Shown here: positions 1 to 64,000 of the stretch, piece after piece
Position numbering within the stretch: the stretch's first letter is position 1
Layout: the number at the start of each line of letters is the position of its first letter
From: Eledone cirrhosa
Lineage: Eukaryota
Assembly: GCA_964016885.1 (NCBI GenBank)
Contig: OZ024743.1
Coordinates: 222,084,001 to 222,148,000 of the forward strand
Direction: 5' to 3'
Length of the DNA stretch: 64,000 bases
The notes under the pieces: model-generated
The model's input: the letters and a program-made list of their open reading frames with translations, nothing else
What the model was told of the DNA's origin: nothing
Databases searched by the model: none
Position numbers and translations under genes: made by a program

Positions 1-1539
1 CCAGGAAAAGTCAGTGGGCCTGCAGCTCGGCACCTGGAGAGGCAGGTCCATGCCGTCCAACAGCGTCGTCGGGCGCTGGACGGACGGACCGGTTAAATTG
101 CTAGGGGTCTGGTTCGGTCCGGACCTCCAGACGGACAAAAACTGGGACGAGGTGACGAGCAGGGTGGCTTCTCTCACCCAGAAATGGGCGGAGAGGAAGC
201 TATCCCTGAAAGGTCGAGCGGAGGTGGCTAACGCGTACATCGCGTCTGTCATCTGCTACCGCCTAACCGTCGTACCTTGTCCTAAGCCTCGCCTGACTGC
301 GCTGGAGCGTTTGCTCTTTCGCTTTTTGTGGAAGGGACGTGCTCCGATGGTCAGGCGGTCCATCTGTTGTCAACACCCGCTACGTGGAGGGCTGGGCATG
401 CCGTGGCTGATGATGCGCAGGCACGCGCTCAGGCTACGACATCTCCACCTCTTCCTCGACGGTGATCAGGTGTGGTCGCCGTTTGCTAGACGCGTTTTTC
501 CCCAGCTCGTTTCCTTGACGGAGCTGCAGTCCTGGGTCAAGCGAAGACCGAGAGGGAGCGCCTGGAGACTGGAATGTCTTCAGGCGCTCACAGCCCTCGA
601 CCAATCGGGCAATGTGATCGGTGGAAACTCCACCTCGGCGTTCTATAGAGGATTAGTGGAGGGGAAGAGCGACGACGTACTTGGGGAAACTCTAGGCGTC
701 GACGAAAATCAACTAGCCAATCTCTTCGGAAGAACTTTCGGGCCGGGGCCTATGGACAACTTCCAGAAATCTCTGGCCTGGCAGTGCTACCGAGGAGCCT
801 TGCCAGTTCGGGATAAACTCTACAGGCATGGAGGTGCCGTCAGCCGGGCATGTCCGAGATGCGCGAAGGGCGACGAAACCGTCCTGCACGCACTCGTCCA
901 GTGTCCGAAAATTGCTGACTTGTGGGTTTATGTCGAACACCTGCTGTCGCGTTTAGGACGGATCCAGCTATCATCTGAGTCTATCGTGAGGATTGCCCCG
1001 CCCTCCTCCTTTAGCCGGGAAGGGCAGGCAGTTTTTATCTGTCTGGTGGCCATGGCGAAAGAGATAGTATGGTGGACACGTTTGAAAGGGCTGAAGACGA
1101 GCACTTACCTCTTCGGTGATGCTCTCATTGACTTTTTCAAATTTCATTTGAAAAGGAAAATCAGAGTAGAGAGGGAAGTGCTCTCTTCCCAGCATTTTGT
1201 TGAAAGATGGGTGAGAGAAGCAAGAATGGCCCGAGTGAATGGGCCTACTCTGAGCATATATCTGTAAATTAAAGGTGGAAAACTGGGAGAGGGCACTTGC
1301 CTTGGTGGTCAGGGTCATTGTGGCTTTTTACTGGGCTTTCACCACAAATGTCCCTCCGAAGTCTCCCCCCTATTGGGGAATTTTTCATTGTTATTTTCAT
1401 TGTTATTTTTGTTACATCCTCTGTTTTTGTTTTTTTTACACGCAGAAATGCCCATTTGTACCGTCCTGCATTGTCCTGCACTGTCCTTAATGTCTACTTT
1501 ATGTAAACCCTTGTGGTTAATAAAGAAATCATTATTATT
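1..1539 (+). mobile_element. Tx1-like copy 0 (3' part; cut by window edge)
   Basis: ORF2 C-terminus and 3'UTR are near-identical to copies A-F; tail is (ATT)3 at 1531-1539. Confidence 0.93.
2..1267 (+). CDS. ORF2 C-terminal part (RT thumb and CCHC zinc finger), 5'-incomplete
   Basis: Open frame matching the end of the 1139 aa ORF2, including CPRC..ETVLHALVQC. Confidence 0.9.
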   Translation, partial: QEKSVGLQLGTWRGRSMPSNSVVGRWTDGPVKLLGVWFGPDLQTDKNWDEVTSRVASLTQKWAERKLSLKGRAEVANAYIASVICYRLTVVPCPKPRLTALERLLFRFLWKGRAPMVRRSICCQHPLRGGLGMPWLMMRRHALRLRHLHLFLDGDQVWSPFARRVFPQLVSLTELQSWVKRRPRGSAWRLECLQALTALDQSGNVIGGNSTSAFYRGLVEGKSDDVLGETLGVDENQLANLFGRTFGPGPMDNFQKSLAWQCYRGALPVRDKLYRHGGAVSRACPRCAKGDETVLHALVQCPKIADLWVYVEHLLSRLGRIQLSSESIVRIAPPSSFSREGQAVFICLVAMAKEIVWWTRLKGLKTSTYLFGDALIDFFKFHLKRKIRVEREVLSSQHFVERWVREARMARVNGPTLSIYL

Positions 1540-1761
1540 TGAGTCTCAGTCATTGATGTTATTTAACTGGAAAGTTTGTTGAAATGAATATCAAGCCACT
1601 ACCTGCAGCCTCAGATATTCAGGACGTATCGGAGGGTTCTTACTGTTCCCAGCAAGCATGCCTTTTGAAGTGTTCCAAAAAGCGGGGCGAGACCAATTTT
1701 CTTTAACTATCCTTGGAAACTATTTGAGATAGTACCTAGTGCGCCTATGACAATCGGGACC
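1540..1761 (-). mobile_element. 3' end fragment of an R4/Dong-like (restriction-like endonuclease) non-LTR retrotransposon
   Basis: Minus strand 1760-1611 translates VPIVIGALGTISNSFQG*LKKIGLAPLFGTLQKACLLGTVRTLRYVLNI*. The PIVIGALG...LQKA.LLGT motif is typical of R4-clade C-termini. A ~70 nt 3'UTR then runs into a (TAA) tail. Confidence 0.8.
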
Positions 1762-2025
1762 AGTATGTGTCTGTAAATTAAAGGTGGAAAACTGGAAGAG
1801 GGCATTTTCCCTGGTGGTCAGGGTTACTGTGGCTTTTTAATGGGCTTTCTCCACGAATGTCCCTCGGAAGTCTCCCCCGTATTGGGGATTTTTCAGTGTT
1901 ATTTTTTTGTTACATCCTCTGTTTTTGTTTTTTACACGCAGAAATGCCCATTTATACCGCCCTGTATTGTCCTGTACTGTCCTTAATGTCTACTTTATGT
2001 AAACCCTTATGGTTAATAAAGAAAG

Positions 2026-2077
<52 letters not shown>
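1762..2077 (+). mobile_element. Severely 5'-truncated Tx1-like copy (3'UTR plus (ATT)17 only)
   Basis: Matches the last ORF2 codons and the 3'UTR. Diagnostic bases (agtatgtgtctg, ccctggtgg, ccctcggaag) resemble copy H more than the adjacent young copies. Confidence 0.9.
2027..2077 (+). repeat. (ATT)17 junction tract
   Basis: Pure ATT repeat directly before GAATG, the 5' end of copy A. Confidence 0.95.
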
Positions 2078-2290
2078 GAATGCCATGGTTGACGGAGGCT
2101 CGGCTCTGTAAGGTATAGTAATTTTTAACCGTTAAAACAATTGTAAATTGTTTAAAACTTGAACCAAATTGTTGATAAAGACACCCTCCTCCTCGTGAGA
2201 GGGGTCTTTCTGTCCGTTATTTGGCCCTTCGGGGTTAAATAACCAGTTATTGGGGTTTTGTACCCAAAATTTCATTTTAAACAAAAAAAC

Positions 2291-4391
2291 ATGGCTACCA
2301 AAAAAAAAAAATTTCATACGTCACTCCCACTCATTCCGTCTTCTTCTTCCTCAATCATCACTACAGGAGAGAGAAGATTGTCTCTCTCCCTCCCTTCTTT
2401 AAATGTGTCTCTCTCCCTACCTTCTCTTTCGCAAGCGACGAAAGAAAAGAAAAGTCTCGTGCAAAGCGTGCAAGGTTTCTCCACGACGACGACGACAGCG
2501 ACGAAACAGGTGTGCGGGAAATACGAAAACCCAGTTCATTCGTCTGACGTCAGGAATAATAGCAGTAGCAGCCGTAATAACAACAGCAACAGTGACAATG
2601 AAAACAACAGTAGCAGCCGCAACAGCATCACCAGCAGCATAAACAACAACAGCATTAGCAGCAGCAACACCAACAACAACCACAGCAACAGCGGCGGAGG
2701 CAGTAGTCGTAGTACCTGCAGCAACAACAAAAGTACCAGCAGCTCTGACGACAACAACAACAGCAGAGAAAAACCAATCTCATTTGCAGGTATTGCGAAA
2801 AACCTGGAAACAATCCTCATAACAAATGAGGAATTAGAGGAAGCGAAGAAGATGGTGACAAAGAACGGACACCGAGCAATCTGCAAGGCAGCGAAAAATT
2901 TTTTTCGAAACCCAAGAGCACTGTACGGTCACGTACCGTACAGTAAGTACAAAATCCCGTAGGGTGGAAAGAGCCACAGAGGCCCAAATACAAAAAGCCT
3001 TGGGGTCTGTGTGGCAGAGGAAAACGCACATCACCCGAGGCAAAAAATACGCCACCGTAGACGTACTTTTTGCCACACCCCAGGAGGCAAAGGCCCAATC
3101 AGTAGTGACCCTAAGGAGCGAGGAAATGGTGTTGGTGCCCTCCTACTGCGGGCAAAAAATTGTGAGGGTCAAACTGACCCACGTCCCCCCCGGAATGACC
3201 CCTTCTTGGCTGGCCGCGTCTGTCCTCGTCGGAATCGAGGACAAAACAACTGTACTGCAAGTACAGAAAAAAGTAAGAGAAGATTGGGTCGGCTCCTCCA
3301 TTGAGATGCTAATCCAAACCAACCAGGAGTGCATCGAAGCTATCCCGGATGTGATAGACTTCGATAACGGCACTCAACTGCCCATAAGTGTTGAGGGCAA
3401 ACGCCCGAAATGCTTTCGCTGTGGATCGAAGACTCACCTCAGGGCCTTCTGCAACGAGAAGACCCTGAGAAAGGAGAAAACCCCCCTCCTCCCGAATCCG
3501 GTTCCACGGCTACCAGCAACAGGACAAGCGGCAACCAGGAACGATAGGTCCGTGGCACCCATACCCACTCCACGGAAATCAAAGACAGCAGCAGCAGTGG
3601 AAATATTAACAACAACAACAGCAATACCAAATGCAGCTGCAACAGAGACTCCAGTGCAAACATCACCAACAACAACAAGTGAAAGAGTGGAGCTGGTACC
3701 CCTCCCCGACCTTACAGAATCAGACATGGAGTGTGAGGTGGGAGAGGGATGGCAAAAGGTCTCAAGAAGGCACAAACGCAGAAGCAGCGCATCGTCGCCT
3801 TTGAAAAGGGAGGAAAGAAATGAGAAAAGGGTAAAGTCTACTGCAAAGAGACCCACAGCAGCAACACCACCAACACCATCACCACCCACACCAGCACCAC
3901 CATCACCACCGGCGACAACCCCACCGCCAACAACACCTTCAACACCACCACCACAAGCACCAACATCGCAAACACAACAACAAAACACACACACCCAGCA
4001 ACAACGACAAGAAAATAGCAGAACCACACCCCACCCCCAGAAAAACAAATGCACGGCAATAAACACACACAACAAGAAACTAATGACTTACATAATTGAA
4101 CACACAGACATTTCACAACAGGACTACATAATACCAGCACCAATCAAAACGCCAACTAACATAAGACTGCTAAAAATAGCACAGAAACAATACACAAACA
4201 TTAAAACGAAATTTCCCAACGCAGTTGGTGATTTCAGGGACCTAGGAGGAACCATTAATCGAAGAGTATATTCAGACATTCTCTTAGAAGAGCCGACGAC
4301 CAGCCGAAGGGACGATTCAACGGTCCCTTCACCAGACGATCAAGTGAAAAGGGATGTAAAAACCATCCCTCCTCTACCAAAAATACGGTAA
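2291..4391 (+). pseudogene. ORF1 (gag-like nucleic-acid-binding protein), +1 frameshift
   Basis: Extra T in the T-run at ~2899-2905 (7 T versus 6 in other copies) splits the ORF; this could be a homopolymer sequencing error. Knuckle CFRCGSKTHLRAFC is present. Confidence 0.8.
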
Positions 4392-4426
4392 GTGGTCTTT
4401 CCCATCTTTTCCACTCTATTTTAAAC

Positions 4427-7400
4427 ATGACCTCACTCAGAATAGGCAGCATAAATGCGCGTGGCTTGGGGTCGTCATGGAAGCAGGGTCACCTGCTCAA
4501 CGACCTCAGGTCACTAAACATAGATGTAGTGGCCATCAGCGAGACCAGAATCTCCGAAGCACGGGCCTTCGCACCGATCTTCGGCGGCTACGATGTGTAC
4601 GCATCTCCCAGCCGTCCTGGATCCGGTGGAGGAGTTGCTGTACTTTTTCGGAGAGGTTTGGATCTCGCCATACGGGCCATCTTCCTGGACCCAGAGGGTA
4701 AGCTGGTGGTGCTGGACGTGACCAGCGGAGACGGGCAAGCCTTCAGGCTAGTGGCCGTCTATGCCCCGACAGGAGCAGGGCGGCCTGATTTCTTCCGGCG
4801 TCTGGAGACCTTTCTTGGAACGTCCCGCTCTTTAGTGTTAGTGGGCGACTGGAACGGGATCTTAGATGCACGCTGGGACTGTGTGGGATTAGCGGATAGG
4901 GGTGGAGGGTGCAAGAGCCTCACCAACCTGCTCAGGCGTTTTGAACTGTCTGACAGGTACCGATTGGATTTCCCGAATGTGCCAATGTGGACTTGGACAA
5001 ACCGCATAGGGTCATCCAGATCATATCTAGATAGAGTATTTTGTAGGGAAATAGATAGGTCTAGCATAGGCTGTCCACAATTCAAGATAGTCAGCTACAC
5101 GGACCACAAATTCGTGATCTGTGTGCTTGACTTAGATAGGCTTCATAGACGAGGACCCGGCTACTGGAAGCTAAACGCGTCCTTACCAGCGCGCAAGGCC
5201 TACAGAGACCGGATTAGCGAACTAGTTAAGCGGGCGTTGACGGGGGCCATCGTCAACAACAAGTGGTGGTTTGCTCTGAAAAGAGCGATTAGAATAGAAT
5301 CGATTAGGTTTAGTAAGGCTTTAGCAATAGAGAAAAATAGAGCAGAGGGAGAACTAGTTAGAAAATTAGACGAGGCGCTTAGCAAAGGCATTGCGACCGA
5401 CGTGCTTGCGGCGAAATTGGCCCTTGACCAATTCTTCAATGCAAAGCACGAAGGCTGCGTTGTCAGAGCTAGGGTGCGTGCTCTCAGACACGAGGGGACG
5501 AAAGCCGTTCAATGGGCCCGAGTGGCGGAGGCGCGTCGTGGCAACAAAGCCACGATCCGGTCTTTGGTGGACCACGACGGGCGCATGCTACTCGATCCCG
5601 GGCAAATGTGTGAAACTTTTCAGCGACACTTCGCTCAGCTGTTCGGGGGCAGCGGGGGGCCGGGTAGAGGGATGGACTTTAGTGTCTACCTCGACGGGCT
5701 GCCGCGGCTCTCGGCCACTGAGGCGAGGTGTTGCGAAAAGCCGATAACAGCCGCTGAAGTACGGGAGGCAATGACTGGCTGCACAAGGGGTAAATCGCCT
5801 GGTTTGGATGGTCTGCCCTATGAACTTTACGTACAGATGCCAGACTTGTTCGGAGGCCTCTTGGCGGACGTCTACTGCAACTGGCAACAGAACGGGAGAA
5901 TTCCCAGTTCTGTGAGCCGAGGAGCGGTGGCACTGCTGAGAAAGGATCCGAACAAGGGGGATAACATAGACAATTTCCGGCCCATAACTCTGCTAAACAC
6001 AGAGTTTAAGATTTTGGCCAAGGTGCTAGCAAAGAGGTTGGCGCTTGTCGTTGGTGGTCTGGTGGGAGAGGCGCAGACATGCGCCATTCCCGACAGATCC
6101 ATCCACGACAACCTCCACCTCATGCGATACATCGTAGAGAGGGTAGCTAGGGAACCTGGCACGGGTGGGTCCTTGATCAATTTAGATCAGTCGAAAGCTT
6201 TCGATAGGGTCGACCATCGTTACCTAGCGGCAGTCCTGAGGGCGGCTGGCTTTGGGCCCGTCTTCAGAGGCTGGATCGCTGCCATGCACAGCGACATCTG
6301 CTCTGTGGTGAGAGTGAACGGTCACCTGTCGGAACCGTTCAACATCATGCGCTCGGTCCGCCAAGGATGTCCCCTCTCGTCCCTCTTGTACGTATTGACT
6401 CTCGAGCCATTACTGCACAAACTGGAGACGTTGAGGGGAGTCCCGCGCGAACTAGGATGCGGAAGATCCGTGTCAGCATATGCGGACGATGTCACCGTAG
6501 TGGTGTCGAACGCCAAACACATCGAGGCGATCGGCACTACACTAAGAGAATACGAAGCGGTGACAGGAGCAATGATCAACCAGGAAAAGTCAGTGGGCCT
6601 GCAGCTCGGCACCTGGAGAGGCAGGTCCATGCCGTCCAACAGCGTCGTCGGGCGCTGGACGGACGGACCGGTTAAATTGCTAGGGGTCTGGTTCGGTCCG
6701 GACCTCCAGACGGACAAAAACTGGGACGAGGTGACGAGCAGGGTGGCTTCTCTCACCCAGAAATGGGCGGAGAGGAAGCTATCCCTGAAAGGTCGAGCGG
6801 AGGTGGCTAACGCGTACATCGCGTCTGTCATCTGCTACCGCCTAACCGTCGTACCTTGTCCTAAGCCTCGCCTGACTGCGCTGGAGCGTTTGCTCTTTCG
6901 CTTTTTGTGGAAGGGACGTGCTCCGATGGTCAGGCGGTCCATCTGTTGTCAACACCCGCTACGTGGAGGGCTGGGCATGCCGTGGCTGATGATGCGCAGG
7001 CACGCGCTCAGGCTACGACATCTCCACCTCTTCCTCGACGGTGATCAGGTGTGGTCGCCGTTTGCTAGACGCGTTTTTCCCCAGCTCGTTTCCTTGACGG
7101 AGCTGCAGTCCTGGGTCAAGCGAAGACCGAGAGGGAGCGCCTGGAGACTGGAATGTCTTCAGGCGCTCACAGCCCTCGACCAATCGGGCAATGTGATCGG
7201 TGGAAACTCCACCTCGGCGTTCTATAGAGGATTAGTGGAGGGGAAGAGCGACGACGTACTTGGGGAAACTCTAGGCGTCGACGAAAATCAACTAGCCAAT
7301 CTCTTCGGAAGAACTTTCGGGCCAGGGCCTATGGACAACTTCCAGAAATCTCTGGCCTGGCAGTGCTACCGAGGAGCCTTGCCAGTTCGGGATAAACTCT

Positions 7401-7846
7401 ACAGGCATGGAGGTGCCGTCAGCCGGGCATGTCCGAGATGCGCGCAGGGCGACGAAACCGTCCTGCACGCACTCGTCCAGTGTCCGAAAATTGCTGACTT
7501 GTGGGTTTATGTCGAACACCTGCTGTCGCGTTTAGGACGGATCCAGCTATCATCTGAGTCCATCGTGAGGATTGCCCCGCCCTCCTCCTTTAGCCGGGAA
7601 GGGCAGGCAGTTTTTATCTGTCTGGTGGCCATGGCGAAAGAGATAGTATGGTGGACACGTTTGAAAGGGCTGAAGACGAGCACTTACCTCTTCGGTGATG
7701 CTCTGATTGACTTTTTCAAATTTCATTTGAAAAGGAAAATCAGAGTAGAGAGGGAAGTGCTCTCTTCCCAGCATTTTGTTGAAAGATGGGTGAGAGAAGC
7801 AAGAATGGCCCGAGTGAATGGGCCGACTCTGAGTATATATCTGTAA
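4427..7846 (+). CDS. ORF2: APE endonuclease + reverse transcriptase + CCHC zinc finger (1139 aa)
   Basis: APE motifs SINARG, ISETR, VYAP, GDWN, YLDRVF, TDH; L1/Tx1 linker GPGYWKLN; RT motifs KSPGLDG, FRPITLLN, LDQSKAFDRV, RQGCPLS, YADD; C-terminal CPRC..H...C. Confidence 0.96.
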   Translation: MTSLRIGSINARGLGSSWKQGHLLNDLRSLNIDVVAISETRISEARAFAPIFGGYDVYASPSRPGSGGGVAVLFRRGLDLAIRAIFLDPEGKLVVLDVTSGDGQAFRLVAVYAPTGAGRPDFFRRLETFLGTSRSLVLVGDWNGILDARWDCVGLADRGGGCKSLTNLLRRFELSDRYRLDFPNVPMWTWTNRIGSSRSYLDRVFCREIDRSSIGCPQFKIVSYTDHKFVICVLDLDRLHRRGPGYWKLNASLPARKAYRDRISELVKRALTGAIVNNKWWFALKRAIRIESIRFSKALAIEKNRAEGELVRKLDEALSKGIATDVLAAKLALDQFFNAKHEGCVVRARVRALRHEGTKAVQWARVAEARRGNKATIRSLVDHDGRMLLDPGQMCETFQRHFAQLFGGSGGPGRGMDFSVYLDGLPRLSATEARCCEKPITAAEVREAMTGCTRGKSPGLDGLPYELYVQMPDLFGGLLADVYCNWQQNGRIPSSVSRGAVALLRKDPNKGDNIDNFRPITLLNTEFKILAKVLAKRLALVVGGLVGEAQTCAIPDRSIHDNLHLMRYIVERVAREPGTGGSLINLDQSKAFDRVDHRYLAAVLRAAGFGPVFRGWIAAMHSDICSVVRVNGHLSEPFNIMRSVRQGCPLSSLLYVLTLEPLLHKLETLRGVPRELGCGRSVSAYADDVTVVVSNAKHIEAIGTTLREYEAVTGAMINQEKSVGLQLGTWRGRSMPSNSVVGRWTDGPVKLLGVWFGPDLQTDKNWDEVTSRVASLTQKWAERKLSLKGRAEVANAYIASVICYRLTVVPCPKPRLTALERLLFRFLWKGRAPMVRRSICCQHPLRGGLGMPWLMMRRHALRLRHLHLFLDGDQVWSPFARRVFPQLVSLTELQSWVKRRPRGSAWRLECLQALTALDQSGNVIGGNSTSAFYRGLVEGKSDDVLGETLGVDENQLANLFGRTFGPGPMDNFQKSLAWQCYRGALPVRDKLYRHGGAVSRACPRCAQGDETVLHALVQCPKIADLWVYVEHLLSRLGRIQLSSESIVRIAPPSSFSREGQAVFICLVAMAKEIVWWTRLKGLKTSTYLFGDALIDFFKFHLKRKIRVEREVLSSQHFVERWVREARMARVNGPTLSIYL

Positions 7847-8106
7847 ACTAAAGGTGGAAAACTGGGAGAGGGCACTTGCCTTGGTGGTCAGGGTCATTGT
7901 GGCTTTTTACTGGGCTTTCTCCACAAATGTCCCTCCGAAGTCTCCCCCCTATTGGGGAATTTTTCATTGTTATTTTCATTGTTATTTTTGTTACATCCTC
8001 TGTTTTTGTTTTTTTACACGCAGAAATGCCCATTTGTACCGTCCTGCATTGTCCTGCACTGTCCTTAATGTCTACTTTATGTAAACCCTTGTGGTTAATA
8101 AAGAAA

Positions 8107-8108
<2 letters not shown>

Positions 8109-8159
<51 letters not shown>
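8109..8159 (+). repeat. (ATT)17 junction tract
   Basis: Pure ATT repeat between copies A and B. Confidence 0.95.
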
Positions 8160-8376
8160 GAATGCTATGGTTGACGGAGGCTCGGCTCTGTAAGGTACTG
8201 TAAATTTTGAACGCTTTAACAATTGTAAATTGTTTAAAACTTAGACCAACTTGTAGACAAAAACACCCTCCTCCTCGTGAGAGGGGTCTTTCTGCCCGTT
8301 ATTTGGCCCTTCGGGGTTAAATAACTGCTTATTGGGGGTTTGTACCCAATATTTATTTTAAACAAAAAAAAACAAC

Positions 8377-10473
8377 ATGGCTACGAAAAAGAATTTGCAT
8401 AGGTCACTCCCACTCATTCCGTCTTCTTCTTCCTCAATCGTCACTACAGCAGAGAGAAGATTGTCTCTCTCCCTCCCTTCTTTAAATGTGTCTCTCTCCC
8501 TCCCTTCTCTTTCGCAAGTGACGAAAGAAAAGAAAAGTCTCGTGCAAAGCGTGCAAGGTTTCTCCACGACGACGACGACAGCGACGAAACAGGTGTGCGG
8601 GAAATACGAAAACCCAGTTCATTCGTCTGACGTCAGGAATAATAGCAGTAGCAGCCGTAATAACAACAGCAACAGTGACAATGAAAACAACAGTAGCAGC
8701 CGCAACAGCATCACCAGCAGCATAAACAACAACAGCATTAGCAGCAGCAACACCAACAACAACCACAGCAACAGCGGCGGAGGCAGTAGTCGTAGTACCT
8801 GCAGCAACAACAAAAGTACCAGCAGCTCTGACGACAACAACAACAGCAGAGAAAAACCAATCTCATTTGCAGGTATTGCGAAAAACTTGGAAACAATCCT
8901 CATAACAAATGAGGAATTAGAGGAAGCGAAGAAGATGGTGACAAACAACGGACACCGAGCAATCTGCAAGGCAGCGAAAAATTTTTTCGAAACCCAAGAG
9001 CACTGTACGGTCACGTACCGTACAGTAAGTACAAAATCCCGTAGGGTGGAAAGAGCCACAGAGGCCCAAATACAAAAAGCCTTGGGGTCTGTGTGGCAGC
9101 GGAAATCGCACATCACCCGAGGCAAAAAATATGCCACCGTAGACGTACTTTTTGCCACACCCCAGGAGGCAAAGGCCCAATCAGTAGTGACCCTAAGGAG
9201 CGAGGAAATGGTGTTGGTGCCCTCCTACTGTGGGCAAAAAATTGTGAGGGTCAAACTGACCCACGTCCCCCCCGGAATGACCCCTTCTTGGCTGGCCGCG
9301 TCTGTCCTCGTCGGAATCGAGGACAAAAGAACTGTACTGCAAGTACAGAAAAAAGTAAGAGAAGATTGGGTCGGCTCCTCCATTGAGATGCTAATCCAAA
9401 CCAACCAGGAGTGCATCGAAGCTATCCCGGATGTGATAGACTTCGATAACGGCACTCAACTGCCCATAAGTGTTGAGGGCAAACGCCCGAAATGCTTTCG
9501 CTGTGGATCGAAGACTCACCTCAGGGCCTTCTGCAACGAGAAGACCCTGAGAAAGGAGAAAACCCCCCTCCTTCCGAATCCGGCTCCACGGCTACCAGCA
9601 ACAGGACAAGCGGCAACCAGGAACGATAGGTCCGTGGCACCCATACCCACTCCACGGAAATCAAAGACAGCAGCAGCAGTGGAAATATTAACAACAACAA
9701 CAGCAATACCAAATGCAGCTGCAACAGAGACTCCAGTGCAAACATCACCAACAACAACAAGTGAAAGAGTGGAGCTGGTACCCCTCCCCGACCTTACAGA
9801 ATCAGACATGGAGTGTGAGGTGGGAGAGGGATGGCAAAAGGTCGTAAGAAGGCACAAACGCAGAAGCAGCGCATCGTCGCCTTTGAAAAGGGAGGAAAGA
9901 AATGAGAAAAGGGTAAAGTCTACTGCAAAGAGACCCACAGCAGCAACACCACCAACACCATCACCACCCACACCAGCACCACCATCAGCACCGGCGACAA
10001 CCCCACCGCCAACAACACCTTCAACACCACCACCACAAGCACCAACATCGCAAACACAACAACAAAACACACACACCCAGCAACAACGACAAGAAAATAG
10101 CAGAACCACACCCCACCCCCAGAAAAACAAATGCACGGCAATAAATACACACAACAAGAAACTAATGACTTACATAATTGAACACACAGACATTTCACAA
10201 CAGGACTACATAATACCAGCACCAATCAAAACGCCAACTAACATAAGACTGCTAAAAATAGCACAGAAACAATACACAAACATTAAAACGAAATTCCCCA
10301 ACGCAGTTGGTGATTTCAGGGACCTAGGAGGAACCATCAATCGAAGAGTATACTCAGACATTCTCTTAGAAGAGCCGACGACCAGCCGAAGGGACGATTC
10401 AACGGTCCCTTCACCAGACGATCAAGTGAAAAGGGATGTAAAAACCATCCCTCCTCTACCAAAAGTACGGTAA
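8377..10473 (+). CDS. ORF1 gag-like protein (698 aa)
   Basis: Ser/Asn-rich N-terminus, globular core, C-x2-C-x4-H-x4-C knuckle, basic NLS-like patch, Pro/Thr-rich tail; located upstream of ORF2. Confidence 0.9.
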   Translation: MATKKNLHRSLPLIPSSSSSIVTTAERRLSLSLPSLNVSLSLPSLSQVTKEKKSLVQSVQGFSTTTTTATKQVCGKYENPVHSSDVRNNSSSSRNNNSNSDNENNSSSRNSITSSINNNSISSSNTNNNHSNSGGGSSRSTCSNNKSTSSSDDNNNSREKPISFAGIAKNLETILITNEELEEAKKMVTNNGHRAICKAAKNFFETQEHCTVTYRTVSTKSRRVERATEAQIQKALGSVWQRKSHITRGKKYATVDVLFATPQEAKAQSVVTLRSEEMVLVPSYCGQKIVRVKLTHVPPGMTPSWLAASVLVGIEDKRTVLQVQKKVREDWVGSSIEMLIQTNQECIEAIPDVIDFDNGTQLPISVEGKRPKCFRCGSKTHLRAFCNEKTLRKEKTPLLPNPAPRLPATGQAATRNDRSVAPIPTPRKSKTAAAVEILTTTTAIPNAAATETPVQTSPTTTSERVELVPLPDLTESDMECEVGEGWQKVVRRHKRRSSASSPLKREERNEKRVKSTAKRPTAATPPTPSPPTPAPPSAPATTPPPTTPSTPPPQAPTSQTQQQNTHTQQQRQENSRTTPHPQKNKCTAINTHNKKLMTYIIEHTDISQQDYIIPAPIKTPTNIRLLKIAQKQYTNIKTKFPNAVGDFRDLGGTINRRVYSDILLEEPTTSRRDDSTVPSPDDQVKRDVKTIPPLPKVR

Positions 10474-10508
10474 GTGGTCTTTCCCATCTTTTCCACTCTA
10501 TTTTAAAC

Positions 10509-13500
10509 ATGACCTCACTCAGAATAGGCAGCATAAATGCGCGTGGCTTGGGGTCGTCATGGAAGCAGGGTCACCTGCTCAACGACCTCAGGTCACTAAA
10601 CATAGATGTAGTGGCCATCAGCGAGACCAGAATCTCCGAAGCACGGGCCTTCGCACCGATCTTCGGCGGCTACGATGTGTACGCATCTCCCAGCCGTCCT
10701 GGATCGGGTGGAGGAGTTGCTGTGCTTTTTCGGAGAGGTTTGGATCTCGCCATACGGGCCATCTTCCTGGACCCAGAGGGTAAGCTGGTGGTGCTGGACG
10801 TAACCAGCGGAGACGGGCAAGCTTTCAGGCTAGTGGCCGTCTATGCCCCGACAGGAGCAGGGCGGCCTGATTTCTTCCGGCGTCTGGAGACCTTTCTTGG
10901 AACGTCCCGCTCTTTAGTGTTAGTGGGCGACTGGAACGGGATCTTAGATGCACGCTGGGACTGTGTGGGATTAGCGGATAGGGGTGGAGGGTGCAAGAGC
11001 CTCACCAACCTGCTCAGGCGTTTTGAACTGTCTGACAGGTACCGATTGGATTTCCCGAATGTGCCAATGTGGACTTGGACAAACCGCATAGGGTCATCCA
11101 GATCATATCTAGATAGAGTATTTTGTAGGGAAATAGATAGGTCTAGCATAGGCTGTCCACAATTCAAGATAGTCAGCTACACGGACCACAAATTCGTGAC
11201 CTGTGTGCTTGACTTAGATAGGCTTCATAGACGAGGACCCGGCTACTGGAAGCTAAACGTGTCCTTACCAGCGCGCAAGGCCTACAGAGACCGGATTAGC
11301 GAACTAGTTAAGCGGGCGTTGACGGGGGCCATCGTCAACAACAAGTGGTGGTTTGCTCTGAAAAGAGCGATTAGAATAGAATCGATTAGGTTTAGTAAGG
11401 CTTTAGCAATAGAGAAAAATAGAGCAGAGGGAGAACTAGTTAGAAAATTAGACGAGGCGCTTAGCAAAGGCATTGCGACCGACGTGCTTGCGGCGAAATT
11501 GGCCCTTGACCAATTCTTCAATGCAAAGCACGAAGGCTGCGTTGTCAGAGCTAGGGTGCGTGCTCTCAGACACGAGGGGACGAAAGCCGTTCAATGGGCC
11601 CGAGTGGCGGAGGCGCGTCGTGGCAACAAAGCCACGATCCGGTCTTTGGTGGACCACGACGGGCGCATGCTACTCGATCCCGGGCAAATGTGTGAAGCTT
11701 TTCAGCGACACTTCGCTCAGCTGTTCGGGGGCAGCGGGGGGCCGGGTAGAGGGATGCACTTTAGTGTCTACCTCGACGGACTGCCGCGGCTCTCGGCCAC
11801 TGAGGCGAAGTGTTGCGAAAAGCCGATAACAGCCGCTGAAGTACGGGAGGCAATGACTGGCTGCACAAGGGGTAAATCGCCTGGTTTGGATGGTCTGCCC
11901 TATGAACTTTACGTACAGATGCCAGACTTGTTCGGAGGCCTCTTGGCGGACGTCTACTGCAACTGGCAACAGAACGGGAGAATTCCCAGTTCTGTGAGCC
12001 GAGGAGCGGTGGCACTGCTGAGAAAGGATCCGAACAAGGGGGATAACATAGACAATTTCCGGCCCATAACTCTGCTAAACACAGAGTTTAAGATTTTGGC
12101 CAAGGTGCTAGCAAAGAGGTTGGCGCTTGTCGTTGGTGGTCTGGTGGGAGAGGCGCAGACATGCGCCATTCCCGACAGATCCATCCACGACAACCTCCAC
12201 CTCATGCGATACATCGTAGAGAGGGTAGCTAGGGAACCTGGCACGGGTGGGTCCTTGATCAATTTAGATCAGTCGAAAGCTTTCGATAGGGTCGACCATC
12301 GTTACCTAGCGGCAGTCCTGAGGGCGGCTGGCTTTGGGCCCGTCTTCAGAGGCTGGATCGCTGCCATGCACAGCGACATCTGCTCTGTGGTGAGAGTGAA
12401 CGGTCACCTGTCGGAACCGTTCAACATCATGCGCTCGGTCCGCCAAGGATGTCCCCTCTCGTCCCTCTTGTACGTATTGACTCTCGAGCCATTACTGCAC
12501 AAACTGGAGACGTTGAGGGGAGTCCCGCGCGAACTAGGATGCGGAAGATCCGTGTCAGCATATGCGGACGATGTCACCGTAGTGGTGTCGAACGCCAAAC
12601 ACATCGAGGCGATCGGCACTACACTAAGAGAATACGAAGCGGTTACAGGAGCAATGATCAACCAGGAAAAGTCAGTGGGCCTGCAGCTCGGCACCTGGAG
12701 AGGCAGGTCCATGCCGTCCAACAGCGTCGTCGGGCGCTGGACGGACGGACCGGTTAAATTGCTAGGGGTCTGGTTCGGTCCGGACCTCCAGACGGACAAA
12801 AACTGGGACGAGGTGACGAGCAGGGTGGCTTCTCTCACCCAGAAATGGGCGGAGAGGAAGCTATCCCTGAAAGGTCGAGCGGAGGTGGCTAACGCGTACA
12901 TCGCGTCTGTCATCTGCTACCGCCTAACCGTCGTACCTTGTCCTAAGCCTCGCCTGACTGCGCTGGAGCGTTTGCTCTTTCGCTTTTTGTGGAAGGGACG
13001 TGCTCCGATGGTCAGGCGGTCCATCTGTTGTCAACACCCGCTACGTGGAGGGCTGGGCATGCCGTGGCTGATGATGCGCAGGCACGCGCTCAGGCTACGA
13101 CATCTCCACCTCTTCCTCGACGGTGATCAGGTGTGGTCGCCGTTTGCTAGACGCGTTTTTCCCCAGCTCGTTTCCTTGACGGAGCTGCAGTCCTGGGTCA
13201 AGCGAAGACCGAGAGGGAGCGCCTGGAGACTGGAATGTCTTCAGGCGCTCACAGCCCTCAACCAATCGGGCAATGTGATCGGTGGAAACTCCACCTCGGC
13301 GTTCTATAGAGGATTAGTGGAGGGGAAGAGCGACGACGTACTTGGGGAAACTCTAGGCGTCGACGAAAATCAACTAGCCAATCTCTTCGGAAGAACTTTC
13401 GGGCCAGGGCCTATGGACAACTTCCAGAAATCTCTGGCCTGGCAGTGCTACCGAGGAGCCTTGCCAGTTCGGGATAAACTCTACAGGCATGGAGGTGCCG

Positions 13501-13928
13501 TCAGCCGGGCATGTCCGAGATGCGCGCAGGGCGACGAAACCGTCCTGCACGCACTCGTCCAGTGTCCGAAAATTGCTGACTTGTGGGTTTATGTCGAACA
13601 CCTGCTGTCGCGTTTAGGACGGATCCGGCTATCATCTGAGTCCATCGTGAGGATTGCTCCGCCCTCCTCCTTTAGCCGGGAAGGGCAGGCAGTTTTTATC
13701 TGCCTGGTGGCCATGGTGAAAGAGATAGTATGGTGGACACGTTTGAAAGGGCTGAAGACGAGCACTTACCTCTTCGGTGATGCTCTCATTGACTTTTTCA
13801 AATTTCATTTGAAAAGGAAAATCAGAGTAGAGAGGGAAGTGCTCTCTTCCCAGCATTTTGTTGAAAGATGGGTGAGAGAAGCAAGAATGGCCCGAGTGAA
13901 TGGGCCGACTCTGAGTATATATCTGTAA
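10509..13928 (+). CDS. ORF2 APE-RT-zinc finger (1139 aa)
   Basis: Same motifs as copy A; intact. Confidence 0.96.
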   Translation: MTSLRIGSINARGLGSSWKQGHLLNDLRSLNIDVVAISETRISEARAFAPIFGGYDVYASPSRPGSGGGVAVLFRRGLDLAIRAIFLDPEGKLVVLDVTSGDGQAFRLVAVYAPTGAGRPDFFRRLETFLGTSRSLVLVGDWNGILDARWDCVGLADRGGGCKSLTNLLRRFELSDRYRLDFPNVPMWTWTNRIGSSRSYLDRVFCREIDRSSIGCPQFKIVSYTDHKFVTCVLDLDRLHRRGPGYWKLNVSLPARKAYRDRISELVKRALTGAIVNNKWWFALKRAIRIESIRFSKALAIEKNRAEGELVRKLDEALSKGIATDVLAAKLALDQFFNAKHEGCVVRARVRALRHEGTKAVQWARVAEARRGNKATIRSLVDHDGRMLLDPGQMCEAFQRHFAQLFGGSGGPGRGMHFSVYLDGLPRLSATEAKCCEKPITAAEVREAMTGCTRGKSPGLDGLPYELYVQMPDLFGGLLADVYCNWQQNGRIPSSVSRGAVALLRKDPNKGDNIDNFRPITLLNTEFKILAKVLAKRLALVVGGLVGEAQTCAIPDRSIHDNLHLMRYIVERVAREPGTGGSLINLDQSKAFDRVDHRYLAAVLRAAGFGPVFRGWIAAMHSDICSVVRVNGHLSEPFNIMRSVRQGCPLSSLLYVLTLEPLLHKLETLRGVPRELGCGRSVSAYADDVTVVVSNAKHIEAIGTTLREYEAVTGAMINQEKSVGLQLGTWRGRSMPSNSVVGRWTDGPVKLLGVWFGPDLQTDKNWDEVTSRVASLTQKWAERKLSLKGRAEVANAYIASVICYRLTVVPCPKPRLTALERLLFRFLWKGRAPMVRRSICCQHPLRGGLGMPWLMMRRHALRLRHLHLFLDGDQVWSPFARRVFPQLVSLTELQSWVKRRPRGSAWRLECLQALTALNQSGNVIGGNSTSAFYRGLVEGKSDDVLGETLGVDENQLANLFGRTFGPGPMDNFQKSLAWQCYRGALPVRDKLYRHGGAVSRACPRCAQGDETVLHALVQCPKIADLWVYVEHLLSRLGRIRLSSESIVRIAPPSSFSREGQAVFICLVAMVKEIVWWTRLKGLKTSTYLFGDALIDFFKFHLKRKIRVEREVLSSQHFVERWVREARMARVNGPTLSIYL

Positions 13929-14428
13929 ACTAAAGGTGGAAAACTGGGAGAGGGCACTTGCCTTGGTGGTCAGGGTCATTGTGGCTTTTTACTGGGCTTT
14001 CTCCACAAATGTCCCTCCGAAGTCTCCCCCCTATTGGGGAATTTTTCATTGTTATTTTCATTGTTATTTTTGTTACATCCTCTGTTTTTGTTTTTTTTAC
14101 ACGCAGAAATGCCCATTTGTACCGTCCTGCATTGTCCTGCACTGTCCTTAATGTCTACTTTATGTAAACCCTTGTGGTTAATAAAGAAATCATTATTATT
14201 ATTATTATTATTGAATGCCATGGTTGACGGAGGCTCGGCTCTGTAAGGTATAGTAATTTTTAACCGTTAAAACAATTGTAAATTGTTTAAAACTTGAACC
14301 AAATTGTTGATAAAGACACCCTCCTCCTCGTGAGAGGGGTCTTTCTCTCCGTTATTTGGCCCTTCGGGGTTAAATAACCAGTTATTGGGGTTTTGTACCC
14401 AAAATTTCATTTTAAACAAAAAAACAAC

Positions 14429-16516
14429 ATGGCTACGAAAAAGAAATTCCATACGTCACTCCCACTCATTCCGTCTTCTTCTTCCTCAATCATCACTACA
14501 GCAGAGAGAAGATTGTCTCTCTCCCTCCCTTCTTTAAATGTGTCTCTCTCCCTCCCTTCTCTTTCGCAAGTGACGAAAGAAAAGAAAAGTCTCGTGCAAA
14601 GCGTGCAAGGTTTCTCCACGACGACAGCGACGAAACAGGTGTGCGGGAAATACGAAAACCCAGTTCATTCGTCTGACGTCAGGAATAATAGCAGTAGCAG
14701 CCGTAATAACAACAGCAACAGTGACAATGAAAACAACAGTAGCAGCCGCAACAGCATCACCAGCAGCATAAACAACAACAGCATTAGCAGCAGCAACACC
14801 AACAACAACCACAGCAACAGCGGCGGAGGCAGTAGTCGTAGTACCTGCAGCAACAAAAGTACCAGCAGCTCTGACGACAACAACAACAGCAGAGAAAAAC
14901 CAATCTCATTTGCAGGTATTGCGAAAAACTTGGAAACAATCCTCATAACAAATGAGGAATTAGAGGAAGCGAAGAAGATGGTGACAAAGAACGGACACCG
15001 AGCAATCTGCAAGGCAGCGAAAAATTTTTTCGAAACCCAAGAGCACTGTACGGTCACGTACCGTACAGTAAGTACAAAATCCCGTAGGGTGGAAAGAGCC
15101 ACAGAGGCCCAAATACAAAAAGCCTTGGGGTCTGTGTGGCAGAGGAAAACGCACATCACCCGAGGCAAAAAATACGCCACCGTAGACGTACTTTTTGCCA
15201 CACCCCAGGAGGCAAAGGCCCAATCAGTAGTGACCCTAAGGAGCGAGGAAATGGTGTTGGTGCCCTCCTACTGCGGGCAAAAAATTGTGAGGGTCAAACT
15301 GACCCACGTCCCCCCCGGAATGACCCCTTCTTGGCTGGCCGCGTCTGTCCTCGTCGGAATCGAGGACAAAAGAACTGTACTGCAAGTACAGAAAAAAGTA
15401 AGAGAAGATTGGGTCGGCTCCTCCATTGAGATGCTAATCCAAACCAACCAGGAGTGCATCGAAGCTATCCCGGATGTGATAGACTTCGATAACGGCACTC
15501 AACTGCCCATAAGTGTTGAGGGCAAACGCCCGAAATGCTTTCGCTGTGGATCGAAGACTCACCTCAGGGCCTTCTGCAACGAGAAGACCCTGAGAAAGGA
15601 GAAAACCCCCCTCCTTCCGAATCCGGCTCCACGGCTACCAGCAACAGGACAAGCGGCAACCAGGAACGATAGGTCCGTGGCACCCATACCCACTCCACGG
15701 AAATCAAAGACAGCAGCAGCAGTGGAAATATTAACAACAACAACAGCAATACCAAATGCAGCTGCAACAGAGACTCCAGTGCAAACATCACCAACAACAA
15801 CAAGTGAAAGAGTGGAGCTGGTACCCCTCCCCGACCTTACAGAATCAGACATGGAGTGTGAGGTGGGAGAGGGATGGCAAAAGGTCGCAAGAAGGCACAA
15901 ACGCAGAAGCAGCGCATCGTCGCCTTTGAAAAGGGAGGAAAGAAATGAGAAAAGGGTAAAGTCTACTGCAAAGAGACCCACAGCAGCAACAACACCAACA
16001 CCATCACCACCCACACTAGCGCCACCATCACCACCGGCGACAACCCCACCGCCAACAACACCTTCAACACCACCACCACAAGCACCAACATCGCAAACAC
16101 AACAACAAAACACACACACCCAGCAACAACGACAAGAAAATAGCAGAACCACACCCCACCCCCAGAAAAACAAATGCACGGCAATAAATACACACAACAA
16201 GAAACTAATGACTTACATAATTGAACACACAGACATTTCACAACAGGACTACATAATACCAGCACCAATCAAAACGCCAACTAACATAAGACTGCTAAAA
16301 ATAGCACAGAAACAATACACAAACATTAAAACGAAATTCCCCAACGCAGTTGGTGATTTCAGGGACCTAGGAGGAACCATCAATCGAAGAGTATACTCAG
16401 ACATTCTCTTAGAAGAGCCGACGACCAGCCGAAGGGACGATTCAACGGTCCCTTCACCAGACGATCAAGTGAAAAGGGATGTAAAAACCATCCCTCCTCT
16501 ACCAAAAGTACGGTAA
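14429..16516 (+). CDS. ORF1 gag-like protein (695 aa from the conserved ATG)
   Basis: ATG in the aacATGGCT context shared by the copies; knuckle intact. Confidence 0.9.
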   Translation: MATKKKFHTSLPLIPSSSSSIITTAERRLSLSLPSLNVSLSLPSLSQVTKEKKSLVQSVQGFSTTTATKQVCGKYENPVHSSDVRNNSSSSRNNNSNSDNENNSSSRNSITSSINNNSISSSNTNNNHSNSGGGSSRSTCSNKSTSSSDDNNNSREKPISFAGIAKNLETILITNEELEEAKKMVTKNGHRAICKAAKNFFETQEHCTVTYRTVSTKSRRVERATEAQIQKALGSVWQRKTHITRGKKYATVDVLFATPQEAKAQSVVTLRSEEMVLVPSYCGQKIVRVKLTHVPPGMTPSWLAASVLVGIEDKRTVLQVQKKVREDWVGSSIEMLIQTNQECIEAIPDVIDFDNGTQLPISVEGKRPKCFRCGSKTHLRAFCNEKTLRKEKTPLLPNPAPRLPATGQAATRNDRSVAPIPTPRKSKTAAAVEILTTTTAIPNAAATETPVQTSPTTTSERVELVPLPDLTESDMECEVGEGWQKVARRHKRRSSASSPLKREERNEKRVKSTAKRPTAATTPTPSPPTLAPPSPPATTPPPTTPSTPPPQAPTSQTQQQNTHTQQQRQENSRTTPHPQKNKCTAINTHNKKLMTYIIEHTDISQQDYIIPAPIKTPTNIRLLKIAQKQYTNIKTKFPNAVGDFRDLGGTINRRVYSDILLEEPTTSRRDDSTVPSPDDQVKRDVKTIPPLPKVR

Positions 16517-16551
16517 GTGGTCTTTCCCATCTTTTCCACTCTATTTTAAAC

Positions 16552-19500
16552 ATGACCTCACTCAGAATAGGCAGCATAAATGCGCGTGGCTTGGGGTCGT
16601 CATGGAAGCAGGGTCACCTGCTCAACGACCTCAGGTCACTAAACATAGATGTAGTGGCCATCAGCGAGACCAGAATCTCCGAAGCACGGGCCTTCGCACC
16701 GATCTTCGGCGGCTACGATGTGTACGCATCTCCCAGCCGTCCTGGATCGGGTGGAGGAGTTGCTGTGCTTTTTCGGAGAGGTTTGGATCTCGCCATACGG
16801 GCCATCTTCCTGGACCCAGAGGGTAAGCTGGTGGTGCTGGACGTGACCAGCGGAGACGGGCAAGCTTTCAGGCTAGTGGCCGTCTATGCCCCGACAGGAG
16901 CAGGGCGGCCTGATTTCTTCCGGCGTCTGGAGACCTTTCTTGGAACGTCCCGCTCTTTAGTGTTAGTGGGCGACTGGAACGGGATCTTAGATGCACGCTG
17001 GGACTGTGTGGGATTAGCGGATAGGGGTGGAGGGTGCAAGAGCCTCACCAACCTGCTCAGGCGTTTTGAACTGTCTGACAGGTACCGATTGGATTTCCCG
17101 AATGTGCCAATGTGGACTTGGACAAACCGCATAGGGTCATCCAGATCATATCTAGATAGAGTATTTTGTAGGGAAATAGATAGGTCTAGCATAGGCTGTC
17201 CACAATTCAAGATAGTCAGCTACACGGACCACAAATTCGTGACCTGTGTGCTTGACTTAGATAGGCTTCATAGACGAGGACCCGGCTACTGGAAGCTAAA
17301 CGCGTCCTTACCAGCGCGCAAGGCCTACAGAGACCGGATTAGCGAACTAGTTAAGCGGGCGTTGACGGGGGCCATCGTCAACAACAAGTGGTGGTTTGCT
17401 CTGAAAAGAGCGATTAGAATAGAATCGATTAGGTTTAGTAAGGCTTTAGCAATAGAGAAAAATAGAGCAGAGGGAGAACTAGTTAGAAAATTAGACGAGG
17501 CGCTTAGCAAAGGCATTGCGACCGACGTGCTTGCGGCGAAATTGGCCCTTGACCAATTCTTCAATGCAAAGCACGAAGGCTGCGTTGTCAGAGCTAGGGT
17601 GCGTGCTCTCAGACACGAGGGGACGAAAGCCGTTCAATGGGCCCGAGTGGCGGAGGCGCGTCGTGGCAACAAAGCCACGATCCGGTCTTTGGTGGACCAC
17701 GACGGGCGCATGCTACTCGATCCCGGGCAAATGTGTGAAGCTTTTCAGCGACACTTCGCTCAGCTGTTCGGGGGCAGCGGGGGGCCGGGTAGAGGGATGG
17801 ACTTTAGTGTCTACCTCGACGGACTGCCGCGGCTCTCGGCCACTGAGGCGAGGTGTTGCGAAAAGCCGATAACAGCCGCTGAAGTACGGGAGGCAATGAC
17901 TGGCTGCAAAAGGGGTAAATCGCCTGGTTTGGATGGTCTGCCCTATGAACTTTACGTACAGATGCCAGACTTGTTCGGAGGCCTCTTGGCGGACGTCTAC
18001 TGCAACTGGCAACAGAACGGGAGAATTCCCAGTTCTGTGAGCCGAGGAGCGGTGGCACTGCTGAGAAAGGATCCGAACAAGGGGGATAACATAGACAATT
18101 TCCGGCCCATAACTCTGCTAAACACAGAGTTTAAGATTTTGGCCAAGGTGCTAGCAAAGAGGTTGGCGCTTGTCGTTGGTGGTCTGGTGGGAGAGGCGCA
18201 GACATGCGCCATTCCCGACAGATCCATCCACGACAACCTCCACCTCATGCGCTACATCGTAGAGAGGGTAGCTAGGGAACCTGGCACGGGTGGGTCCTTG
18301 ATCAATTTAGATCAGTCGAAAGCTTTCGATAGGGTCGACCATCGTTACCTAGCGGCAGTCCTGAGGGCGGCTGGCTTTGGGCCCGTCTTCAGAGGCTGGA
18401 TCGCTGCCATGCACAGCGACATCTGCTCTGTGGTGAGAGTGAACGGTCACCTGTCGGAACCGTTCAACATCATGCGCTCGGTCCGCCAAGGATGTCCCCT
18501 CTCGTCCCTCTTGTACGTATTGACTCTCGAGCCATTACTGCACAAACTGGAGACGTTGAGGGGAGTCCCGCGCGAACTAGGATGCGGAAGATCCGTGTCA
18601 GCATATGCGGACGATGTCACCGTAGTGGTGTCGAACGCCAAACACATCGAGGCGATCGGCACTACACTAAGAGAATACGAAGCGGTGACAGGAGCAATGA
18701 TCAACCAGGAAAAGTCAGTGGGCCTGCAGCTCGGCACCTGGAGAGGCAGGTCCATGCCGTCCAACAGCGTCGCCGGGCGCTGGACGGACGGACCGGTTAA
18801 ATTGCTAGGGGTCTGGTTCGGTCCGGACCTCCAGACGGACAAAAACTGGGACGAGGTGACGAGCAGGGTGGCTTCTCTCACCCAGAAATGGGCGGAGAGG
18901 AAGCTATCCCTGAAAGGTCGAGCGGAGGTGGCTAACGCGTACATCGCGTCTGTCATCTGCTACCGCCTAACCGTCGTACCTTGTCCTAAGCCTCGCCTGA
19001 CTGCGCTGGAGCGTTTGCTCTTTCGCTTTTTGTGGAAGGGACGTGCTCCGATGGTCAGGCGGTCCATCTGTTGTCAACACCCGCTACGTGGAGGGCTGGG
19101 CATGCCGTGGCTGATGATGCGCAGGCACGCGCTCAGGCTACGACATCTCCACCTCTTCCTCGACGGTGATCAGGTGTGGTCGCCGTTTGCTAGACGCGTT
19201 TTTCCCCAGCTCGTTTCCTTGACGGAGCTGCAGTCCTGGGTCAAGCGAAGACCGAGAGGGAGCGCCTGGAGACTGGAATGTCTTCAGGCGCTCACAGCCC
19301 TCGACCAATCGGGCAATGTGATCGGTGGAAACTCCACCTCGGCGTTCTATAGAGGATTAGTGGAGGGGAAGAGCGACGACGTACTTGGGGAAACTCTAGG
19401 CGTCGACGAAAATCAACTAGCCAATCTCTTCGGAAGAACTTTCGGGCCAGGGCCTATGGACAACTTCCAGAAATCTCTGGCCTGGCAGTGCTACCGAGGA

Positions 19501-19971
19501 GCCTTGCCAGTTCGGGATAAACTCTACAGGCATGGAGGTGCCGTCAGCCGGGCATGTCCGAGATGCGCGCAGGGCGACGAAACCGTCCTGCATGCACTCG
19601 TCCAGTGTCCGAAAATTGCTGACTTGTGGGTTTATGTCGAACACCTGCTGTCGCGTTTAGGACGGATCCAGCTATCATCTGAGTCTATCGTGAGGATTGC
19701 CCCGCCCTCCTCCTTTAGCCGGGAAGGGCAGGCAGTTTTTATCTGTCTGGTGGCCATGGCGAAAGAGATAGTATGGTGGACACGTTTGAAAGGGCTTAAG
19801 ACGAGCACTTACCTCTTCGGTGATGCTCTGATTGACTTTTTCAAATTTCATTTGAAAAGGAAAATCAGAGTAGAGAGGGAAGTGCTCTCTTCCCAGCATT
19901 TTGTTGAAAGATGGGTGAGAGAAGCAAGAATGGCCCGAGTGAATGGGCCTACTCTGAGCATATATCTGTAA
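16552..19971 (+). CDS. ORF2 APE-RT-zinc finger (1139 aa)
   Basis: Intact, all motifs present. Confidence 0.96.
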   Translation: MTSLRIGSINARGLGSSWKQGHLLNDLRSLNIDVVAISETRISEARAFAPIFGGYDVYASPSRPGSGGGVAVLFRRGLDLAIRAIFLDPEGKLVVLDVTSGDGQAFRLVAVYAPTGAGRPDFFRRLETFLGTSRSLVLVGDWNGILDARWDCVGLADRGGGCKSLTNLLRRFELSDRYRLDFPNVPMWTWTNRIGSSRSYLDRVFCREIDRSSIGCPQFKIVSYTDHKFVTCVLDLDRLHRRGPGYWKLNASLPARKAYRDRISELVKRALTGAIVNNKWWFALKRAIRIESIRFSKALAIEKNRAEGELVRKLDEALSKGIATDVLAAKLALDQFFNAKHEGCVVRARVRALRHEGTKAVQWARVAEARRGNKATIRSLVDHDGRMLLDPGQMCEAFQRHFAQLFGGSGGPGRGMDFSVYLDGLPRLSATEARCCEKPITAAEVREAMTGCKRGKSPGLDGLPYELYVQMPDLFGGLLADVYCNWQQNGRIPSSVSRGAVALLRKDPNKGDNIDNFRPITLLNTEFKILAKVLAKRLALVVGGLVGEAQTCAIPDRSIHDNLHLMRYIVERVAREPGTGGSLINLDQSKAFDRVDHRYLAAVLRAAGFGPVFRGWIAAMHSDICSVVRVNGHLSEPFNIMRSVRQGCPLSSLLYVLTLEPLLHKLETLRGVPRELGCGRSVSAYADDVTVVVSNAKHIEAIGTTLREYEAVTGAMINQEKSVGLQLGTWRGRSMPSNSVAGRWTDGPVKLLGVWFGPDLQTDKNWDEVTSRVASLTQKWAERKLSLKGRAEVANAYIASVICYRLTVVPCPKPRLTALERLLFRFLWKGRAPMVRRSICCQHPLRGGLGMPWLMMRRHALRLRHLHLFLDGDQVWSPFARRVFPQLVSLTELQSWVKRRPRGSAWRLECLQALTALDQSGNVIGGNSTSAFYRGLVEGKSDDVLGETLGVDENQLANLFGRTFGPGPMDNFQKSLAWQCYRGALPVRDKLYRHGGAVSRACPRCAQGDETVLHALVQCPKIADLWVYVEHLLSRLGRIQLSSESIVRIAPPSSFSREGQAVFICLVAMAKEIVWWTRLKGLKTSTYLFGDALIDFFKFHLKRKIRVEREVLSSQHFVERWVREARMARVNGPTLSIYL

Positions 19972-20472
19972 ATTAAAGGTGGAAAACTGGGAGAGGGCAC
20001 TTGCCTTGGTGGTCAGGGTCATTGTGGCTTTTTACTGGGCTTTCTCCACAAATGTCCCTCCGAAGTCTCCCCCCTATTGGGGAATTTTTCATTGTTATTT
20101 TCATTGTTATTTTTGTTACATCCTCTGTTTTTGTTTTTTTTACACGCAGAAATGCCCATTTGTACCGTCCTGCATTGTCCTGCACTGTCCTTAATGTCTA
20201 CTTTATGTAAACCCTTGTGGTTAATAAAGAAATCATTATTATTATTATTATTATTGAATGCTATGGTTGACGGAGGCTCGGCTCTGTAAGGTACTGTAAA
20301 TTTTGAACGCTTTAACAATTGTAAATTGTTTAAAACTTAGACCAACTTGTAGACAAAAACACCCTCCTCCTCGTGAGAGGGGTCTTTCTGCCCGTTATTT
20401 GGCCCTTCGGGGTTAAATAACTGCTTATTGGGGGTTTGTACCCAATATTTATTTTAAACAAAAAAAAACAAC

Positions 20473-22566
20473 ATGGCTACGAAAAAGAATTTGCATAGGT
20501 CACTCCCACTCATTCCGTCTTCTTCTTCCTCAATCGTCACTACAGCAGAGAGAAGATTGTCTCTCTCCCTCCCTTCTTTAAATGTGTCTCTCTCCCTCCC
20601 TTCTCTTTCGCAAGTGACGAAAGAAAAGAAAAGTCTCGTGCAAAGCGTGCAAGGTTTCTCCACGACGACGACGACAGCGACGAAACAGGTGTGCGGGAAA
20701 TACGAAAACCCAGTTCATTCGTCTGACGTCAGGAATAATAGCAGTAGCAGCCGTAATAACAACAGCAACAGTGACAATGAAAACAACAGTAGCAGCCGCA
20801 ACAGCATCACCAGCAGCATAAACAACAACAGCATTAGCAGCAGCAACACCAACAACAACCACAGCAACAGCGGCGGAGGCAGTAGTCGTAGTACCTGCAG
20901 CAACAAAAGTACCAGCAGCTCTGACGACAACAACAACAGCAGAGAAAAACCAATCTCATTTGCAGGTATTGCGAAAAACTTGGAAACAATCCTCATAACA
21001 AATGAGGAATTAGAGGAAGCGAAGAAGATGGTGACAAAGAACGGACACCGAGCAATCTGCAAGGCAGCGAAAAATTTTTTCGAAACCCAAGAGCACTGTA
21101 CGGTCACGTACCGTACAGTAAGTACAAAATCCCGTAGGGTGGAAAGAGCCACAGAGGCCCAAATACAAAAAGCCTTGGGGTCTGTGTGGCAGAGGAAAAC
21201 GCACATCACCCGAGGCAAAAAATACGCCACCGTAGACGTACTTTTTGCCACACCCCAGGAGGCAAAGGCCCAATCAGTAGTGACCCTAAGGAGCGAGGAA
21301 ATGGTGTTGGTGCCCTCCTACTGCGGGCAAAAAATTGTGAGGGTCAAACTGACCCACGTCCCCCCCGGAATGACCCCTTCTTGGCTGGCCGCGTCTGTCC
21401 TCGTCGGAATCGAGGACAAAACAACTGTACTGCAAGTACAGAAAAAAGTAAGAGAAGATTGGGTCGGCTCCTCCATTGAGATGCTAATCCAAACCAACCA
21501 GGAGTGCATCGAAGCTATCCCGGATGTGATAGACTTCGATAACGGCACTCAACTGCCCATAAGTGTTGAGGGCAAACGCCCGAAATGCTTTCGCTGTGGA
21601 TCGAAGACTCACCTCAGGGCCTTCTGCAACGAGAAGACCCTGAGAAAGGAGAAAACCCCCCTCCTTCCGAATCCGGCTCCACGGCTACCAGCAACAGGAC
21701 AAGCGGCAACCAGGAACGATAGGCCCGTGGCACCCATACCCACTCCACGGAAATCAAAAACAGCAGCAGCAGTGGAAATACTAACAACAACAACAGCAAT
21801 ACCAAATGCAGCTGCAACAGAGACTCCAGTGCAAACATCACCAACAACAACAAGTGAAAGAGTGGAGTTGGTACCCCTCCCCGACCTCACAGAATCAGAC
21901 ATGGAGTGTGAGGTGGGAGAGAGATGGCAAAAGGTCGTAAGAAGGCACAAACGCAGAAGCAGCGCATCGTCGCCTTTGAAAAGGGAGGAAAGAAATGAGA
22001 AAAGGGTAAAGTCTACTGCAAAGAGACCCACAGCAGCAACAACACCAACACCATCGCCACCCACACTAGCACCACCATCACCACCGGCGACAACCCCACC
22101 GCCAACAACACCTTCAACACCACCACCACAAGCACCAACATCGCAAACACAACAACAAAACACACACACCCAGCAACAACGACAAGAAAATAGCAGAACC
22201 ACACCCCACCCCCAGAAAAACAAATGCACGGCAATAAATACACACAACAAGAAACTAATGACTTACATAATTGAACACACAGACATTTCACAACAGGACT
22301 ACATAATACCAGCACCAATCAAAACGCCAACTAACATAAAACTGCTAAAAATAGCACAGAAACAATACACAAATATTAAAACGAAATTCCCCAACGCAGT
22401 TGGTGATTTCAGGGACCTAGGAGGAACCATCAATCGAAGAGTATACTCAGACATTCTCTTAGAAGAGCCGACGACCAGCCGAAGGGACGATTCAACGGTC
22501 CCTTCACCAGACGATCAAGTGAAAAGGGATGTAAAAACCATCCCTCCTCTACCAAAAGTACGGTAA
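20473..22566 (+). CDS. ORF1 gag-like protein (697 aa)
   Basis: Intact, knuckle present. Confidence 0.9.
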   Translation: MATKKNLHRSLPLIPSSSSSIVTTAERRLSLSLPSLNVSLSLPSLSQVTKEKKSLVQSVQGFSTTTTTATKQVCGKYENPVHSSDVRNNSSSSRNNNSNSDNENNSSSRNSITSSINNNSISSSNTNNNHSNSGGGSSRSTCSNKSTSSSDDNNNSREKPISFAGIAKNLETILITNEELEEAKKMVTKNGHRAICKAAKNFFETQEHCTVTYRTVSTKSRRVERATEAQIQKALGSVWQRKTHITRGKKYATVDVLFATPQEAKAQSVVTLRSEEMVLVPSYCGQKIVRVKLTHVPPGMTPSWLAASVLVGIEDKTTVLQVQKKVREDWVGSSIEMLIQTNQECIEAIPDVIDFDNGTQLPISVEGKRPKCFRCGSKTHLRAFCNEKTLRKEKTPLLPNPAPRLPATGQAATRNDRPVAPIPTPRKSKTAAAVEILTTTTAIPNAAATETPVQTSPTTTSERVELVPLPDLTESDMECEVGERWQKVVRRHKRRSSASSPLKREERNEKRVKSTAKRPTAATTPTPSPPTLAPPSPPATTPPPTTPSTPPPQAPTSQTQQQNTHTQQQRQENSRTTPHPQKNKCTAINTHNKKLMTYIIEHTDISQQDYIIPAPIKTPTNIKLLKIAQKQYTNIKTKFPNAVGDFRDLGGTINRRVYSDILLEEPTTSRRDDSTVPSPDDQVKRDVKTIPPLPKVR

Positions 22567-22601
22567 GTGGTCTTTCCCATCTTTTCCACTCTATTTTAAA
22601 C

Positions 22602-25600
22602 ATGACCTCACTCAGAATAGGCAGCATAAATGCGCGTGGCTTGGGGTCGTCATGGAAGCAGGGTCACCTGCTCAACGACCTCAGGTCACTAAACATAGAT
22701 GTAGTGGCCATCAGCGAGACCAGAATCTCCGAAGCACGGGCCTTCGCACCGATCTTCGGCGGCTACGATGTGTACGCATCTCCCAGCCGTCCTGGATCGA
22801 GTGGAGGAGTTGCTGTGCTTTTTAGGAGAGGTTTGGATCTCGCCATACGGGCCATCTTCCTGGACCCAGAGGGTAAGCTGGTGGTGCTGGACGTGACCAG
22901 CGGAGACGGGCAAGCTTTCAGGCTAGTGGCCGTCTATGCCCCGACAGGAGCAGGGCGGCCTGATTTCTTCCGGCGTCTGGAGACCTTTCTTGGAACGTCC
23001 CGCTCTTTAGTGTTAGTGGGCGACTGGAACGGGATCTTAGATGCACGCTGGGACTGTGTGGGGTTAGCGGATAGGGGTGGAGGGTGCAAGAGCCTCACCA
23101 ACCTGCTCAGGCGTTTTGAACTGTCTGACAGGTACCGATTGGATTTCCCGAATGTGCCAATGTGGACTTGGACAAACCGCATAGGGTCATCCAGATCATA
23201 TCTAGATAGAGTATTTTGTAGGGAAATAGATAGGTCTAGCATAGGCTGTCCACAATTCAAGATAGTCAGCTACACGGACCACAAATTCGTGACCTGTGTG
23301 CTTGACTTAGATAGGCTTCATAGACGAGGACCCGGCTACTGGAAGCTAAACGCGTCCTTACCAGCGCGCAAGGCCTACAGAGACCGGATTAGCGAACTAG
23401 TTAAGCGGGCGTTGACGGGGGCCATCGTCAACAACAAGTGGTGGTTTGCTCTGAAAAGAGCGATTAGAATAGAATCGATTAGGTTTAGTAAGGCTTTAGC
23501 AATAGAGAAAAATAGAGCAGAGGGAGAACTAGTTAGAAAATTAGACGAGGCGCTTAGCAAAGGCATTGCGACCGACGTGCTTGCGGCGAAATTGGCCCTT
23601 GACCAATTCTTCAATGCAAAGCACGAAGGCTGCGTTGTCAGAGCTAGGGTGCGTGCTCTCAGACACGAGGGGACGAAAGCCGTTCAATGGGCCCGAGTGG
23701 CGGAGGCGCGTCGTGGCAACAAAGCCACGATCCGGTCTTTGGTGGACCACGACGGGCGCATGCTACTCGATCCCGGGCAAATGTGTGAAGCTTTTCAGCG
23801 ACACTTCGCTCAGCTGTTCGGGGGCAGCGGGGGGCCGGGTAGAGGGATGGACTTTAGTGTCTACCTCGACGGACTGCCGCGGCTCTCGGCCACTGAGGCG
23901 AGGTGTTGCGAAAAGCCGATAACAGCCGCTGAAGTACGGGAGGCAATGACTGGCTGCAAAAGGGGTAAATCGCCTGGTTTGGATGGTCTGCCCTATGAAC
24001 TTTACGTACAGATGCCAGACTTGTTCGGAGGCCTCTTGGCGGACGTCTACTGCAACTGGCAACAGAACGGGAGAATTCCCAGTTCTGTGAGCCGAGGAGC
24101 GGTGGCACTGCTGAGAAAGGATCCGAACAAGGGGGATAACATAGACAATTTCCGGCCCATAACTCTGCTAAACACAGAGTTTAAGATTTTGGCCAAGGTG
24201 CTAGCAAAGAGGTTGGCGCTTGTCGTTGGTGGTCTGGTGGGAGAGGCGCAGACATGCGCCATTCCCGACAGATCCATCCACGACAACCTCCACCTCATGC
24301 GATACATCGTAGAGAGGGTAGCTAGGGAACCTGGCACGGGTGGGTCCTTGATCAATTTAGATCAGTCGAAAGCTTTCGATAGGGTCGACCATCGTTACCT
24401 AGCGGCAGTCCTGAGGGCGGCTGGCTTTGGGCCCGTCTTCAGAGGCTGGATCGCTGCCATGCACAGCGACATCTGCTCTGTGGTGAGAGTGAACGGTCAC
24501 CTGTCGGAACCGTTTAACATCATGCGCTCGGTCCGCCAAGGATGTCCCCTCTCGTCCCTCTTGTACGTATTGACTCTCGAGCCATTACTGCACAAACTGG
24601 AGACGTTGAGGGGAGTCCCGCGCGAACTAGGATGCGGAAGATCCGTGTCAGCATATGCGGACGATGTCACCGTAGTGGTGTCGAACGCCAAACACATCGA
24701 GGCGATCGGCACTACTCTAAGAGAATACGAAGCGGTGACAGGAGCAATGATCAACCAGGAAAAGTCAGTGGGCCTGCAGCTCGGCACCTGGAGAGGCAGG
24801 TCCATGCCGTCCAACAGCGTCGTCGGGCGCTGGACGGACGGACCGGTTAAATTGCTAGGGGTCTGGTTCGGTCCGGACCTCCAGACGGACAAAAACTGGG
24901 ACGAGGTGACGAGCAGGGTGGCTTCTCTCACCCAGAAATGGGCCGAGAGGAAGCTATCCCTGAAAGGTCGAGCGGAGGTGGCTAACGCGTACATCGCGTC
25001 TGTCATCTGCTACCGCCTAACCGTCGTACCTTGTCCTAAGCCTCGCCTGACTGCGCTGGAGCGTTTACTCTTTCGCTTTTTGTGGAAGGGACGTGCTCCG
25101 ATGGTCAGGCGGTCCATCTGTTGTCAACACCCGCTACGTGGAGGGCTGGGCATGCCGTGGCTGATGATGCGCAGGCACGCGCTCAGGCTACGACATCTCC
25201 ACCTCTTCCTCGACGGTGATCAGGTGTGGTCGCCGTTTGCTAGACGCGTTTTTCCCCAGCTCGTTTCCTTGACGGAGCTGCAGTCCTGGGTCAAGCGAAG
25301 ACCGAGAGGGAGCGCCTGGAGACTGGAATGTCTTCAGGCGCTCACAGCCCTCGACCAATCGGGCAATGTGATCGGTGGAAACTCCACCTCGGCGTTCTAT
25401 AGAGGATTAGTGGAGGGGAAGAGCGACGACGTACTTGGGGAAACTCTAGGCGTCGACGAAAATCAACTAGCCAATCTCTTCGGAAGAACTTTCGGACCGG
25501 GGCCTATGGACAACTTCCAGAAATCTCTGGCCTGGCAGTGCTACCGAGGAGCCTTGCCAGTTCGGGATAAACTCTACAGGCATGGAGGTGCCGTCAGCCG

Positions 25601-26021
25601 GGCATGTCCGAGATGCGCGCAGGGCGACGAAACCGTCCTGCACGCACTCGTCCAGTGTCCGAAAATTGCTGACTTGTGGGTTTATGTCGAACACCTGCTG
25701 TCGCGTTTAGGACGGATCCAGCTATCATCTGAGTCTATCGTGAGGATTGCCCCGCCCTCCTCCTTTAGCCGGGAAGGGCAGGCAGTTTTTATCTGTCTGG
25801 TGGCCATGGCGAAAGAGATAGTATGGTGGACACGTTTGAAAGGGCTGAAGACGAGCACTTACCTCTTCGGTGATGCTCTGATTGACTTTTTCAAATTTCA
25901 TTTGAAAAGGAAAATCAGAGTAGAGAAGGAAGTGCTCTCTTCCCAGCATTTTGTTGAAAGATGGGTGAGAGAAGCAAGAATGGCCCGAGTGAATGGGCCG
26001 ACTCTGAGTATATATCTGTAA
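22602..26021 (+). CDS. ORF2 APE-RT-zinc finger (1139 aa)
   Basis: Intact, all motifs present. Confidence 0.96.
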   Translation: MTSLRIGSINARGLGSSWKQGHLLNDLRSLNIDVVAISETRISEARAFAPIFGGYDVYASPSRPGSSGGVAVLFRRGLDLAIRAIFLDPEGKLVVLDVTSGDGQAFRLVAVYAPTGAGRPDFFRRLETFLGTSRSLVLVGDWNGILDARWDCVGLADRGGGCKSLTNLLRRFELSDRYRLDFPNVPMWTWTNRIGSSRSYLDRVFCREIDRSSIGCPQFKIVSYTDHKFVTCVLDLDRLHRRGPGYWKLNASLPARKAYRDRISELVKRALTGAIVNNKWWFALKRAIRIESIRFSKALAIEKNRAEGELVRKLDEALSKGIATDVLAAKLALDQFFNAKHEGCVVRARVRALRHEGTKAVQWARVAEARRGNKATIRSLVDHDGRMLLDPGQMCEAFQRHFAQLFGGSGGPGRGMDFSVYLDGLPRLSATEARCCEKPITAAEVREAMTGCKRGKSPGLDGLPYELYVQMPDLFGGLLADVYCNWQQNGRIPSSVSRGAVALLRKDPNKGDNIDNFRPITLLNTEFKILAKVLAKRLALVVGGLVGEAQTCAIPDRSIHDNLHLMRYIVERVAREPGTGGSLINLDQSKAFDRVDHRYLAAVLRAAGFGPVFRGWIAAMHSDICSVVRVNGHLSEPFNIMRSVRQGCPLSSLLYVLTLEPLLHKLETLRGVPRELGCGRSVSAYADDVTVVVSNAKHIEAIGTTLREYEAVTGAMINQEKSVGLQLGTWRGRSMPSNSVVGRWTDGPVKLLGVWFGPDLQTDKNWDEVTSRVASLTQKWAERKLSLKGRAEVANAYIASVICYRLTVVPCPKPRLTALERLLFRFLWKGRAPMVRRSICCQHPLRGGLGMPWLMMRRHALRLRHLHLFLDGDQVWSPFARRVFPQLVSLTELQSWVKRRPRGSAWRLECLQALTALDQSGNVIGGNSTSAFYRGLVEGKSDDVLGETLGVDENQLANLFGRTFGPGPMDNFQKSLAWQCYRGALPVRDKLYRHGGAVSRACPRCAQGDETVLHALVQCPKIADLWVYVEHLLSRLGRIQLSSESIVRIAPPSSFSREGQAVFICLVAMAKEIVWWTRLKGLKTSTYLFGDALIDFFKFHLKRKIRVEKEVLSSQHFVERWVREARMARVNGPTLSIYL

Positions 26022-26282
26022 ACTAAAGGTGGAAAACTGGGAGAGGGCACTTGCCTTGGTGGTCAGGGTCATTGTGGCTTTTTACTGGGCTTTCTCCACA
26101 AATGTCCCTCGAAGTCTCCCCCCCTATTGGGGAATTTTTCATTGTTATTTTCATTGTTATTTTTGTTGCATCCTCTGTTTTTGTTTTTTTTACACGCAGA
26201 AATGCCCATTTGTACTGTCCTGCATTGTCCTGCACTGTCCTTAATGTCTACTTTATGTAAACCCTTGTGGTTAATAAAGAAA

Positions 26283-26326
<44 letters not shown>

Positions 26327-26543
26327 GAATGCTATGGTTGACGGAGGCTCGGCTCTGTAAGGTACTGTAAATTTTGAACGCTTTAACAATTGTAAATTGT
26401 TTAAAACTTAGACCAACTTGTAGACAAAAACACCCTCCTCCTCGTGAGAGGGGTCTTTCTGCCCGTTATTTGGCCCTTCGGGGTTAAATAACTGCTTATT
26501 GGGGGTTTGTACCCAATATTTATTTTAAACAAAAAAAAACAAC

Positions 26544-28640
26544 ATGGCTACGAAAAAGAATTTGCATAGGTCACTCCCACTCATTCCGTCTTCTTCTTCC
26601 TCAATCATCACTACAGCAGAGAGAAGATTGTCTCTCTCCCTCCCTTCTTTAAATGTGTCTCTCTCCCTCCCTTCTCTTTCGCAAGTGACGAAAGAAAAGA
26701 AAAGTCTCGTGCAAAGCGTGCAAGGTTTCTCCACGACGACGACGACAGCGACGAAACAGGTGTGCGGGAAATACGAAAACCCAGTTCATTCGTCTGACGT
26801 CAGGAATAATAGCAGTAGCAGCCGTAATAACAACAGCAACAGTGACAATGAAAACAACAGTAGCAGCCGCAACAGCATCACCAGCAGCATAAACAACAAC
26901 AGCATTAGCAGCAGCAACACCAACAACAACCACAGCAACAGCGGCGGAGGCAGTAGTCGTAGTACCTGCAGCAACAACAAAAGTACCAGCAGCTCTGACG
27001 ACAACAACAACAGCAGAGAAAAACCAATCTCATTTGCAGGTATTGCGAAAAACTTGGAAACAATCCTCATAACAAATGAGGAATTAGAGGAAGCGAAGAA
27101 GATGGTGACAAAGAACGGACACCGAGCAATCTGCAAGGCAGCGAAAAATTTTTTCGAAACCCAAGAGCACTGTACGGTCACGTACCGTACAGTAAGTACA
27201 AAATCCCGTAGGGTGGAAAGAGCCACAGAGGCCCAAATACAAAAAGCCTTGGGGTCTGTGTGGCAGAGGAAAACGCACATCACCCGAGGCAAAAAATACG
27301 CCACCGTAGACGTACTTTTTGCCACACCCCAGGAGGCAAAGGCCCAATCAGTAGTGACCCTAAGGAGCGAGGAAATGGTGTTGGTGCCCTCCTACTGCGG
27401 GCAAAAAATTGTGAGGGTCAAACTGACCCACGTCCCCCCCGGAATGACCCCTTCTTGGCTGGCCGCGTCTGTCCTCGTCGGAATCGAGGACAAAACAACT
27501 GTACTGCAAGTACAGAAAAAAGTAAGAGAAGATTGGGTCGGCTCCTCCATTGAGATGCTAATCCAAACCAACCAGGAGTGCATCGAAGCTATCCCGGATG
27601 TGATAGACTTCGATAACGGCACTCAACTGCCCATAAGTGTTGAGGGCAAACGCCCGAAATGCTTTCGCTGTGGATCGAAAACTTACCTCAGGGCCTTCTG
27701 CAACGAGAAGACCCTGAGAAAGGAGAAAACCCCCCTCCTTCCGAATCCGGCTCCACGGCTACCAGCAACAGGACAAGCGGCAACCAGGAACGATAGGTCC
27801 GTGGCACCCATACCTACTCCACGGAAATCAAAGACAGCAGCAGCAGTGGAAATATTAACAACAACAACAGCAATACCAAATGCAGCTGCAACAGAGACTC
27901 CAGTGCAAACATCACCAACAACAACAAGTGAAAGAGTGGAGCTGGTACCCCTCCCCGACCTTACAGAATCAGACATGGAGTGTGAGGTGGGAGAGGGATG
28001 GCAAAAGGTCGCAAGAAGGCACAAACGCAGAAGCAGCGCATCGTCGCCTTTGAAAAGGGAGGAAAGAAATGAGAAAAGGGTAAAGTCTACTGCAAAGAGA
28101 CCCACAGCAGCAACACCACCAACACCATCACCACCCACACCAGCACCACCATCACCACCGGCGACAACCCCACCGCCAACAACACCTTCAACACCACCAC
28201 CACAAGCACCAACATCGCAAACACAACAACAAAACACACACACCCAGCAACAACGACAAGAAAATAGCAGAACCACACCCCACCCCCAGAAAAACAAATG
28301 CACGGCAATAAACACACACAACAAGAAACTAATGACTTACATAATTGAACACACAGACATTTCACAACAGGACTACATAATACCAGCACCAATCAAAACG
28401 CCAACTAACATAAGACTGCTAAAAATAGCACAGAAACAATACACAAATATTAAAACGAAATTCCCCAACGCAGTTGGTGATTTCAGGGACCTAGGAGGAA
28501 CCATTAATCGAAGAGTATATTCAGACATTCTCTTAGAAGAGCCGACGACCAGCCGAAGGGACGATTCAACGGTCCCTTCACCAGACGATCAAGTGAAAAG
28601 GGATGTAAAAACCATCCCTCCTCTACCAAAAGTACGGTAA
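26544..28640 (+). CDS. ORF1 gag-like protein (698 aa; knuckle His->Tyr)
   Basis: Open frame, but the knuckle reads CFRCGSKTYLRAFC. Confidence 0.88.
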   Translation: MATKKNLHRSLPLIPSSSSSIITTAERRLSLSLPSLNVSLSLPSLSQVTKEKKSLVQSVQGFSTTTTTATKQVCGKYENPVHSSDVRNNSSSSRNNNSNSDNENNSSSRNSITSSINNNSISSSNTNNNHSNSGGGSSRSTCSNNKSTSSSDDNNNSREKPISFAGIAKNLETILITNEELEEAKKMVTKNGHRAICKAAKNFFETQEHCTVTYRTVSTKSRRVERATEAQIQKALGSVWQRKTHITRGKKYATVDVLFATPQEAKAQSVVTLRSEEMVLVPSYCGQKIVRVKLTHVPPGMTPSWLAASVLVGIEDKTTVLQVQKKVREDWVGSSIEMLIQTNQECIEAIPDVIDFDNGTQLPISVEGKRPKCFRCGSKTYLRAFCNEKTLRKEKTPLLPNPAPRLPATGQAATRNDRSVAPIPTPRKSKTAAAVEILTTTTAIPNAAATETPVQTSPTTTSERVELVPLPDLTESDMECEVGEGWQKVARRHKRRSSASSPLKREERNEKRVKSTAKRPTAATPPTPSPPTPAPPSPPATTPPPTTPSTPPPQAPTSQTQQQNTHTQQQRQENSRTTPHPQKNKCTAINTHNKKLMTYIIEHTDISQQDYIIPAPIKTPTNIRLLKIAQKQYTNIKTKFPNAVGDFRDLGGTINRRVYSDILLEEPTTSRRDDSTVPSPDDQVKRDVKTIPPLPKVR

Positions 28641-28675
28641 GTGGTCTTTCCCATCTTTTCCACTCTATTTTAAAC

Positions 28676-31600
28676 ATGACCTCACTCAGAATAGGCAGCA
28701 TAAATGCGCGTGGCTTGGGGTCGTCATGGAAGCAGGGTCACCTGCTCAACGACCTCAGGTCACTAAACATAGATGTAGTGGCCATCAGCGAGACCAGAAT
28801 CTCCGAAGCACGGGCCTTCGCACCGATCTTCGGCGGCTACGATGTGTACGCATCTCCCAGCCGTCCTGGATCGGGTGGAGGAGTTGCTGTGCTTTTTCGG
28901 AGAGGTTTGGATCTCGCCATACGGGCCATCTTCCTGGACCCAGAGGGTAAGCTGGTGGTGCTGGACGTGACCAGCGGAGACGGGCAAGCTTTCAGGCTAG
29001 TGGCCGTCTATGCCCCGACAGGAGCAGGGCGGCCTGATTTCTTCCGGCGTCTGGAGACCTTTCTTGGAACGTCCCGCTCTTTAGTGTTAGTGGGCGACTG
29101 GAACGGGATCTTAGATGCACGCTGGGACTGTGTGGGATTAGCGGATAGGGGTGGAGGGTGCAAGAGCCTCACCAACCTGCTCAGGCGTTTTGAACTGTCT
29201 GACAGGTACCGATTGGATTTCCCGAATGTGCCAATGTGGACTTGGACAAACCGCATAGGGTCATCCAGATCATATCTAGATAGAGTATTTTGTAGGGAAA
29301 TAGATAGGTCTAGCATAGGCTGTCCACAATTCAAGATAGTCAGCTACACGGACCACAAATTCGTGACCTGTGTGCTTGACTTAGATAGGCTTCATAGACG
29401 AGGACCCGGCTACTGGAAGCTAAACGCGTCCTTACCAGCGCGCAAGGCCTACAGAGACCGGATTAGCGAACTAGTTAAGCGGGCGTTGACGGGGGCCATC
29501 GTCAACAACAAGTGGTGGTTTGCTCTGAAAAGAGCGATTAGAATAGAATCGATTAGGTTTAGTAAGGCTTTAGCAATAGAGAAAAATAGAGCAGAGGGAG
29601 AACTAGTTAGAAAATTAGACGAGGCGCTTAGCAAAGGCATTGCGACCGACGTGCTTGCGGCGAAATTGGCCCTTGACCAATTCTTCAATGCAAAGCACGA
29701 AGGCTGCGTTGTCAGAGCTAGGGTGAGTGCTCTCAGACACGAGGGGACGAAAGCCGTTCAATGGGCCCGAGTGGCGGAGGCGCGTCGTGGCAACAAAGCC
29801 ACGATCCGGTCTTTGGTGGACCACGACGGGCGCATGCTACTCGATCCCGGGCAAATGTGTGAAGCTTTTCAGCGACACTTCGCTCAGCTGTTCGGGGGCA
29901 GCGGGGGGCCGGGTAGAGGGATGGACTTTAGTGTCTACCTCGACGGACTGCCGCGGCTCTCGGCCACTGAGGCGAAGTGTTGCGAAAAGCCGATAACAGC
30001 CGCTGAAGTACGGGAGGCAATGACTGGCTGCACAAGGGGTAAATCGCCTGGTTTGGATGGTCTGCCCTATGAACTTTACGTACAGATGCCAGACTTGTTC
30101 GGAGGCCTCTTGGCGGACGTCTACTGCAACTGGCAACAGAACGGGAGAATTCCCAGTTCTGTGAGCCGAGGAGCGGTGGCACTGCTGAGAAAGGATCCGA
30201 ACAAGGGGGATAACATAGACAATTTCCGGCCCATAACTCTGCTAAACACAGAGTTTAAGATTTTGGCCAAGGTGCTAGCAAAGAGGTTGGCGCTTGTCGT
30301 TGGTGGTCTGGTGGGAGAGGCGCAGACATGCGCCATTCCCGACAGATCCATCCACGACAACCTCCACCTCATGCGATACATCGTAGAGAGGGTAGCTAGG
30401 GAACCTGGCACGGGTGGGTCCTTGATCAATTTAGATCAGTCGAAAGCTTTCGATAGGGTCGACCATCGTTACCTAGCGGCAGTCCTGAGGGCGGCTGGCT
30501 TTGGGCCCGTCTTCAGAGGCTGGATCGCTGCCATGCACAGCGACATCTGCTCTGTGGTGAGAGTGAACGGTCACCTGTCGGAACCGTTCAACATCATGCG
30601 CTCGGTTCGCCAAGGATGTCCCCTCTCGTCCCTCTTGTACGTATTGACTCTCGAGCCATTACTGCACAAACTGGAGACGTTGAGGGGAGTCCCGCGCGAA
30701 CTAGGATGCGGAAGATCCGTGTCAGCATATGCGGACGATGTCACCGTAGTGGTGTCGAACGCCAAACACATCGAGGCGATCGGCACTACACTAAGAGAAT
30801 ACGAAGCGGTGACAGGAGCAATGATCAACCAGGAAAAGTCAGTGGGCCTGCAGCTCGGCACCTGGAGAGGCAGGTCCATGCCGTCCAACAGCGTCGTCGG
30901 GCGCTGGACGGACGGACCGGTTAAATTGCTAGGGGTCTGGTTCGGTCCGGACCTCCAGACGGACAAAAACTGGGACGAGGTGACGAGCAGGGTGGCTTCT
31001 CTCACCCAGAAATGGGCGGAGAGGAAGCTATCCCTGAAAGGTCGAGCGGAGGTGGCTAACGCGTACATCGCGTCTGTCATCTGCTACCGCCTAACCGTCG
31101 TACCTTGTCCTAAGCCTCGCCTGACTGCGCTGGAGCGTTTGCTCTTTCGCTTTTTGTGGAAGGGACGTGCTCCGATGGTCAGGCGGTCCATCTGTTGTCA
31201 ACACCCGCTACGTGGAGGGCTGGGCATGCCGTGGCTGATGATGCGCAGGCACGCGCTCAGGCTACGACATCTCCACCTCTTCCTCGACGGTGATCAGGTG
31301 TGGTCGCCGTTTGCTAGACGCGTTTTTCCCCAGCTCGTTTCCTTGACGGAGCTGCAGTCCTGGGTCAAGCGAAGACCGAGAGGGAGCGCCTGGAGACTGG
31401 AATGTCTTCAGGCGCTCACAGCCCTCGACCAATCGGGCAATGTGATCGGTGGAAACTCCACCTCGGCGTTCTATAGAGGATTAGTGGAGGGGAAGAGCGA
31501 CGACGTGCTTGGGGAAACTCTAGGCGTCGACGAAAATCAACTAGCCAATCTCTTCGGAAGAACTTTCGGGCCGGGGCCTATGGACAACTTCCAGAAATCT

Positions 31601-32095
31601 CTGGCCTGGCAGTGCTACCGAGGAGCCTTGCCAGTTCGGGATAAACTCTACAGGCATGGAGGTGCCGTCAGCCGGGCATGTCCGAGATGCGCGCAGGGCG
31701 ACGAAACCGTCCTGCACGCACTCGTCCAGTGTCCGAAAATTGCTGACTTGTGGGTTTATGTCGAACACCTGCTGTCGCGTTTAGGACGGATCCAGCTATC
31801 ATCTGAGTCTATCGTGAGGATTGCCCCGCCCTCCTCCTTTAGCCGGGAAGGGCAGGCAGTTTTTATCTGTCTGGTGGCCATGGCGAAAGAGATAGTATGG
31901 TGGACACGTTTGAAAGGGCTGAAGACGAGCACTTACCTCTTCGGTGATGCTCTGATTGACTTTTTCAAATTTCATTTGAAAAGGAAAATCAGAGTAGAGA
32001 AGGAAGTGCTCTCTTCCCAGCATTTTGTTGAAAGATGGGTGAGAGAAGCAAGAATGGCCCGAGTGAATGGGCCGACTCTGAGTATATATCTGTAA
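28676..32095 (+). CDS. ORF2 APE-RT-zinc finger (1139 aa)
   Basis: Intact, all motifs present. Confidence 0.96.
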   Translation: MTSLRIGSINARGLGSSWKQGHLLNDLRSLNIDVVAISETRISEARAFAPIFGGYDVYASPSRPGSGGGVAVLFRRGLDLAIRAIFLDPEGKLVVLDVTSGDGQAFRLVAVYAPTGAGRPDFFRRLETFLGTSRSLVLVGDWNGILDARWDCVGLADRGGGCKSLTNLLRRFELSDRYRLDFPNVPMWTWTNRIGSSRSYLDRVFCREIDRSSIGCPQFKIVSYTDHKFVTCVLDLDRLHRRGPGYWKLNASLPARKAYRDRISELVKRALTGAIVNNKWWFALKRAIRIESIRFSKALAIEKNRAEGELVRKLDEALSKGIATDVLAAKLALDQFFNAKHEGCVVRARVSALRHEGTKAVQWARVAEARRGNKATIRSLVDHDGRMLLDPGQMCEAFQRHFAQLFGGSGGPGRGMDFSVYLDGLPRLSATEAKCCEKPITAAEVREAMTGCTRGKSPGLDGLPYELYVQMPDLFGGLLADVYCNWQQNGRIPSSVSRGAVALLRKDPNKGDNIDNFRPITLLNTEFKILAKVLAKRLALVVGGLVGEAQTCAIPDRSIHDNLHLMRYIVERVAREPGTGGSLINLDQSKAFDRVDHRYLAAVLRAAGFGPVFRGWIAAMHSDICSVVRVNGHLSEPFNIMRSVRQGCPLSSLLYVLTLEPLLHKLETLRGVPRELGCGRSVSAYADDVTVVVSNAKHIEAIGTTLREYEAVTGAMINQEKSVGLQLGTWRGRSMPSNSVVGRWTDGPVKLLGVWFGPDLQTDKNWDEVTSRVASLTQKWAERKLSLKGRAEVANAYIASVICYRLTVVPCPKPRLTALERLLFRFLWKGRAPMVRRSICCQHPLRGGLGMPWLMMRRHALRLRHLHLFLDGDQVWSPFARRVFPQLVSLTELQSWVKRRPRGSAWRLECLQALTALDQSGNVIGGNSTSAFYRGLVEGKSDDVLGETLGVDENQLANLFGRTFGPGPMDNFQKSLAWQCYRGALPVRDKLYRHGGAVSRACPRCAQGDETVLHALVQCPKIADLWVYVEHLLSRLGRIQLSSESIVRIAPPSSFSREGQAVFICLVAMAKEIVWWTRLKGLKTSTYLFGDALIDFFKFHLKRKIRVEKEVLSSQHFVERWVREARMARVNGPTLSIYL

Positions 32096-32589
32096 ACTAA
32101 AGGTGGAAAACTGGGAGAGGGCACTTGCCTTGGTGGTCAGGGTCATTGTGGCTTTTTACTGGGCTTTCTCCACAAATGTCCCTCCGAAGTCTCCCCCCTA
32201 TTGGGGAATTTTTCATTGTTATTTTCATTGTTATTTTTGTTACATCCTCTGTTTTTGTTTTTTTTACACGCAGAAATGCCCATTTGTACCGTCCTGCATT
32301 GTCCTGCACTGTCCTTAATGTCTACTTTATGTAAACCCTTGTGGTTAATAAAGAAATCATTATTATTATTATTATTGAATGCCATGGTTGACGGAGGCTC
32401 GGCTCTGTAAGGTATAGTAGTTTTTAACCGTTAAAACAATTGTAAATTGTTTAAAACTTGAACCAAATTGTTGATAAAGACACCCTCCTCCTCGTGAGAG
32501 GGGTCTTTCTGTCCGTTATTTGGCCCTTCGGGGTTGAATAACCAGTTATTGGGGTTTTGTACCCAAAATTTCATTTTAAACAAAAAAAC

Positions 32590-34686
32590 ATGGCTACCAA
32601 AAAGAAATTTCATACGTCACTCCCACTCATTCCGTCTTCTTCTTCCTCAATCATCACTACAGCAGAGAGAAGATTGTCTCTCTCCCTCCCTTCTTTAAAT
32701 GTGTCTCTCTCCCTCCCTTCTCTTTCGCAAGTGACGAAAGAAAAGAAAAGTCTCGTGCAAAGCGTGCAAGGTTTCTCCACGACGACGACGACAGCGACGA
32801 AACAGGTGTGCGGGAAATACGAAAACCCAGTTCATTCGTCTGACGTCAGGAATAATAGCAGTAGCAGCCGTAATAACAACAGCAACAGTGACAATGAAAA
32901 CAACAGTAGCAGCCGCAACAGCATCACCAGCAGCATAAACAACAACAGCATTAGCAGCAGCAACACCAACAACAACCACAGCAACAGCGGCGGAGGCAGT
33001 AGTCGTAGTACCTGCAGCAACAACAAAAGTACCAGCAGCTCTGACGACAACAACAACAGCAGAGAAAAACCAATCTCATTTGCAGGTATTGCGAAAAATT
33101 TGGAAACAATCCTCATAACAAATGAGGAATTAGAGGAAGCGAAGAAGATGGTGACAAAGAACGGACACCGAGCAATCTGCAAGGCAGCGAAAAATTTTTT
33201 CGAAACCCAAGAGCACTGTACGGTCACGTACCGTACAGTAAGTACAAAATCCCGTAGGGTGGAAAGAGCCACAGAGGCCCAAATACAAAAAGCCTTGGGG
33301 TCTGTGTGACAGCGGAAAACGCACATCACCCGAGGCAAAAAATATGCCACCGTAGACGTACTTTTTGCCACACCCCAGGAGGCAAAGGCCCAATCAGTAG
33401 TGACCCTAAGGAGCGAGGAAATGGTGTTGGTGCCCTCCTACTGTGGGCAAAAAATTGTGAGGGTCAAACTGACCCACGTCCCCCCCGGAATGACCCCTTC
33501 TTGGCTGGCCGCGTCTGTCCTCGTCGGAATCGAGGACAAAACAACTGTACTGCAAGTACAGAAAAAAGTAAGAGAAGATTGGGTCGGCTCCTCCATTGAG
33601 ATGCTAATCCAAACCAACCAGGAGTGCATCGAAGCTATCCCGGATGTGATAGACTTCGATAACGGCACTCAACTGCCCATAAGTGTTGAGGGCAAACGCC
33701 CGAAATGCTTTCGCTGTGGATCGAAGACTCACCTCAGGGCCTTCTGCAACGAGAAGACCCTGAGAAAGGAGAAAACCCCCCTCCTTCCGAATCCGGCTCC
33801 ACGGCTACCAGCAACAGGACAAGCGGCAACCAGGAACGATAGGCCCGTGGCACCCATACCCACTCCACGGAAATCAAAAACAGCAGCAGCAGTGGAAATA
33901 CTAACAACAACAACAGCAATACCAAATGCAGCTGCAACAGAGACTCCAGTGCAAACATCACCAACAACAACAAGTGAAAGAGTGGAGTTGGTACCCCTCC
34001 CCGACCTCACAGAATCAGACATGGAGTGTGAGGTGGGAGAGAGATGGCAAAAGGTCGTAAGAAGGCACAAACGCAGAAGCAGCGCATCGTCGCCTTTGAA
34101 AAGTGAGGAAAGAAATGAGAAAAGGGTAAAGTCTACTGCAAAGAGACCCACAGCAGCAACAACACCAACACCATCACCACCCACACTAGCGCCACCATCA
34201 CCACCGGCGACAACCCCACCGCCAACAACACCTTCAACACCACCACCACAAGCACCAACATCGCAAACACAACAACAAAACACACACACCCAGCAACAAC
34301 GACAAGAAAATAGCAGAACCACACCCCACCCCCGGAAAAACAAATGCACGGCAATAAATACACACAACAAGAAACTAATGACTTACATAATTGAACACAC
34401 AGACATTTCACAACAGGACTACATAATACCAGCACCAATCAAAACGCCAACTAACATAAGACTGCTAAAAATAGCACAGAAACAATACACAAATATTAAA
34501 ACGAAATTCCCCAACGCAGTTGGTGATTTCAGGGACCTAGGAGGAACCATCAATCGAAGAGTATACTCAGACATTCTCTTAGAAGAGCCGACGACCAGCC
34601 GAAGGGACGATTCAACGGTCCCTTCACCAGACGATCAAGTGAAAAGGGATGTAAAAACCATCCCTCCTCTACCAAAAGTACGGTAA
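32590..34686 (+). pseudogene. ORF1 with premature stop
   Basis: TGG->TGA at 33307-33309; otherwise colinear with intact copies. Confidence 0.88.
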
Positions 34687-34721
34687 GTGGTCTTTCCCAT
34701 CTTTTCCACTCTATTTTAAAC

Positions 34722-37700
34722 ATGACCTCACTCAGAATAGGCAGCATAAATGCGCGTGGCTTGGGGTCGTCATGGAAGCAGGGTCACCTGCTCAACGACC
34801 TCAGGTCACTAAACATAGATGTAGTGGCCATCAGCGAGACCAGAATCTCCGAAGCACGGGCCTTCGCACCGATCTTCGGCGGCTTCGATGTGTACGCATC
34901 TCCCAGCCGTCCTGGATCCGGTGGAGGAGTTGCTGTGCTTTTTCGGAGAGGTTTGGATCTCGCCATACGGGCCATCTTCCTGGACCCAGAGGGTAAGCTG
35001 GTGGTGCTGGACGTGACCAGCGGAGACGGGCAAGCTTTCAGGCTAGTGGCCGTCTATGCCCCGACAGGAGCAGGGCGGCCTGATTTCTTCCGGCGTCTGG
35101 AGACCTTTCTTGGAACGTCCCGCTCTTTAGTGTTAGTGGGCGACTGGAACGGGATCTTAGATGCACGCTGGGACTGTGTGGGATTAGCGGATAGGGGTGG
35201 AGGGTGCAAGAGCCTCACCAACCTGCTCAGGCGTTTTGAACTGTCTGACAGGTACCGATTGGATTTCCCGAATGTGCCAATGTGGACTTGGACAAACCGC
35301 ATAGGGTCATCCAGATCATATCTAGATAGAGTATTTTGTAGGGAAATAGATAGGTCTAGCATAGGCTGTCCACAATTCAAGATAGTCAGCTACACGGACC
35401 ACAAATTCGTGATCTGTGTGCTTGACTTAGATAGGCTTCATAGACGAGGACCCGGCTACTGGAAGCTAAACGCGTCCTTACCAGCGCGCAAGGCCTACAG
35501 AGACCGGATTAGCGAACTAGTTAAGCGGGCGTTGACGGGGGCCATCGTCAACAACAAGTGGTGGTTTGCTCTGAAAAGAGCGATTAGAATAGAATCGATT
35601 AGGTTTAGTAAGGCTTTAGCAATAGAGAAAAATAGAGCAGAGGGAGAACTAGTTAGAAAATTAGACGAGGCGCTTAGCAAAGGCATTGCGACCGACGTGC
35701 TTGCGGCGAAATTGGCCCTTGACCAATTCTTCAATGCAAAGCACGAAGGCTGCGTTGTCAGAGCTAGGGTGCGTGCTCTCAGACACGAGGGGACGAAAGC
35801 CGTTCAATGGGCCCGAGTGGCGGAGGCGCGTCGTGGCAACAAAGCCACGATCCGGTCTTTGGTGGACCACGACGGGCGCATGCTACTCGATCCCGGGCAA
35901 ATGTGTGAAGCTTTTCAGCGACACTTCGCTCAGCTGTTCGGGGGCAGCGGGGGGCCTGGTAGAGGGATGGACTTTAGTGTCTACCTCGACGGACTGCCGC
36001 GGCTCTCGGCCACTGAGGCGAAGTGTTGCGAAAAGCCGATAACAGCCGCTGAAGTACGGGAGGCAATGACTGGCTGCACAAGGGGTAAATCGCCTGGTTT
36101 GGATGGTCTGCCCTATGAACTTTACGTACAGATGCCAGACTTGTTCGGAGGCCTCTTGGCGGACGTCTACTGCAACTGGCAACAGAACGGGAGAATTCCC
36201 AGTTCTGTGAGCCGAGGAGCGGTGGCACTGCTGAGAAAGGATCCGAACAAGGGGGATAACATAGACAATTTCCGGCCCATAACTCTGCTAAACACAGAGT
36301 TTAAGATTTTGGCCAAGGTGCTAGCAAAGAGGTTGGCGCTTGTCGTTGGTGGTCTGGTGGGAGAGGCGCAGACATGCGCCATTCCCGACAGATCCATCCA
36401 CGACAACCTCCACCTCATGCGATACATCGTAGAGAGGGTAGCTAGGGAACCTGGCACGGGTGGGTCCTTGATCAATTTAGATCAGTCGAAAGCTTTCGAT
36501 AGGGTCGACCATCGTTACCTAGCGGCAGTCCTGAGGGCGGCTGGCTTTGGGCCCGTCTTCAGAGGCTGGATCGCTGCCATGCACAGCGACATCTGCTCTG
36601 TGGTGAGAGTGAACGGTCACCTGTCGGAACCGTTCAACATCATGCGCTCGGTCCGCCAAGGATGTCCCCTCTCGTCCCTCTTGTACGTATTGACTCTCGA
36701 GCCATTACTGCACAAACTGGAGACGTTGAGGGGAGTCCCGCGCGAACTAGGATGCGGAAGATCCGTGTCAACATATGCGGACGATGTCACCGTAGTGGTG
36801 TCGAACGCCAAACACATCGAGGCGATCGGCACTACACTAAGAGAATACGAAGCGGTGACAGGAGCAATGATCAACCAGGAAAAGTCAGTGGGCCTGCAGC
36901 TCGGCACCTGGAGAGGCAGGTCCATGCCGTCCAACAGCGTCGTCGGGCGCTGGACGGACGGACCGGTTAAATTGCTAGGGGTCTGGTTCGGTCCGGACCT
37001 CCAGACGGACAAAAACTGGGACGAGGTGACGAGCAGGGTGGCTTCTCTCACCCAGAAATGGGCGGAGAGGAAGCTATCCCTGAAAGGTCGAGCGGAGGTG
37101 GCTAACGCGTACATCGCGTCTGTCATCTGCTACCGCCTAACCGTCGTACCTTGTCCTAAGCCTCGCCTGACTGCGCTGGAGCGTTTGCTCTTTCGCTTTT
37201 TGTGGAAGGGACGTGCTCCGATGGTCAGGCGGTCCATCTGTTGTCAACACCCGCTACGTGGAGGGCTGGGCATGCCGTGGCTGATGATGCGCAGGCACGC
37301 GCTCAGGCTACGACATCTCCACCTCTTCCTCGACGGTGATCAGGTGTGGTCGCCGTTTGCTAGACGCGTTTTTCCCCAGCTCGTTTCCTTGACGGAGCTG
37401 CAGTCCTGGGTCAAGCGAAGACCGAGAGGGAGCGCCTGGAGACTGGAATGTCTTCAGGCGCTCACAGCCCTCGACCAATCGGGCAATGTGATCGGTGGAA
37501 ACTCCACCTCGGCGTTCTATAGAGGATTAGTGGAGGGGAAGAGCGACGACGTACTTGGGGAAACTCTAGGCGTCGACGAAAATCAACTAGCCAATCTCTT
37601 CGGAAGAACTTTCGGGCCGGGGCCTATGGACAACTTCCAGAAATCTCTGGCCTGGCAGTGCTACCGAGGAGCCTTGCCAGTTCGGGATAAACTCTACAGG

Positions 37701-38141
37701 CATGGAGGTGCCGTCAGCCGGGCATGTCCGAGATGCGCGCAGGGCGACGAAACCGTCCTGCACGCACTCGTCCAGTGTCCGAAAATTGCTGACTTGTGGG
37801 TTTATGTCGAACACCTGCTGTCGCGTTTAGGACGGATCCAGCTATCATCTGAGTCTATCGTGAGGATTGCCCCGCCCTCCTCCTTTAGCCGGGAAGGGCA
37901 GGCAGTTTTTATCTGTCTGGTGGCCATGGCGAAAGAGATAGTATGGTGGACACGTTTGAAAGGGCTGAAGACGAGCACTTACCTCTTCGGTGATGCTCTG
38001 ATTGCCTTTTTCAAATTTCATTTGAAAAGGAAAATCAGAGTAGAGAAGGAAGTGCTCTCTTCCCAGCATTTTGTTGAAAGATGGGTGAGAGAAGCAAGAA
38101 TGGCCCGAGTGAATGGGCCGACTCTGAGTATATATCTGTAA
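34722..38141 (+). CDS. ORF2 APE-RT-zinc finger (1139 aa)
   Basis: Intact; reads TYADD at the catalytic motif. Confidence 0.96.
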   Translation: MTSLRIGSINARGLGSSWKQGHLLNDLRSLNIDVVAISETRISEARAFAPIFGGFDVYASPSRPGSGGGVAVLFRRGLDLAIRAIFLDPEGKLVVLDVTSGDGQAFRLVAVYAPTGAGRPDFFRRLETFLGTSRSLVLVGDWNGILDARWDCVGLADRGGGCKSLTNLLRRFELSDRYRLDFPNVPMWTWTNRIGSSRSYLDRVFCREIDRSSIGCPQFKIVSYTDHKFVICVLDLDRLHRRGPGYWKLNASLPARKAYRDRISELVKRALTGAIVNNKWWFALKRAIRIESIRFSKALAIEKNRAEGELVRKLDEALSKGIATDVLAAKLALDQFFNAKHEGCVVRARVRALRHEGTKAVQWARVAEARRGNKATIRSLVDHDGRMLLDPGQMCEAFQRHFAQLFGGSGGPGRGMDFSVYLDGLPRLSATEAKCCEKPITAAEVREAMTGCTRGKSPGLDGLPYELYVQMPDLFGGLLADVYCNWQQNGRIPSSVSRGAVALLRKDPNKGDNIDNFRPITLLNTEFKILAKVLAKRLALVVGGLVGEAQTCAIPDRSIHDNLHLMRYIVERVAREPGTGGSLINLDQSKAFDRVDHRYLAAVLRAAGFGPVFRGWIAAMHSDICSVVRVNGHLSEPFNIMRSVRQGCPLSSLLYVLTLEPLLHKLETLRGVPRELGCGRSVSTYADDVTVVVSNAKHIEAIGTTLREYEAVTGAMINQEKSVGLQLGTWRGRSMPSNSVVGRWTDGPVKLLGVWFGPDLQTDKNWDEVTSRVASLTQKWAERKLSLKGRAEVANAYIASVICYRLTVVPCPKPRLTALERLLFRFLWKGRAPMVRRSICCQHPLRGGLGMPWLMMRRHALRLRHLHLFLDGDQVWSPFARRVFPQLVSLTELQSWVKRRPRGSAWRLECLQALTALDQSGNVIGGNSTSAFYRGLVEGKSDDVLGETLGVDENQLANLFGRTFGPGPMDNFQKSLAWQCYRGALPVRDKLYRHGGAVSRACPRCAQGDETVLHALVQCPKIADLWVYVEHLLSRLGRIQLSSESIVRIAPPSSFSREGQAVFICLVAMAKEIVWWTRLKGLKTSTYLFGDALIAFFKFHLKRKIRVEKEVLSSQHFVERWVREARMARVNGPTLSIYL

Positions 38142-38401
38142 ACTAAAGGTGGAAAACTGGGAGAGGGCACTTGCCTTGGTGGTCAGGGTCATTGTGGCTT
38201 TTTACTGGGCTTTCTCCACAAATGTCCCTCCGAAGTCTCCCCCCTATTGGGGAATTTTTCATTGTTATTTTCATTGTTATTTTTGTTACATCCTCTGTTT
38301 TTGTTTTTTTACACGCAGAAATGCCCATTTGTACCGTCCTGCATTGTCCTGCACTGTCCTTAATGTCTACTTTATGTAAACCCTTGTGGTTAATAAAGAA
38401 A

Positions 38402-38451
<50 letters not shown>

Positions 38452-38628
38452 GAATGTCATGGTTGACGGAGGCTCGGCTCTGTAAGGTATAGTAATTTTT
38501 AACCGCTATAACAATTGTAAATTGTTTAAAACTTTAACCAAATTGTAGATAAAAACACCCTCCTCCTCGTGAGAGGGGTCTTTCTGCCCGTTTTTTTGGC
38601 CCTTCGGGGTTAAATAACCGCTTATTGG

Positions 38629-38791
38629 ACACACTAGACGAGGAAGACCAAGGTTAACGTATGTTGATGCCCTAAGGACAGACACTGGTCTGTTGGAGAC
38701 GCAGGACATGGCAGCGATAATGAGGGACAGAGACCGCTGGAGAGAACTCGTCCATGGATCTCGGGAATTTTACCCGCCTTAGATAGACAGA
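38629..38791 (+). mobile_element. 5'-truncated RTE-clade LINE 3' end inserted in the 5'UTR of copy G
   Basis: Translates HTRRGRPRLTYVDALRTDTGLLETQDMAAIMRDRDRWRELVHGSREFYPP*, an RTE-type GRP...D..DR..WR C-terminus, followed by a short agat/agac tail. Absent from other copies. Confidence 0.75.
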
Positions 38792-38813
38792 TTCATTTTA
38801 AACCAAAAAAAAC

Positions 38814-39187
38814 ATGGCTACAAAAAAGAATTTTCACAAGTCAGTCCCACTCATTCCGTCTTCTTCTTCTTCAATCGTCACTACATCAGAGAGAAGATTG
38901 TCTCTCTCCCTCTCTTCTCTAAATGTGGTGTCGCCTCTTTCGCAAGCGACGCCATTAAAGAAAAAGAAAATATAGTTTCTGATAGCTTTCACCAAGAGCA
39001 CATGCATACCGTGGAACATTTCTCCACGACGACGACAACGACGAAAAATGTGTGCGGTAAATACGGAAAGCCATTTCATTCGTCTGACGTCATGAAGAGT
39101 AGCAGTAGCAGCCGTAATAACAGCAGCAGCAGCAACAGTGACAAGGAAAACACTAGTAGCAGCCGCAACAACATCAGCAGCAGCATA

Positions 39188-39218
<31 letters not shown>

Positions 39219-40986
39219 ACAACACCAGCAGCAACAACAACAACAACAACAACAACCACAGCAACAGCGGCGGCGGCGGTCTTAGTACCAGCAGCAACAA
39301 CAAAAGTAACAGCAACTCTGACGACAACAACAACAACAACAACAACAAGAGAGAAAAACCAATCTCGTTTGCAGGTATCGCAAAGAACCTGGAAACCATC
39401 CTTATAACAAATGAGGAATTACAGGAAGCAAAGGAGGTGGTGACGAAAACCGGACACCGAGCAATCTGCAAGGCAGCCGAAAAAATTTTCGAAACCCAAC
39501 AGCACTGTACGGTCACGTACCGTACAGTAAGCACAAAATCACGTAGGGTTGAAAGAGCCACAGAGGCTCAAATACAAAAAGCCTTAGGGTCTGTGTGGCA
39601 GCAGAAAACGCATATCACCCGAGGCAAGAAATATGCCACCGTGGACGTGCTTTTTGCCACAGCCCAAGAGGCAAAGGCTCAATCCTTAGTGACCCTAGGG
39701 TGCGAGGAAATGGTGTTGGTGCCCTCCTACTGCGGGCAAAAAATTGTGAGGGTCAAACTGACCCACGTCTCCCCCCCCCCCCCCCCCCCACTCCCGGGAT
39801 GACCCCTTCTTGACTAGCCCCGTCTGTCCTCGTCGGAATCGAGGACAAAACAACTGTACTGCAAGTACAGAAAAAAGTACGAGAAGATTGAGTCGGCACC
39901 TCCATTGAGATGTTAATCCAAACCAACCAGGAGTGCATCGAAGCTATCCCGGATGTGATAGACTTCGATAACGGCACTCAACTGCCCATAAGTGTTGAGG
40001 GCAAACGCCCAAAAGGCTTTCGCTGTGGATCGAAAACTCACCTTAGGGCCTTCTGCAATGAGAAGACCCTGAGAAAGGAGAAAACCCCCCTCCTTCCGAA
40101 TCCGGCTCCACTGCTACCAGCCACAGGACAGGCGGCAAGCAGGAAGGATAGGTCCGTGGCACCCATACCCACGCCACGGAAATCAAGAACAGCAGCAGCA
40201 GTGGAAGTATTAACAACAACAACAGTAATACCAACTGCAGCTGCAACAGAGACTCCACTGCAAACATCACCAACAACAACAAGTGAAAGAGTGGAGCTGG
40301 TACCCCTCCCCGACCTCACAGAATCGGACATGGAGTGTGAGGTGGGAGAGGGATGGTAAAATGTCGCAAGAAGGCACAAACGCAGAAGCAGCGCATCGTC
40401 GCCTTCGAAAAGGGAAGAAAGAAAGAAAAAAGGGTAAAGGCTACTGCAAAGAGACTTACAGCAGCAACACCACCCACACCATCACCACCCACACTAGCAC
40501 CACCATCACCACCGGCGGCAACCCCACCGCAAACAACAACAACACCTTCAACACCACCACCACAAGCACCAACATCGCAAACACAACAACAAAACACACA
40601 CACCCTGCAATAACGACAAGAAAATAGCAGAACCACACCCCACCCCCAGAAAAACAAATGCACAGCAATAAATACACACAACAAGAAACTAATGACTTAC
40701 ATAATTGAACGCAGACATTTCACAGCACGACTACATAATACCAGCACCAATCAAATCACCAATGAACATAAGACTGGTAAGAATAGCACAGAAACAATAC
40801 ACAAACATTAAAACGAAATTCCCCAACGCAGTTGGTGATTTCAGAAACCTAGGAGGGACACTCAACCGGAGAGTATATTCGGATATACTCACAGAAGAGC
40901 CGACGACCAGCCGAAGGGACGATTCACCAGACGATCAAGTGAAAAGGGATGGCGAAACCATCCTTCCTCTACGAGAAGAAAGGTAA
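38814..40986 (+). pseudogene. ORF1 of copy G (disrupted)
   Basis: Homologous to ORF1 of A-F; stops at ~39811, ~39888 and ~40357, a poly-C expansion at ~39770-39789, and frameshifts. Confidence 0.88.
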
Positions 40987-41020
40987 GTGGTCTTTCCTAT
41001 CTTTTCCACTCCATTTCAAC

Positions 41021-44000
41021 ATGAGCTCACTCAGAATAGGCAGCATAAATGCGCGTGGCTTGGGGTCGTCATGGAAGCAGGGCCACCTGCTCAACGACCT
41101 CAGGTCACTAAACATAGATGTAGTGGCCATCAGCGAGACCAGAATCTCCGAAACACAGGCCTTCGCACCGATCTTCGGCGGCTACGATGTGTACGCATCA
41201 CCCAGTCGTCCTGGATCGGGGGAAGGAGTTGCTGTGATTTTTCGGAGAGGTTTGAATCTTGCCATACGGGCCATCTTCCTGGACCCAGAAGGTAAGTTAG
41301 TGGTGCTGGACGTGACCAGCGAAGACGGGCAAGCTTTCAGGCTGGTGGCCGTCTATGCTCCGACAGGAGCAGGGCGGCCTGATTTCTTCCGGCGTCTGGA
41401 GACCTTTCTTGGAACGTCCCGCTCTTTAGTGTTAGTGGGCGACTGGAACGGGATCTTAGATGCACGCTGGGACTGTGTGGGATTAGCGGATAGAGGAGGA
41501 GGGTGCAAGAGTCTCACCAACCTGCTCAGGCGTTTTGAACTGTCTGACAGATACCAATTGGATTTCCCGAATGTGCCAATGTGGACTTGGACAAACCGCA
41601 TAGGGTCATCCAGATCATATCTAGATAGAGTATTTTGTAGGGAAATAGATAGGTTTAGTAAGGCTTTAGCAATAGAGAAAAATAGAGCAGCAGGAGAATT
41701 AGTTAGAAAATTAGACGAGGCGCTTAACAAAGACATCGCAACCGACGTACTTGCGGCGAAATTGGCCCTTGACCAATTCTTCAATGCAAAGCACGAAGGC
41801 TGCGTTGTCAGAGCTAGGGTGCGTGCTCTCAGACACGAGGGGGCAAAAGCCGTTCAATGGGCCCGAGTGGCGGAGACGCGTCGTGGCAACAAAGCCACGA
41901 TCCGGTCTTTGGTGGACCACGACGGGCGCATGCTACTCGATCCCGGGAAAATGTGTGAAGCTTTTCAGCGACACTTCGCACAGCTGTTCGGGGGCAGCGG
42001 CGGGCCGGATCGGGGGATGGACTTTAGTGTCTACCTCGACGGACTGCCGCGGTTCTCGGCCACTGAGGCGGAGTGTTGTGAAAAGCCGATAACAGCCGCT
42101 GAAGTACGGGAGGCAATGACTGGCTACACAAGGGGTAAATCGCCTGGTTTGGATGGTCTGCCCTATGAACTTTACGTACAGATGCCAGACTTGTTCGGAG
42201 GCCTCTTGGCGGACGTCTGCTGCAACTGGCAACAGAACGGGAGAATTCCCAGCTCTGTGAGCTGAGGAGCTGTGGCGCTGCTGAGAAAGGATCCGAACAA
42301 GGGGGATAACATAGATAATTTCAGGCCCATAACTCTGCTAAACACAGAGTTCAAGATTTTGGCCAAGGTGCTAGCAAAGAGGTTGGCGCTTGTCGTTGGT
42401 GGTCTGGTGGGAGAGACGCAGACGTGCGCCATTCCCGACAGATCCATCCACGACAACCTCCACCTCATGCGATACATCGTTGAGAGGGTAGCTAGGGAAC
42501 CTGGCACGGGTGGGTCCTTGATCAATTTAGATCAGTCGAAAGCTTTCGATAGGGTCGACCATCGTTACCTAGCGGCAGTCCTGAGGGCGGCTGGCTTTGG
42601 GCCCGTCTTCAGAGGCTGGATCGCTGCCATGCACAGCGACATCTGCTCTGTGGTGAGAGTGAACGGTCACCTTTCGGAACCGTTCAACATCATGCGCTCG
42701 GTCCGCCAACGATGTTCCCTCTCGTCCCTCTTGTACGTATTGACTCTCGAGCCATTACTGCACAAACTGGAGACGTTGAGGGGCGTCCCGCGCGAACCAG
42801 GATGCGGAAGATCCGTGTCAGCATATGCGGACGATGTCACCGTAGTGGTGTCGAACGCCAAACACATCGAGGCGATCGGCACTACACTAAGAGAATACGA
42901 AGCGGTGACAGGAGCAATGATCAACCAGGAAAAGTCAGTGGGCCTGCAGCTCGGCACCTAGAGAGGCGGGTCCATGCCGTCCAACAGCGTCGTCGGACGC
43001 TGGACGGACGGACCGGTTAAATTGCTAGGGGTCTGGTTCGGTTCGGACCTCCAGACGGACAAAAACTGGGACGAGGTGACGAGCAGGGTGGCTTCTCTCA
43101 CCCAGAAATGGGCGGAGAGAAAGCTATCCCTGAAAGGTCGAGCGGAGGTGGCTAACGCGTACATCGCGTCTGTCATCTGCTACCGCCTGACCGTCGTACC
43201 TTGTCCTAAGCCTCGCCTGACTGCGCTGGAGCGTTTGCTCTTTCACTTTTTGTGGAAGGGACGCGCTCCGATGGTCAGGCGGTCCATCTGTTGTCAACAC
43301 CCGCTACGTGGAGGGCTGGGCATGCCGTGGCTGATGATGCGCAGGCACGCGCTCAGGCTACGACATCTCCACCTCTTCCTCGACGGTGATCAGGTGTGGT
43401 CGCCGTTTGCTAGACGCGTTTTTCCCCAGCTCGTTTCCTTGACGGAGCTGCAGTCCTGGGTCAAGCGAAGACCGAGAGGGAGCGCCTGGAGACTGGAATG
43501 TCTTCAGGCGCTTACAGCCCTCGACCAATCGGGCAATGTGATCGGTGGAAACTCCACCTCGGCGTTCTATAGAGGATTAGTGGAGGGGAAGAGCGACGAC
43601 GTACTTGGGGAAACTCTAGGTGTCGACGAAAATCAACTAGCCAATCTCTTCGGAAGAACTTTCGGGCCAGGGCCTATGGACAACTTCCAGAAATCTCTGG
43701 CCTGGCAGTGCTACCGTGGAGCCTTTGCCAGTTCGGGATAAACTCTACAGGCATGGAGGTGCCGTCAGCCGGGCATGTCCGAGATGCGCGCAGGGCGACG
43801 AAACCGTCCTGCACGCACTCGTCCAGTGTCCGAAAATTGCTGACTTGTGGGTTTATGTCGAACACCTGCTGTCGCGTTTAGGACGGATCCAGCTATCAGC
43901 TGAGTCCATCGTGAGGATTGCCCCGCCCCCTTCTTTTAGCCGGGAAGGGCAGGCAGTTTTTATCTGTCTGGTGACCATGGCGAAAGAGATAGTATGGTGG

Positions 44001-44191
44001 ACACGTTTGAAAGGGCTGAAGACGAGCACTTACCTCTTCGGTGATGCTCTGATTGACTTTTTCAAATTTCATTTGAAAAGGAAAATCAGAGTAGAGAGGG
44101 AAGTGCTCTCTTCCCAGCATTTTGTTGAAAGATGGGTGAGAGAAGCAAGAATGGCCTGAGTGAATGGGCTACTCTGAGTTTATATCTGTAA
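41021..44191 (+). pseudogene. ORF2 of copy G (disrupted)
   Basis: 249-nt in-frame deletion at ~41650, stops at 42263 and 42959, frameshift at ~43725. Confidence 0.92.
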
Positions 44192-44432
44192 ATTAAAGGT
44201 GGAAAACTGGGAGAGGGCACTTGCCTTGGTGGTCAGGGTCATTGTGGCCTTTTACTGGGCTTTCTCCACAAATGTCCCTCCGAAGTCTCCCCCCTATTGG
44301 GGAATTTTTCTTTGTTATTTTATTACATCCTCTGTTTTTTACACGCAGAAATGCCCATTTGTACCGTCCTGTATTGTCCTGTACTGTCCTTAATGTCTAC
44401 TTTATGTAAACCCTTGTGGTTAATAAAGAAAA

Positions 44433-44472
<40 letters not shown>

Positions 44473-44681
44473 GGCGACCTACGTAGTAAATCGTATCATC
44501 GTGAGCTCCGCAAAGGTTTGTTATTTCCGTTTGTTAAAAATATCCATTTATGGAAAATTTTTATTGTTAACTATATATAAGCGCACATACATTGTTTTCC
44601 GAAAAGGACACCCAAAAAGATTGGGGCCTTGTGCCCAAAATTTAAACTTTTATGATTATCAAAAAATTTCTTTGAAAGAAA

Positions 44682-46679
44682 ATGGCTAATTCACCACTGC
44701 ACCAAGCAGCTGAAAGCCTTTCTCACAAATTAACACCTCACACCGACACCACCATTGTAAATGATTATACGTCTTCCAACACAAATAAATTAAGCACTAG
44801 CAATATTTTAAATTTGTCTCAGGCAGACATTCATTTCCCACCATTACCAATGACTGAAGGTGTTAAAGCCGCCACCACCACCACCACCGCGACAACCACC
44901 ACCCCCACCACCACCGCGACAGCAGAAACAAAAGGAAAAAATAAATCAACTCGTGATGTCGAAATATTTTCAACCAAAATAGACTCTCCCAAACCTACTT
45001 TCACTGACGTCACCACCACCACAACTGAAACTAAAATTAATAATAACAAAAATAACGATAGCAACAACAACAACAATGACATTAAAAAAATCACCCTCAG
45101 TTTTGTCAGAGTAGCAAAACAGTTCGAAGCATTTACGGTAACTCAGGAGGATTTAGAAAATGCCAAACAAATGGTAAAGAAAGATGGATACAGGGTCAGC
45201 CTCACCCACCCACCCCACCCCACACCTAATAAAATGGAGCATCGGCGCCTATGCACCGTGTCGTATCGAACAATAAATGTAAAATCGCGCCGAGTGGAAC
45301 GGGCATCCGAGTCCCAAATCCAAAAAGCTTTGGGACATGTGTGGGCAAGAAAAACCCACATCAGACGTGGGCAGAAGTATGGAACCGTGGACGTGTTCTT
45401 TGAAACACCAGAGGAGGCCAGAGAACACTCCATGGCCCCATTAAGAAGTGACGACTTCACACTCGTCCCAAGCTATTGTGGCCAGAGACTCGTAAAGATC
45501 AGGGTGACCCACGTTCCACCGGCCATCGAAATTCCCTGACTAATAGCGGCCGTCCTCGCCGGCATCGAAGCCAACACAAAAATAATAGCAATAACAAAAG
45601 AAAAGCAGGAGAACTGGTCCGGATCTGGGATGGAGCTCCTGATCCAAGCGGACCAAAAAAGCATTGAGGAGATCCCAGAGGTAATAGACCTCACTGACGG
45701 CAGCCACCTCACCGTAATTGTCGAGGGCAGAAGGCCTAGGTATGTCGTTTGTGGTGAAGGAACCCACCTAAGAGCTTTCTGCCCTCAGGCTAAAAGGTTG
45801 AGGCCACCTCTCCTACCCACCCCAGTGACACAACCAACAACACCACCAGTAGCAGAGATGGCAGCAACAAATGTAGCAGCAACAACAGAAGCAACTATAA
45901 CAGCAACAACCCCAGCAACAGTAGCAAAACCAACACCACCACCACCAGTAAAACCAACACCACCACCACCCAACGCTTCAGAACTAGCACCAGCGCCTAC
46001 ACCATCCACCACGCCACAACCAAAACTAACGCCTGTGGAGGATTTTCCACTCCCCGGCCTATCACAACTGGAGACAGATTGTGACGACGAGGAGTGGGAA
46101 ACGGTATCCGGAAAAAAAAAAAGAAACCAAAAAAGAAAAAATTCTCTTCCTTCCCCCTCCAAAAACAAAATACAGAGGGAAACAAATAAATTAAGAAACA
46201 AAAAAGTTAGGACAGATATGCCACCATCCACACCAGCATCACCAACCCCATCAACCCAAACACCAACTCCATCACCATCATTAACCCCAACACCACCATC
46301 ACCTACACCACAAAAGTCACCAAAATGCGAAACAGAAACAAACCCACAACAAACGCAAACAAAACAAAACAACCAAAACGATACACACTACACAGCATTA
46401 AATTTGAACAACAAGCAATTATTACACTACATCCAACACAACACCAGCATCACAGAAAAAGACTACACAACAACACCAAAATTCACACCACCTCCACACA
46501 TACAAATCACTCGCATCACACAGAAAACGTACATGACACTAAAACAAAAATTCCCCAAAGACATCGGAGACTTCCGACAAGCACTCTCCAGGAGGATTTA
46601 TAAGGACATCCTTCCTGAGGAGGCCACAAGCAGTGAAAAGGATGGAAAAACCGTCCTTCCCCTACGAGAAGAAAGGTAA
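44682..46679 (+). pseudogene. Divergent ORF1 (type 2) with one nonsense codon
   Basis: Core motifs align with ORF1 of A-F (CTVSYRT..KSRRVERASESQIQKALG, LVPSYCGQ, CGEGTHLRAFC); termini do not align. TGA at 45537-45539, frame continues. Confidence 0.88.
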
Positions 46680-46713
46680 GTGGTCTTTCCCATCTTTTCC
46701 ACTCCTTTTCAAC

Positions 46714-49700
46714 ATGACCTCACTCAGAATAAGCAGCATAAATGCGCGTGGCTTGGGGGTCGTCATGGAAGCAGGGCCACCTGCTCAACGACCTCAGGTC
46801 ACTAAACATAGATGTAGTGGCCATCAGCGAGACCAGAATCTCCGAAGCACAGGCCTTCGCACCGATCTTCGACGGCTACGATGTGTACGCATCTCCCAGC
46901 CGTCCGGGATCGGGGGGAGGAGTTGCTGTGCTTTTTCGGAGAGGTTTGGATCTTGCCATACGGGCCATCTTCCTGGACCCAGAAGGTAAGTTGGTGGTGC
47001 TGGACGTGGCCAGCGGAGACGGGCAAGCTTTCAGGTCAGTGGCCGTCTATGCCCCGACAGGAGCAGGGCGGCCTGATTTCTTCCGGCGTCTGGAGACCTT
47101 TCTTGGAACGTCCCGCTCTTTAGTGTTAGTGGGCGACTGGAACGGGATCTTAGATGCACGCTGGGATTGTGTGGGATTAGTGGATAGGGAAGGAGGGTGC
47201 AAGAGTCTTACCAACCTGCTCAGGCGTTTTGAACTGTCTGACAGGTACCGAATGGATTTCCCGAATGTACCAATGTGGACTTGGACAAATCGCATAGGGT
47301 CATCCAGATCATATCTAGATAGAGTATTTTGTAGGGAAATAGATAAGTCTAGCATAGGCTGTCCACAATTCAAGATAGTCAGCTACACGGACCACAAATT
47401 CGTAATCTGTGTGCTTGACTTAGATAGGCTTCATAGAAGAGGACCCGGCTACTGGAAGCTAAACGCGTCCTTACCAGCGCGCAAGGCCTACAGAGACCGG
47501 ATTAGTGAACTAGTTAAGCGGGCGTTGACGGGGGCCATCGTCAACAACAAGTGGTGGTTTGCTCTGAAAAGAGCAATTAGAATAGAGTCTATTAGGTTTA
47601 GTAAGGCTTTAGCAATAGAGAAAAATAGAGCAGAGGGAGAATTAGTTAGAAAATTAGACGAGGCGCTTAGCAAAGGCATCGCGACCGACGTACTTGCGGC
47701 GAAATTGGCCCTTGACCAATTCTTCAATGCAAAGCACGAAGGCTGCGTTGTCAGAGCTAGGGTGCGTGCTCTCAGACACGAGGGGACGAAAGCCGTTCAA
47801 TGGGCCCGAGTGGCGGAGGTGCGTCGTGGCAATAAAGCCACGATCCGGTCTTTGGTGGACCACGACGGGCGCATGCTACTCGATCCCGGGCAAATGTGTG
47901 AAGCTTTTCAGCGACACTTCGCTCAACTGTTCGGGGGCAGTGGCGGGCCGGATCGAGGGATGAACTTTAGTGTCTACCTCGACGGACTGCCGCGGCTTTC
48001 GGCCACTGAGGCGGAGTGTTGCGAAAAGCCGATAACAACCGCTGAAGTACGGGAGGCAATGACTGGCTGCACAAGGGGTAAATCGCCTGGTTTGGATGGT
48101 CTGCCCTATGAACTTTACGTACAAATGCCAGACTTGTTCGGAGGCCTCTTGGCGGACGTCTACTGTAACTGGCAACAGAACGGGAGAATTCCCAGCTCTG
48201 TGAGCCGAGGAGCGGTGGCGCTGCTGAGAAAGGATCCGAACAAGGGGGATAACATAGATAATTTTAGGCCCATAACTCTGCTAAACACAGAGTTCAAGAT
48301 TTTGGCCAAGGTGCTAGCAAAGAGGTTGGCGCTTGTCGTTGGTGGTCTGGTGGGAGAGGCGCAGACATGCGCCATTCCCGACAGATCCATCCACGACAAC
48401 CTCCACCTCATGCGATACATCGTAGAGAGGGTAGCTAGGGAACCTGGCACGGGTGGGTCTTTGATCAATTTAGATCAGTCGAAACCTTCGATAGGGTCGA
48501 CCATCGTTACCTAGCGGCAGTCCTGAGGGCGGCTGGCTTTGGGCCCGTCTTCAGAGGCTGGATCGCTGCCATGCACAGCGACATCTGCTCTGTAGTGAAA
48601 GTGAACGGTCACCTTTCGGAACCGTTCAACATCATGCGCTCGGTCCGCCAAGGATGTCCCCTCTCGTCCCTCTTGTACGTATTGACTCTCGAGCCATTAC
48701 TGCACAAACTGGAGACGTTGAGGGGGGTCCCGCGTGAACTAAGATGCGGAAGATCCGTGTCAGCATATGCCGACGATGTCACCGTAGTGGTGTCGAACGC
48801 CAAACACATCGAGGCGATCGGCACTACACTAAGAGAATACGAAGCGGTGACAGGAGCAATGATCAACCAGGAAAAGTCAGTGGGCCTGCAGCTCGGCACC
48901 TAGAGAGGCAGGTCCATGTGTCCAACAGCGTCGTCGGGCGCTGGACGGACGGACCGGTTAAATTGCTAGGGGTCTGGTTCGGTCAAGACCTCCAGACGGA
49001 CAAAAACTGGGACGAGGTGACGAGCAGGGTGGCTTCTCTCACCCAGAAATGGGCGGAGAGGAAGCTATCCCTGAAAGGTCGAGCGGAGGTGGCGAATGCG
49101 TACATCGCGTCCGTCATCTACTACCGCCTGACCGTCGTACCTTGTCCTAAGCCCCGCCTGACTGCGCTGGAGCGTTTGCTCTTTCGCTTCTTGTGGAAGG
49201 GACGTGCTCCGATGGTCAGGCGGTCCAACTGCTGTCAACACCCGCTACGTGGAGGGCTGGGCATGCCGTGGCTGATGATGCGCAGACACGCGCTCAGGCT
49301 ACGATATCTCCACCTCTTCCTCGACGGTGATCAGCTGTGGTCGCCGTTTGCTAGACAAATTTTTCCCCAGCTCGTCTCCTTGACGGAGCTGCAGTCCTGG
49401 GTCAAGCGAAGACCGAGAGGGAGCGCTTGGAGACTGGAATGTCTTCAGGCGCTTACAGCCCTCGACCAATCGGGCAATGTGATCGGTGGAAACTCCACCT
49501 TGGCGTTCTATAGGGGATTAGTGGAGGGGAAGAGCGACGACGTACTAAGAGAAACTCTAGGAGTCGACGAAAATCAACTAGCCAATCTCTTCGGAAGGAC
49601 TTTCGGGCCGGGGCCTATGGACAACTTCCAGAAATCCCTGGCCTGGCAGTGCTACCGGGGAGCCTTGCCAGTTCGGGATAAACTCTACAGGCATGGAGGT

Positions 49701-50132
49701 GCCGTCAGCCGTGCATGTCCGAGATGCGCGCAGGGCGACGAAACCGTCCTGCACGCACTCGTCCAGTGTCCGAGCATTGCTGACTTGTGGGTTTATGTCG
49801 AACACCTGCTGTCACGTGTAGGACGGATCCAGCTATCACCTGAGTCCATCGTGAGGATTGCCCCGCCCCCTTCTTTTAGCCGGGAAGGGCAGGCAGTTTT
49901 TATCTGTCTGGTGACCATGGCGAAAGAGATAGTATGGTGGACACGTTTGAAAGGGCTGAAGACGAGCACTTACCTCTTCGGTGATGCCCTGATTAACTTT
50001 TTCAAATTTCATTTAAAAAGGAAAATCAGGGTAGAGAGGGAAGTGCTCTCTTCCCAGCATTTTGTTGAAAGATGGGTGAGAGAAGCAAGTATGGCCCGAA
50101 TGAATGGGCCTTCTCTGAGTATGTGTCTGTAA
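46714..50132 (+). pseudogene. ORF2 of copy H (disrupted)
   Basis: Very similar to young ORF2; frameshifts at ~46757, ~48485 and ~48919, stop at 48901. Confidence 0.92.
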
Positions 50133-50603
50133 ATTAAGGGTGGAAAACTGGGAGAGGGCACTTGCCCTGGTGGTCAGGGTCACTGTGGTCTTTTAATGGG
50201 CTTTCTCCACAAATGTCCCTCGGAAGTCTCCCCCCTATTGGGGAATTTTTCTTTGTTATTTTATTTCATCCTCTGTTTTTTACACGCAGAAATGCCCATT
50301 TGTACCGTCCTGTATTGTCCTGTACTGTCCTTAATGTCTACTTTATGTAAACCCTTGTGGTTAATAAAGAAAACATTATTATTATTATTATTATTATTAT
50401 CGGTCTGTTCGGACGCCTTTTGCTCGCTCCCAGTAAGTCGCTTTATTTGCCTGTTAAAATTATTTGTTGTTAAGTATTTCTTGTTGTGTAAGGGATATAA
50501 GCCCTTAGATTTTGCCCTGTTAAGGGGAAAGTAAAATATGTGGGCCTTTTAGCCCAAATATTTGAACATTTTACTTTTAAAAAAAAAATGTTTCAAAAAA
50601 AAC

Positions 50604-51193
50604 ATGGCTGAGCCACGCCCCCAGCAATATGTCTGCTGTCGTCTGACAACGGCGTAAAAGTTGAGAGGCGGGTTACAAACATTGTTACAACAGACACCAC
50701 CACAAACAACGGGAACAAAGACAACACTGAGAACACTAATTTCGAAAAAATTACCACACCAACTACAACAATAACAGCGTCAACCAAAATACAGACAACA
50801 GAAAAAAATGACAACAAATGCAACAACGATATTAACACCACTAACAAGAAAATAAACAACGACAACACCAACAGCAACAATGCAGATTGCACCGAAAACA
50901 ACAACAACGGTGGCACCAAAAACACAACCAGCTACAACAGTGATAACAGCAACAACACCAACAACACCGTTCGTAGCAGTAACAACAGCAACAACACCAA
51001 CAACAAGACCAGTAGCGGTAGCAATAATGGTGCCGCTGAAAAAGGGGCCACTTCTTTCGCAGGTGTGGCCCGAAATATAGACTTCAGAGGGTCGGTTACC
51101 AAGAGGATATACACCGACATCCTCTTGGAAACACCCATGACCAGCCAAAGGGACGGTTCTACTGTCCCTTCACCACACGATCAAGGTAAGTGA
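50604..51193 (+). pseudogene. Internally deleted ORF1 (type 3)
   Basis: aacATGGCT start, early frameshift, Asn/Thr-rich stretch, then TSFAGVARNI joined directly to DFRGSVTKRIYTDILLE..STVPSPHDQ. Core and knuckle are missing. Confidence 0.75.
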
Positions 51194-51225
51194 TCCTTTC
51201 TCACTTACCCCGTTTCTCATCCAAT

Positions 51226-54200
51226 ATGGCCGTACTTAGAATAGGCAGTATAAATATACGTGCCCTGGGGTCATCTTGGAAGCAGGGTCACCTGCTCAAC
51301 GACCTCAGGTCACTAAACATCAGCGAGACCAGAATCTCCGAAGCATGAGCCTTCGCGCCGATCTTCGGCGGCTACGATGTATACGCATCCGTCCGGGAGA
51401 GGGGTTGCCGTGCTTTTTCGGAGAGGCTTGGATCTCGCGATACGGGCCATCTTCCTGGACCCAGAAGGTAAGTCGGTGGTGCTGGACGTGACCGGCAGCG
51501 AAGGCAATTCTTTCAGGCTAGTAGACGTCTACGCCCCAACAGGAACAAGACGGCTAGATTTCTTCAGACGTCTAGAAACCTTTCTTGGAACGTCCCGCTC
51601 TTTAGTGTTAGAGGATGACTGGAACGGTATCTTAGATGCACGCTGGGATTGTGTGGGGCTAGTAGACAGGGCAGGAGGGCGTAAAAGCCTCAACAACCTG
51701 CTCAGACGTCTTGAACTGTCTGACAGGTATAGACTGGATTATCCGAATGTGCCCATGTGGACATGGCCAAACCGCATCGGGTCATCCAGATCGTATTTAG
51801 ATAGGGTATTCTGTAGGGAAACAGATAAGGCTAGTGTAGGTTGTCCACAATTTAAAGTAGTCGACTACACGAACCACAAATTTGTGATCTGTGAAGTTGA
51901 CATAGATAGACTCCATAGGCAAGGGCCCGGCTACTGGAAGCTGAACGCGTCGTTCCCGGCGCGCAAAGCTTACAGAGACCGGATTAGCGAATTAGTTAAG
52001 CGTGCGTTGACGGATGCGATCGTCAACAACAGGTGGTGGTTTACCCTGAAAAGGGCTATTAGAGTTGAATTGATAAGGTTTAGCAAAGGAGTAGTTATAG
52101 AGGAAAATAGAGTAGAGAGAGAGTTAGTTAGAAATCTAGAAGAGGCGTTAGGACAGGCATCGCAACCGACGTATTTGCGGCGAGATTGGCACTCGACCAC
52201 TTCTTCAACGCAAAGTATGAAGGTTGCGTTGTCAGAGCTAGAGCGCGTACTCTAAGACACGGGGGCATGAAAGCCGTTCAATGGGCCCGGGTGGTGGAGG
52301 CGCGACGTGGCAACAAGTCCACAATTCGATCTTTGCCTGATCAAAACGGGCGCATGTTGCTCGAACCCGAGCAGATGTGTGCGGCTTTTCAACAGCACTT
52401 CTTCTCAATTGTTCGGGAGCGGCGGCGGGCCGGATCGGAGTATACTTTTCGGTGCATACGTCGACGGACTGCCGCGGCTCTCGACGACCGCTGCGCAGTA
52501 CTGCGAAAGGCCGATAACAGCAGGTGAAATACGGGGCGCGATGTATGACTGCACGAGGGGTAAATCGCCAGGTTTGGATGGTCTGCCCTACGAGCTTTAT
52601 GCGTATATGCCAGACCTGTTCGGCGACCTCTTGGTAGATGTCTACTACAACTGGCAGGAGAACGGAAGCATTCCCAGTTTTGTGAGCCGGGGAGCGGTGG
52701 CGCTGCTGAGAAAAGACCCGAACAAGGGGGACGTTATAGACAACTTCAGGCCCATAACTCTGCTAAACGCAGAGTTTAAGATTTTGGCCAAGGTGTTAGC
52801 AAAGAGATTGGCGCTTTTCGTCGGTGATCTGCTAGGAGAGGCGCAGACATGCGCCATATCGGACAGATCCATCCACGACAAACTCCATCTCATGCGATAC
52901 ATCATAGAGAGGGTGGTTAAGGAACCTGGCACGGGTGGGGCCCTGATCAACTTGGATCAATCTAAAGCATTTGATTGGGTCGACCACCGGTACCTGGCTA
53001 CGGTCCTCGAGGTAGCCGACTTCGAGCCCGTTTTTAGGGGCTGGATAGCTACGATGCACAGTGACATCTGCTCGATTGTGAGGGTGAAAGGTCACCTGTC
53101 GCAGCCTTTCAGCATCATGCGCTCGGTCCGCCAGGGTTGTTCCCTCTCGTCCCTCCTGTATGTACTGGCCCTCGAGCTCTTACAGCACAAATTGGAGACG
53201 ATGAGGGGGCCCCACGCGAACTGGGATGCGAGAGATCCGTGTCAGCTTACGCCGACGACGTCACCGTGGTGGTGTCGACCACTAAACACTTCCAGATGCT
53301 CGGCACCGCTCTCAAGGAATACAAAGCGGTGACAGGAGCAAAGGTAAACCAGGAAAAGTTGGTGGGCTTGCAACTCGGCACCTGGAGAGGCAAGTCCATG
53401 CCGTCCGACAGCGTCGTGGGGCGCTGGACGGAAGGACCGATTAAATTGCTTGGGGTCTGAACCTCCAGATGGAGAAAAACTGAAGCGAGGTGACGAGCAG
53501 GGTGGCCTCTCTCATCCAGAAATGGGCCGAGAGGAGGCTGTCTCTGAAAGGTCGGGCGGAGGTGGCGAATGCGTACATAGCGTCCGTCATCTGCTAACGC
53601 CTGACCTTCGTACCTTGCCCCCGCCCAACTCTGACCAAAATGGAGCGCCTTCTCTTCCGCTTTTTGTGGAAGGGACGTGCTCCCATGGTCAGACGATCCA
53701 TTTGCTGTCAACACCCGTTGTGTGGAGGACTAGGCATGCCGTGGCTGATGATGCGCAAACATGAGCTGAGGCTGCGACATCTCTGGTGCTTCCTTGACGG
53801 TGGACAGGTGTGGTCGCCGTTTGCCAGACGCGCTTTTCCCCAGCTCGTCTCCTTGACGGAGCTGCAGTCCTGGATCAGGAAAAGACCGAGGAATAGCGCT
53901 TGGAAGCTGGAATGTCTCCAAGCGCTCACCACGCTCTACCAGCTGGGCCCTAGTATCGGTGGAACATCCACCTCGGCGTTCTATAGAGGGCTAGTGGAGG
54001 GGAAGAGCGACGACGTTCTCGGGAAGACCCTGGGCGTCGAAGACGATCATCTGTTCGCTCTCTTCAAGAGAACTTTCAGCCCGGGCCTATGGACAACTTC
54101 CAGAAATCCCTGGCCTGGCAGTGCTACCGGGGAGCGTTACCGGTTCGGGATAAGCTCTACAGGCACGGAGGTGCTGTCAGCCGAGCCTGTCTGAGATGCG

Positions 54201-54583
54201 CGCAGGGCGACAAAACTGTCCTGCACGCACTCGGTCAGTGCCCGAGTATTGCTGACTTGTAGAGCTATGTCGAACAGCTGCTATCGCGTGTAGGACGGAT
54301 CCAGTTATCGACTGAGTCCATTGTGCAGATAGCCCCGCCATCCTCCTTTAAAGAGGAGGAAGGGCAGGCAGTTTTCATCTGCCAGGTGGCCATGGCGAAA
54401 GAGATTGTGTGGTAGATAAGGTTGAAAGGGTTGAAGACGTACACTTTACTCTCCGGCCAATCCCTGATTAACTTTTTCAAGTTGGAGAGGTGAGTGCTGT
54501 CTTCTAGTAAGTTTGTTTAAAAGTGGATGAAAGTAGCGACTCTGGTCCGAGTGAACGGGCCCGCTCTGAGTATGCGCCTGTAG
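51226..54583 (+). pseudogene. ORF2 of copy I (diverged, disrupted)
   Basis: MAVLRIGSIN start; APE and RT motifs recognisable (YADD at ~53248); many stops and frameshifts. Confidence 0.9.
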
Positions 54584-54853
54584 ATTGAGGAGTGGGAGAA
54601 CTGAGAGAGGGTGCTTGCCCTGGTGGTTAGGGTGGCTGTGGTCTTTTGTGTGGTTTTCGCCACGAGTGACCCTCCAGAAACTCACCTTATTGACTTCTGC
54701 AGAAATTGTAAAGTATGACAGTATGGTGACTAATGTCAGGATACGATCTGTAATTCCACCCTTACGGAAACTAAAGTATATGTTGACAATTTAAAAACTA
54801 TAATATCTTTTATCTCTATTTCATGCCGCAAAAACTGGCGATGGGCCGGCGAC

Positions 54854-54907
54854 CTGTCCATCAGTGTCAGAGCCATGAAGCTTCATGGCTCTGACACTGC
54901 TGGACAG
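54854..54907. repeat. 54-bp near-perfect palindrome
   Basis: ctgtccatcagtgtcagagccatgaag|cttcatggctctgacactgctggacag; one mismatch, no spacer. Confidence 0.9.
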
Positions 54908-55112
54908 ATTTTACAGGCGAAACCAACAGGTAGGAGACCCAGGGGTAGACCCCGAGCAAAATGGTTGGATAACATCCATGAGCTCGGCTGGTCACGCTTG
55001 GGAATCCAGCTGGATCAGTTAGAGACGGTTGCTTCTGACAGGACCCACTGGTAGGAGTGTTTGAGGACTCTGCCCCCACGACCCTTTCAGGAATAAATGG
55101 GCGAAGAAGATA
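54908..55112 (+). mobile_element. RTE-clade (Rex3/Expander-like) LINE 3' fragment
   Basis: Translates ILQAKPTGRRPRGRPRAKWLDNIHELGWSRLGIQLDQLETVASDRTHW*ECLRTLPPRP; short gaa-type tail. Confidence 0.8.
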
Positions 55113-55199
55113 ATAACCTTTTAGCTAAAATGCCGCTTTTTTGTGTTTTAACTCCAATCAAAATACAATTATAAAAATTAAAAATAATAAAATCACAGT

Positions 55200-55330
55200 A
55201 TGTTATGTGTGTGTGTATATGTATTGCGTGTATATACATATACACGCAATGCATATACACACACACATTGCGTATACACTGTATATACATTGCGTGTGTG
55301 TGAGTGTGTGTTACATATGCATATATGATT
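55200..55330. repeat. Compound TG/TA/CA microsatellite
   Basis: Alternating purine-pyrimidine dinucleotide runs. Confidence 0.7.
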
Positions 55331-55483
55331 ATAGATATACCGATAAAATTATCATACTCCCTCTCCACTCCCATACCAACAGCATACCTATATACTGGCC
55401 ACTTTATACACACATAAATTGCAACATACAAGATCAATTTTTTTTTATTGTGTGATATAAGAGAGCTGTGTATATTATATCAT

Positions 55484-55657
55484 ACAGTATCTGTAGAGCG
55501 TCGGACAACGTGCTTCGCAGCGTATTTACGATCCTTTACATACTGATTTCAAATCCCATTGAGGTTAGCTTTACCTTTCATCCTCACGGGGTTGATAAAA
55601 TAAAGTACCAGTAACGCAACAAATTGTTGGTCTTGTGCCTAAATCAGAAACCATTAT
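55484..55657 (+). mobile_element. tRNA-derived SINE (diverged)
   Basis: Degenerate B box (gatttcaaatcc), core ctttcatcc..ggggttgataaaataaagtaccag, tail cttgtgcctaaatcagaaaccattat; homologous to 61363-61551. Confidence 0.8.
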
Positions 55658-55924
55658 ACGAGATTTGCGAAGAAACATTACTCCGTTATAACAAGCATAG
55701 AGTGACCTCCCTTGGATCAACTGAAAAAAATAAATAAATCAGTATTTTCTCCCTCTGACTTGTGTTGTCTCTGTCAGCCCCTCATCTTTCCCTTTTTTTC
55801 GTTGCTTAACCATCCTTGCCCTTTCCCACCTTTTCCTCTCTTTGGTTTTTTTAATTCAATTTTATTAAATTAATTTGAAATGTAAGATATACCTTTCTTT
55901 TTAGAAACTGAAATCTGACAATAA

Positions 55925-56126
55925 TTACTTCTACTATAAGCACAAGGTCAGCAATTTGAAGGAAAGAGAAAAGTCGACTAAATCGACCTCAGTGCATTAC
56001 TGGTACTTTATTTTATTGACCCCATTAGGATGAAAGGCAAAGCTAACCTCGGCGAGATTTGAACTCAGAAAGTAAAAGGGACGTAACTAAATACTGCAAA
56101 GCATTTTTGTCTAATCCACCGCCCTT
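55925..56126 (-). mobile_element. tRNA-derived SINE flanked by a 14-bp TSD
   Basis: Reverse complement of the SINE family; aaatctgacaataa occurs at 55911-55924 and 56127-56140. Confidence 0.82.
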
Positions 56127-56135
56127 AAATCTGAC

Positions 56136-56297
56136 AATAACTGTTTCTACTTTTGGCACAAGGCCAGCAATTACCCCCAGTGCATTACTGGTGCTTTATT
56201 TTATCGACCCCGTAAGGATGAAAGGCAAAGTTAACCTAGGCGGGATTTGAACTCTATGCTGCAAAGTATGGCGTCCAACCCTCTACCGATACTGCCA
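56136..56297 (-). mobile_element. tRNA-derived SINE
   Basis: Minus strand has A box tggcagtatcgg, B box gagttcaaatcc, the core and the tail. Confidence 0.82.
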
Positions 56298-56836
56298 GAA
56301 GCCAGTTCTATTATGTTTAGTAACGTGTTGATATCAACAAACGCTCACAAGTCATGCTATGTCACATGCCTCGAATACATGTTTTTTCTTATCATTGGTG
56401 ACTTTGTCGTTGATTTGGCGTTTCTGTGACAAGTTCGTTTATTTAAAATGTATTAAAATCTAGGCAACGATTTTATAAAATCTTGTGAAACGGGCAAAAC
56501 ATTATTTATCCCATTAACAAGAGACTTTCTTTTAGGGTTTATTCCTTTTATTTGGGGTTTTTCGTCTTTATTTACGCAAGCATAAAAACAGTGTTGACAA
56601 ATTATTTCTTTGGAAATGTAACTTTTGAAGGAAAAAAGACAATCAAGTATTATTAAATTTTCGGTCAAATTCCTTTACTATGTATGTCATAAGGAGACAA
56701 AATATCGTGAAAATAGAATGTAGGGGTTTTATTTAATGAACGAATTAATCAATACAAAGTCTAATGAATCGCCGGAACAGCCAAGCCTAAAAGAAACTTG
56801 TACGGTAAGTTTTATTTTTCATATATATTTTCTTTT

Positions 56837-57013
56837 ATTCGCCCATTTGTTCCTAAGAAGGTCGTGGGAGCAGACTCCTCAAACACTCCCTCCAACGAGT
56901 CCTGTCAGAAGCAACCGTCTCCAACTGATTCGGCTAGATCCCCAAGCATGACCAGCTAAACTCATGGATGTTATCCAATCATCTTGCTTGAGGTCTACCC
57001 TTGAGTCTCCTAC
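56837..57013 (-). mobile_element. RTE-clade LINE 3' fragment
   Basis: Reverse complement homologous to 54930-55105. Confidence 0.75.
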
Positions 57014-57508
57014 AATGTATTTTTGCTGTATGAAATGGTATCATATAGGCCTTGTAAAACTTGGTGACAGTGTAAGCATAATACTTATTTTGTCTTTTAA
57101 CCTAAATAGCAGAAAAACCACTCTTCGGGTGGTTTTCTGCTAGCTTGTGTATATTGATATTATACACAAATATATATGCATGTAGATATGATACGTCAAA
57201 TATAATCGTAATTGACAATATGCACAGAAATTGAAGAGGGATTGTGTTACACTATCTTTTGTAATCAGTAAAGTAATCCATGATACATTTAAAAAAGACA
57301 ATATTATATATAAACTGCATTACGGTGATATGTAATGAAAACGAAAAAGGAAAAAATTAACGACGTTAATATAAACGTTATGATGTAAAGATGCAAATAT
57401 GAATGTTTATATAAGCGATATGCATTAGCGTCCGTTATATCATAACCGGAAGTATTGACATTTGAAAATTTTAAAAGAAGTGAATCTTAAAATAAGCAAT
57501 CATTATAT

Positions 57509-58465
57509 ACTAGACATGAAAAATGCGCAAGCTCAAAAGTGCCACAGAATGTTATAATAAACCTTCAAAAGTGTGGGACTAGAGTTGTTGCTAAAAAATA
57601 TTGTAATCATTATATATCGTACATTCTGTGGCATCCTTTATAAAAATAGCTTAAACCAACGAAGCCTTTATTTTTACGCTATTTCACTTAGTTAATTCTT
57701 AGAGTGTAACATATAAAAATATGATTTACAACTATAAAATAAATTAATTAATATAATAACAGAGCTGCGGAGCTGAAATTTAGGAAATAATGGAGTATCG
57801 GATCCTGAGTTGGAGCCAGTCAATTTTTAGCCGACTCCGCAGCCCTGTATAATACATTTCATATTAAAGTTATTAATAAACCTATTTTACACTGCATGCA
57901 AATTACCATGAGATATTGATATTAGATATAAGATACAGCGCAATATCTACAGCTGTAAAAGTACGAAAGCGAAGTAATAATAAGTGGCTTAAGGTAATTC
58001 CAATATGAAAGTTTGTAGTGATAAAAATTTGATAATGCAATACGATTGTTAATATTATAGTTCTATGAAAATGTAACAATAGATAACTAAATTATTTTAC
58101 TATTAGTATATTTAAGAAATTATCATTATAGATTTGATCGTTCATATAAGCATCATATTAATTTTCAACACAATTATTTTGTTACTATGAGTATATGATA
58201 ATAATATTACGTAATTATTTATAGCTGTTATTACATTAAACATAGATGTATTTATTTTTATATGTTACACTCTAAGAATTAACTAAGTGAAATAGCGTAA
58301 AAATAAAGGCTTCGTTGGTTTAAGCTATTTTTATAAAGGATGCCACAGAATGTACGATATATAATGATTACAATATTTTTTAGCAACAACTCTAGTCCCA
58401 CACTTTTGAAGGTTTATTATAACATTCTGTAGCACTTTTGAGCTTGCGCATTTTTCATGTCTAGT
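57509..58465. mobile_element. Long inverted-repeat (foldback/MITE-like) element
   Basis: Arms 57509-57721 and 58253-58465 (~213 bp) are reverse complements with one mismatch seen; AT-rich non-coding spacer; no clear TSD. Confidence 0.75.
57760..57847. mobile_element. Small TIR-bounded remnant (MITE-like) within the spacer
   Basis: Ends cagagctgcggag ... ctccgcagccctg (13-bp TIR, 1 mismatch); GC-richer than its surroundings. Confidence 0.5.
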
Positions 58466-59016
58466 TTAATATTTTTTTAAGGCAACGCTTGTAATAACTC
58501 TAGTTAAACAGGATATATATTAATAATAAATTATCGTTGTAATGTAATTAGATTATGTAATTGTTATTATAAATTATCTTATAAATATTAGTGTAAGATG
58601 TATAAAAATATTTTCAGACTTTTAATATAAACAACTACAAAAAACAATCAATATTAAATCAATATATTATACATAATAGAAGACATAAAATAAACAATAC
58701 AAATACAAAATATTTACATACAATTGCAATTATCAGTGTATATACATTTTCTTTATATTCCCTGAGCAAATTAATAAGATTTGTTTTTATTGTACATAAT
58801 TTGATGACTTGTTGGAGTGTATTAAAAGATAGCAACAATTTGTGATTAAATTGTTATCTTAAGCAACTCACTTTTTAATAGTTGTTGGCTGAGCGAAATT
58901 GTAAAAGCCTATGAGCAAATATAAAAAAAAATACACAAACAACATTTCCTTGTGTTATTACAACATTAGATAAAATAATTGAGCAATGTCGTTATATTTT
59001 GCTCTTATTGCACATT

Positions 59017-59189
59017 AATAGTGTTTCTATTTTTCGGCACAAATCCATTACGGCAGTCCATTACTGGTACTTTATTTTATCGAATTAGTAAGTATGAAAG
59101 TCGAAGTTAACCTCGGCAGGATTTGAACTTAGAATGCAAAGGACCATAACAATACTGCAAAGCATGGTGTCTGACGCTCTACCAATACT
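59017..59189 (-). mobile_element. tRNA-derived SINE (diverged)
   Basis: ctggtactttattttatcga...ttaacctcggcaggatttgaac matches the SINE family on the minus strand. Confidence 0.75.
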
Positions 59190-59529
59190 TGTGTTGAGCT
59201 GGTCATTAATTTATGGTGGTCGTGCGTGGAGTAGAGCAATCGCTAGTTGAAATATTATGAACAAAACATTTTTATTTGCCGAAGAACATATTTTCAATAC
59301 TGTTTGTGAATGTGACGAAGGAAATACATTCTGATATGGAACAGTGTACAAAGTGTGTCTGTGAATAACATAATGTTACCTCATGTTGTTGTCAAGACAT
59401 AATGGATTTCGTTTATCCAGTTAGAAGATGAAACCTAGCCATCTCGGATTAGTTATATTTCATGCCATATGTAAACGTGTTTGAGGATAGCAAAATATGC
59501 GTGTTTCTTGTCTGGAAACTTTCTGCTAA

Positions 59530-59641
59530 ACAAATTTGTTTCAGTATATATTTAATATAATATTAATATATTTTGTAATATTATTAACTAATTATTATAA
59601 TTAGCGCTTCAGGCTTTGTCTATATACTGAAACAAATTTGT
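59530..59641. repeat. 21-bp inverted repeat with AT-rich spacer
   Basis: acaaatttgtttcagtatata / tatatactgaaacaaatttgt. Confidence 0.75.
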
Positions 59642-59695
59642 AAGTCATTACCTAATTAAACTCTTTGCTTGAAATTTTATCATTCTTCGTTTATG

Positions 59696-59727
<32 letters not shown>

Positions 59728-60095
59728 TTTATCTAGTCCTTCGCTCAAGATTAATCTATAAGTTTAGATGTCTGCTTTCGTTTAAGTAAATATTACAGTA
59801 AGATTTTTAATATAAACAACTACAAAAAACAATTAATATTAAAACGAAAAAATTATCAATGATAAAAGAAGCGGATGCAACTTTTTTTTTTATAAAGTTA
59901 TATTCCTGTTTCTTTAAAGAACATTTCATTTTTGTTCTATTGTAGGCGAAATAATGCAATGGTTTAATAGGGAAGATATAACTTACCAATTATGTCTCTA
60001 ACCGTGTAACGCTTTTTAAGTAGATAACTACAATTGAAAATACTAAAGAAATGGAACCAACAATTCAATTTGAAAGTCGTCTACTTATAGTGACA

Positions 60096-60145
60096 GTGTA
60101 TTACTGGTACTTTATTTTATCGACCCCGTAACGATGAAAGGCAAA
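60096..60145 (-). mobile_element. SINE core fragment
   Basis: ttactggtactttattttatcgaccccgtaacgatgaaaggcaaa. Confidence 0.65.
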
Positions 60146-60759
60146 AATGCAAATGCTTAAAATTTAAATTGCCTTAATTCTATCGTCTGCTGTTTCATTA
60201 AAGAGAGATTCTCGTCTGTATTTAATTCTATCGTCTACTGTTCCACTAAACAGATATACCTCCACTATCGTCTCTATTTATACATTTTAACTTATAACTT
60301 ATACACATTTGATTTGAAATATTTTATCTAGTCCCCCCTCTCAATATTATGATGATTTCTTTCGAATGAAACAGTTCTAGTCCTGTAGAAGCCATTTATA
60401 TATATAATTGAACTGAGTTAAAAATTCACAATATTTATAATTAAATAAGCTCATATATATATGTGTGTATTTATCTGTTTATTGTATTATATATAATGTG
60501 TGTATATACAGGATGTCCCCCCAAAATATATACACACTTCAACAGCATTCTAATAACTATTGCCTGTACAGGTAATCAAAGTGTCAATCGAATGTTAGTT
60601 TCGTGTTTTAACAGTACAAATTTACAATACACACATAAAACCAGTGTATATACATACATGAGTGTGTATACACATACATGAATGTGTATATACAATATAT
60701 ATGTATATATATATATAGACACATATATTCACGGTGCAACGGAACATTAAAATATAGAT

Positions 60760-61085
60760 GCGGGAGGGGGGTGTATATATAGGGGCGCTGGGGATAAAGG
60801 AGTGTAAAGCGTGTGTAATTGATATATTGAAGGAGAGGAGCGTGCAGCGATAGAGTAACAAATATATAGAGAGGGGGAGAGATGGTATTGAAGGGGAGGA
60901 GTGCAAAGCGAAAGAGTAAGAGAGATATATATAGAGACGGAACAGATAGAGAGAAACAGGCGTAAGTAACAGTGGAAGAGATATAGAGAGAGGGGGAAAT
61001 GTGTTATTGAAGGGGAGGAGTGTAAAGCGAAAGCGTAAGATATATATAGAGAGAGGGGGAATAGTATATATATATATATATATAT
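60760..61085. repeat. Degenerate purine-rich minisatellite (~60 bp unit)
   Basis: tattgaagg(a/g)gaggag recurs at ~60825, ~60886 and ~61005. Confidence 0.6.
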
Positions 61086-61181
61086 CAACACTTACTCTGA
61101 TTGGTTGAAAATAAGCCAATGACATACGATCACCACCACCACGGCTATCCCCGAAAAACTTATGAAGAAGCTAGGCATATA

Positions 61182-61236
61182 TGTTAGAACACGAAAAGTG
61201 AACATTCTGTTGTTTCACACTTTTCGTGTTCTAACA
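61182..61236. repeat. 19-bp inverted repeat
   Basis: tgttagaacacgaaaagtg / cacttttcgtgttctaaca. Confidence 0.75.
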
Positions 61237-61240
61237 GATG

Positions 61241-61284
61241 TACTGGGTAATTGCTGGCCTTGTGCCTAAAGTAGAAACAATTAT
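61241..61284 (+). mobile_element. SINE 3' tail fragment
   Basis: ttgctggccttgtgcctaaagtagaaacaattat; from tggcc onward it matches the tail at ~61521-61550. Confidence 0.65.
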
Positions 61285-61362
61285 ATATAAGAATATTTAT
61301 GTTTAATCAACAGCTACGAAATTTAGTAGATAAATTACATAATATTCATTCTTTATTTAATC

Positions 61363-61551
61363 AGCGGTGAATTGGCAGTATCGGTAGAGGGTTGGACGCC
61401 ATGCTTTCTAGCATAGTTACGTCCCTTTACAGTCTGAGTTCAAATCCCGCCGAGGTTAACTTTGCCTTTCATCCTTACGGGGTCGATAAAATAAAGTACC
61501 AGTAATGTGCTGGTATTTGTTGGCCTTGTGCCTAAAGTAGAAACAATTATT
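61363..61551 (+). mobile_element. tRNA-derived SINE, best-preserved copy
   Basis: Pol III A box tggcagtatcgg, B box gagttcaaatcc, central gcctttcatccttacggggtcgataaaataaagtaccag, tail ending agaaacaattatt. Confidence 0.85.
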
Positions 61552-61799
61552 TATTCAAATTAATCCAACTTATTTTACTAACGGGATAACAAATATATAT
61601 TCAGGACACAATCCCGCACTTCTCCCTTTATTATATTATGATTAGAGATTATTCTCTACAAAATATTAGTTATGTCGTTTTCTATAATATTGGCAGTGTG
61701 CAAAGTTCTGAGGTTTGGGATTTGTAGCTCTAATTCTCTCATAGAGCCATCACAGAGCCACATGATTGTTATACATCATATATCGAACTCTTTTGATAT

Positions 61800-61818
61800 G
61801 TATATATATATTTATATT

Positions 61819-61864
<46 letters not shown>

Positions 61865-61866
61865 CT
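61800..61866. repeat. (TA)n(TG)n(CG)n microsatellite
   Basis: Read directly from the sequence. Confidence 0.85.
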
Positions 61867-61899
61867 CTTTTATCTGTTCCAACCGATTGGTCCAGCTCT

Positions 61900-63530
61900 T
61901 AATGCCGCAGTTTAGTACGTCCTGCCAGGATCTTCCATACGTATACTGCGTATCTCTCCCGTCTCCATTCCAGGGAGTAGAGCTTTAATCCTTTCAGCCT
62001 CTCCCAATATCTTATCTTCTTCATTAAGGGAATCATCTTGGTATAGCTTCGTTGGATTGTTTCAATTTTTGCGGGCGCTGTGGGGCAACCATAGCTGATA
62101 CCAATAGTGCAATCGGCTGAAGACAAAAATCCGCCAAAAGACCAACATGGTTTCCCGGTCTTTTGTCCTGAAAGTCCTTTCGACACGGGGATTTTGATTC
62201 CTCCTTGTTCGGTGTAGATTTGTTGTAGTGGCCCAGTGTTTGCAGTTTGATAACGGAGGACTTGACATTCTCCGGCATTAAATTACACATCGTTGTCCTC
62301 ACCCCATTTGTATATGGCATCTAAATCTTATTGCAAGAGGGTAGCATTAGTTGGTTTCTTAATTGCCTGTGCATCTTTTGTGTCATCAGTATAGTTAGTG
62401 AAGGATGTTGTCTGTACTACTGAGTGCATATCTGAGTGAGTCACCACAAACAGTAGTGGTCCAAAGACAATTCCCTGGGGCACACAACTTTTTATTGATG
62501 TTTCCTTTGAGAGGGCGTTGTTGGCTACAACAAGCTGGCTTCTGTCTTTTAAGAAGTCGTGAAGCCATTCTCCTAATTTTCCAAACATGCTGAATCTGTG
62601 TAGTTTGAGAGGTATCATTCCATGATCAACCATGTCAAAGGCATTCGCAAAATCGAGATATATCACATCCACGTTCCAACAGTCTAGCAGCTGTTTCAGT
62701 ACCCAGTCATAATGCTGTAAGAGCTGTGTAAGGCAGCTTCTTCCCGGACAAAAGCCATGCAGAGTGTCAGTTAGTAGGCCATTTTCTCTAGGAATGAGAA
62801 CAGTTTTCTTCTGACGATTCGTTCCATGCCTTTGTAAGGTCAAGGAGACCGGTCTGAATTTTTTAGCATCTACTCCGCTCTGCTTCTTCCTTTGTGGATA
62901 GAGTATATTGTGCCTTCTTTTAGCTTTCCGGGTAGTTTACTACTGCAAGGCACTTTTGAAAGAGGATCTGCAGTGGTTTTGCTAAAGTTCGTTTACATAT
63001 TTTTAGGAGGATTACTGGGAATTCGTCAGGACCAGCAACTGAATTTGGTCTCATTTCATTCATTTCACCTATGGCTATTACATCTTCCTCCTTTATACCT
63101 ATATAGTTGATGGTTGCCATTTCTCCGTGTCAAAGAACTTATTTATTTGCATGTACCACATTGGAGATGTGAAAATACTTTCATATTAAACGTTCAGTAC
63201 CCCTGTTATCCCTTGAGGGTCTGCAGTCAGTAAGCCATTTTTATGGAAATGTGGCTCTATCCTGTAGTGTGCTGAGGCGGTCTCTTTTCTTTTAATTTAA
63301 AAAATGATTTATTGTTTCTTTTTATATTTTCTATAGCATTGGCTTCTCTTTCTGTCCTCTCCTTTTCAGGGGAAAGTCTGATTTCAGTTTCAATTTCAAA
63401 CACAGCCTGCTTCAAATTAGATTCTTTCTTGTTCTTTAGTTGTATATTAAGCCGGTTTGAGATTTTCGTTCTTCATCTCATAGGATTTTTCTGTCTATGG
63501 GATAATATTTTGGGATCTGTTGGACCTTCT
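61900..63530 (-). mobile_element. Decayed CR1-clade LINE (RT fragments)
   Basis: Minus-strand peptides AGPDEFP..LLK, HGFCPGRSCLTQLL, VDVIYLDFANAFDMVDH, VPQGIVFGPLLF, YTDDTK and YWERLKGLKLYSLEWRRER; many disruptions. The 5' boundary is approximate. Confidence 0.82.
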
Positions 63531-63774
63531 TTCCGGGGCAAACTTAAATCATGTTACGAAAACAGTAAAATCATGCAGAATATTGGCGGTTGGATGGATT
63601 CTGAGAACATTCAGAATAAGAAAACATGGTGTCCCATCAGATTTACAGAGTTGGTGTTAGGAATGGCATCCATCCGTAGAAAGCTTGCCAAACAAGGAGT
63701 TGGGAGGATCCTTCAGTTTGTGTCAAAAGACAACTCCTCTGCACCAGATATGACCTACGTAAGCCGGATACAGA

Positions 63775-63888
63775 CCTCCTCGGTCTGACTGGATCTCCAA
63801 GCGTGAACAGCCAAGCACATGGATGTTATTCAACCAACTTGCTCGGAGTCTACCCCTGAGTCTTTTGCCGGTTGGTTTTGCCCGAATC
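63775..63888 (-). mobile_element. RTE-clade LINE fragment
   Basis: IRAKPTGKRLRGRLRASWLNNIHVLGCSRLEIQ, homologous to 54908-55020. Confidence 0.7.
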
Positions 63889-64000
63889 GCTGAATGTTTA
63901 GAAATACTATTTTTATAAAATTGGTGAAAACTCATAATTATTTTCATTTTATATTTACTTTCTACAGATAATTATTGAACCAGCAACCAGTTAAATGTTT

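Follow-up and report, generated by a model that had tools for sequence, protein, structure and literature searches.

How does a chromosome come to carry LINE after LINE, head to tail, with (ATT)n at the joins? The question is raised by a stretch of Eledone cirrhosa DNA (the window: 64,000 nucleotides, positions 222,084,001 to 222,148,000 of contig OZ024743.1, assembly GCA_964016885.1). The preliminary description read it as an array of more than 54 kb. The array in fact measures 78.6 kb. It starts about 24 kb left of the window, at window position -23,949, and the window holds its right part. Thirteen full-length or near-full-length L1/Tx1-type LINEs plus fragments make it up, with decayed copies at both ends and intact copies inside. 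ATT tracts in the window start at 1531, 2027, 8109, 14192, 20235, 26285, 32359, 38404, 44434 and 50375. They hold, in that order, 3, 17, 17, 7, 7, 14, 6, 16, 13 and 8 units, and our recount agrees with the lengths first given. The features are as follows.

1-1530, plus strand: 3' part of copy U4; this GAATG-type copy is full-length, has both ORFs open from end to end and starts 4,501 bases left of the window
1531-1539, plus: (ATT)3, the first bases of a 547 bp segment also present at the array's left end
1540-1762, minus, opposite to the array: 3' end, with AAT tail, of an RLE-type LINE of an abundant, probably Dong-like family
1762-2026, plus: 265 bp from the 3' end of an element of a related subfamily, 5'-truncated, 88-90% identical to copies C and H, 5' junction without ATT
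2027-2077, plus: junction tract (ATT)17
2078-8108, plus: copy A, GAATGCC type; ORF2 open, ORF1 frameshifted; closest relative on contig C1
8160-14191, plus: copy B, GAATGCT, locally enriched subfamily; both ORFs open; (ATT)17 upstream at 8109-8159
8377-10473, plus: ORF1 of copy B; a 698 aa protein with a single CCHC knuckle and a region predicted to bind RNA
10509-13928, plus: ORF2 of copy B; a 1,139 aa protein with APE-type endonuclease, reverse transcriptase and zf-RVT domains
14213-20234, plus: copy C, GAATGCC type; both ORFs open; (ATT)7 upstream at 14192-14212; closest relative on C1
20256-26284, plus: copy D, locally enriched subfamily, mosaic; both ORFs open; (ATT)7 upstream at 20235-20255
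26327-32358, plus: copy E, locally enriched subfamily; both ORFs open; (ATT)14 upstream at 26285-26326
32377-38403, plus: copy F, GAATGCC type; ORF1 with a stop, ORF2 open; (ATT)6 upstream at 32359-32376; closest relative on C1
38452-44433, plus: copy G, older GAATG subfamily; both ORFs broken; (ATT)16 upstream at 38404-38451
44473-50374, plus: copy H, GGCGA family; ORFs broken; 5' UTR and ORF1 different, ORF2 region about 96% identical to C; (ATT)13 upstream at 44434-44472
50402-54692, plus: copy I, older GGTC family; decayed, 3'-truncated near 54,680, array right end; ORF2 81% identical to C; (ATT)8 ATC upstream at 50375-50401

The truncation of copy I and the state of the ORFs are as first described: ORF2 is open in seven copies (the window part of the first, and A to F), both ORFs are open in B to E, and G, H and I are broken. 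The claim that no host DNA lies between copies fails at 1540-1762. There the reversed end of an unrelated LINE is followed by the 265 bp truncated fragment, which is why the 3-unit tract has no full-length copy behind it. The 3' ends of the array copies carry AATAAA and read AATAAAGAAA(T/G/A)C, followed by ATT.

ORF2 matches Pfam PF03372, PF00078 and PF13966, corresponding to an N-terminal APE endonuclease, a reverse transcriptase (RT) and a C-terminal zinc finger. Among solved LINE proteins the best match is L1 ORF2p, over EN and RT (E 1e-51), with R2 at E 1e-21, and the endonuclease can be aligned with L1 EN at its catalytic motifs. Two ORFs, AATAAA, target-site duplications and 5'-truncated copies are further traits of the L1 group. 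ORF2 architecture, best match and these traits place the element in this group of non-LTR retrotransposons (L1 and Tx1). Membership of the Tx1 clade is probable. ORF1 has no Pfam match, and its Atlas look-alikes at 0.90-0.93, a lead, carry zf-CCHC, ZCCHC3-like RNA-binding or RRM domains; an ORF1 with RRM and CCHC is consistent with Tx1 (PMC5203782, in part). The nearest named protein is from Argonauta hians (73% identity in RT), as would suit an octopod host, and the matches returned by sequence searches with the element included no labelled Tx1 reference.

The proposal that these elements are specific for ATT is borne out by flank counts across the genome. ATTATT lies directly before 2,287 of 2,334 exact GAATG-type 5' ends (98.0%), against about 1.5 expected by chance from a neighbourhood rate of 6.5e-4 per base. 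ATT directly follows 5,884 of 6,113 exact 3' ends (96.3%). Both values lie above the 20% of copies with one flank type that is used to define target specificity (PMC4494074, in part). The GGCGA family has at least 6 in-phase units upstream at 30/30 loci (the best-scoring 30 of 1,388 candidates), and the GGTC family at least 3 units at 24/30 (the best-scoring 30 of 1,446). Genome-wide ATT specificity is strongly supported for all three families. Their 5' ends were called poorly alignable, and local alignment of the 5' UTRs indeed finds only short AT-rich matches between families. The third family, first given as CGGTC, starts at G like the other two: among its best-scoring 30 loci of 1,446 the junction is ATC|GGTC at 20 and ATT|GGT at 6. 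The sequence upstream of copies is diverse, comprising unique DNA, SINE-like tails and Dong-like fragments, with other copies at 11 of 30. The genome contains at least 65,958 tracts of five or more units. A rare family confined to the array locus had also been considered; a first DNA search gave 13 loci and the exact pattern 2,334, and the idea was rejected.

Specificity leaves the question of how so many copies came to lie together. We favour, at a probability of roughly 75%, a reading in which L1/Tx1-type families insert at (ATT)n with a single orientation and phase. On this reading the array arose by repeated targeted insertion into junction tracts together with local duplication or recombination. 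Copies A, C and F differ by 16, 25 and 27 substitutions from copies on C1, but their neighbours from the other subfamily are 44-78 substitutions away. With closest relatives on another chromosome, they are nested independent insertions. G, H and I, of other subfamilies or families, are independent insertions too. None of A, C, F, G, H and I is nearer to neighbouring units than to dispersed copies, whereas U1-U4, B, D and E are; the comparison covers 66 dispersed full-length GAATG copies, so closer relatives of array copies may be unsampled. These last seven belong to a locally enriched subfamily (7/11 GAATG copies in the array against 54/2,334 genome-wide; p 1e-9). They differ among themselves by a median of 28 substitutions, and from 35 dispersed full-length members of the subfamily by a median of 86 and a minimum of 41. 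A 17-unit tract precedes 5/11 array copies and 0/76 dispersed GAATG copies. U1 and U2, which are neighbours, differ by 4 substitutions. The 487 bp spacer at 1540-2026 is 100% identical to window positions -23,264 to -22,778, and its 17-unit tract is repeated with it. The array grew in more than one way. Six copies (A, C, F, G, H, I) inserted independently, and the seven that are each other's closest kin point to local amplification. Where the preliminary description left tandem duplication no part, it is wrong for a portion of the array, as the spacer, U1/U2 and the seven-copy kinship show.

Possibly, though we hold it doubtful, the array is instead a resident source locus. An active copy would be transcribed and its products would insert in cis in neighbouring tracts, so that the kin copies would reflect retrotransposition and not crossover. 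Both ORFs are open in 7/7 related array copies against 5/35 dispersed subfamily members (p 3e-5), private ORF2 changes give a dN/dS of 0.18 in the array and 0.63 in dispersed copies, and U4 is the array copy nearest to most dispersed members. Array-only coding changes are poor in amino-acid changes (9 nonsynonymous to 13 synonymous; p 4e-4 against the site ratio, p 0.012 against dispersed copies). For B, D and E this depletion agrees better with retrotransposition from sources under selection than with neutral decay following DNA duplication. A source locus should also have produced young dispersed copies, but 0/35 lie within 40 substitutions. U1-U4 are almost without array-only changes, which, with the repeated 17-unit tract, is as expected under DNA duplication. 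Cis insertion from a resident source may apply to B, D and E alongside the targeted insertion and local duplication that we favour.

The ATT behind each copy could be part of the element or part of the target. Truncated copies carry target duplications, recognisable by non-ATT markers, of 14 nt (L135), 11 nt (L215), 17 nt (L232) and 7 nt (L228), and L236 has a 34 nt duplication with an interruption. The 3' tract is just 0-1 unit long at L134, L209, L215, L218, L228, L244 and L254. The 3' ATT is therefore mostly target plus target-site duplication and not an encoded tail. The initial idea that each insertion regenerates its targets survives in the sense of target-site duplication; the element's own tail, as their source, does not.

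At the 5' junction, full-length and truncated copies differ. At least four in-phase ATT units are present in 105/105 sampled full-length copies and in 7/20 truncated ones (Fisher p 5e-13), a contrast that later deletions among the 20 truncated junctions would inflate; the 20 come from 23 records, with one internal deletion and two duplicates left out. Several truncated junctions fit ATT plus microhomology. That all full-length and few truncated copies have 5' ATT suggests that the RNA likely carries upstream ATT and that this ATT pairs with the target, a mechanism already put forward for R2. The mutated last unit, ATC, common to the 20 GGTC-family loci above is expected if bases upstream travel with the RNA. 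R2 has inherited junction variants of like pattern, explained by cDNA annealing to the upstream target (PMC3774820, in part). Long duplications between ATT tracts are clear in only two cases, the array (547 bp) and one of 51 loci examined, L259 (888 bp, 99.9%); L239 is ambiguous. For L259, origin by tandem duplication of a neighbour or by crossover between neighbours was rejected: it differs from them by 33 and 57 substitutions and has 14 private sites and no breakpoint. L239, L279, L298, L303 and L307 were not counted, their 96-99% identity fitting separate insertions of young families.

These observations (junction sequences, counts, duplications and relationships of copies) are direct; the order of events built on them, and unequal crossover, we infer. 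The APE endonuclease would nick the (AAT)n strand, at a position suggested by the element's last base, which always meets the A of ATT. Pairing of the freed AAT end with read-through AUU just behind AAUAAA would then prime reverse transcription, so that no poly(A) would be inserted. A second nick 7-34 nt downstream, independent of sequence, would duplicate the target. Full-length RNA likely starts within the upstream tract, to judge from the junctions, so that the cDNA end would anneal to ATT and yield the uniform 5' junction. Occasionally it would anneal at the next tract, hundreds of bases off. A single tract would thereby become two, each a fresh target.

We think it unlikely that the second strand, too, is cut specifically at ATT and in phase, which would make an RNA leader unnecessary for the uniform 5' junction. 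The 98% phase-exact 5' junctions, the ends of the long duplications at ATT tracts and the truncated junctions with microhomology speak for such a cut, but the duplications in truncated L135, L215 and L232 end outside ATT, 13/20 truncated copies lack a 5' tract, and the inherited ATC variant requires upstream bases in the template. A further alternative combines an element-encoded ATT tail with an array in which dispersed sources supplied every copy through nested insertion and DNA-level duplication had no share. The junction type common to three families with different 5' ends, the clustering of A, C and F with C1 copies, the decayed ends around intact copies and the apparent selection on array-only coding changes would suit it. 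We judge it improbable, since the marker-bearing duplications and 0-1 unit tracts identify the 3' ATT as target. Moreover, seven copies of a 54-copy subfamily, the U1/U2 similarity, five 17-unit tracts and an identical spacer would be hard to obtain from genome-wide sources among so many tracts. Least probable is an assembly artefact in the left block (first spacer plus U1-U4), such as two haplotypes placed end to end: the spacer and tract repeated at 100%, the near-identity of U1 and U2 and the lack of any read or contig across the stretch in four sequencing runs, all giving short contigs, allow it, but U1-U4, at 20-63 substitutions from A-F, are no second version of the A-F block, the two spacers have different left neighbours, a like geometry occurs at L259, and ATT specificity would in any case be unaffected. 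The sequencing runs listed as containing this sequence include no RNA run, and those of low depth were set aside as evidence of transfer between species.

The 487 bp spacer brings a second kind of LINE into the locus, its reversed RLE-type fragment being present in the array twice at 100% identity. From its motifs, the source element presumably has a single ORF and a C-terminal restriction-like endonuclease, the endonuclease type also carried by Dong; its match to the R2 structure in PDB is non-significant (E 0.47). Two Dong-like families occur at the same tracts in the genome, and their tails form the 3' flank at 12/30 array-element 3' ends. Dong, listed together with R4 (PMC3774820, in part), targets the same microsatellite, (TAA)n (PMC3812793, in part). 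Its sense strand reads AAT where that of the array element reads ATT, which places the two tail to tail. Instead of a single ORF with a C-terminal RLE, the array element combines a pair of ORFs with an N-terminal APE. This is convergent use of one target, by two unrelated endonuclease types in opposite orientation in one genome. A tentative extension would be an APE-type LINE lineage with the target repeat at both RNA ends, which integrates by two-end annealing and so creates the sites that it lands in. Such a lineage might have built the 79 kb array for itself as a source locus, where copies stay intact and Dong-like elements are tail-to-tail competitors for the same microsatellite.

The underlying concepts are known. 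The microsatellite-targeting Tx1 families (Kibi, Koshi and crocodilian ones) are likewise two-ORF L1/Tx1-type LINEs with an APE endonuclease; their targets are (TC)n, (TTC)n and (TTCC)n/(TTTC)n (PMC4494074; PMC3812793; both in part), whereas the target here is (ATT)n, AT-only. The portions of text consulted in these two papers name no ATT target (figure and supplement of PMC4494074 outside scope), and the literature searched, Repbase and Dfam lying outside its scope, contains no ATT/AAT-specific Tx1 family. (ATT)n is thus an added target for L1/Tx1-type elements, none having been found reported there before. Drosophila R1 arrays and TE dimers formed by double insertion also have head-to-tail LINEs with duplicated target between them, through repeated insertion and then expansion by unequal exchange (McGurk and Barbash, PMC5932611, in part). 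R1 targets rDNA; here the target is a dispersed microsatellite, many copies are intact, and members of three families stand in one array with a piece of a foreign LINE. R2 shares the uniform 5' junctions and inherited variants (PMC3774820, in part). It has an HDV-like ribozyme and a 28S co-transcript, whereas the leader proposed here is deduced from junctions, and neither Rfam over 38,300-51,000 nor a loose HDV descriptor screen, run without a positive control, gave a 5' ribozyme match. Human LINE-1, the best solved-structure match, also has AATAAA at its 3' end and short target duplications; the array element differs in its strict target, in the absence of poly(A) from insertions examined and in an ORF1 of CCHC type, not Transposase_22.

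With thousands of young copies (6,113 exact 3' ends; full length about 6 kb), the element has a noticeable impact on a genome of 3 Gb, whose ATT tracts it probably both uses and multiplies. The second half of LINE integration is poorly understood; the difference in 5' junctions between full-length and truncated copies, together with the rare tract-bounded duplications of 0.5-0.9 kb, opens it to testing with the intact copies B-E. The array is a worked example of targeted insertion leading in two steps to a satellite-like block.

Shared 3' flanks had suggested 3' transduction, which was rejected: the flanks derive from the tails of two families of RLE-type LINEs, with differing cut points. In an empty-site comparison with paralogues of the L094 flank, the downstream flank is another repeat. 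TTC runs appear only further out in some flanks; the junction bases themselves are ATT.

The retrotransposon of the array targets ATT repeats, and this specificity is well supported as real across the genome. GAATG-type 5′ ends, the type of array copies A–G, were located by an exact 29-base pattern, giving 2,334 genome-wide. ATTATT lies immediately 5′ of 2,287 of them (98.0%), where its frequency over 76 kb of nearby sequence predicts ~1.5 by chance. At all of the first 30 loci on contig C1, at least five ATT units abut the first G of the element in constant register (in phase), and the DNA farther out varied; 11 of the 30 sit behind a related element's 3′ end. The subfamily enriched in the array has at least four units at 46/46 fetched dispersed copies; a 47th was viewed with the C1 loci. 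The other two families behave similarly: GGCGA (copy H) has at least six units at 30/30 loci, the best-scoring 30 of 1,388 candidates, and GGTC (copy I) at least three at 24/30, the best-scoring 30 of 1,446. Exact young 3′ ends number 6,113, and ATT comes next in 5,884. The preliminary description had proposed this target; dispersed copies without ATT were looked for, and the outcome favours its claim.

Many target tracts are provided by a short repeat that is very common and ends AGAAAC(A)(ATT)n; it is probably a SINE whose tail is ATT. It or similar repeats were seen at the following places (L numbers denote individual fetched loci):

5′ flanks of L004, L008, L009, L055, L059 and L196: AGAAAC(A)(ATT)n repeat
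Window 55,400-56,200: similar repeat
Window 59,000-59,200: similar repeat
Window 61,300-61,600: similar repeat

Flanks commonly hold mixed TTC/ATT tracts. In two truncated copies (L180/L224 and L222), ATT borders the 3′ end and the 5′ junction carries (CTT)n, the repeat of Koshi type. In the 3′ flank of L271 (G000:C1:62.86 Mb), two copies lie tail to tail over (ATT)4(AAT)n, indicating insertion into both strands of a composite tract.

Rechecking the window sequence confirmed what was first described: ten ATT tracts of the stated lengths, the ends of the elements, and an open ORF2 in the first copy and A–F, with both ORFs open in B–E. Copies A–H are 5.9–6.0 kb each, and A–F share ~99% identity. 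Copy G has a divergent ORF1, and copy I is 81% identical and 3′-truncated. The ORF2 region of H is ~96% identical to that of A–F, whereas its 5′ UTR and ORF1 are of another kind, with ORF1 ~49% identical in the core (window 44473-46630 versus 14213-16470); these parts appear to have been swapped between families. The array extends beyond the window and totals 78,642 bases as assembled, comprising 11 copies of GAATG type together with H, I and three short fragments. Within the 100 kb inspected to the left, it begins at −23,949 (bases left of the window start) and runs in this order:

From −23,949: old-family fragment
Next: (ATT)7
Next: 487 bp spacer
Next: (ATT)17
Next: copies U1–U4, all four full-length, with U4 continuing into the window as its first copy

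The spacer is present again at window 1540-2026 with 100% identity, likewise with a 17-unit tract. The longest other cluster, among the first 100 of 2,334 places listed, has five copies on C1 (G000:C1:55,422,000-55,456,000; L257-L260 and L273), one of them flanked on both sides by an 888 bp Dong-like fragment. No array-spanning contig was found in the four sequencing runs examined. Left of the array, at about −100,000 to −80,000 (L022, L023), lies ~20 kb of uniform 30% GC, possibly satellite. Short dispersed repeats with 84-96% mutual identity lie right of copy I (window 54,850-55,110, 56,835-57,013 and 63,789-63,882).

A tree covered 10 copies of the array with 31 from C1, and nearest relatives were also sought across the full alignment of 76 copies. 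The closest relatives of A, C and F lie on C1 (16, 25 and 27 substitutions), so these three arrived independently; G, H and I represent older subfamilies or families. The subfamily of U1–U4, B, D and E has 54 genomic copies, 7 of them in the array (p 1e-9). These seven are a median of 28 substitutions apart, with only 4 between U1 and U2, whereas their distance to the 35 dispersed full-length members has a median of 86 and a minimum of 41, a count that leaves out 11 further members that are deleted, interrupted or lacking the 3′ end. A 17-unit tract precedes 5/11 array copies but 0/76 dispersed GAATG copies. Since the genome holds at least 65,958 tracts of five or more units, this local kinship and the repeated 17-unit tracts make random targeting alone insufficient. 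Pure DNA duplication has coding evidence against it: both ORFs are open in 7/7 array members versus 5/35 dispersed (p 3e-5), dN/dS of private ORF2 changes is 0.18 in the array versus 0.63 in dispersed copies, and coding changes confined to the array number 9 nonsynonymous to 13 synonymous, mostly in B, D and E. The best reading is mixed growth: insertion into targets operated throughout, the U1–U4 block arose by DNA-level duplication and recombination, and B, D and E may have come by either route. Shared-variant blocks are shuffled among U1–U4 and A–F and also occur in dispersed copies, a pattern that, by sequence comparison, shows that recombination or template switching among family members has been frequent.

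The 3′ ATT had been taken for the element's own tail. Seven loci (L134, L209, L215, L218, L228, L244, L254) retain a 3′ tract of only 0-1 unit. Where targets are imperfect, the imperfection is duplicated on both sides, with four truncated copies showing 14, 11, 17 and 7 nt and L236 showing 34 nt. Poly(A) was absent from all 3′ flanks examined. Together, these results indicate that most of the 3′ ATT comes from the target and its duplication instead. Under the standard scheme of target-primed reverse transcription, the AAT strand would be nicked first, and the primer would anneal to AUU transcribed by read-through downstream of the AAUAAA signal. For three of the four truncated copies marked in this way, that nick would lie at a T/A step; L1 prefers T/A steps.

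At the 5′ junction, at least four in-phase units are present in 105/105 sampled full-length copies but in 7/20 5′-truncated copies (p 5e-13; 23 records minus one internal deletion and two duplicates), some of whose junctions may be later deletions. In three truncated copies the duplication ends outside ATT, so ATT is not required for the second nick. The first base is G in all families, and in the GGTC family an altered last unit, ATC, is common to 20/30 loci, with ATT retained in 6. Both features fit a model in which the RNA would begin inside the upstream tract and the cDNA end would anneal to the target. Uniform junctions, inherited junction variants and the same annealing model are described for R2 in PMC3774820. 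Annealing would also account for tract-bounded long duplications, of 547 bp in the array and 888 bp (99.9%) around L259. Unequal crossover yields the same structure as the former; L259 differs from its neighbours by 33 and 57 substitutions with no breakpoint, and is the one clear long duplication among 51 loci. L290 and L291 (G000:C4:181.87-181.89 Mb), 8.8 kb apart, have a common 5′ flank and 13-unit tract but unlike bodies and 3′ flanks; this may be another such duplication. No ribozyme was found by Rfam over window 38,300-51,000 or by a loose HDV descriptor screen run without a positive control.

ORF2 encodes 1,139 aa with APE, RT and zf-RVT domains. Its best match among solved structures is human L1 ORF2p (E 1e-51), its endonuclease catalytic motifs align with L1 EN, and its features place it in the L1 group. 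Among named proteins, the closest comes from Argonauta hians (73% in RT), which makes an octopod the likely host. In ORF1 (698 aa) a single CCHC knuckle is visible and Pfam gives no hit; as a lead, its Atlas look-alikes bear CCHC and RNA-binding domains. PMC5203782 describes an ORF1 of this type as consistent with Tx1. ORF1 type and target specificity make Tx1 membership likely. In sequencing run X7, from another organism, the element reaches high depth and carries fixed variants of its own, suggesting that at least one further species has the family in abundance.

The ATT element works as do the Tx1 families Kibi and Koshi, whose targets are (TC)n and (TTC)n (passages of PMC4494074, PMC3812793). 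It uses a target known for Dong (same portion of PMC3812793), and its array building is comparable to that of Drosophila R1 (excerpt of PMC5932611). The available portions of PMC11203168 and PMC3747384 do not name an ATT target. No ATT-specific Tx1 family appeared in the literature searched, which lies outside Repbase and Dfam, the 2004 screening paper, and Fig. 3 and the supplement of PMC4494074. Within that scope ATT appears to be a new target for a known type of element, and both junctions gain a testable model.

Other LINEs share these tracts. The first 223 bases of the spacer are foreign: in reverse orientation, they are the 3′ terminus of another LINE, an abundant one (1,036 candidates). 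That LINE finishes in AAT repeats and codes for RT, a CCHC finger and, at the C terminus, a motif we take to be nuclease-like. Its build and tail suggest a Dong-like element. Dong-R4 and L1-Tx1 are abundant in cephalopods, according to sections of PMC10294476, PMC13282606 and PMC8967140. The 3′ flank of the ATT element is the tail of one of two Dong-like families at 12/30 loci, tail to tail, including one duplicated pair. The LINE in the spacer, young and of RLE type (window 1540-1762, −), has 18/18 dispersed 3′ ends examined (L106-L123), and likewise several truncated 5′ ends, in ATT/AAT-rich tracts; it is likely a Dong family of cephalopods that shares this target. A second RLE-type family with an AAT tail is often tail to tail with the array-type element:

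L144:74-1325 (+): second RLE-type family
3′ flanks of L125, L130, L137, L140, L147, L152 and L095: same family

What the first reader, a model, noticed from the sequence alone, without database searches (positions are those of the whole stretch)
2078..54692. Polarised age gradient along the array
Seen: A-F are near-identical and mostly intact; G has multiple stops and a nested insertion; H has a different ORF1 and several frameshifts; I is most diverged, has lost its tail and abuts ordinary genomic DNA. Random insertion into any ATT tract would intermix ages. Known: Drosophila HeT-A/TART/TAHRE telomere arrays have this geometry (3' tails pointing inward, oldest copies proximal), and centromeric arrays show layered expansion. 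Inference: growth is directional, or a young core pushes old layers outward, so the array is a chronological record of the family and may mark a telomeric or centromeric domain. Precise, uneroded 5' ends argue against true terminal addition, and the H-like fragment at 1762-2077 is an exception to the gradient.
Basis: partly seen in the sequence, partly recalled or inferred. Interest (0 to 1): 0.7.

Follow-up and report, generated by a model that had tools for sequence, protein, structure and literature searches.

The report
Self-seeding LINE array in ATT microsatellite
This is a head-to-tail stack of retrotransposon copies separated by ATT repeats, likely built by repeated insertion into those repeats; its young copies form one block with older copies on both sides, so it is not the one-way, telomere-like age record that was proposed.

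Summary
The array is real: nine ~6 kb L1/Tx1-type LINE copies (A-I) joined by (ATT)6-17, plus a cut copy Z and a 3' fragment. A-F are young and I is oldest, but the order is not a one-way clock.

1. Divergence from A-F is mostly selected lineage divergence (ORF2 dN/dS 0.17-0.22), not decay since insertion.
2. By decay, G exceeds H: 13 vs 5 stops and frameshifts; conserved codons changed 6/229 vs 1/242.
3. A-F show no internal trend.
4. The left side is old too: a decayed Dong/R4-like LINE end in opposite orientation (1540-1761) is fused to an 8%-diverged fragment, with young Z beyond.
5. I lost its tail, so nothing can be added to its right. Unbiased tract choice then gives the observed tiers with P 0.036-0.22.
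6. Recombination scrambles ages: G has a clean tract, G and H share a stop, and A-F are mosaic.

Best reading: a microsatellite-targeting LINE that renews its own target. There is no telomere sign, and a centromere role cannot be tested here.

The parts
1..1530 (+). Copy Z: young LINE cut by the window edge (3' part of ORF2 and 3'UTR)
   Evidence: 7-19 substitutions to A-F over ~1.5 kb; no stop or indel in 421 codons
1531..1539 (.). (ATT)3 shared tail-to-tail by Z and the opposite-strand relic
   Evidence: sequence
1540..1761 (-). 3' end of an RLE-type (Dong/R4-like) non-LTR element, decayed (1 stop in 49 codons), opposite orientation
   Evidence: 18 homologues among 41 candidates, best 69% identity; homologue P0154 has RT plus a PD..D-type C-terminus, best PDB hits are R2 proteins; tblastn E 5e-15
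1762..2026 (+). Older 3'UTR fragment of the array family, fused head-to-head to the relic with no ATT between
   Evidence: 17-27 differences in ~250 nt to Z and A-H
2078..8108 (+). Copy A (young; 5'UTR type 1; ORF1 +1 frameshift in a T run; ORF2 intact); preceded by (ATT)17, followed by (ATT)17
8160..14191 (+). Copy B (young, intact; 5'UTR type 2). ORF1 8377-10473 (698 aa, one CCHC knuckle); ORF2 10509-13928 (1139 aa, APE endonuclease + RT + zf-RVT); tail (ATT)7
14213..20234 (+). Copy C (young, intact; 5'UTR type 1); tail (ATT)7
20256..26284 (+). Copy D (young, intact; 5'UTR type 2); tail (ATT)14
26327..32358 (+). Copy E (young, intact; 5'UTR type 2); tail (ATT)6
32377..38403 (+). Copy F (young; 5'UTR type 1; one ORF1 stop); tail (ATT)16
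38452..44433 (+). Copy G: decayed (7 stops, 6 frameshifts, 249-bp deletion); A-F-type ORF1 at 7.8% divergence, H-like 3'UTR end; tail (ATT)13
38627..38790 (+). Nested ~160-bp insertion in the G 5'UTR; reads as an open C-terminal peptide (RTE-like by recall only)
   Evidence: homologue search found 0 of 7 candidates
43265..44156 (+). Tract of G ORF2 almost free of private changes (approximate bounds); likely recombination or conversion
   Evidence: 0-3 private changes in 891 nt vs 41 in 2242 nt, Fisher P 6e-4 conservative; terminal branch 0.0018 vs 0.021
44473..50374 (+). Copy H: distant 5'UTR/ORF1 joined near the ORF1 end to a 96%-identical ORF2; 2 stops, 3 frameshifts; tail (ATT)8
50399..54692 (+). 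Copy I: oldest; most of ORF1 deleted, 7 frameshifts and 4-7 stops in ORF2, 3'UTR end and tail lost
54693..64000 (.). Flank: AT-rich DNA with SINE-like repeats and a decayed minus-strand RT; no (ATT)3 or (AAT)3 tract

Best explanation
An L1/Tx1-type LINE with an APE endonuclease and RT sits in a head-to-tail stack with ATT repeats at the junctions, likely because it inserts by target-primed reverse transcription into (ATT)n and its own (ATT)n tail renews the target. Each insertion would split one tract into two, so new targets arise beside the newest copies and a burst tends to stay in one block (preferential attachment). The oldest copy I lost its tail to a deletion, which closes the right end and alone makes the array look one-sided. 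A second deletion or double truncation left an old layer on the left. Subfamilies with different 5'UTR/ORF1 modules were likely active over overlapping periods, and recombination or conversion later mixed their sequences. The result is three age tiers (young Z and A-F; middle G, H and likely the fragment; old I), not an ordered clock. SHOWN: anatomy, lesion counts, selected divergence, mosaicism, the tail loss and the null probabilities. INFERRED: endonuclease specificity for ATT, independent insertion of each copy, and the order of events.
For: Domains: RVT_1 1e-28, Exo_endo_phos 3e-14, zf-RVT 7e-8; best PDB hit is L1 ORF2p, 1e-51. 10 of 11 3' ends carry (ATT)3-17 and 9 of 10 visible 5' ends follow ATT, while the 9.3 kb right flank has no (ATT)3 tract. 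A-F ORF2 singletons are 23 synonymous to 12 non-synonymous against a neutral 1:2.3-3.1, P<3e-5, so the copies diverged under selection, as retrotransposing lineages do. Neighbours are no more alike than non-neighbours (61.4 vs 57.9 overall, P 0.73). G exceeds H in decay: 13 vs 5 lesions P 0.096; unshared lesions plus conserved-site missense 17 vs 4, P 0.007, a post-hoc sum. Unbiased tract choice gives YYYYYY-MM-I in 3.6% of runs and a contiguous young block in 10.8%; 6.7% counting Z; 4-22% with length weighting. Recombination: 765 of 1378 informative site pairs in A-F are incompatible, G has a clean tract, and G and H share a stop at ORF2 codon 730. A second LINE clade uses the same repeat from the other strand.
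Against: The simplest unbiased model gives P only 0.036 for all six young copies left of G, so a mild bias is not excluded. Position does correlate with decay under free shuffling (P 0.012-0.035). G>H is significant only when the measures are pooled (Fisher 0.06 alone), and H's ORF1 has no close reference, so small compensating frameshifts there could be missed. Conversion from active copies elsewhere could make tandem duplicates look selected. A-G share one 5' start, with none of the 5' truncation usual for independent LINE insertions, which would also fit duplication. G is A-F-like on its left and H-like on its right, as an unequal crossover between neighbours would give. Only one array was seen.
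Confidence: 0.68

Rival explanations
1. Growth is biased: new copies prefer tracts upstream of, or away from, decayed and silenced copies, so arrays layer from an active zone.
For: 0 of 7 young copies lie in the tails of G or H (P 0.036-0.067 under equal tracts); rank correlation of decay with position.
Against: H is less decayed than G yet lies inside it; no order within A-F; young Z lies beyond an old layer and used a tract leaving only (ATT)3; P rises to 0.1-0.2 with length weighting; the array was picked because it looked ordered.
Confidence: 0.14
2. A-F arose from one or two insertions by unequal exchange and concerted evolution, with diverged units left at the edges, as in the Drosophila R1 array.
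For: Identical full-length 5' starts in A-G; heavy mosaicism; G has a hybrid structure and shares a stop and an 8-bp UTR deletion with H; bioRxiv 10.1101/158386 describes this route (passages).
Against: Differences among A-F are mostly synonymous (P<3e-5); no neighbour similarity (P 0.45-0.73); two 5'UTR types in the order 1-2-1-2-2-1 with no period; no lesion shared among A-F.
Confidence: 0.13
3. The array is a telomere-type terminal addition array (HeT-A/TART/TAHRE-like) with the chromosome end to the left.
For: All family copies face one way, with the oldest at the inner end; in Drosophila the tails point toward the centromere (PMC10088271, passages).
Against: No telomeric repeat dimers; an old layer and an opposite-orientation LINE lie left of A; no 5' erosion; a microsatellite at the junctions; short 3'UTR (~270 nt); non-monotonic decay.
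Confidence: 0.03
4. The young block is an assembly artefact, one or a few copies written several times.
For: 6 kb units at 98.5-99.5% identity are hard to assemble; A's frameshift is in a homopolymer.
Against: Each copy has 6-19 private substitutions that respect codon position, which read errors would not; tail lengths differ.
Confidence: 0.02

Closest known systems
Microsatellite-targeting Tx1-clade LINEs (Kibi, (TC)n; Koshi, (TTC)n; crocodilian Tx1, (TTCC)n/(TTTC)n)
   Same: APE-RT architecture of the L1 group, and insertion in a simple repeat (PMC4494074, PMC3812793; passages).
   Different: The repeat here is (ATT)n/(TAA)n, which the list I read assigns only to Dong. The homologues found are unnamed, mostly 25-45% identical, with a few partial ones at 60-80%. 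Clade placement was not tested.
Tandem TE arrays by repeated insertion at a preserved target; Drosophila R1 array
   Same: The target is preserved at each junction and insertion renews it (bioRxiv 10.1101/158386, passages).
   Different: The target is a microsatellite that is also the element's tail. Units look independently derived rather than amplified, and several subfamilies are mixed.
Dong / R4-clade elements (TAA microsatellites)
   Same: Same repeat (PMC3812793); the 1540-1761 relic matches the C-terminus of RLE-type proteins and ends in (AAT)3.
   Different: The array elements use an APE endonuclease and the opposite strand; the relic is a 222-bp remnant.
SART and TRAS in Bombyx and Tribolium telomeric repeats
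   Same: Two LINE families enter one repeat from opposite strands (PMC5537684, passages).
   Different: The repeat here is not telomeric, and the two families use different endonuclease classes.
Drosophila HeT-A/TART/TAHRE arrays
   Same: Head-to-tail, one orientation.
   Different: No chromosome end is shown, there is no 5' erosion, a target repeat lies at the junctions, ages are not monotonic, and an opposite-orientation element lies within the run.

Membership tests
L1-group non-LTR retrotransposon | ORF1 plus ORF2 with APE endonuclease, RT and C-terminal zinc finger; no LTRs; simple-repeat tail | tested here: met
Tx1 clade | RT phylogeny places it in the Tx1 clade rather than L1 | not testable with these tools
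   All homologues returned were unnamed; the cluster look-up could not be made; no named Tx1 ORF2 was available
Tx1 clade, target-specific family | More than 20% of genomic copies flanked by one target type (criterion in PMC4494074) | tested here: inconclusive
   9 of 10 visible 5' ends and 10 of 11 3' ends at ATT, but all in one locus and the tail is itself ATT
Array by repeated insertion at a preserved target | Target sequence retained at each tandem junction | tested here: met
   9 of 9 head-to-tail junctions carry (ATT)6-17
Array by repeated insertion at a preserved target | Units of independent origin (distinct truncations or lineages) | tested here: inconclusive
   Selected divergence and no neighbour similarity, and distinct 5' ends in H and I; but A-G share one 5' start
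HeT-A/TART/TAHRE-type telomeric array | Runs to a chromosome end | not testable with these tools
   The window is cut inside Z; 0 telomeric-repeat dimers
HeT-A/TART/TAHRE-type telomeric array | All elements in one direction | tested here: not met
   Opposite-strand LINE relic at 1540-1761
   G more decayed than H, flat A-F, old layer left of A, shared intact 5' start in A-G
Centromeric layered expansion | CENP-A occupancy over the young core | not testable with these tools
   No chromatin data
Centromeric layered expansion | Mirror-image older layers on both sides of a homogenised core | tested here: inconclusive
   Old material lies on both sides but is not mirror-ordered, and young Z resumes on the left
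Dong/R4 clade (relic 1540-1761) | C-terminus of an RT protein with a restriction-like endonuclease | tested here: met
Dong/R4 clade (relic 1540-1761) | RT phylogeny within R4 | not testable with these tools
   The relic lacks RT; the R4/Dong label rests on a recalled C-terminal motif plus the (AAT)3 end

The most novel reading that the evidence does not exclude
An APE-type L1/Tx1 LINE has converged on the TAA/ATT microsatellite used by RLE-type Dong elements, entering from the opposite strand. It inserts almost only as full-length copies into its own tails and truly avoids the tails of decayed copies, so that arrays grow as layered, self-seeding landing pads that could nucleate retrotransposon satellites or centromeric domains, with several 5'UTR/ORF1 modules competing on one ORF2.
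Probability: 0.12. Interest if true: 0.65.

Novelty: new member of a known kind. Interest (0 to 1): 0.3.

Why it matters
The proposed telomere or centromere signal is not needed. A tail-renewing, microsatellite-targeting LINE plus one tail deletion yields an apparently polar array by chance several percent of the time, and similarity to the young family is a poor proxy for insertion age. What remains of value to TE specialists is a likely ATT-targeting L1/Tx1-type family with four fully intact copies here, sharing its repeat with a Dong/R4-like element. The locus also shows ORF1 swapping and conversion, and offers a genome-wide test of whether insertion into own tails is directional.

Tried and rejected
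- Rfam at gathering thresholds on the whole window: 0 matches. E-value scan of 1500-2400: three matches, all far below their gathering scores. So there is no RNA-gene target and no known ribozyme at the 5' ends.
- Telomeric repeats: 0 dimers; none in the tandem-repeat list.
- A higher-order period or neighbour similarity in A-F: none.
- Age order inside A-F: none.
- Identity of the insertion in G: 0 of 7 candidates scored, so 'RTE-like' is recall only.
- ORF1: no Pfam family for the intact ORF1 (one sub-threshold MBD match in H ignored). Atlas look-alikes are CCHC/ZCCHC3-type, scores 0.88-0.93, a lead only.
- Host and clade names: not obtained (the cluster look-up could not be made; two searches gave no names).
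- The shared G/H stop as proof of conversion: the identical tract is at most ~138 nt and TGG codons mutate to stops often here, so coincidence is not excluded.
- Literature search for an age gradient in LINE tandem arrays: 0 papers.
- No eukaryotic genome collection was available, so other arrays and the DNA left of the window stayed unchecked.
Full report
ANATOMY. Self-comparison shows a ~6.05 kb unit repeated head to tail. Each unit has a ~215-nt 5'UTR, a ~698-aa ORF1 with one CCHC knuckle and no Pfam match, and a 1139-aa ORF2 with an APE-type endonuclease, RT and zf-RVT. The best solved relative is L1 ORF2p. It is an L1-group non-LTR retrotransposon that works like Tx1; the clade itself could not be tested. 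Units A-I start at 2078, 8160, 14213, 20256, 26327, 32377, 38452, 44473 and 50399. The tracts before them are (ATT)17, 17, 7, 7, 14, 6, 16, 13 and 8. Left of A lie a 3'UTR fragment (1762-2026), a 222-bp spacer and a cut copy Z. The host is probably an octopus. This rests on a recalled SINE motif (5 copies in the flank vs 0.23 expected) and on Octopus vulgaris having active L1-Tx1 and Dong-R4 families (PMC13282606, passages and section 8); it was not established.

DIVERGENCE IS NOT AGE. I therefore counted decay directly. Stops plus frameshifts over both ORFs are A 1, B-E 0, F 1, G 13 and H 5; I has 11-14 in ORF2 alone, three of its stops being alignment-dependent. G's clustered indels near the ORF1 start were counted as one. 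At 243 ORF2 codons conserved in at least half of 53 homologues (53 of the first 60 hits, kept by length), changes are 0 of 243 in each of A-F, 6 of 229 in G, 1 of 242 in H and 23 of 236 in I. G versus H gives Fisher P 0.06, or 0.027 without their shared stop; lesions 13 vs 5 give P 0.096, and the pooled unshared count 17 vs 4 gives P 0.007, post hoc. So G is at least as old as H and probably older, though it lies nearer the young block. Over ORF2 nt 1-2493, G and H are equally far from E (3.08% and 2.85%). G looks younger only through its ORF1 type and one tract.

RECOMBINATION. G has 41 private changes in 2242 nt before ORF2 nt 2494 and 0-3 in the next 891 nt (conservative P 6e-4); its terminal branch falls from 0.021 to 0.0018. 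G and H share a TAG at codon 730 and an 8-bp 3'UTR deletion. Among A-F, 765 of 1378 pairs of informative sites are incompatible, with a 28-site 5'UTR split ACF versus BDE. H carries a distant 5'UTR/ORF1 (65% DNA identity in the core) on a 96%-identical ORF2. The ORF1 end of the far older I is closer to B (23 of 37 residues) than to H (15 of 29). The array is thus a mix of modules, not a linear record.

THE YOUNG BLOCK. ORF2 singletons in A-F are 23 synonymous and 12 non-synonymous, against a neutral ratio near 1:2.4 (P<3e-5). This argues against read errors and against neutral drift after tandem duplication. Neighbours are not more alike (P 0.45-0.73) and singletons do not trend with position (rho -0.41, P 0.42). 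Against independent insertion, A-G all start at the same base, whereas non-LTR insertions are prone to 5' loss (bioRxiv 10.1101/158386, passages).

THE LEFT SIDE. The spacer, read on the minus strand, encodes the last 49 residues of an RT protein, with one stop. It found 18 homologues among 41 candidates, up to 72% identical; one full homologue has RT, a CCHC and a PD..D-type domain and matches R2 structures best. The Dong/R4 label is recalled from the C-terminal motif; Dong elements target TAA repeats (PMC3812793, passages). The relic shares an (ATT)3 tail-to-tail with Z and is fused head-to-head, without ATT, to the fragment, which differs from Z and A-H at 17-27 of ~250 sites. The true order is young, old, young x6, middle, middle, old.

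IS IT MORE THAN CHANCE? Against free shuffling of positions, yes (P 0.012-0.035). But that null is wrong for an element that makes a new target at each insertion and whose founder has no tail. A forward simulation with uniform choice among tracts gives the exact tier order in 3.6% and a contiguous young block in 10.8% of runs. The figure is 6.7% when Z and the relic's tail are counted, and 4-22% when tracts are weighted by length under assumed starting lengths. For one array chosen because it looked ordered, this is weak evidence of bias, not none. Whether I's tail was lost early (closing the right end) or late (removing right-hand copies), the deletion explains the asymmetry.

MECHANISM. Shown: the coding capacity, ATT at the junctions, tiers of decay, mosaicism and the lost tail. 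Inferred from known TPRT: the endonuclease nicks the (AAT)n strand, the RNA tail primes there, and the tract is split and renewed. Preferential attachment then clusters a burst. Confidence 0.68; biased growth 0.14; unequal exchange 0.13; telomere 0.03; artefact 0.02.

COMPARISON AND NOVELTY. Microsatellite-targeting Tx1 elements (PMC4494074, passages; PMC4640811, passages) and arrays by repeated insertion are known. Telomeric HTT arrays share only the orientation (PMC10088271, PMC5537684; passages). I found no report of an APE-type element targeting TAA/ATT, nor of such arrays in cephalopods, in eight searches seen as listings. [quoted passage not shown] Verdict: observation partly confirmed, polar or telomeric reading not upheld, new member of a known kind, interest 0.3.

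Noticed in passing
window 1531-1761: A young APE-type LINE and a decayed RLE-type (Dong/R4-like) LINE sit tail-to-tail on opposite strands of one (ATT)3, like SART and TRAS in telomeric repeats.
   Followed up: partly
window 44473-46632: H carries a distant 5'UTR/ORF1 joined about 80 nt before the ORF2 start to a 96%-identical ORF2: a module swap.
   Followed up: partly
window 2160-2295, 8242-8380, 50480-50608: The 5'UTRs of A, B and I fold into three stacked hairpins just before the ORF1 start (z -2.7, -2.5, -3.1) although I's UTR does not align to A-F's. H's region does not (z 0.2). G's nested insertion disrupts the last hairpin.
   Followed up: partly
window 42959-42961 and 48901-48903: G and H share the same non-CpG stop at ORF2 codon 730; conversion between neighbours, mobilisation in trans or coincidence.
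   Followed up: partly
window 2078-38452, 5' ends: Two 5'UTR types (28 linked sites) alternate 1-2-1-2-2-1, and G is a mix of both; all start at the same base.
   Followed up: partly
window 39773-39792: A 20-bp poly-C-rich insertion in G ORF1.
   Followed up: no
window 26110-26120 (D 3'UTR, approximate): A cluster of seven adjacent substitutions unique to D, resembling a local micro-inversion or template switch.
   Followed up: no
window 57506-57721 and 58253-58468: A 216-bp inverted repeat at 99% identity, about 530 bp apart, in AT-rich DNA; possibly a young MITE or foldback element.
   Followed up: no
window 61900-63500, minus strand: A decayed RT-encoding element of another family (RVT_1, E 2.6e-14 at 62328-62933).
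   Followed up: no
window 55570, 56027, 56215, 60131, 61461: Five copies of a SINE-like motif, recalled as typical of octopus genomes.
   Followed up: partly
window 54930-55108 and 56835-57013: Two 85%-identical copies of another LINE-like 3' end in opposite orientations.
   Followed up: no

Follow-up and report, generated by a model that had tools for sequence, protein, structure and literature searches.

The window, i.e., the whole 64-kb stretch of DNA that was analyzed, contains a head-to-tail tandem array of LINE copies designated A to I, and all coordinates given here refer to its forward strand. Copy A (2078..8159) is an APE-type LINE of about 6.05 kb that possesses two open reading frames and an (ATT)n tail. 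It is directly followed, head to tail, by copies B to F (8160-38451), and then by copies G (38452-44472), H (44473-50398) and I (50399 to about 54785). Copies A to F are mutually 98.6-99.5% identical; both reading frames are intact only in copies B, C, D and E, in which ORF1 encodes 695-698 amino acids. ORF1 of copy A (2291..4391) is frameshifted; it has a knuckle of the CCHC type and, on its C-terminal side, an FPxD(V/I)G block. A spacer of 34-35 nt separates ORF1 from ORF2 (4427..7846 in copy A), whose 1139-residue product comprises an APE endonuclease, a reverse transcriptase and a zf-RVT domain. At this single sampled locus, an (ATT)n repeat precedes the 5' end of every copy (9/9), and the two A-type subgroups are interleaved. 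Searches of the 64 kb with Rfam and ARAGORN yielded no matches to RNA genes.

Judged by its domain content and layout, the element is an L1/Tx1-type APE non-LTR retrotransposon. ORF2 matches the Pfam families Exo_endo_phos (3e-14), RVT_1 (1e-28) and zf-RVT (7e-8), and its closest relative of solved structure is human L1 ORF2p (E 1e-51 over residues 5-855), with R2 at 1e-21; ORF1 is a separate upstream frame, the 3' tail is a simple repeat, and LTRs are absent. ORF1 has no significant Pfam match; its sequence contains a C-x2-C-x4-H-x4-C knuckle, and its Atlas neighbors are zf-CCHC and ZCCHC3-type RNA-binding clusters (0.91-0.93), the combination of RNA-binding domain and CCHC knuckle that characterizes ORF1 of the Tx1 clade. 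The element also resembles this clade in its APE-RT-zinc finger ORF2, its apparent repeat target and its tandem insertion, a likeness by features rather than by tree. According to an extract of one report, microsatellite targeters of the Tx1 (L1-Tx1) clade include Kibi, inserted into (TC)n, and Koshi, inserted into (TTC)n (PMC4494074), whereas the element described here apparently targets (ATT)n. Thirteen recently active L1-Tx1 families are mentioned for Octopus vulgaris in PMC13282606. No relative of the element was found in a prokaryotic genome collection; four exact 20-mer matches in bacterial records are regarded as chance.

At the ORF1 end lies a splice-donor consensus, GTAAGT, present in all nine copies that have an ORF1 end, as an earlier note on this DNA had proposed. 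In copy A it occupies 4388..4393, overlaps the ORF1 stop codon, and lies in phase 2. It reads CG|GTAAGT in copies A to F (starting at 4388, 10470, 16513, 22563, 28637 and 34683), and AG|GTAAGT in G (40983), H (46676) and I (51186..51191); in copy I the donor is in phase 1 and ORF1 ends in GK-stop. Its score is the highest among 315 GTs in copy B and the joint highest in G, H and I. The earlier view that three ORF1 types provide independent evidence for the donor does not hold: A to F are nearly identical, and ORF1 of A to G ends in H-type sequence, so that two donor lineages remain, H-type and I-type. This H-type end (4345..4387 in copy A; the last 43 nt of ORF1 are 34/43 identical to H in B and 38/43 in G) was captured along with the spacer and ORF2. 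Directly before it, at 4302..4344, copies A to G retain a relic of an I-type ORF1 end that is identical at 38 of 43 positions to the 43 nt preceding the copy I donor, has equal length and equal frame, and terminates precisely where the I-type exon ends. Since this relic shows phase 1 of the I-type donor to be genuine, the suggestion that copy I is off-phase through decay fails as well, and donor phase is not conserved between the lineages.

Around the donor, H and I share 49 matches over 79/81 nt (about 61% identity), and the only common word of at least 7 nt is the 10-mer AAG|GTAAGTG, despite the differing reading frames. The motif outlasted a frame change that relocated the stop codon, which is a TAA within the motif in H and a TGA after it in I. 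At the protein level, GK-stop or GKS-stop, the peptide encoded by G|GTAAGT, terminates two of three independent complete ORF1 homologues (one from Argonauta hians), as compared with 2/145 other matches. These GK-ended homologues are of 29-30% identity, the comparison being one of protein ends and not of their DNA, and two distant homologues match phase 1 of the I-type donor. Left out of the count were P0024, which looks related to P0005 but frameshifted, and P0018, which ends inside the domain; by construction, the C-terminal profile fits the four seed proteins. None of six more distant long ORF1 homologues ends in GK, and P0005 has GK seven residues before its end. In view of these comparisons, the donor is probably genuine and under selection, with deeper conservation than the window alone shows.

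The earlier note joined this donor to the CTCAG at 4436..4440, which forms ORF2 codons Leu4-Arg5, to give a 52-53 nt intron that fuses ORF1 to ORF2 in frame, so that ORF2p would be made as part of a protein of about 1830 amino acids. While the donor part of this interpretation probably stands, we consider the fusion intron itself clearly improbable. Several of the underlying observations are sound: removal of 4388-4440 (53 nt) leaves a fusion frame open for 1135 codons in A to F, the 52-nt form keeps the junction of G and H in frame, and the spacer is indeed pyrimidine-rich (tract at 4396..4420 in copy A; 22-23 of 25 positions at +9..+33), being AG-free for 45-47 nt in B, H and I. In copy G, however, the first AG is not CTCAG but an ATGAG that ends at 41025 (a 43-nt intron, also in frame), and the quoted junction read fits B to F but differs by one base from copy A, whose ORF1 is in any case frameshifted. 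Very short Drosophila introns can benefit from a pyrimidine run placed between the donor and the branch point. In C. elegans, an intron length of about 50 nt is ordinary (PMC9438311), and 52-53 nt may be permissible here, as no octopod minimum intron size was found in the literature; this length is below the vertebrate short-intron peak of about 76 nt. The change of the spacer from 35 to 34 nt, pointed out earlier, says nothing about phase, which is set only by the codon positions of donor and acceptor and not by intron length.

Against the fusion intron speaks the lack of a conserved in-frame phase (phase 2 in the H-type, phase 1 in the I-type). The first AG is in frame in one of the two independent lineages and gives a stop after one codon in the I-type; use of the second AG there would strip ORF2 of residues 1-6 and with them half the first strand. 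The cut would in any case fall within residues 3-10, the first β-strand of the endonuclease according to a model of low confidence (mean pLDDT 51). The acceptor scores in a middling range, ranking 13/441 among the AGs of B, 19/439 in G, 4/398 in H and 35/316 in I, with 12-14 of 20 pyrimidines beside the AG, and the main tract adjoins the donor instead. No YTRAY occurs in any of the four copies tested, in keeping with the earlier remark that no branch point is evident, and ORF2 retains its own ATG, an A at -3 and Leu4 in both lineages. An Octopus sinensis gene model containing part of a related endonuclease starts, as inferred at the protein level, near residue 28 and not at residue 5. Fusions of this kind were absent from 150 ORF1 matches and two ORF2 matches, in databases that hold no close family member; the two ORF2 matches, neither fused, came from 3539 candidates when ORF2 residues 1-250 were compared with proteins of 626-1994 amino acids. 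There was no match among eight short candidates for ORF1 residues 575-698, and a single match, itself a member, in an ORF1 alignment search. In the absence of close relatives from the databases, such blanks carry no information. P0098 joins ORF1 and ORF2 pieces at unrelated positions and was rejected as a fusion. Likewise rejected was an ORF2-only RNA spliced from a 5' donor, the stretch between donor and ATG being devoid of AG. The intron-less genomic copies that the earlier note proposed to seek are missing from the window, which holds no match to the spliced junction of either the short intron or the long one discussed below.

Ribosomal frameshifting in an overlap, with the splice motif as an incidental feature, could also give access to ORF2, and in the five copies tested the ORF2 frame is in fact already open 12-65 codons before its ATG. 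Nevertheless, ORF2 lies at -1 relative to ORF1 in A, B and I but at +1 in G and H, no canonical slippery heptamer is apparent by eye, and folding is unremarkable (z -1.75); we regard this explanation as highly improbable.

A second splice motif is present downstream of ORF2. In copy A, a U-rich tract with a candidate 3' splice acceptor spans 7956..8023, its AG ending at 8023; the corresponding AGs end at 14106 (B), 20149 (C), 26199 (D), 32273 (E), 38318 (F), 44348 (G) and 50289 (H). The 3' end of copy I (54687..54785) comprises GCAG|AAAT, with the AG ending at 54702, and a stretch that has homology to the last piece of H. By a simple pyrimidine count devised here and not trained on the host, this acceptor ranks first among 441 AGs in B, 439 in G, 398 in H and 316 in I, and its upstream stretch is AG-free for 61-82 nt in B, G and H. 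The middle of the UTR, which measures 44 nt in I, 98 nt in H and 119 nt in B, has been reshuffled, and the longest common word is GCAG|AAAT; of 20000 shuffles of the I segment, 110 scored equally well and 27 carried this 8-mer. The distance from acceptor to poly(A) signal is 73 nt in H and 67 nt in I. The candidate terminal exon (8024..8108) measures 85 nt, its phase-2 frame stops after 19 codons, and AATAAA lies at 8097. Three of five variants within it are synonymous in this frame, a weak preference (P about 0.24). In copy I, the spliced frame runs for about 30 codons to a stop beyond a degraded poly(A) signal. Upstream of the acceptor lies a conserved 3' UTR block (7852..7950; H and I agree at 81 positions over 105/107 nt), for which an RNA structure was considered and rejected (1/28 pairs compensatory; z 1.16, 0.47 and -0.48).

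Chance combined with descent could account for both motifs, the donor being a stop codon with lucky flanks and the acceptor a consequence of the U-richness of the UTR. About one GTAAGT (0.9-1.0) is expected per strand of a 6-kb unit, and an equally good AAG|GTAAGT, arising from E-G-K codons, occurs within ORF2 of G (41292), H (46986) and I (51468). Given the U-rich UTR, an equal acceptor arose in 55 (B), 294 (G) and 102 (H) of 2000 dinucleotide shuffles, and a common 8-mer of any kind was present in 1212 of the 20000 shuffles of the I segment. Moreover, at the DNA level there are only two lineages, and the homologues and the acceptor were chosen after the data had been seen. However, the donor persisted through the frame change, each motif is the longest conserved word of its region, and GK ends recur in proteins as diverged as those above; we view chance as an unlikely explanation.

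We suggest instead that the donor at the ORF1 end pairs with the 3' UTR acceptor, so that ORF2 would be spliced out to leave an ORF1-only mRNA, a prediction from sequence that we hold to be about evenly balanced between true and false. The two motifs flank ORF2, and the H-type and I-type lineages have both kept them amid neighboring sequence that has drifted; against this, some words survive neutrally through shared descent, 29% of 7-mers being intact in ORF2 at 83% identity. Splicing would remove the entire ORF2 (3.4-3.6 kb) and yield a predicted mRNA of about 2.4 kb that provides surplus ORF1p, while the unspliced RNA of about 6 kb would serve as template and give rise to ORF2p from its own AUG by termination-reinitiation, as proposed for L1. 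With the donor on the stop codon, ORF1p would be made whole from both RNAs, extended by 19 residues in A to H when spliced, and the stop would be placed in the last exon. A stop codon in the last exon would escape nonsense-mediated decay. The conserved 3' UTR block would be intronic, and one may speculate that this prevents copying of the short RNA.

The arrangement recalls Drosophila copia, whose intron of about 3 kb spans all of POL; in copia and in EVD/Ty1-copia, a spliced subgenomic RNA provides the structural protein, and the unspliced RNA provides enzyme and template, as described in portions of PMC5580714. Here, as in copia and the short Gag RNA of Arabidopsis EVD, the structural ORF carries the donor at its end, and in two lineages, by our own score, the candidate acceptor follows ORF2 and precedes the poly(A) signal. 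Unlike these single-ORF LTR elements, which need splicing to create a stop and in which splicing has been demonstrated, the bicistronic non-LTR element studied here has a stop at its ORF1 and its splicing is predicted; EVD terminates early, whereas the proposed short RNA reuses the 3' end. Functional splice sites also occur within human L1, where spliced RNAs can retrotranspose; however, its SpORF2 and SpIRE RNAs use donors in the 5' UTR and thereby lose ORF1 or the promoter, and the SpIRE authors judge L1 splicing detrimental (PMC2896524, PMC5860796), whereas here ORF2 would be excised and the sites look conserved. Termination-reinitiation for ORF2 is described for L1 and SART1 in part of PMC5972666; like L1, the element has a conserved AUG for ORF2 and a short spacer (63 nt in L1), but it lacks the overlapping stop-start of SART1. 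HAL1 (half-L1) elements, which are ORF1-only derivatives (PMC5753468), are similar to what the predicted spliced RNA would leave behind on retrotransposition; the window holds no such copy. In the literature searched, we found neither conserved splice motifs around ORF2 described for Tx1-clade elements nor such an intron in Tx1/L1-type elements.

The same motifs might instead bind U1 and U2AF and shape transcription and 3'-end formation, through a block to premature polyadenylation and last-exon definition, with little splicing. This would explain their conservation in the absence of spliced copies, and a head-to-tail array needs its read-through stopped; U1 binding shields full-length EVD RNA from premature termination, as stated in a section of PMC5580714. 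In A, B, G, H and I, AATAAA or ATTAAA hexamers precede the donor by 176-335 nt, but A and B have no such hexamer between the donor and the terminal signal, so that there would be little to protect. Furthermore, a transcript with donor and acceptor both strong would normally undergo splicing, and we consider this explanation quite unlikely.

LINEs require ORF1p in large excess over ORF2p, which is usually attributed to poor reinitiation on a single bicistronic RNA. If real, a conserved intron that excises ORF2 would provide a second route to ORF1p excess, convergent with copia, and would change LINE expression counts in cephalopods, as ORF1 reads would then arise without the enzyme. Copies A to G are chimeras of an I-type ORF1 with an H-type module, and the junction falls after an AG. 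It is possible that this junction is a fossil of donor use; a template switch at the 2-nt AG microhomology explains it equally well. A broader scenario, in which a cephalopod Tx1-type LINE lineage evolved a conserved copia-like, ORF2-spanning intron without any link to LTR elements, and in which the same donor gave rise to the A-F family that now dominates by ORF1 swapping (an I-type ORF1 spliced onto an H-type neighbor in the tandem array), appears doubtful to us. The chimera itself suggests a way for LINEs to exchange ORF1 modules.

The first 55 kb of the window are filled by head-to-tail non-LTR retrotransposons of about 6 kb, here designated copies A to I from left to right. Their ORF1 (~698 amino acids) contains a CCHC knuckle, and ORF2 (1139 amino acids) carries APE, RT and zf-RVT domains and finds its nearest relative among solved structures in the human L1 ORF2p. 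An (ATT)n run precedes the 5' end in nine of nine copies; between 2078 and 54785 these runs measure 18-51 nt, and the oldest elements lie at the right end. The arrangement suggests that the array was built by (ATT)n-targeted insertion, and the two interleaved groups (A, C, F versus B, D, E) into which copies A-F, 98.6-99.5% identical, are divided fit repeated insertion into tails. Two relatives are named, from Octopus sinensis and Argonauta hians, which makes an octopod host probable. The element works like a member of the Tx1 clade that targets a microsatellite, and is probably one; elements of this kind are described in the accessible parts of PMC4494074 and PMC5203782. Copies H and I have different 5' UTRs and ORF1s (44473-46679 in H, 50399-51193 in I), the H ORF1 being about 65% identical to that of B in its conserved part, and their ORF2s are related (95% identity to B for H, 81-83% for I); this is modular swapping.

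GTAAGT overlaps the end of ORF1 (4388 in A) in all nine copies that have an ORF1 end, just as an earlier note had stated. That note proposed a 52-53 nt intron (4388-4440 in A) fusing ORF1 and ORF2 in frame; the fusion is open in A-F, but not with the first AG in the I-type junction, one of two diverged lineages named after copies H and I. Nor is CTCAG always the first AG, since a different one comes first in G (43 nt), and the change in spacer length lends no support because it has no effect on phase. In B, the final 86 nt of ORF1 are made up of two 43-mers: the first is I-type (38/43 identical to I, 26 to H), the second H-type (34/43 identical to H, 27 to I; in G, 38 to H). The three ORF1 types thus share junction ancestry and reduce to two independent donors, of which the H-type is in phase 2 and the I-type in phase 1. 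Copy I does need the next AG, as claimed, but its phase 1 is not decay, since the I-type relic in intact copies matches it in length and frame. With the first AG, phase 1 runs into a stop one codon later; the second, 5 nt on, is the only in-frame option and would cost ORF2 residues 1-6. Residues 3-10 lie in the first strand in a low-confidence structure model, and in an alignment with the L1 endonuclease, residues 5-10 correspond to its residues 9-14. We consider the short fusing intron quite improbable; the open-access literature, as far as its accessible text goes, yielded no spliced ORF1-ORF2 fusion in a Tx1/L1 element.

The most likely reading, which we judge about as apt to be right as wrong, is that the donor and an acceptor in the 3' UTR (AG ending at 8023 in A) form an intron that would excise ORF2. 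When every AG in B, G, H and I was ranked with our own simple pyrimidine-weighted score, this 3' UTR site came first in all four (14106, 44348, 50289 and 54702, respectively), while the AG of the short intron ranked 13/441, 19/439, 4/398 and 35/316. In B, G and H, 61-82 U-rich, AG-free bases lead up to the site, and AATAAA comes 73 nt after it. Its top rank is less surprising because the UTR is U-rich: 55, 294 and 102 of 2000 shuffles (B, G, H) gave as good an acceptor. Copy I is the stronger argument for this candidate. Its seemingly truncated 3' end is still homologous to the terminal piece of H (score equalled by 0/2000 shuffles and 0/448 flank windows), and the stretch between two anchor blocks measures 44 nt in I, 98 in H and 119 in B. 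Although I has lost the U tract there, GCAG|AAAT is still the longest word shared, and 110/20000 shuffles reach the acceptor score of I; this weighs less because of shared descent (any common 8-mer, 1212/20000 shuffles). A second-ranked acceptor-like site lies at 8449 in B, 72 nt inside ORF1, and at 38889 in G.

Splicing would take out 3366-3637 nt, leaving in B a predicted exon 1 of 2310 nt and a last exon of 85 nt; in A-H the predicted spliced frame adds 19 residues and stops ahead of the poly(A) signal. The motifs, their conservation and the frames are observed, and from them the splicing, its product and the role of that product are inferred. Against this count the decayed copy I, whose spliced frame passes a degraded poly(A) signal, and last-exon variants that are synonymous in just three of five cases; a search for a spliced copy within the window found none. 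ORF2p would be translated from unspliced RNA, starting at its own AUG, which has A at -3 in five of five copies tested; for L1, reinitiation across the spacer has been proposed (PMC5972666, in part). Expression of ORF2 by frameshifting we hold to be extremely improbable.

GTAAGT alone is no better than chance, since about one is expected per unit strand and a further perfect one lies within ORF2 of G, H and I. The H and I junction regions match at 49 positions over 79/81 nt, and their only shared word of at least 7 nt is the donor-containing 10-mer, despite a moved stop codon. A C-terminal block occurs in five ORF1 homologues among the 150 listed of 237 with E up to 0.001; two were dropped, P0024 (apparently a frameshifted relative of P0005) and P0018 (ending inside the domain). 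A GK-stop or GKS-stop end, as in copy I, is found in two of the remaining three, versus 2/145 other listed matches and 0/6 more distant long ones among those listed (rough binomial 0.0006 for 2/3 and 0.006 for 2/9, with sets picked post hoc and codons unseen). Judged from these comparisons, the donor, which resembles the typical animal agGTaagt (PMC13644364, in part), is probably selected at the nucleotide level. That the motifs arose by chance is unlikely but credible, and that they are signals acting without splicing is slightly less probable still.

In A-G the switch from I-type to H-type sequence coincides exactly with the I-type exon boundary, and on the H side an AG immediately precedes it. 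This is possibly a fossil of donor use, such as would be left if an I-type element were spliced to the H-type element downstream of it; template switching explains it equally well, because the tract at the H-side AG is poor, 2 nt of microhomology are present and a splice origin needs one extra base to give the present frame.

The predicted ORF2-spanning intron shares its anatomy with Drosophila copia, whose Gag RNA arises by splicing out an intron over all of POL, and also resembles EVD (both from the accessible text of PMC5580714). Human L1 is spliced too, but from 5' UTR donors (PMC2896524, PMC5860796), and the introns of TART occur in antisense RNA (PMC1636488), each according to the portions available. 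The available portions of PMC13282606 and PMC10294476 present molluscan L1-Tx1 only as counts, and in the accessible open-access literature no conserved intron spanning ORF2 turned up for a Tx1/L1 element.

Other splice-like motifs include a perfect AAG|GTAAGT at codons 90-92 of ORF2 in G, H and I (41292, 46986, 51468). A tectonic-3-like gene model of Octopus sinensis includes a related endonuclease piece (ORF2 residues ~28-90) that stops exactly at this position, which suggests exonisation or a gene-model artefact. Each of the three 5' UTR types, which seem unrelated to one another, also contains donor-like sequence 34-43 nt from the 5' end (2110-2118, 44516, 50433), weak in A-G and GTAAGT in I. 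Copy G has an insertion of about 160 nt in its 5' UTR (38629-38790) and is missing about 230 nt from ORF2 near 41655, and the ORF1 of I has a large internal deletion. The segment 1541-2077 comprises about 220 nt of unrelated sequence and, after it, a 5'-truncated copy that retains only the 3' UTR (89% to B) and carries a tail of its own. Just past copy I, a 54-nt near-perfect palindrome (96%; 54854-54907) adjoins a different repeat, which is found again in inverted orientation at 56835-57013 and 63789-63882.
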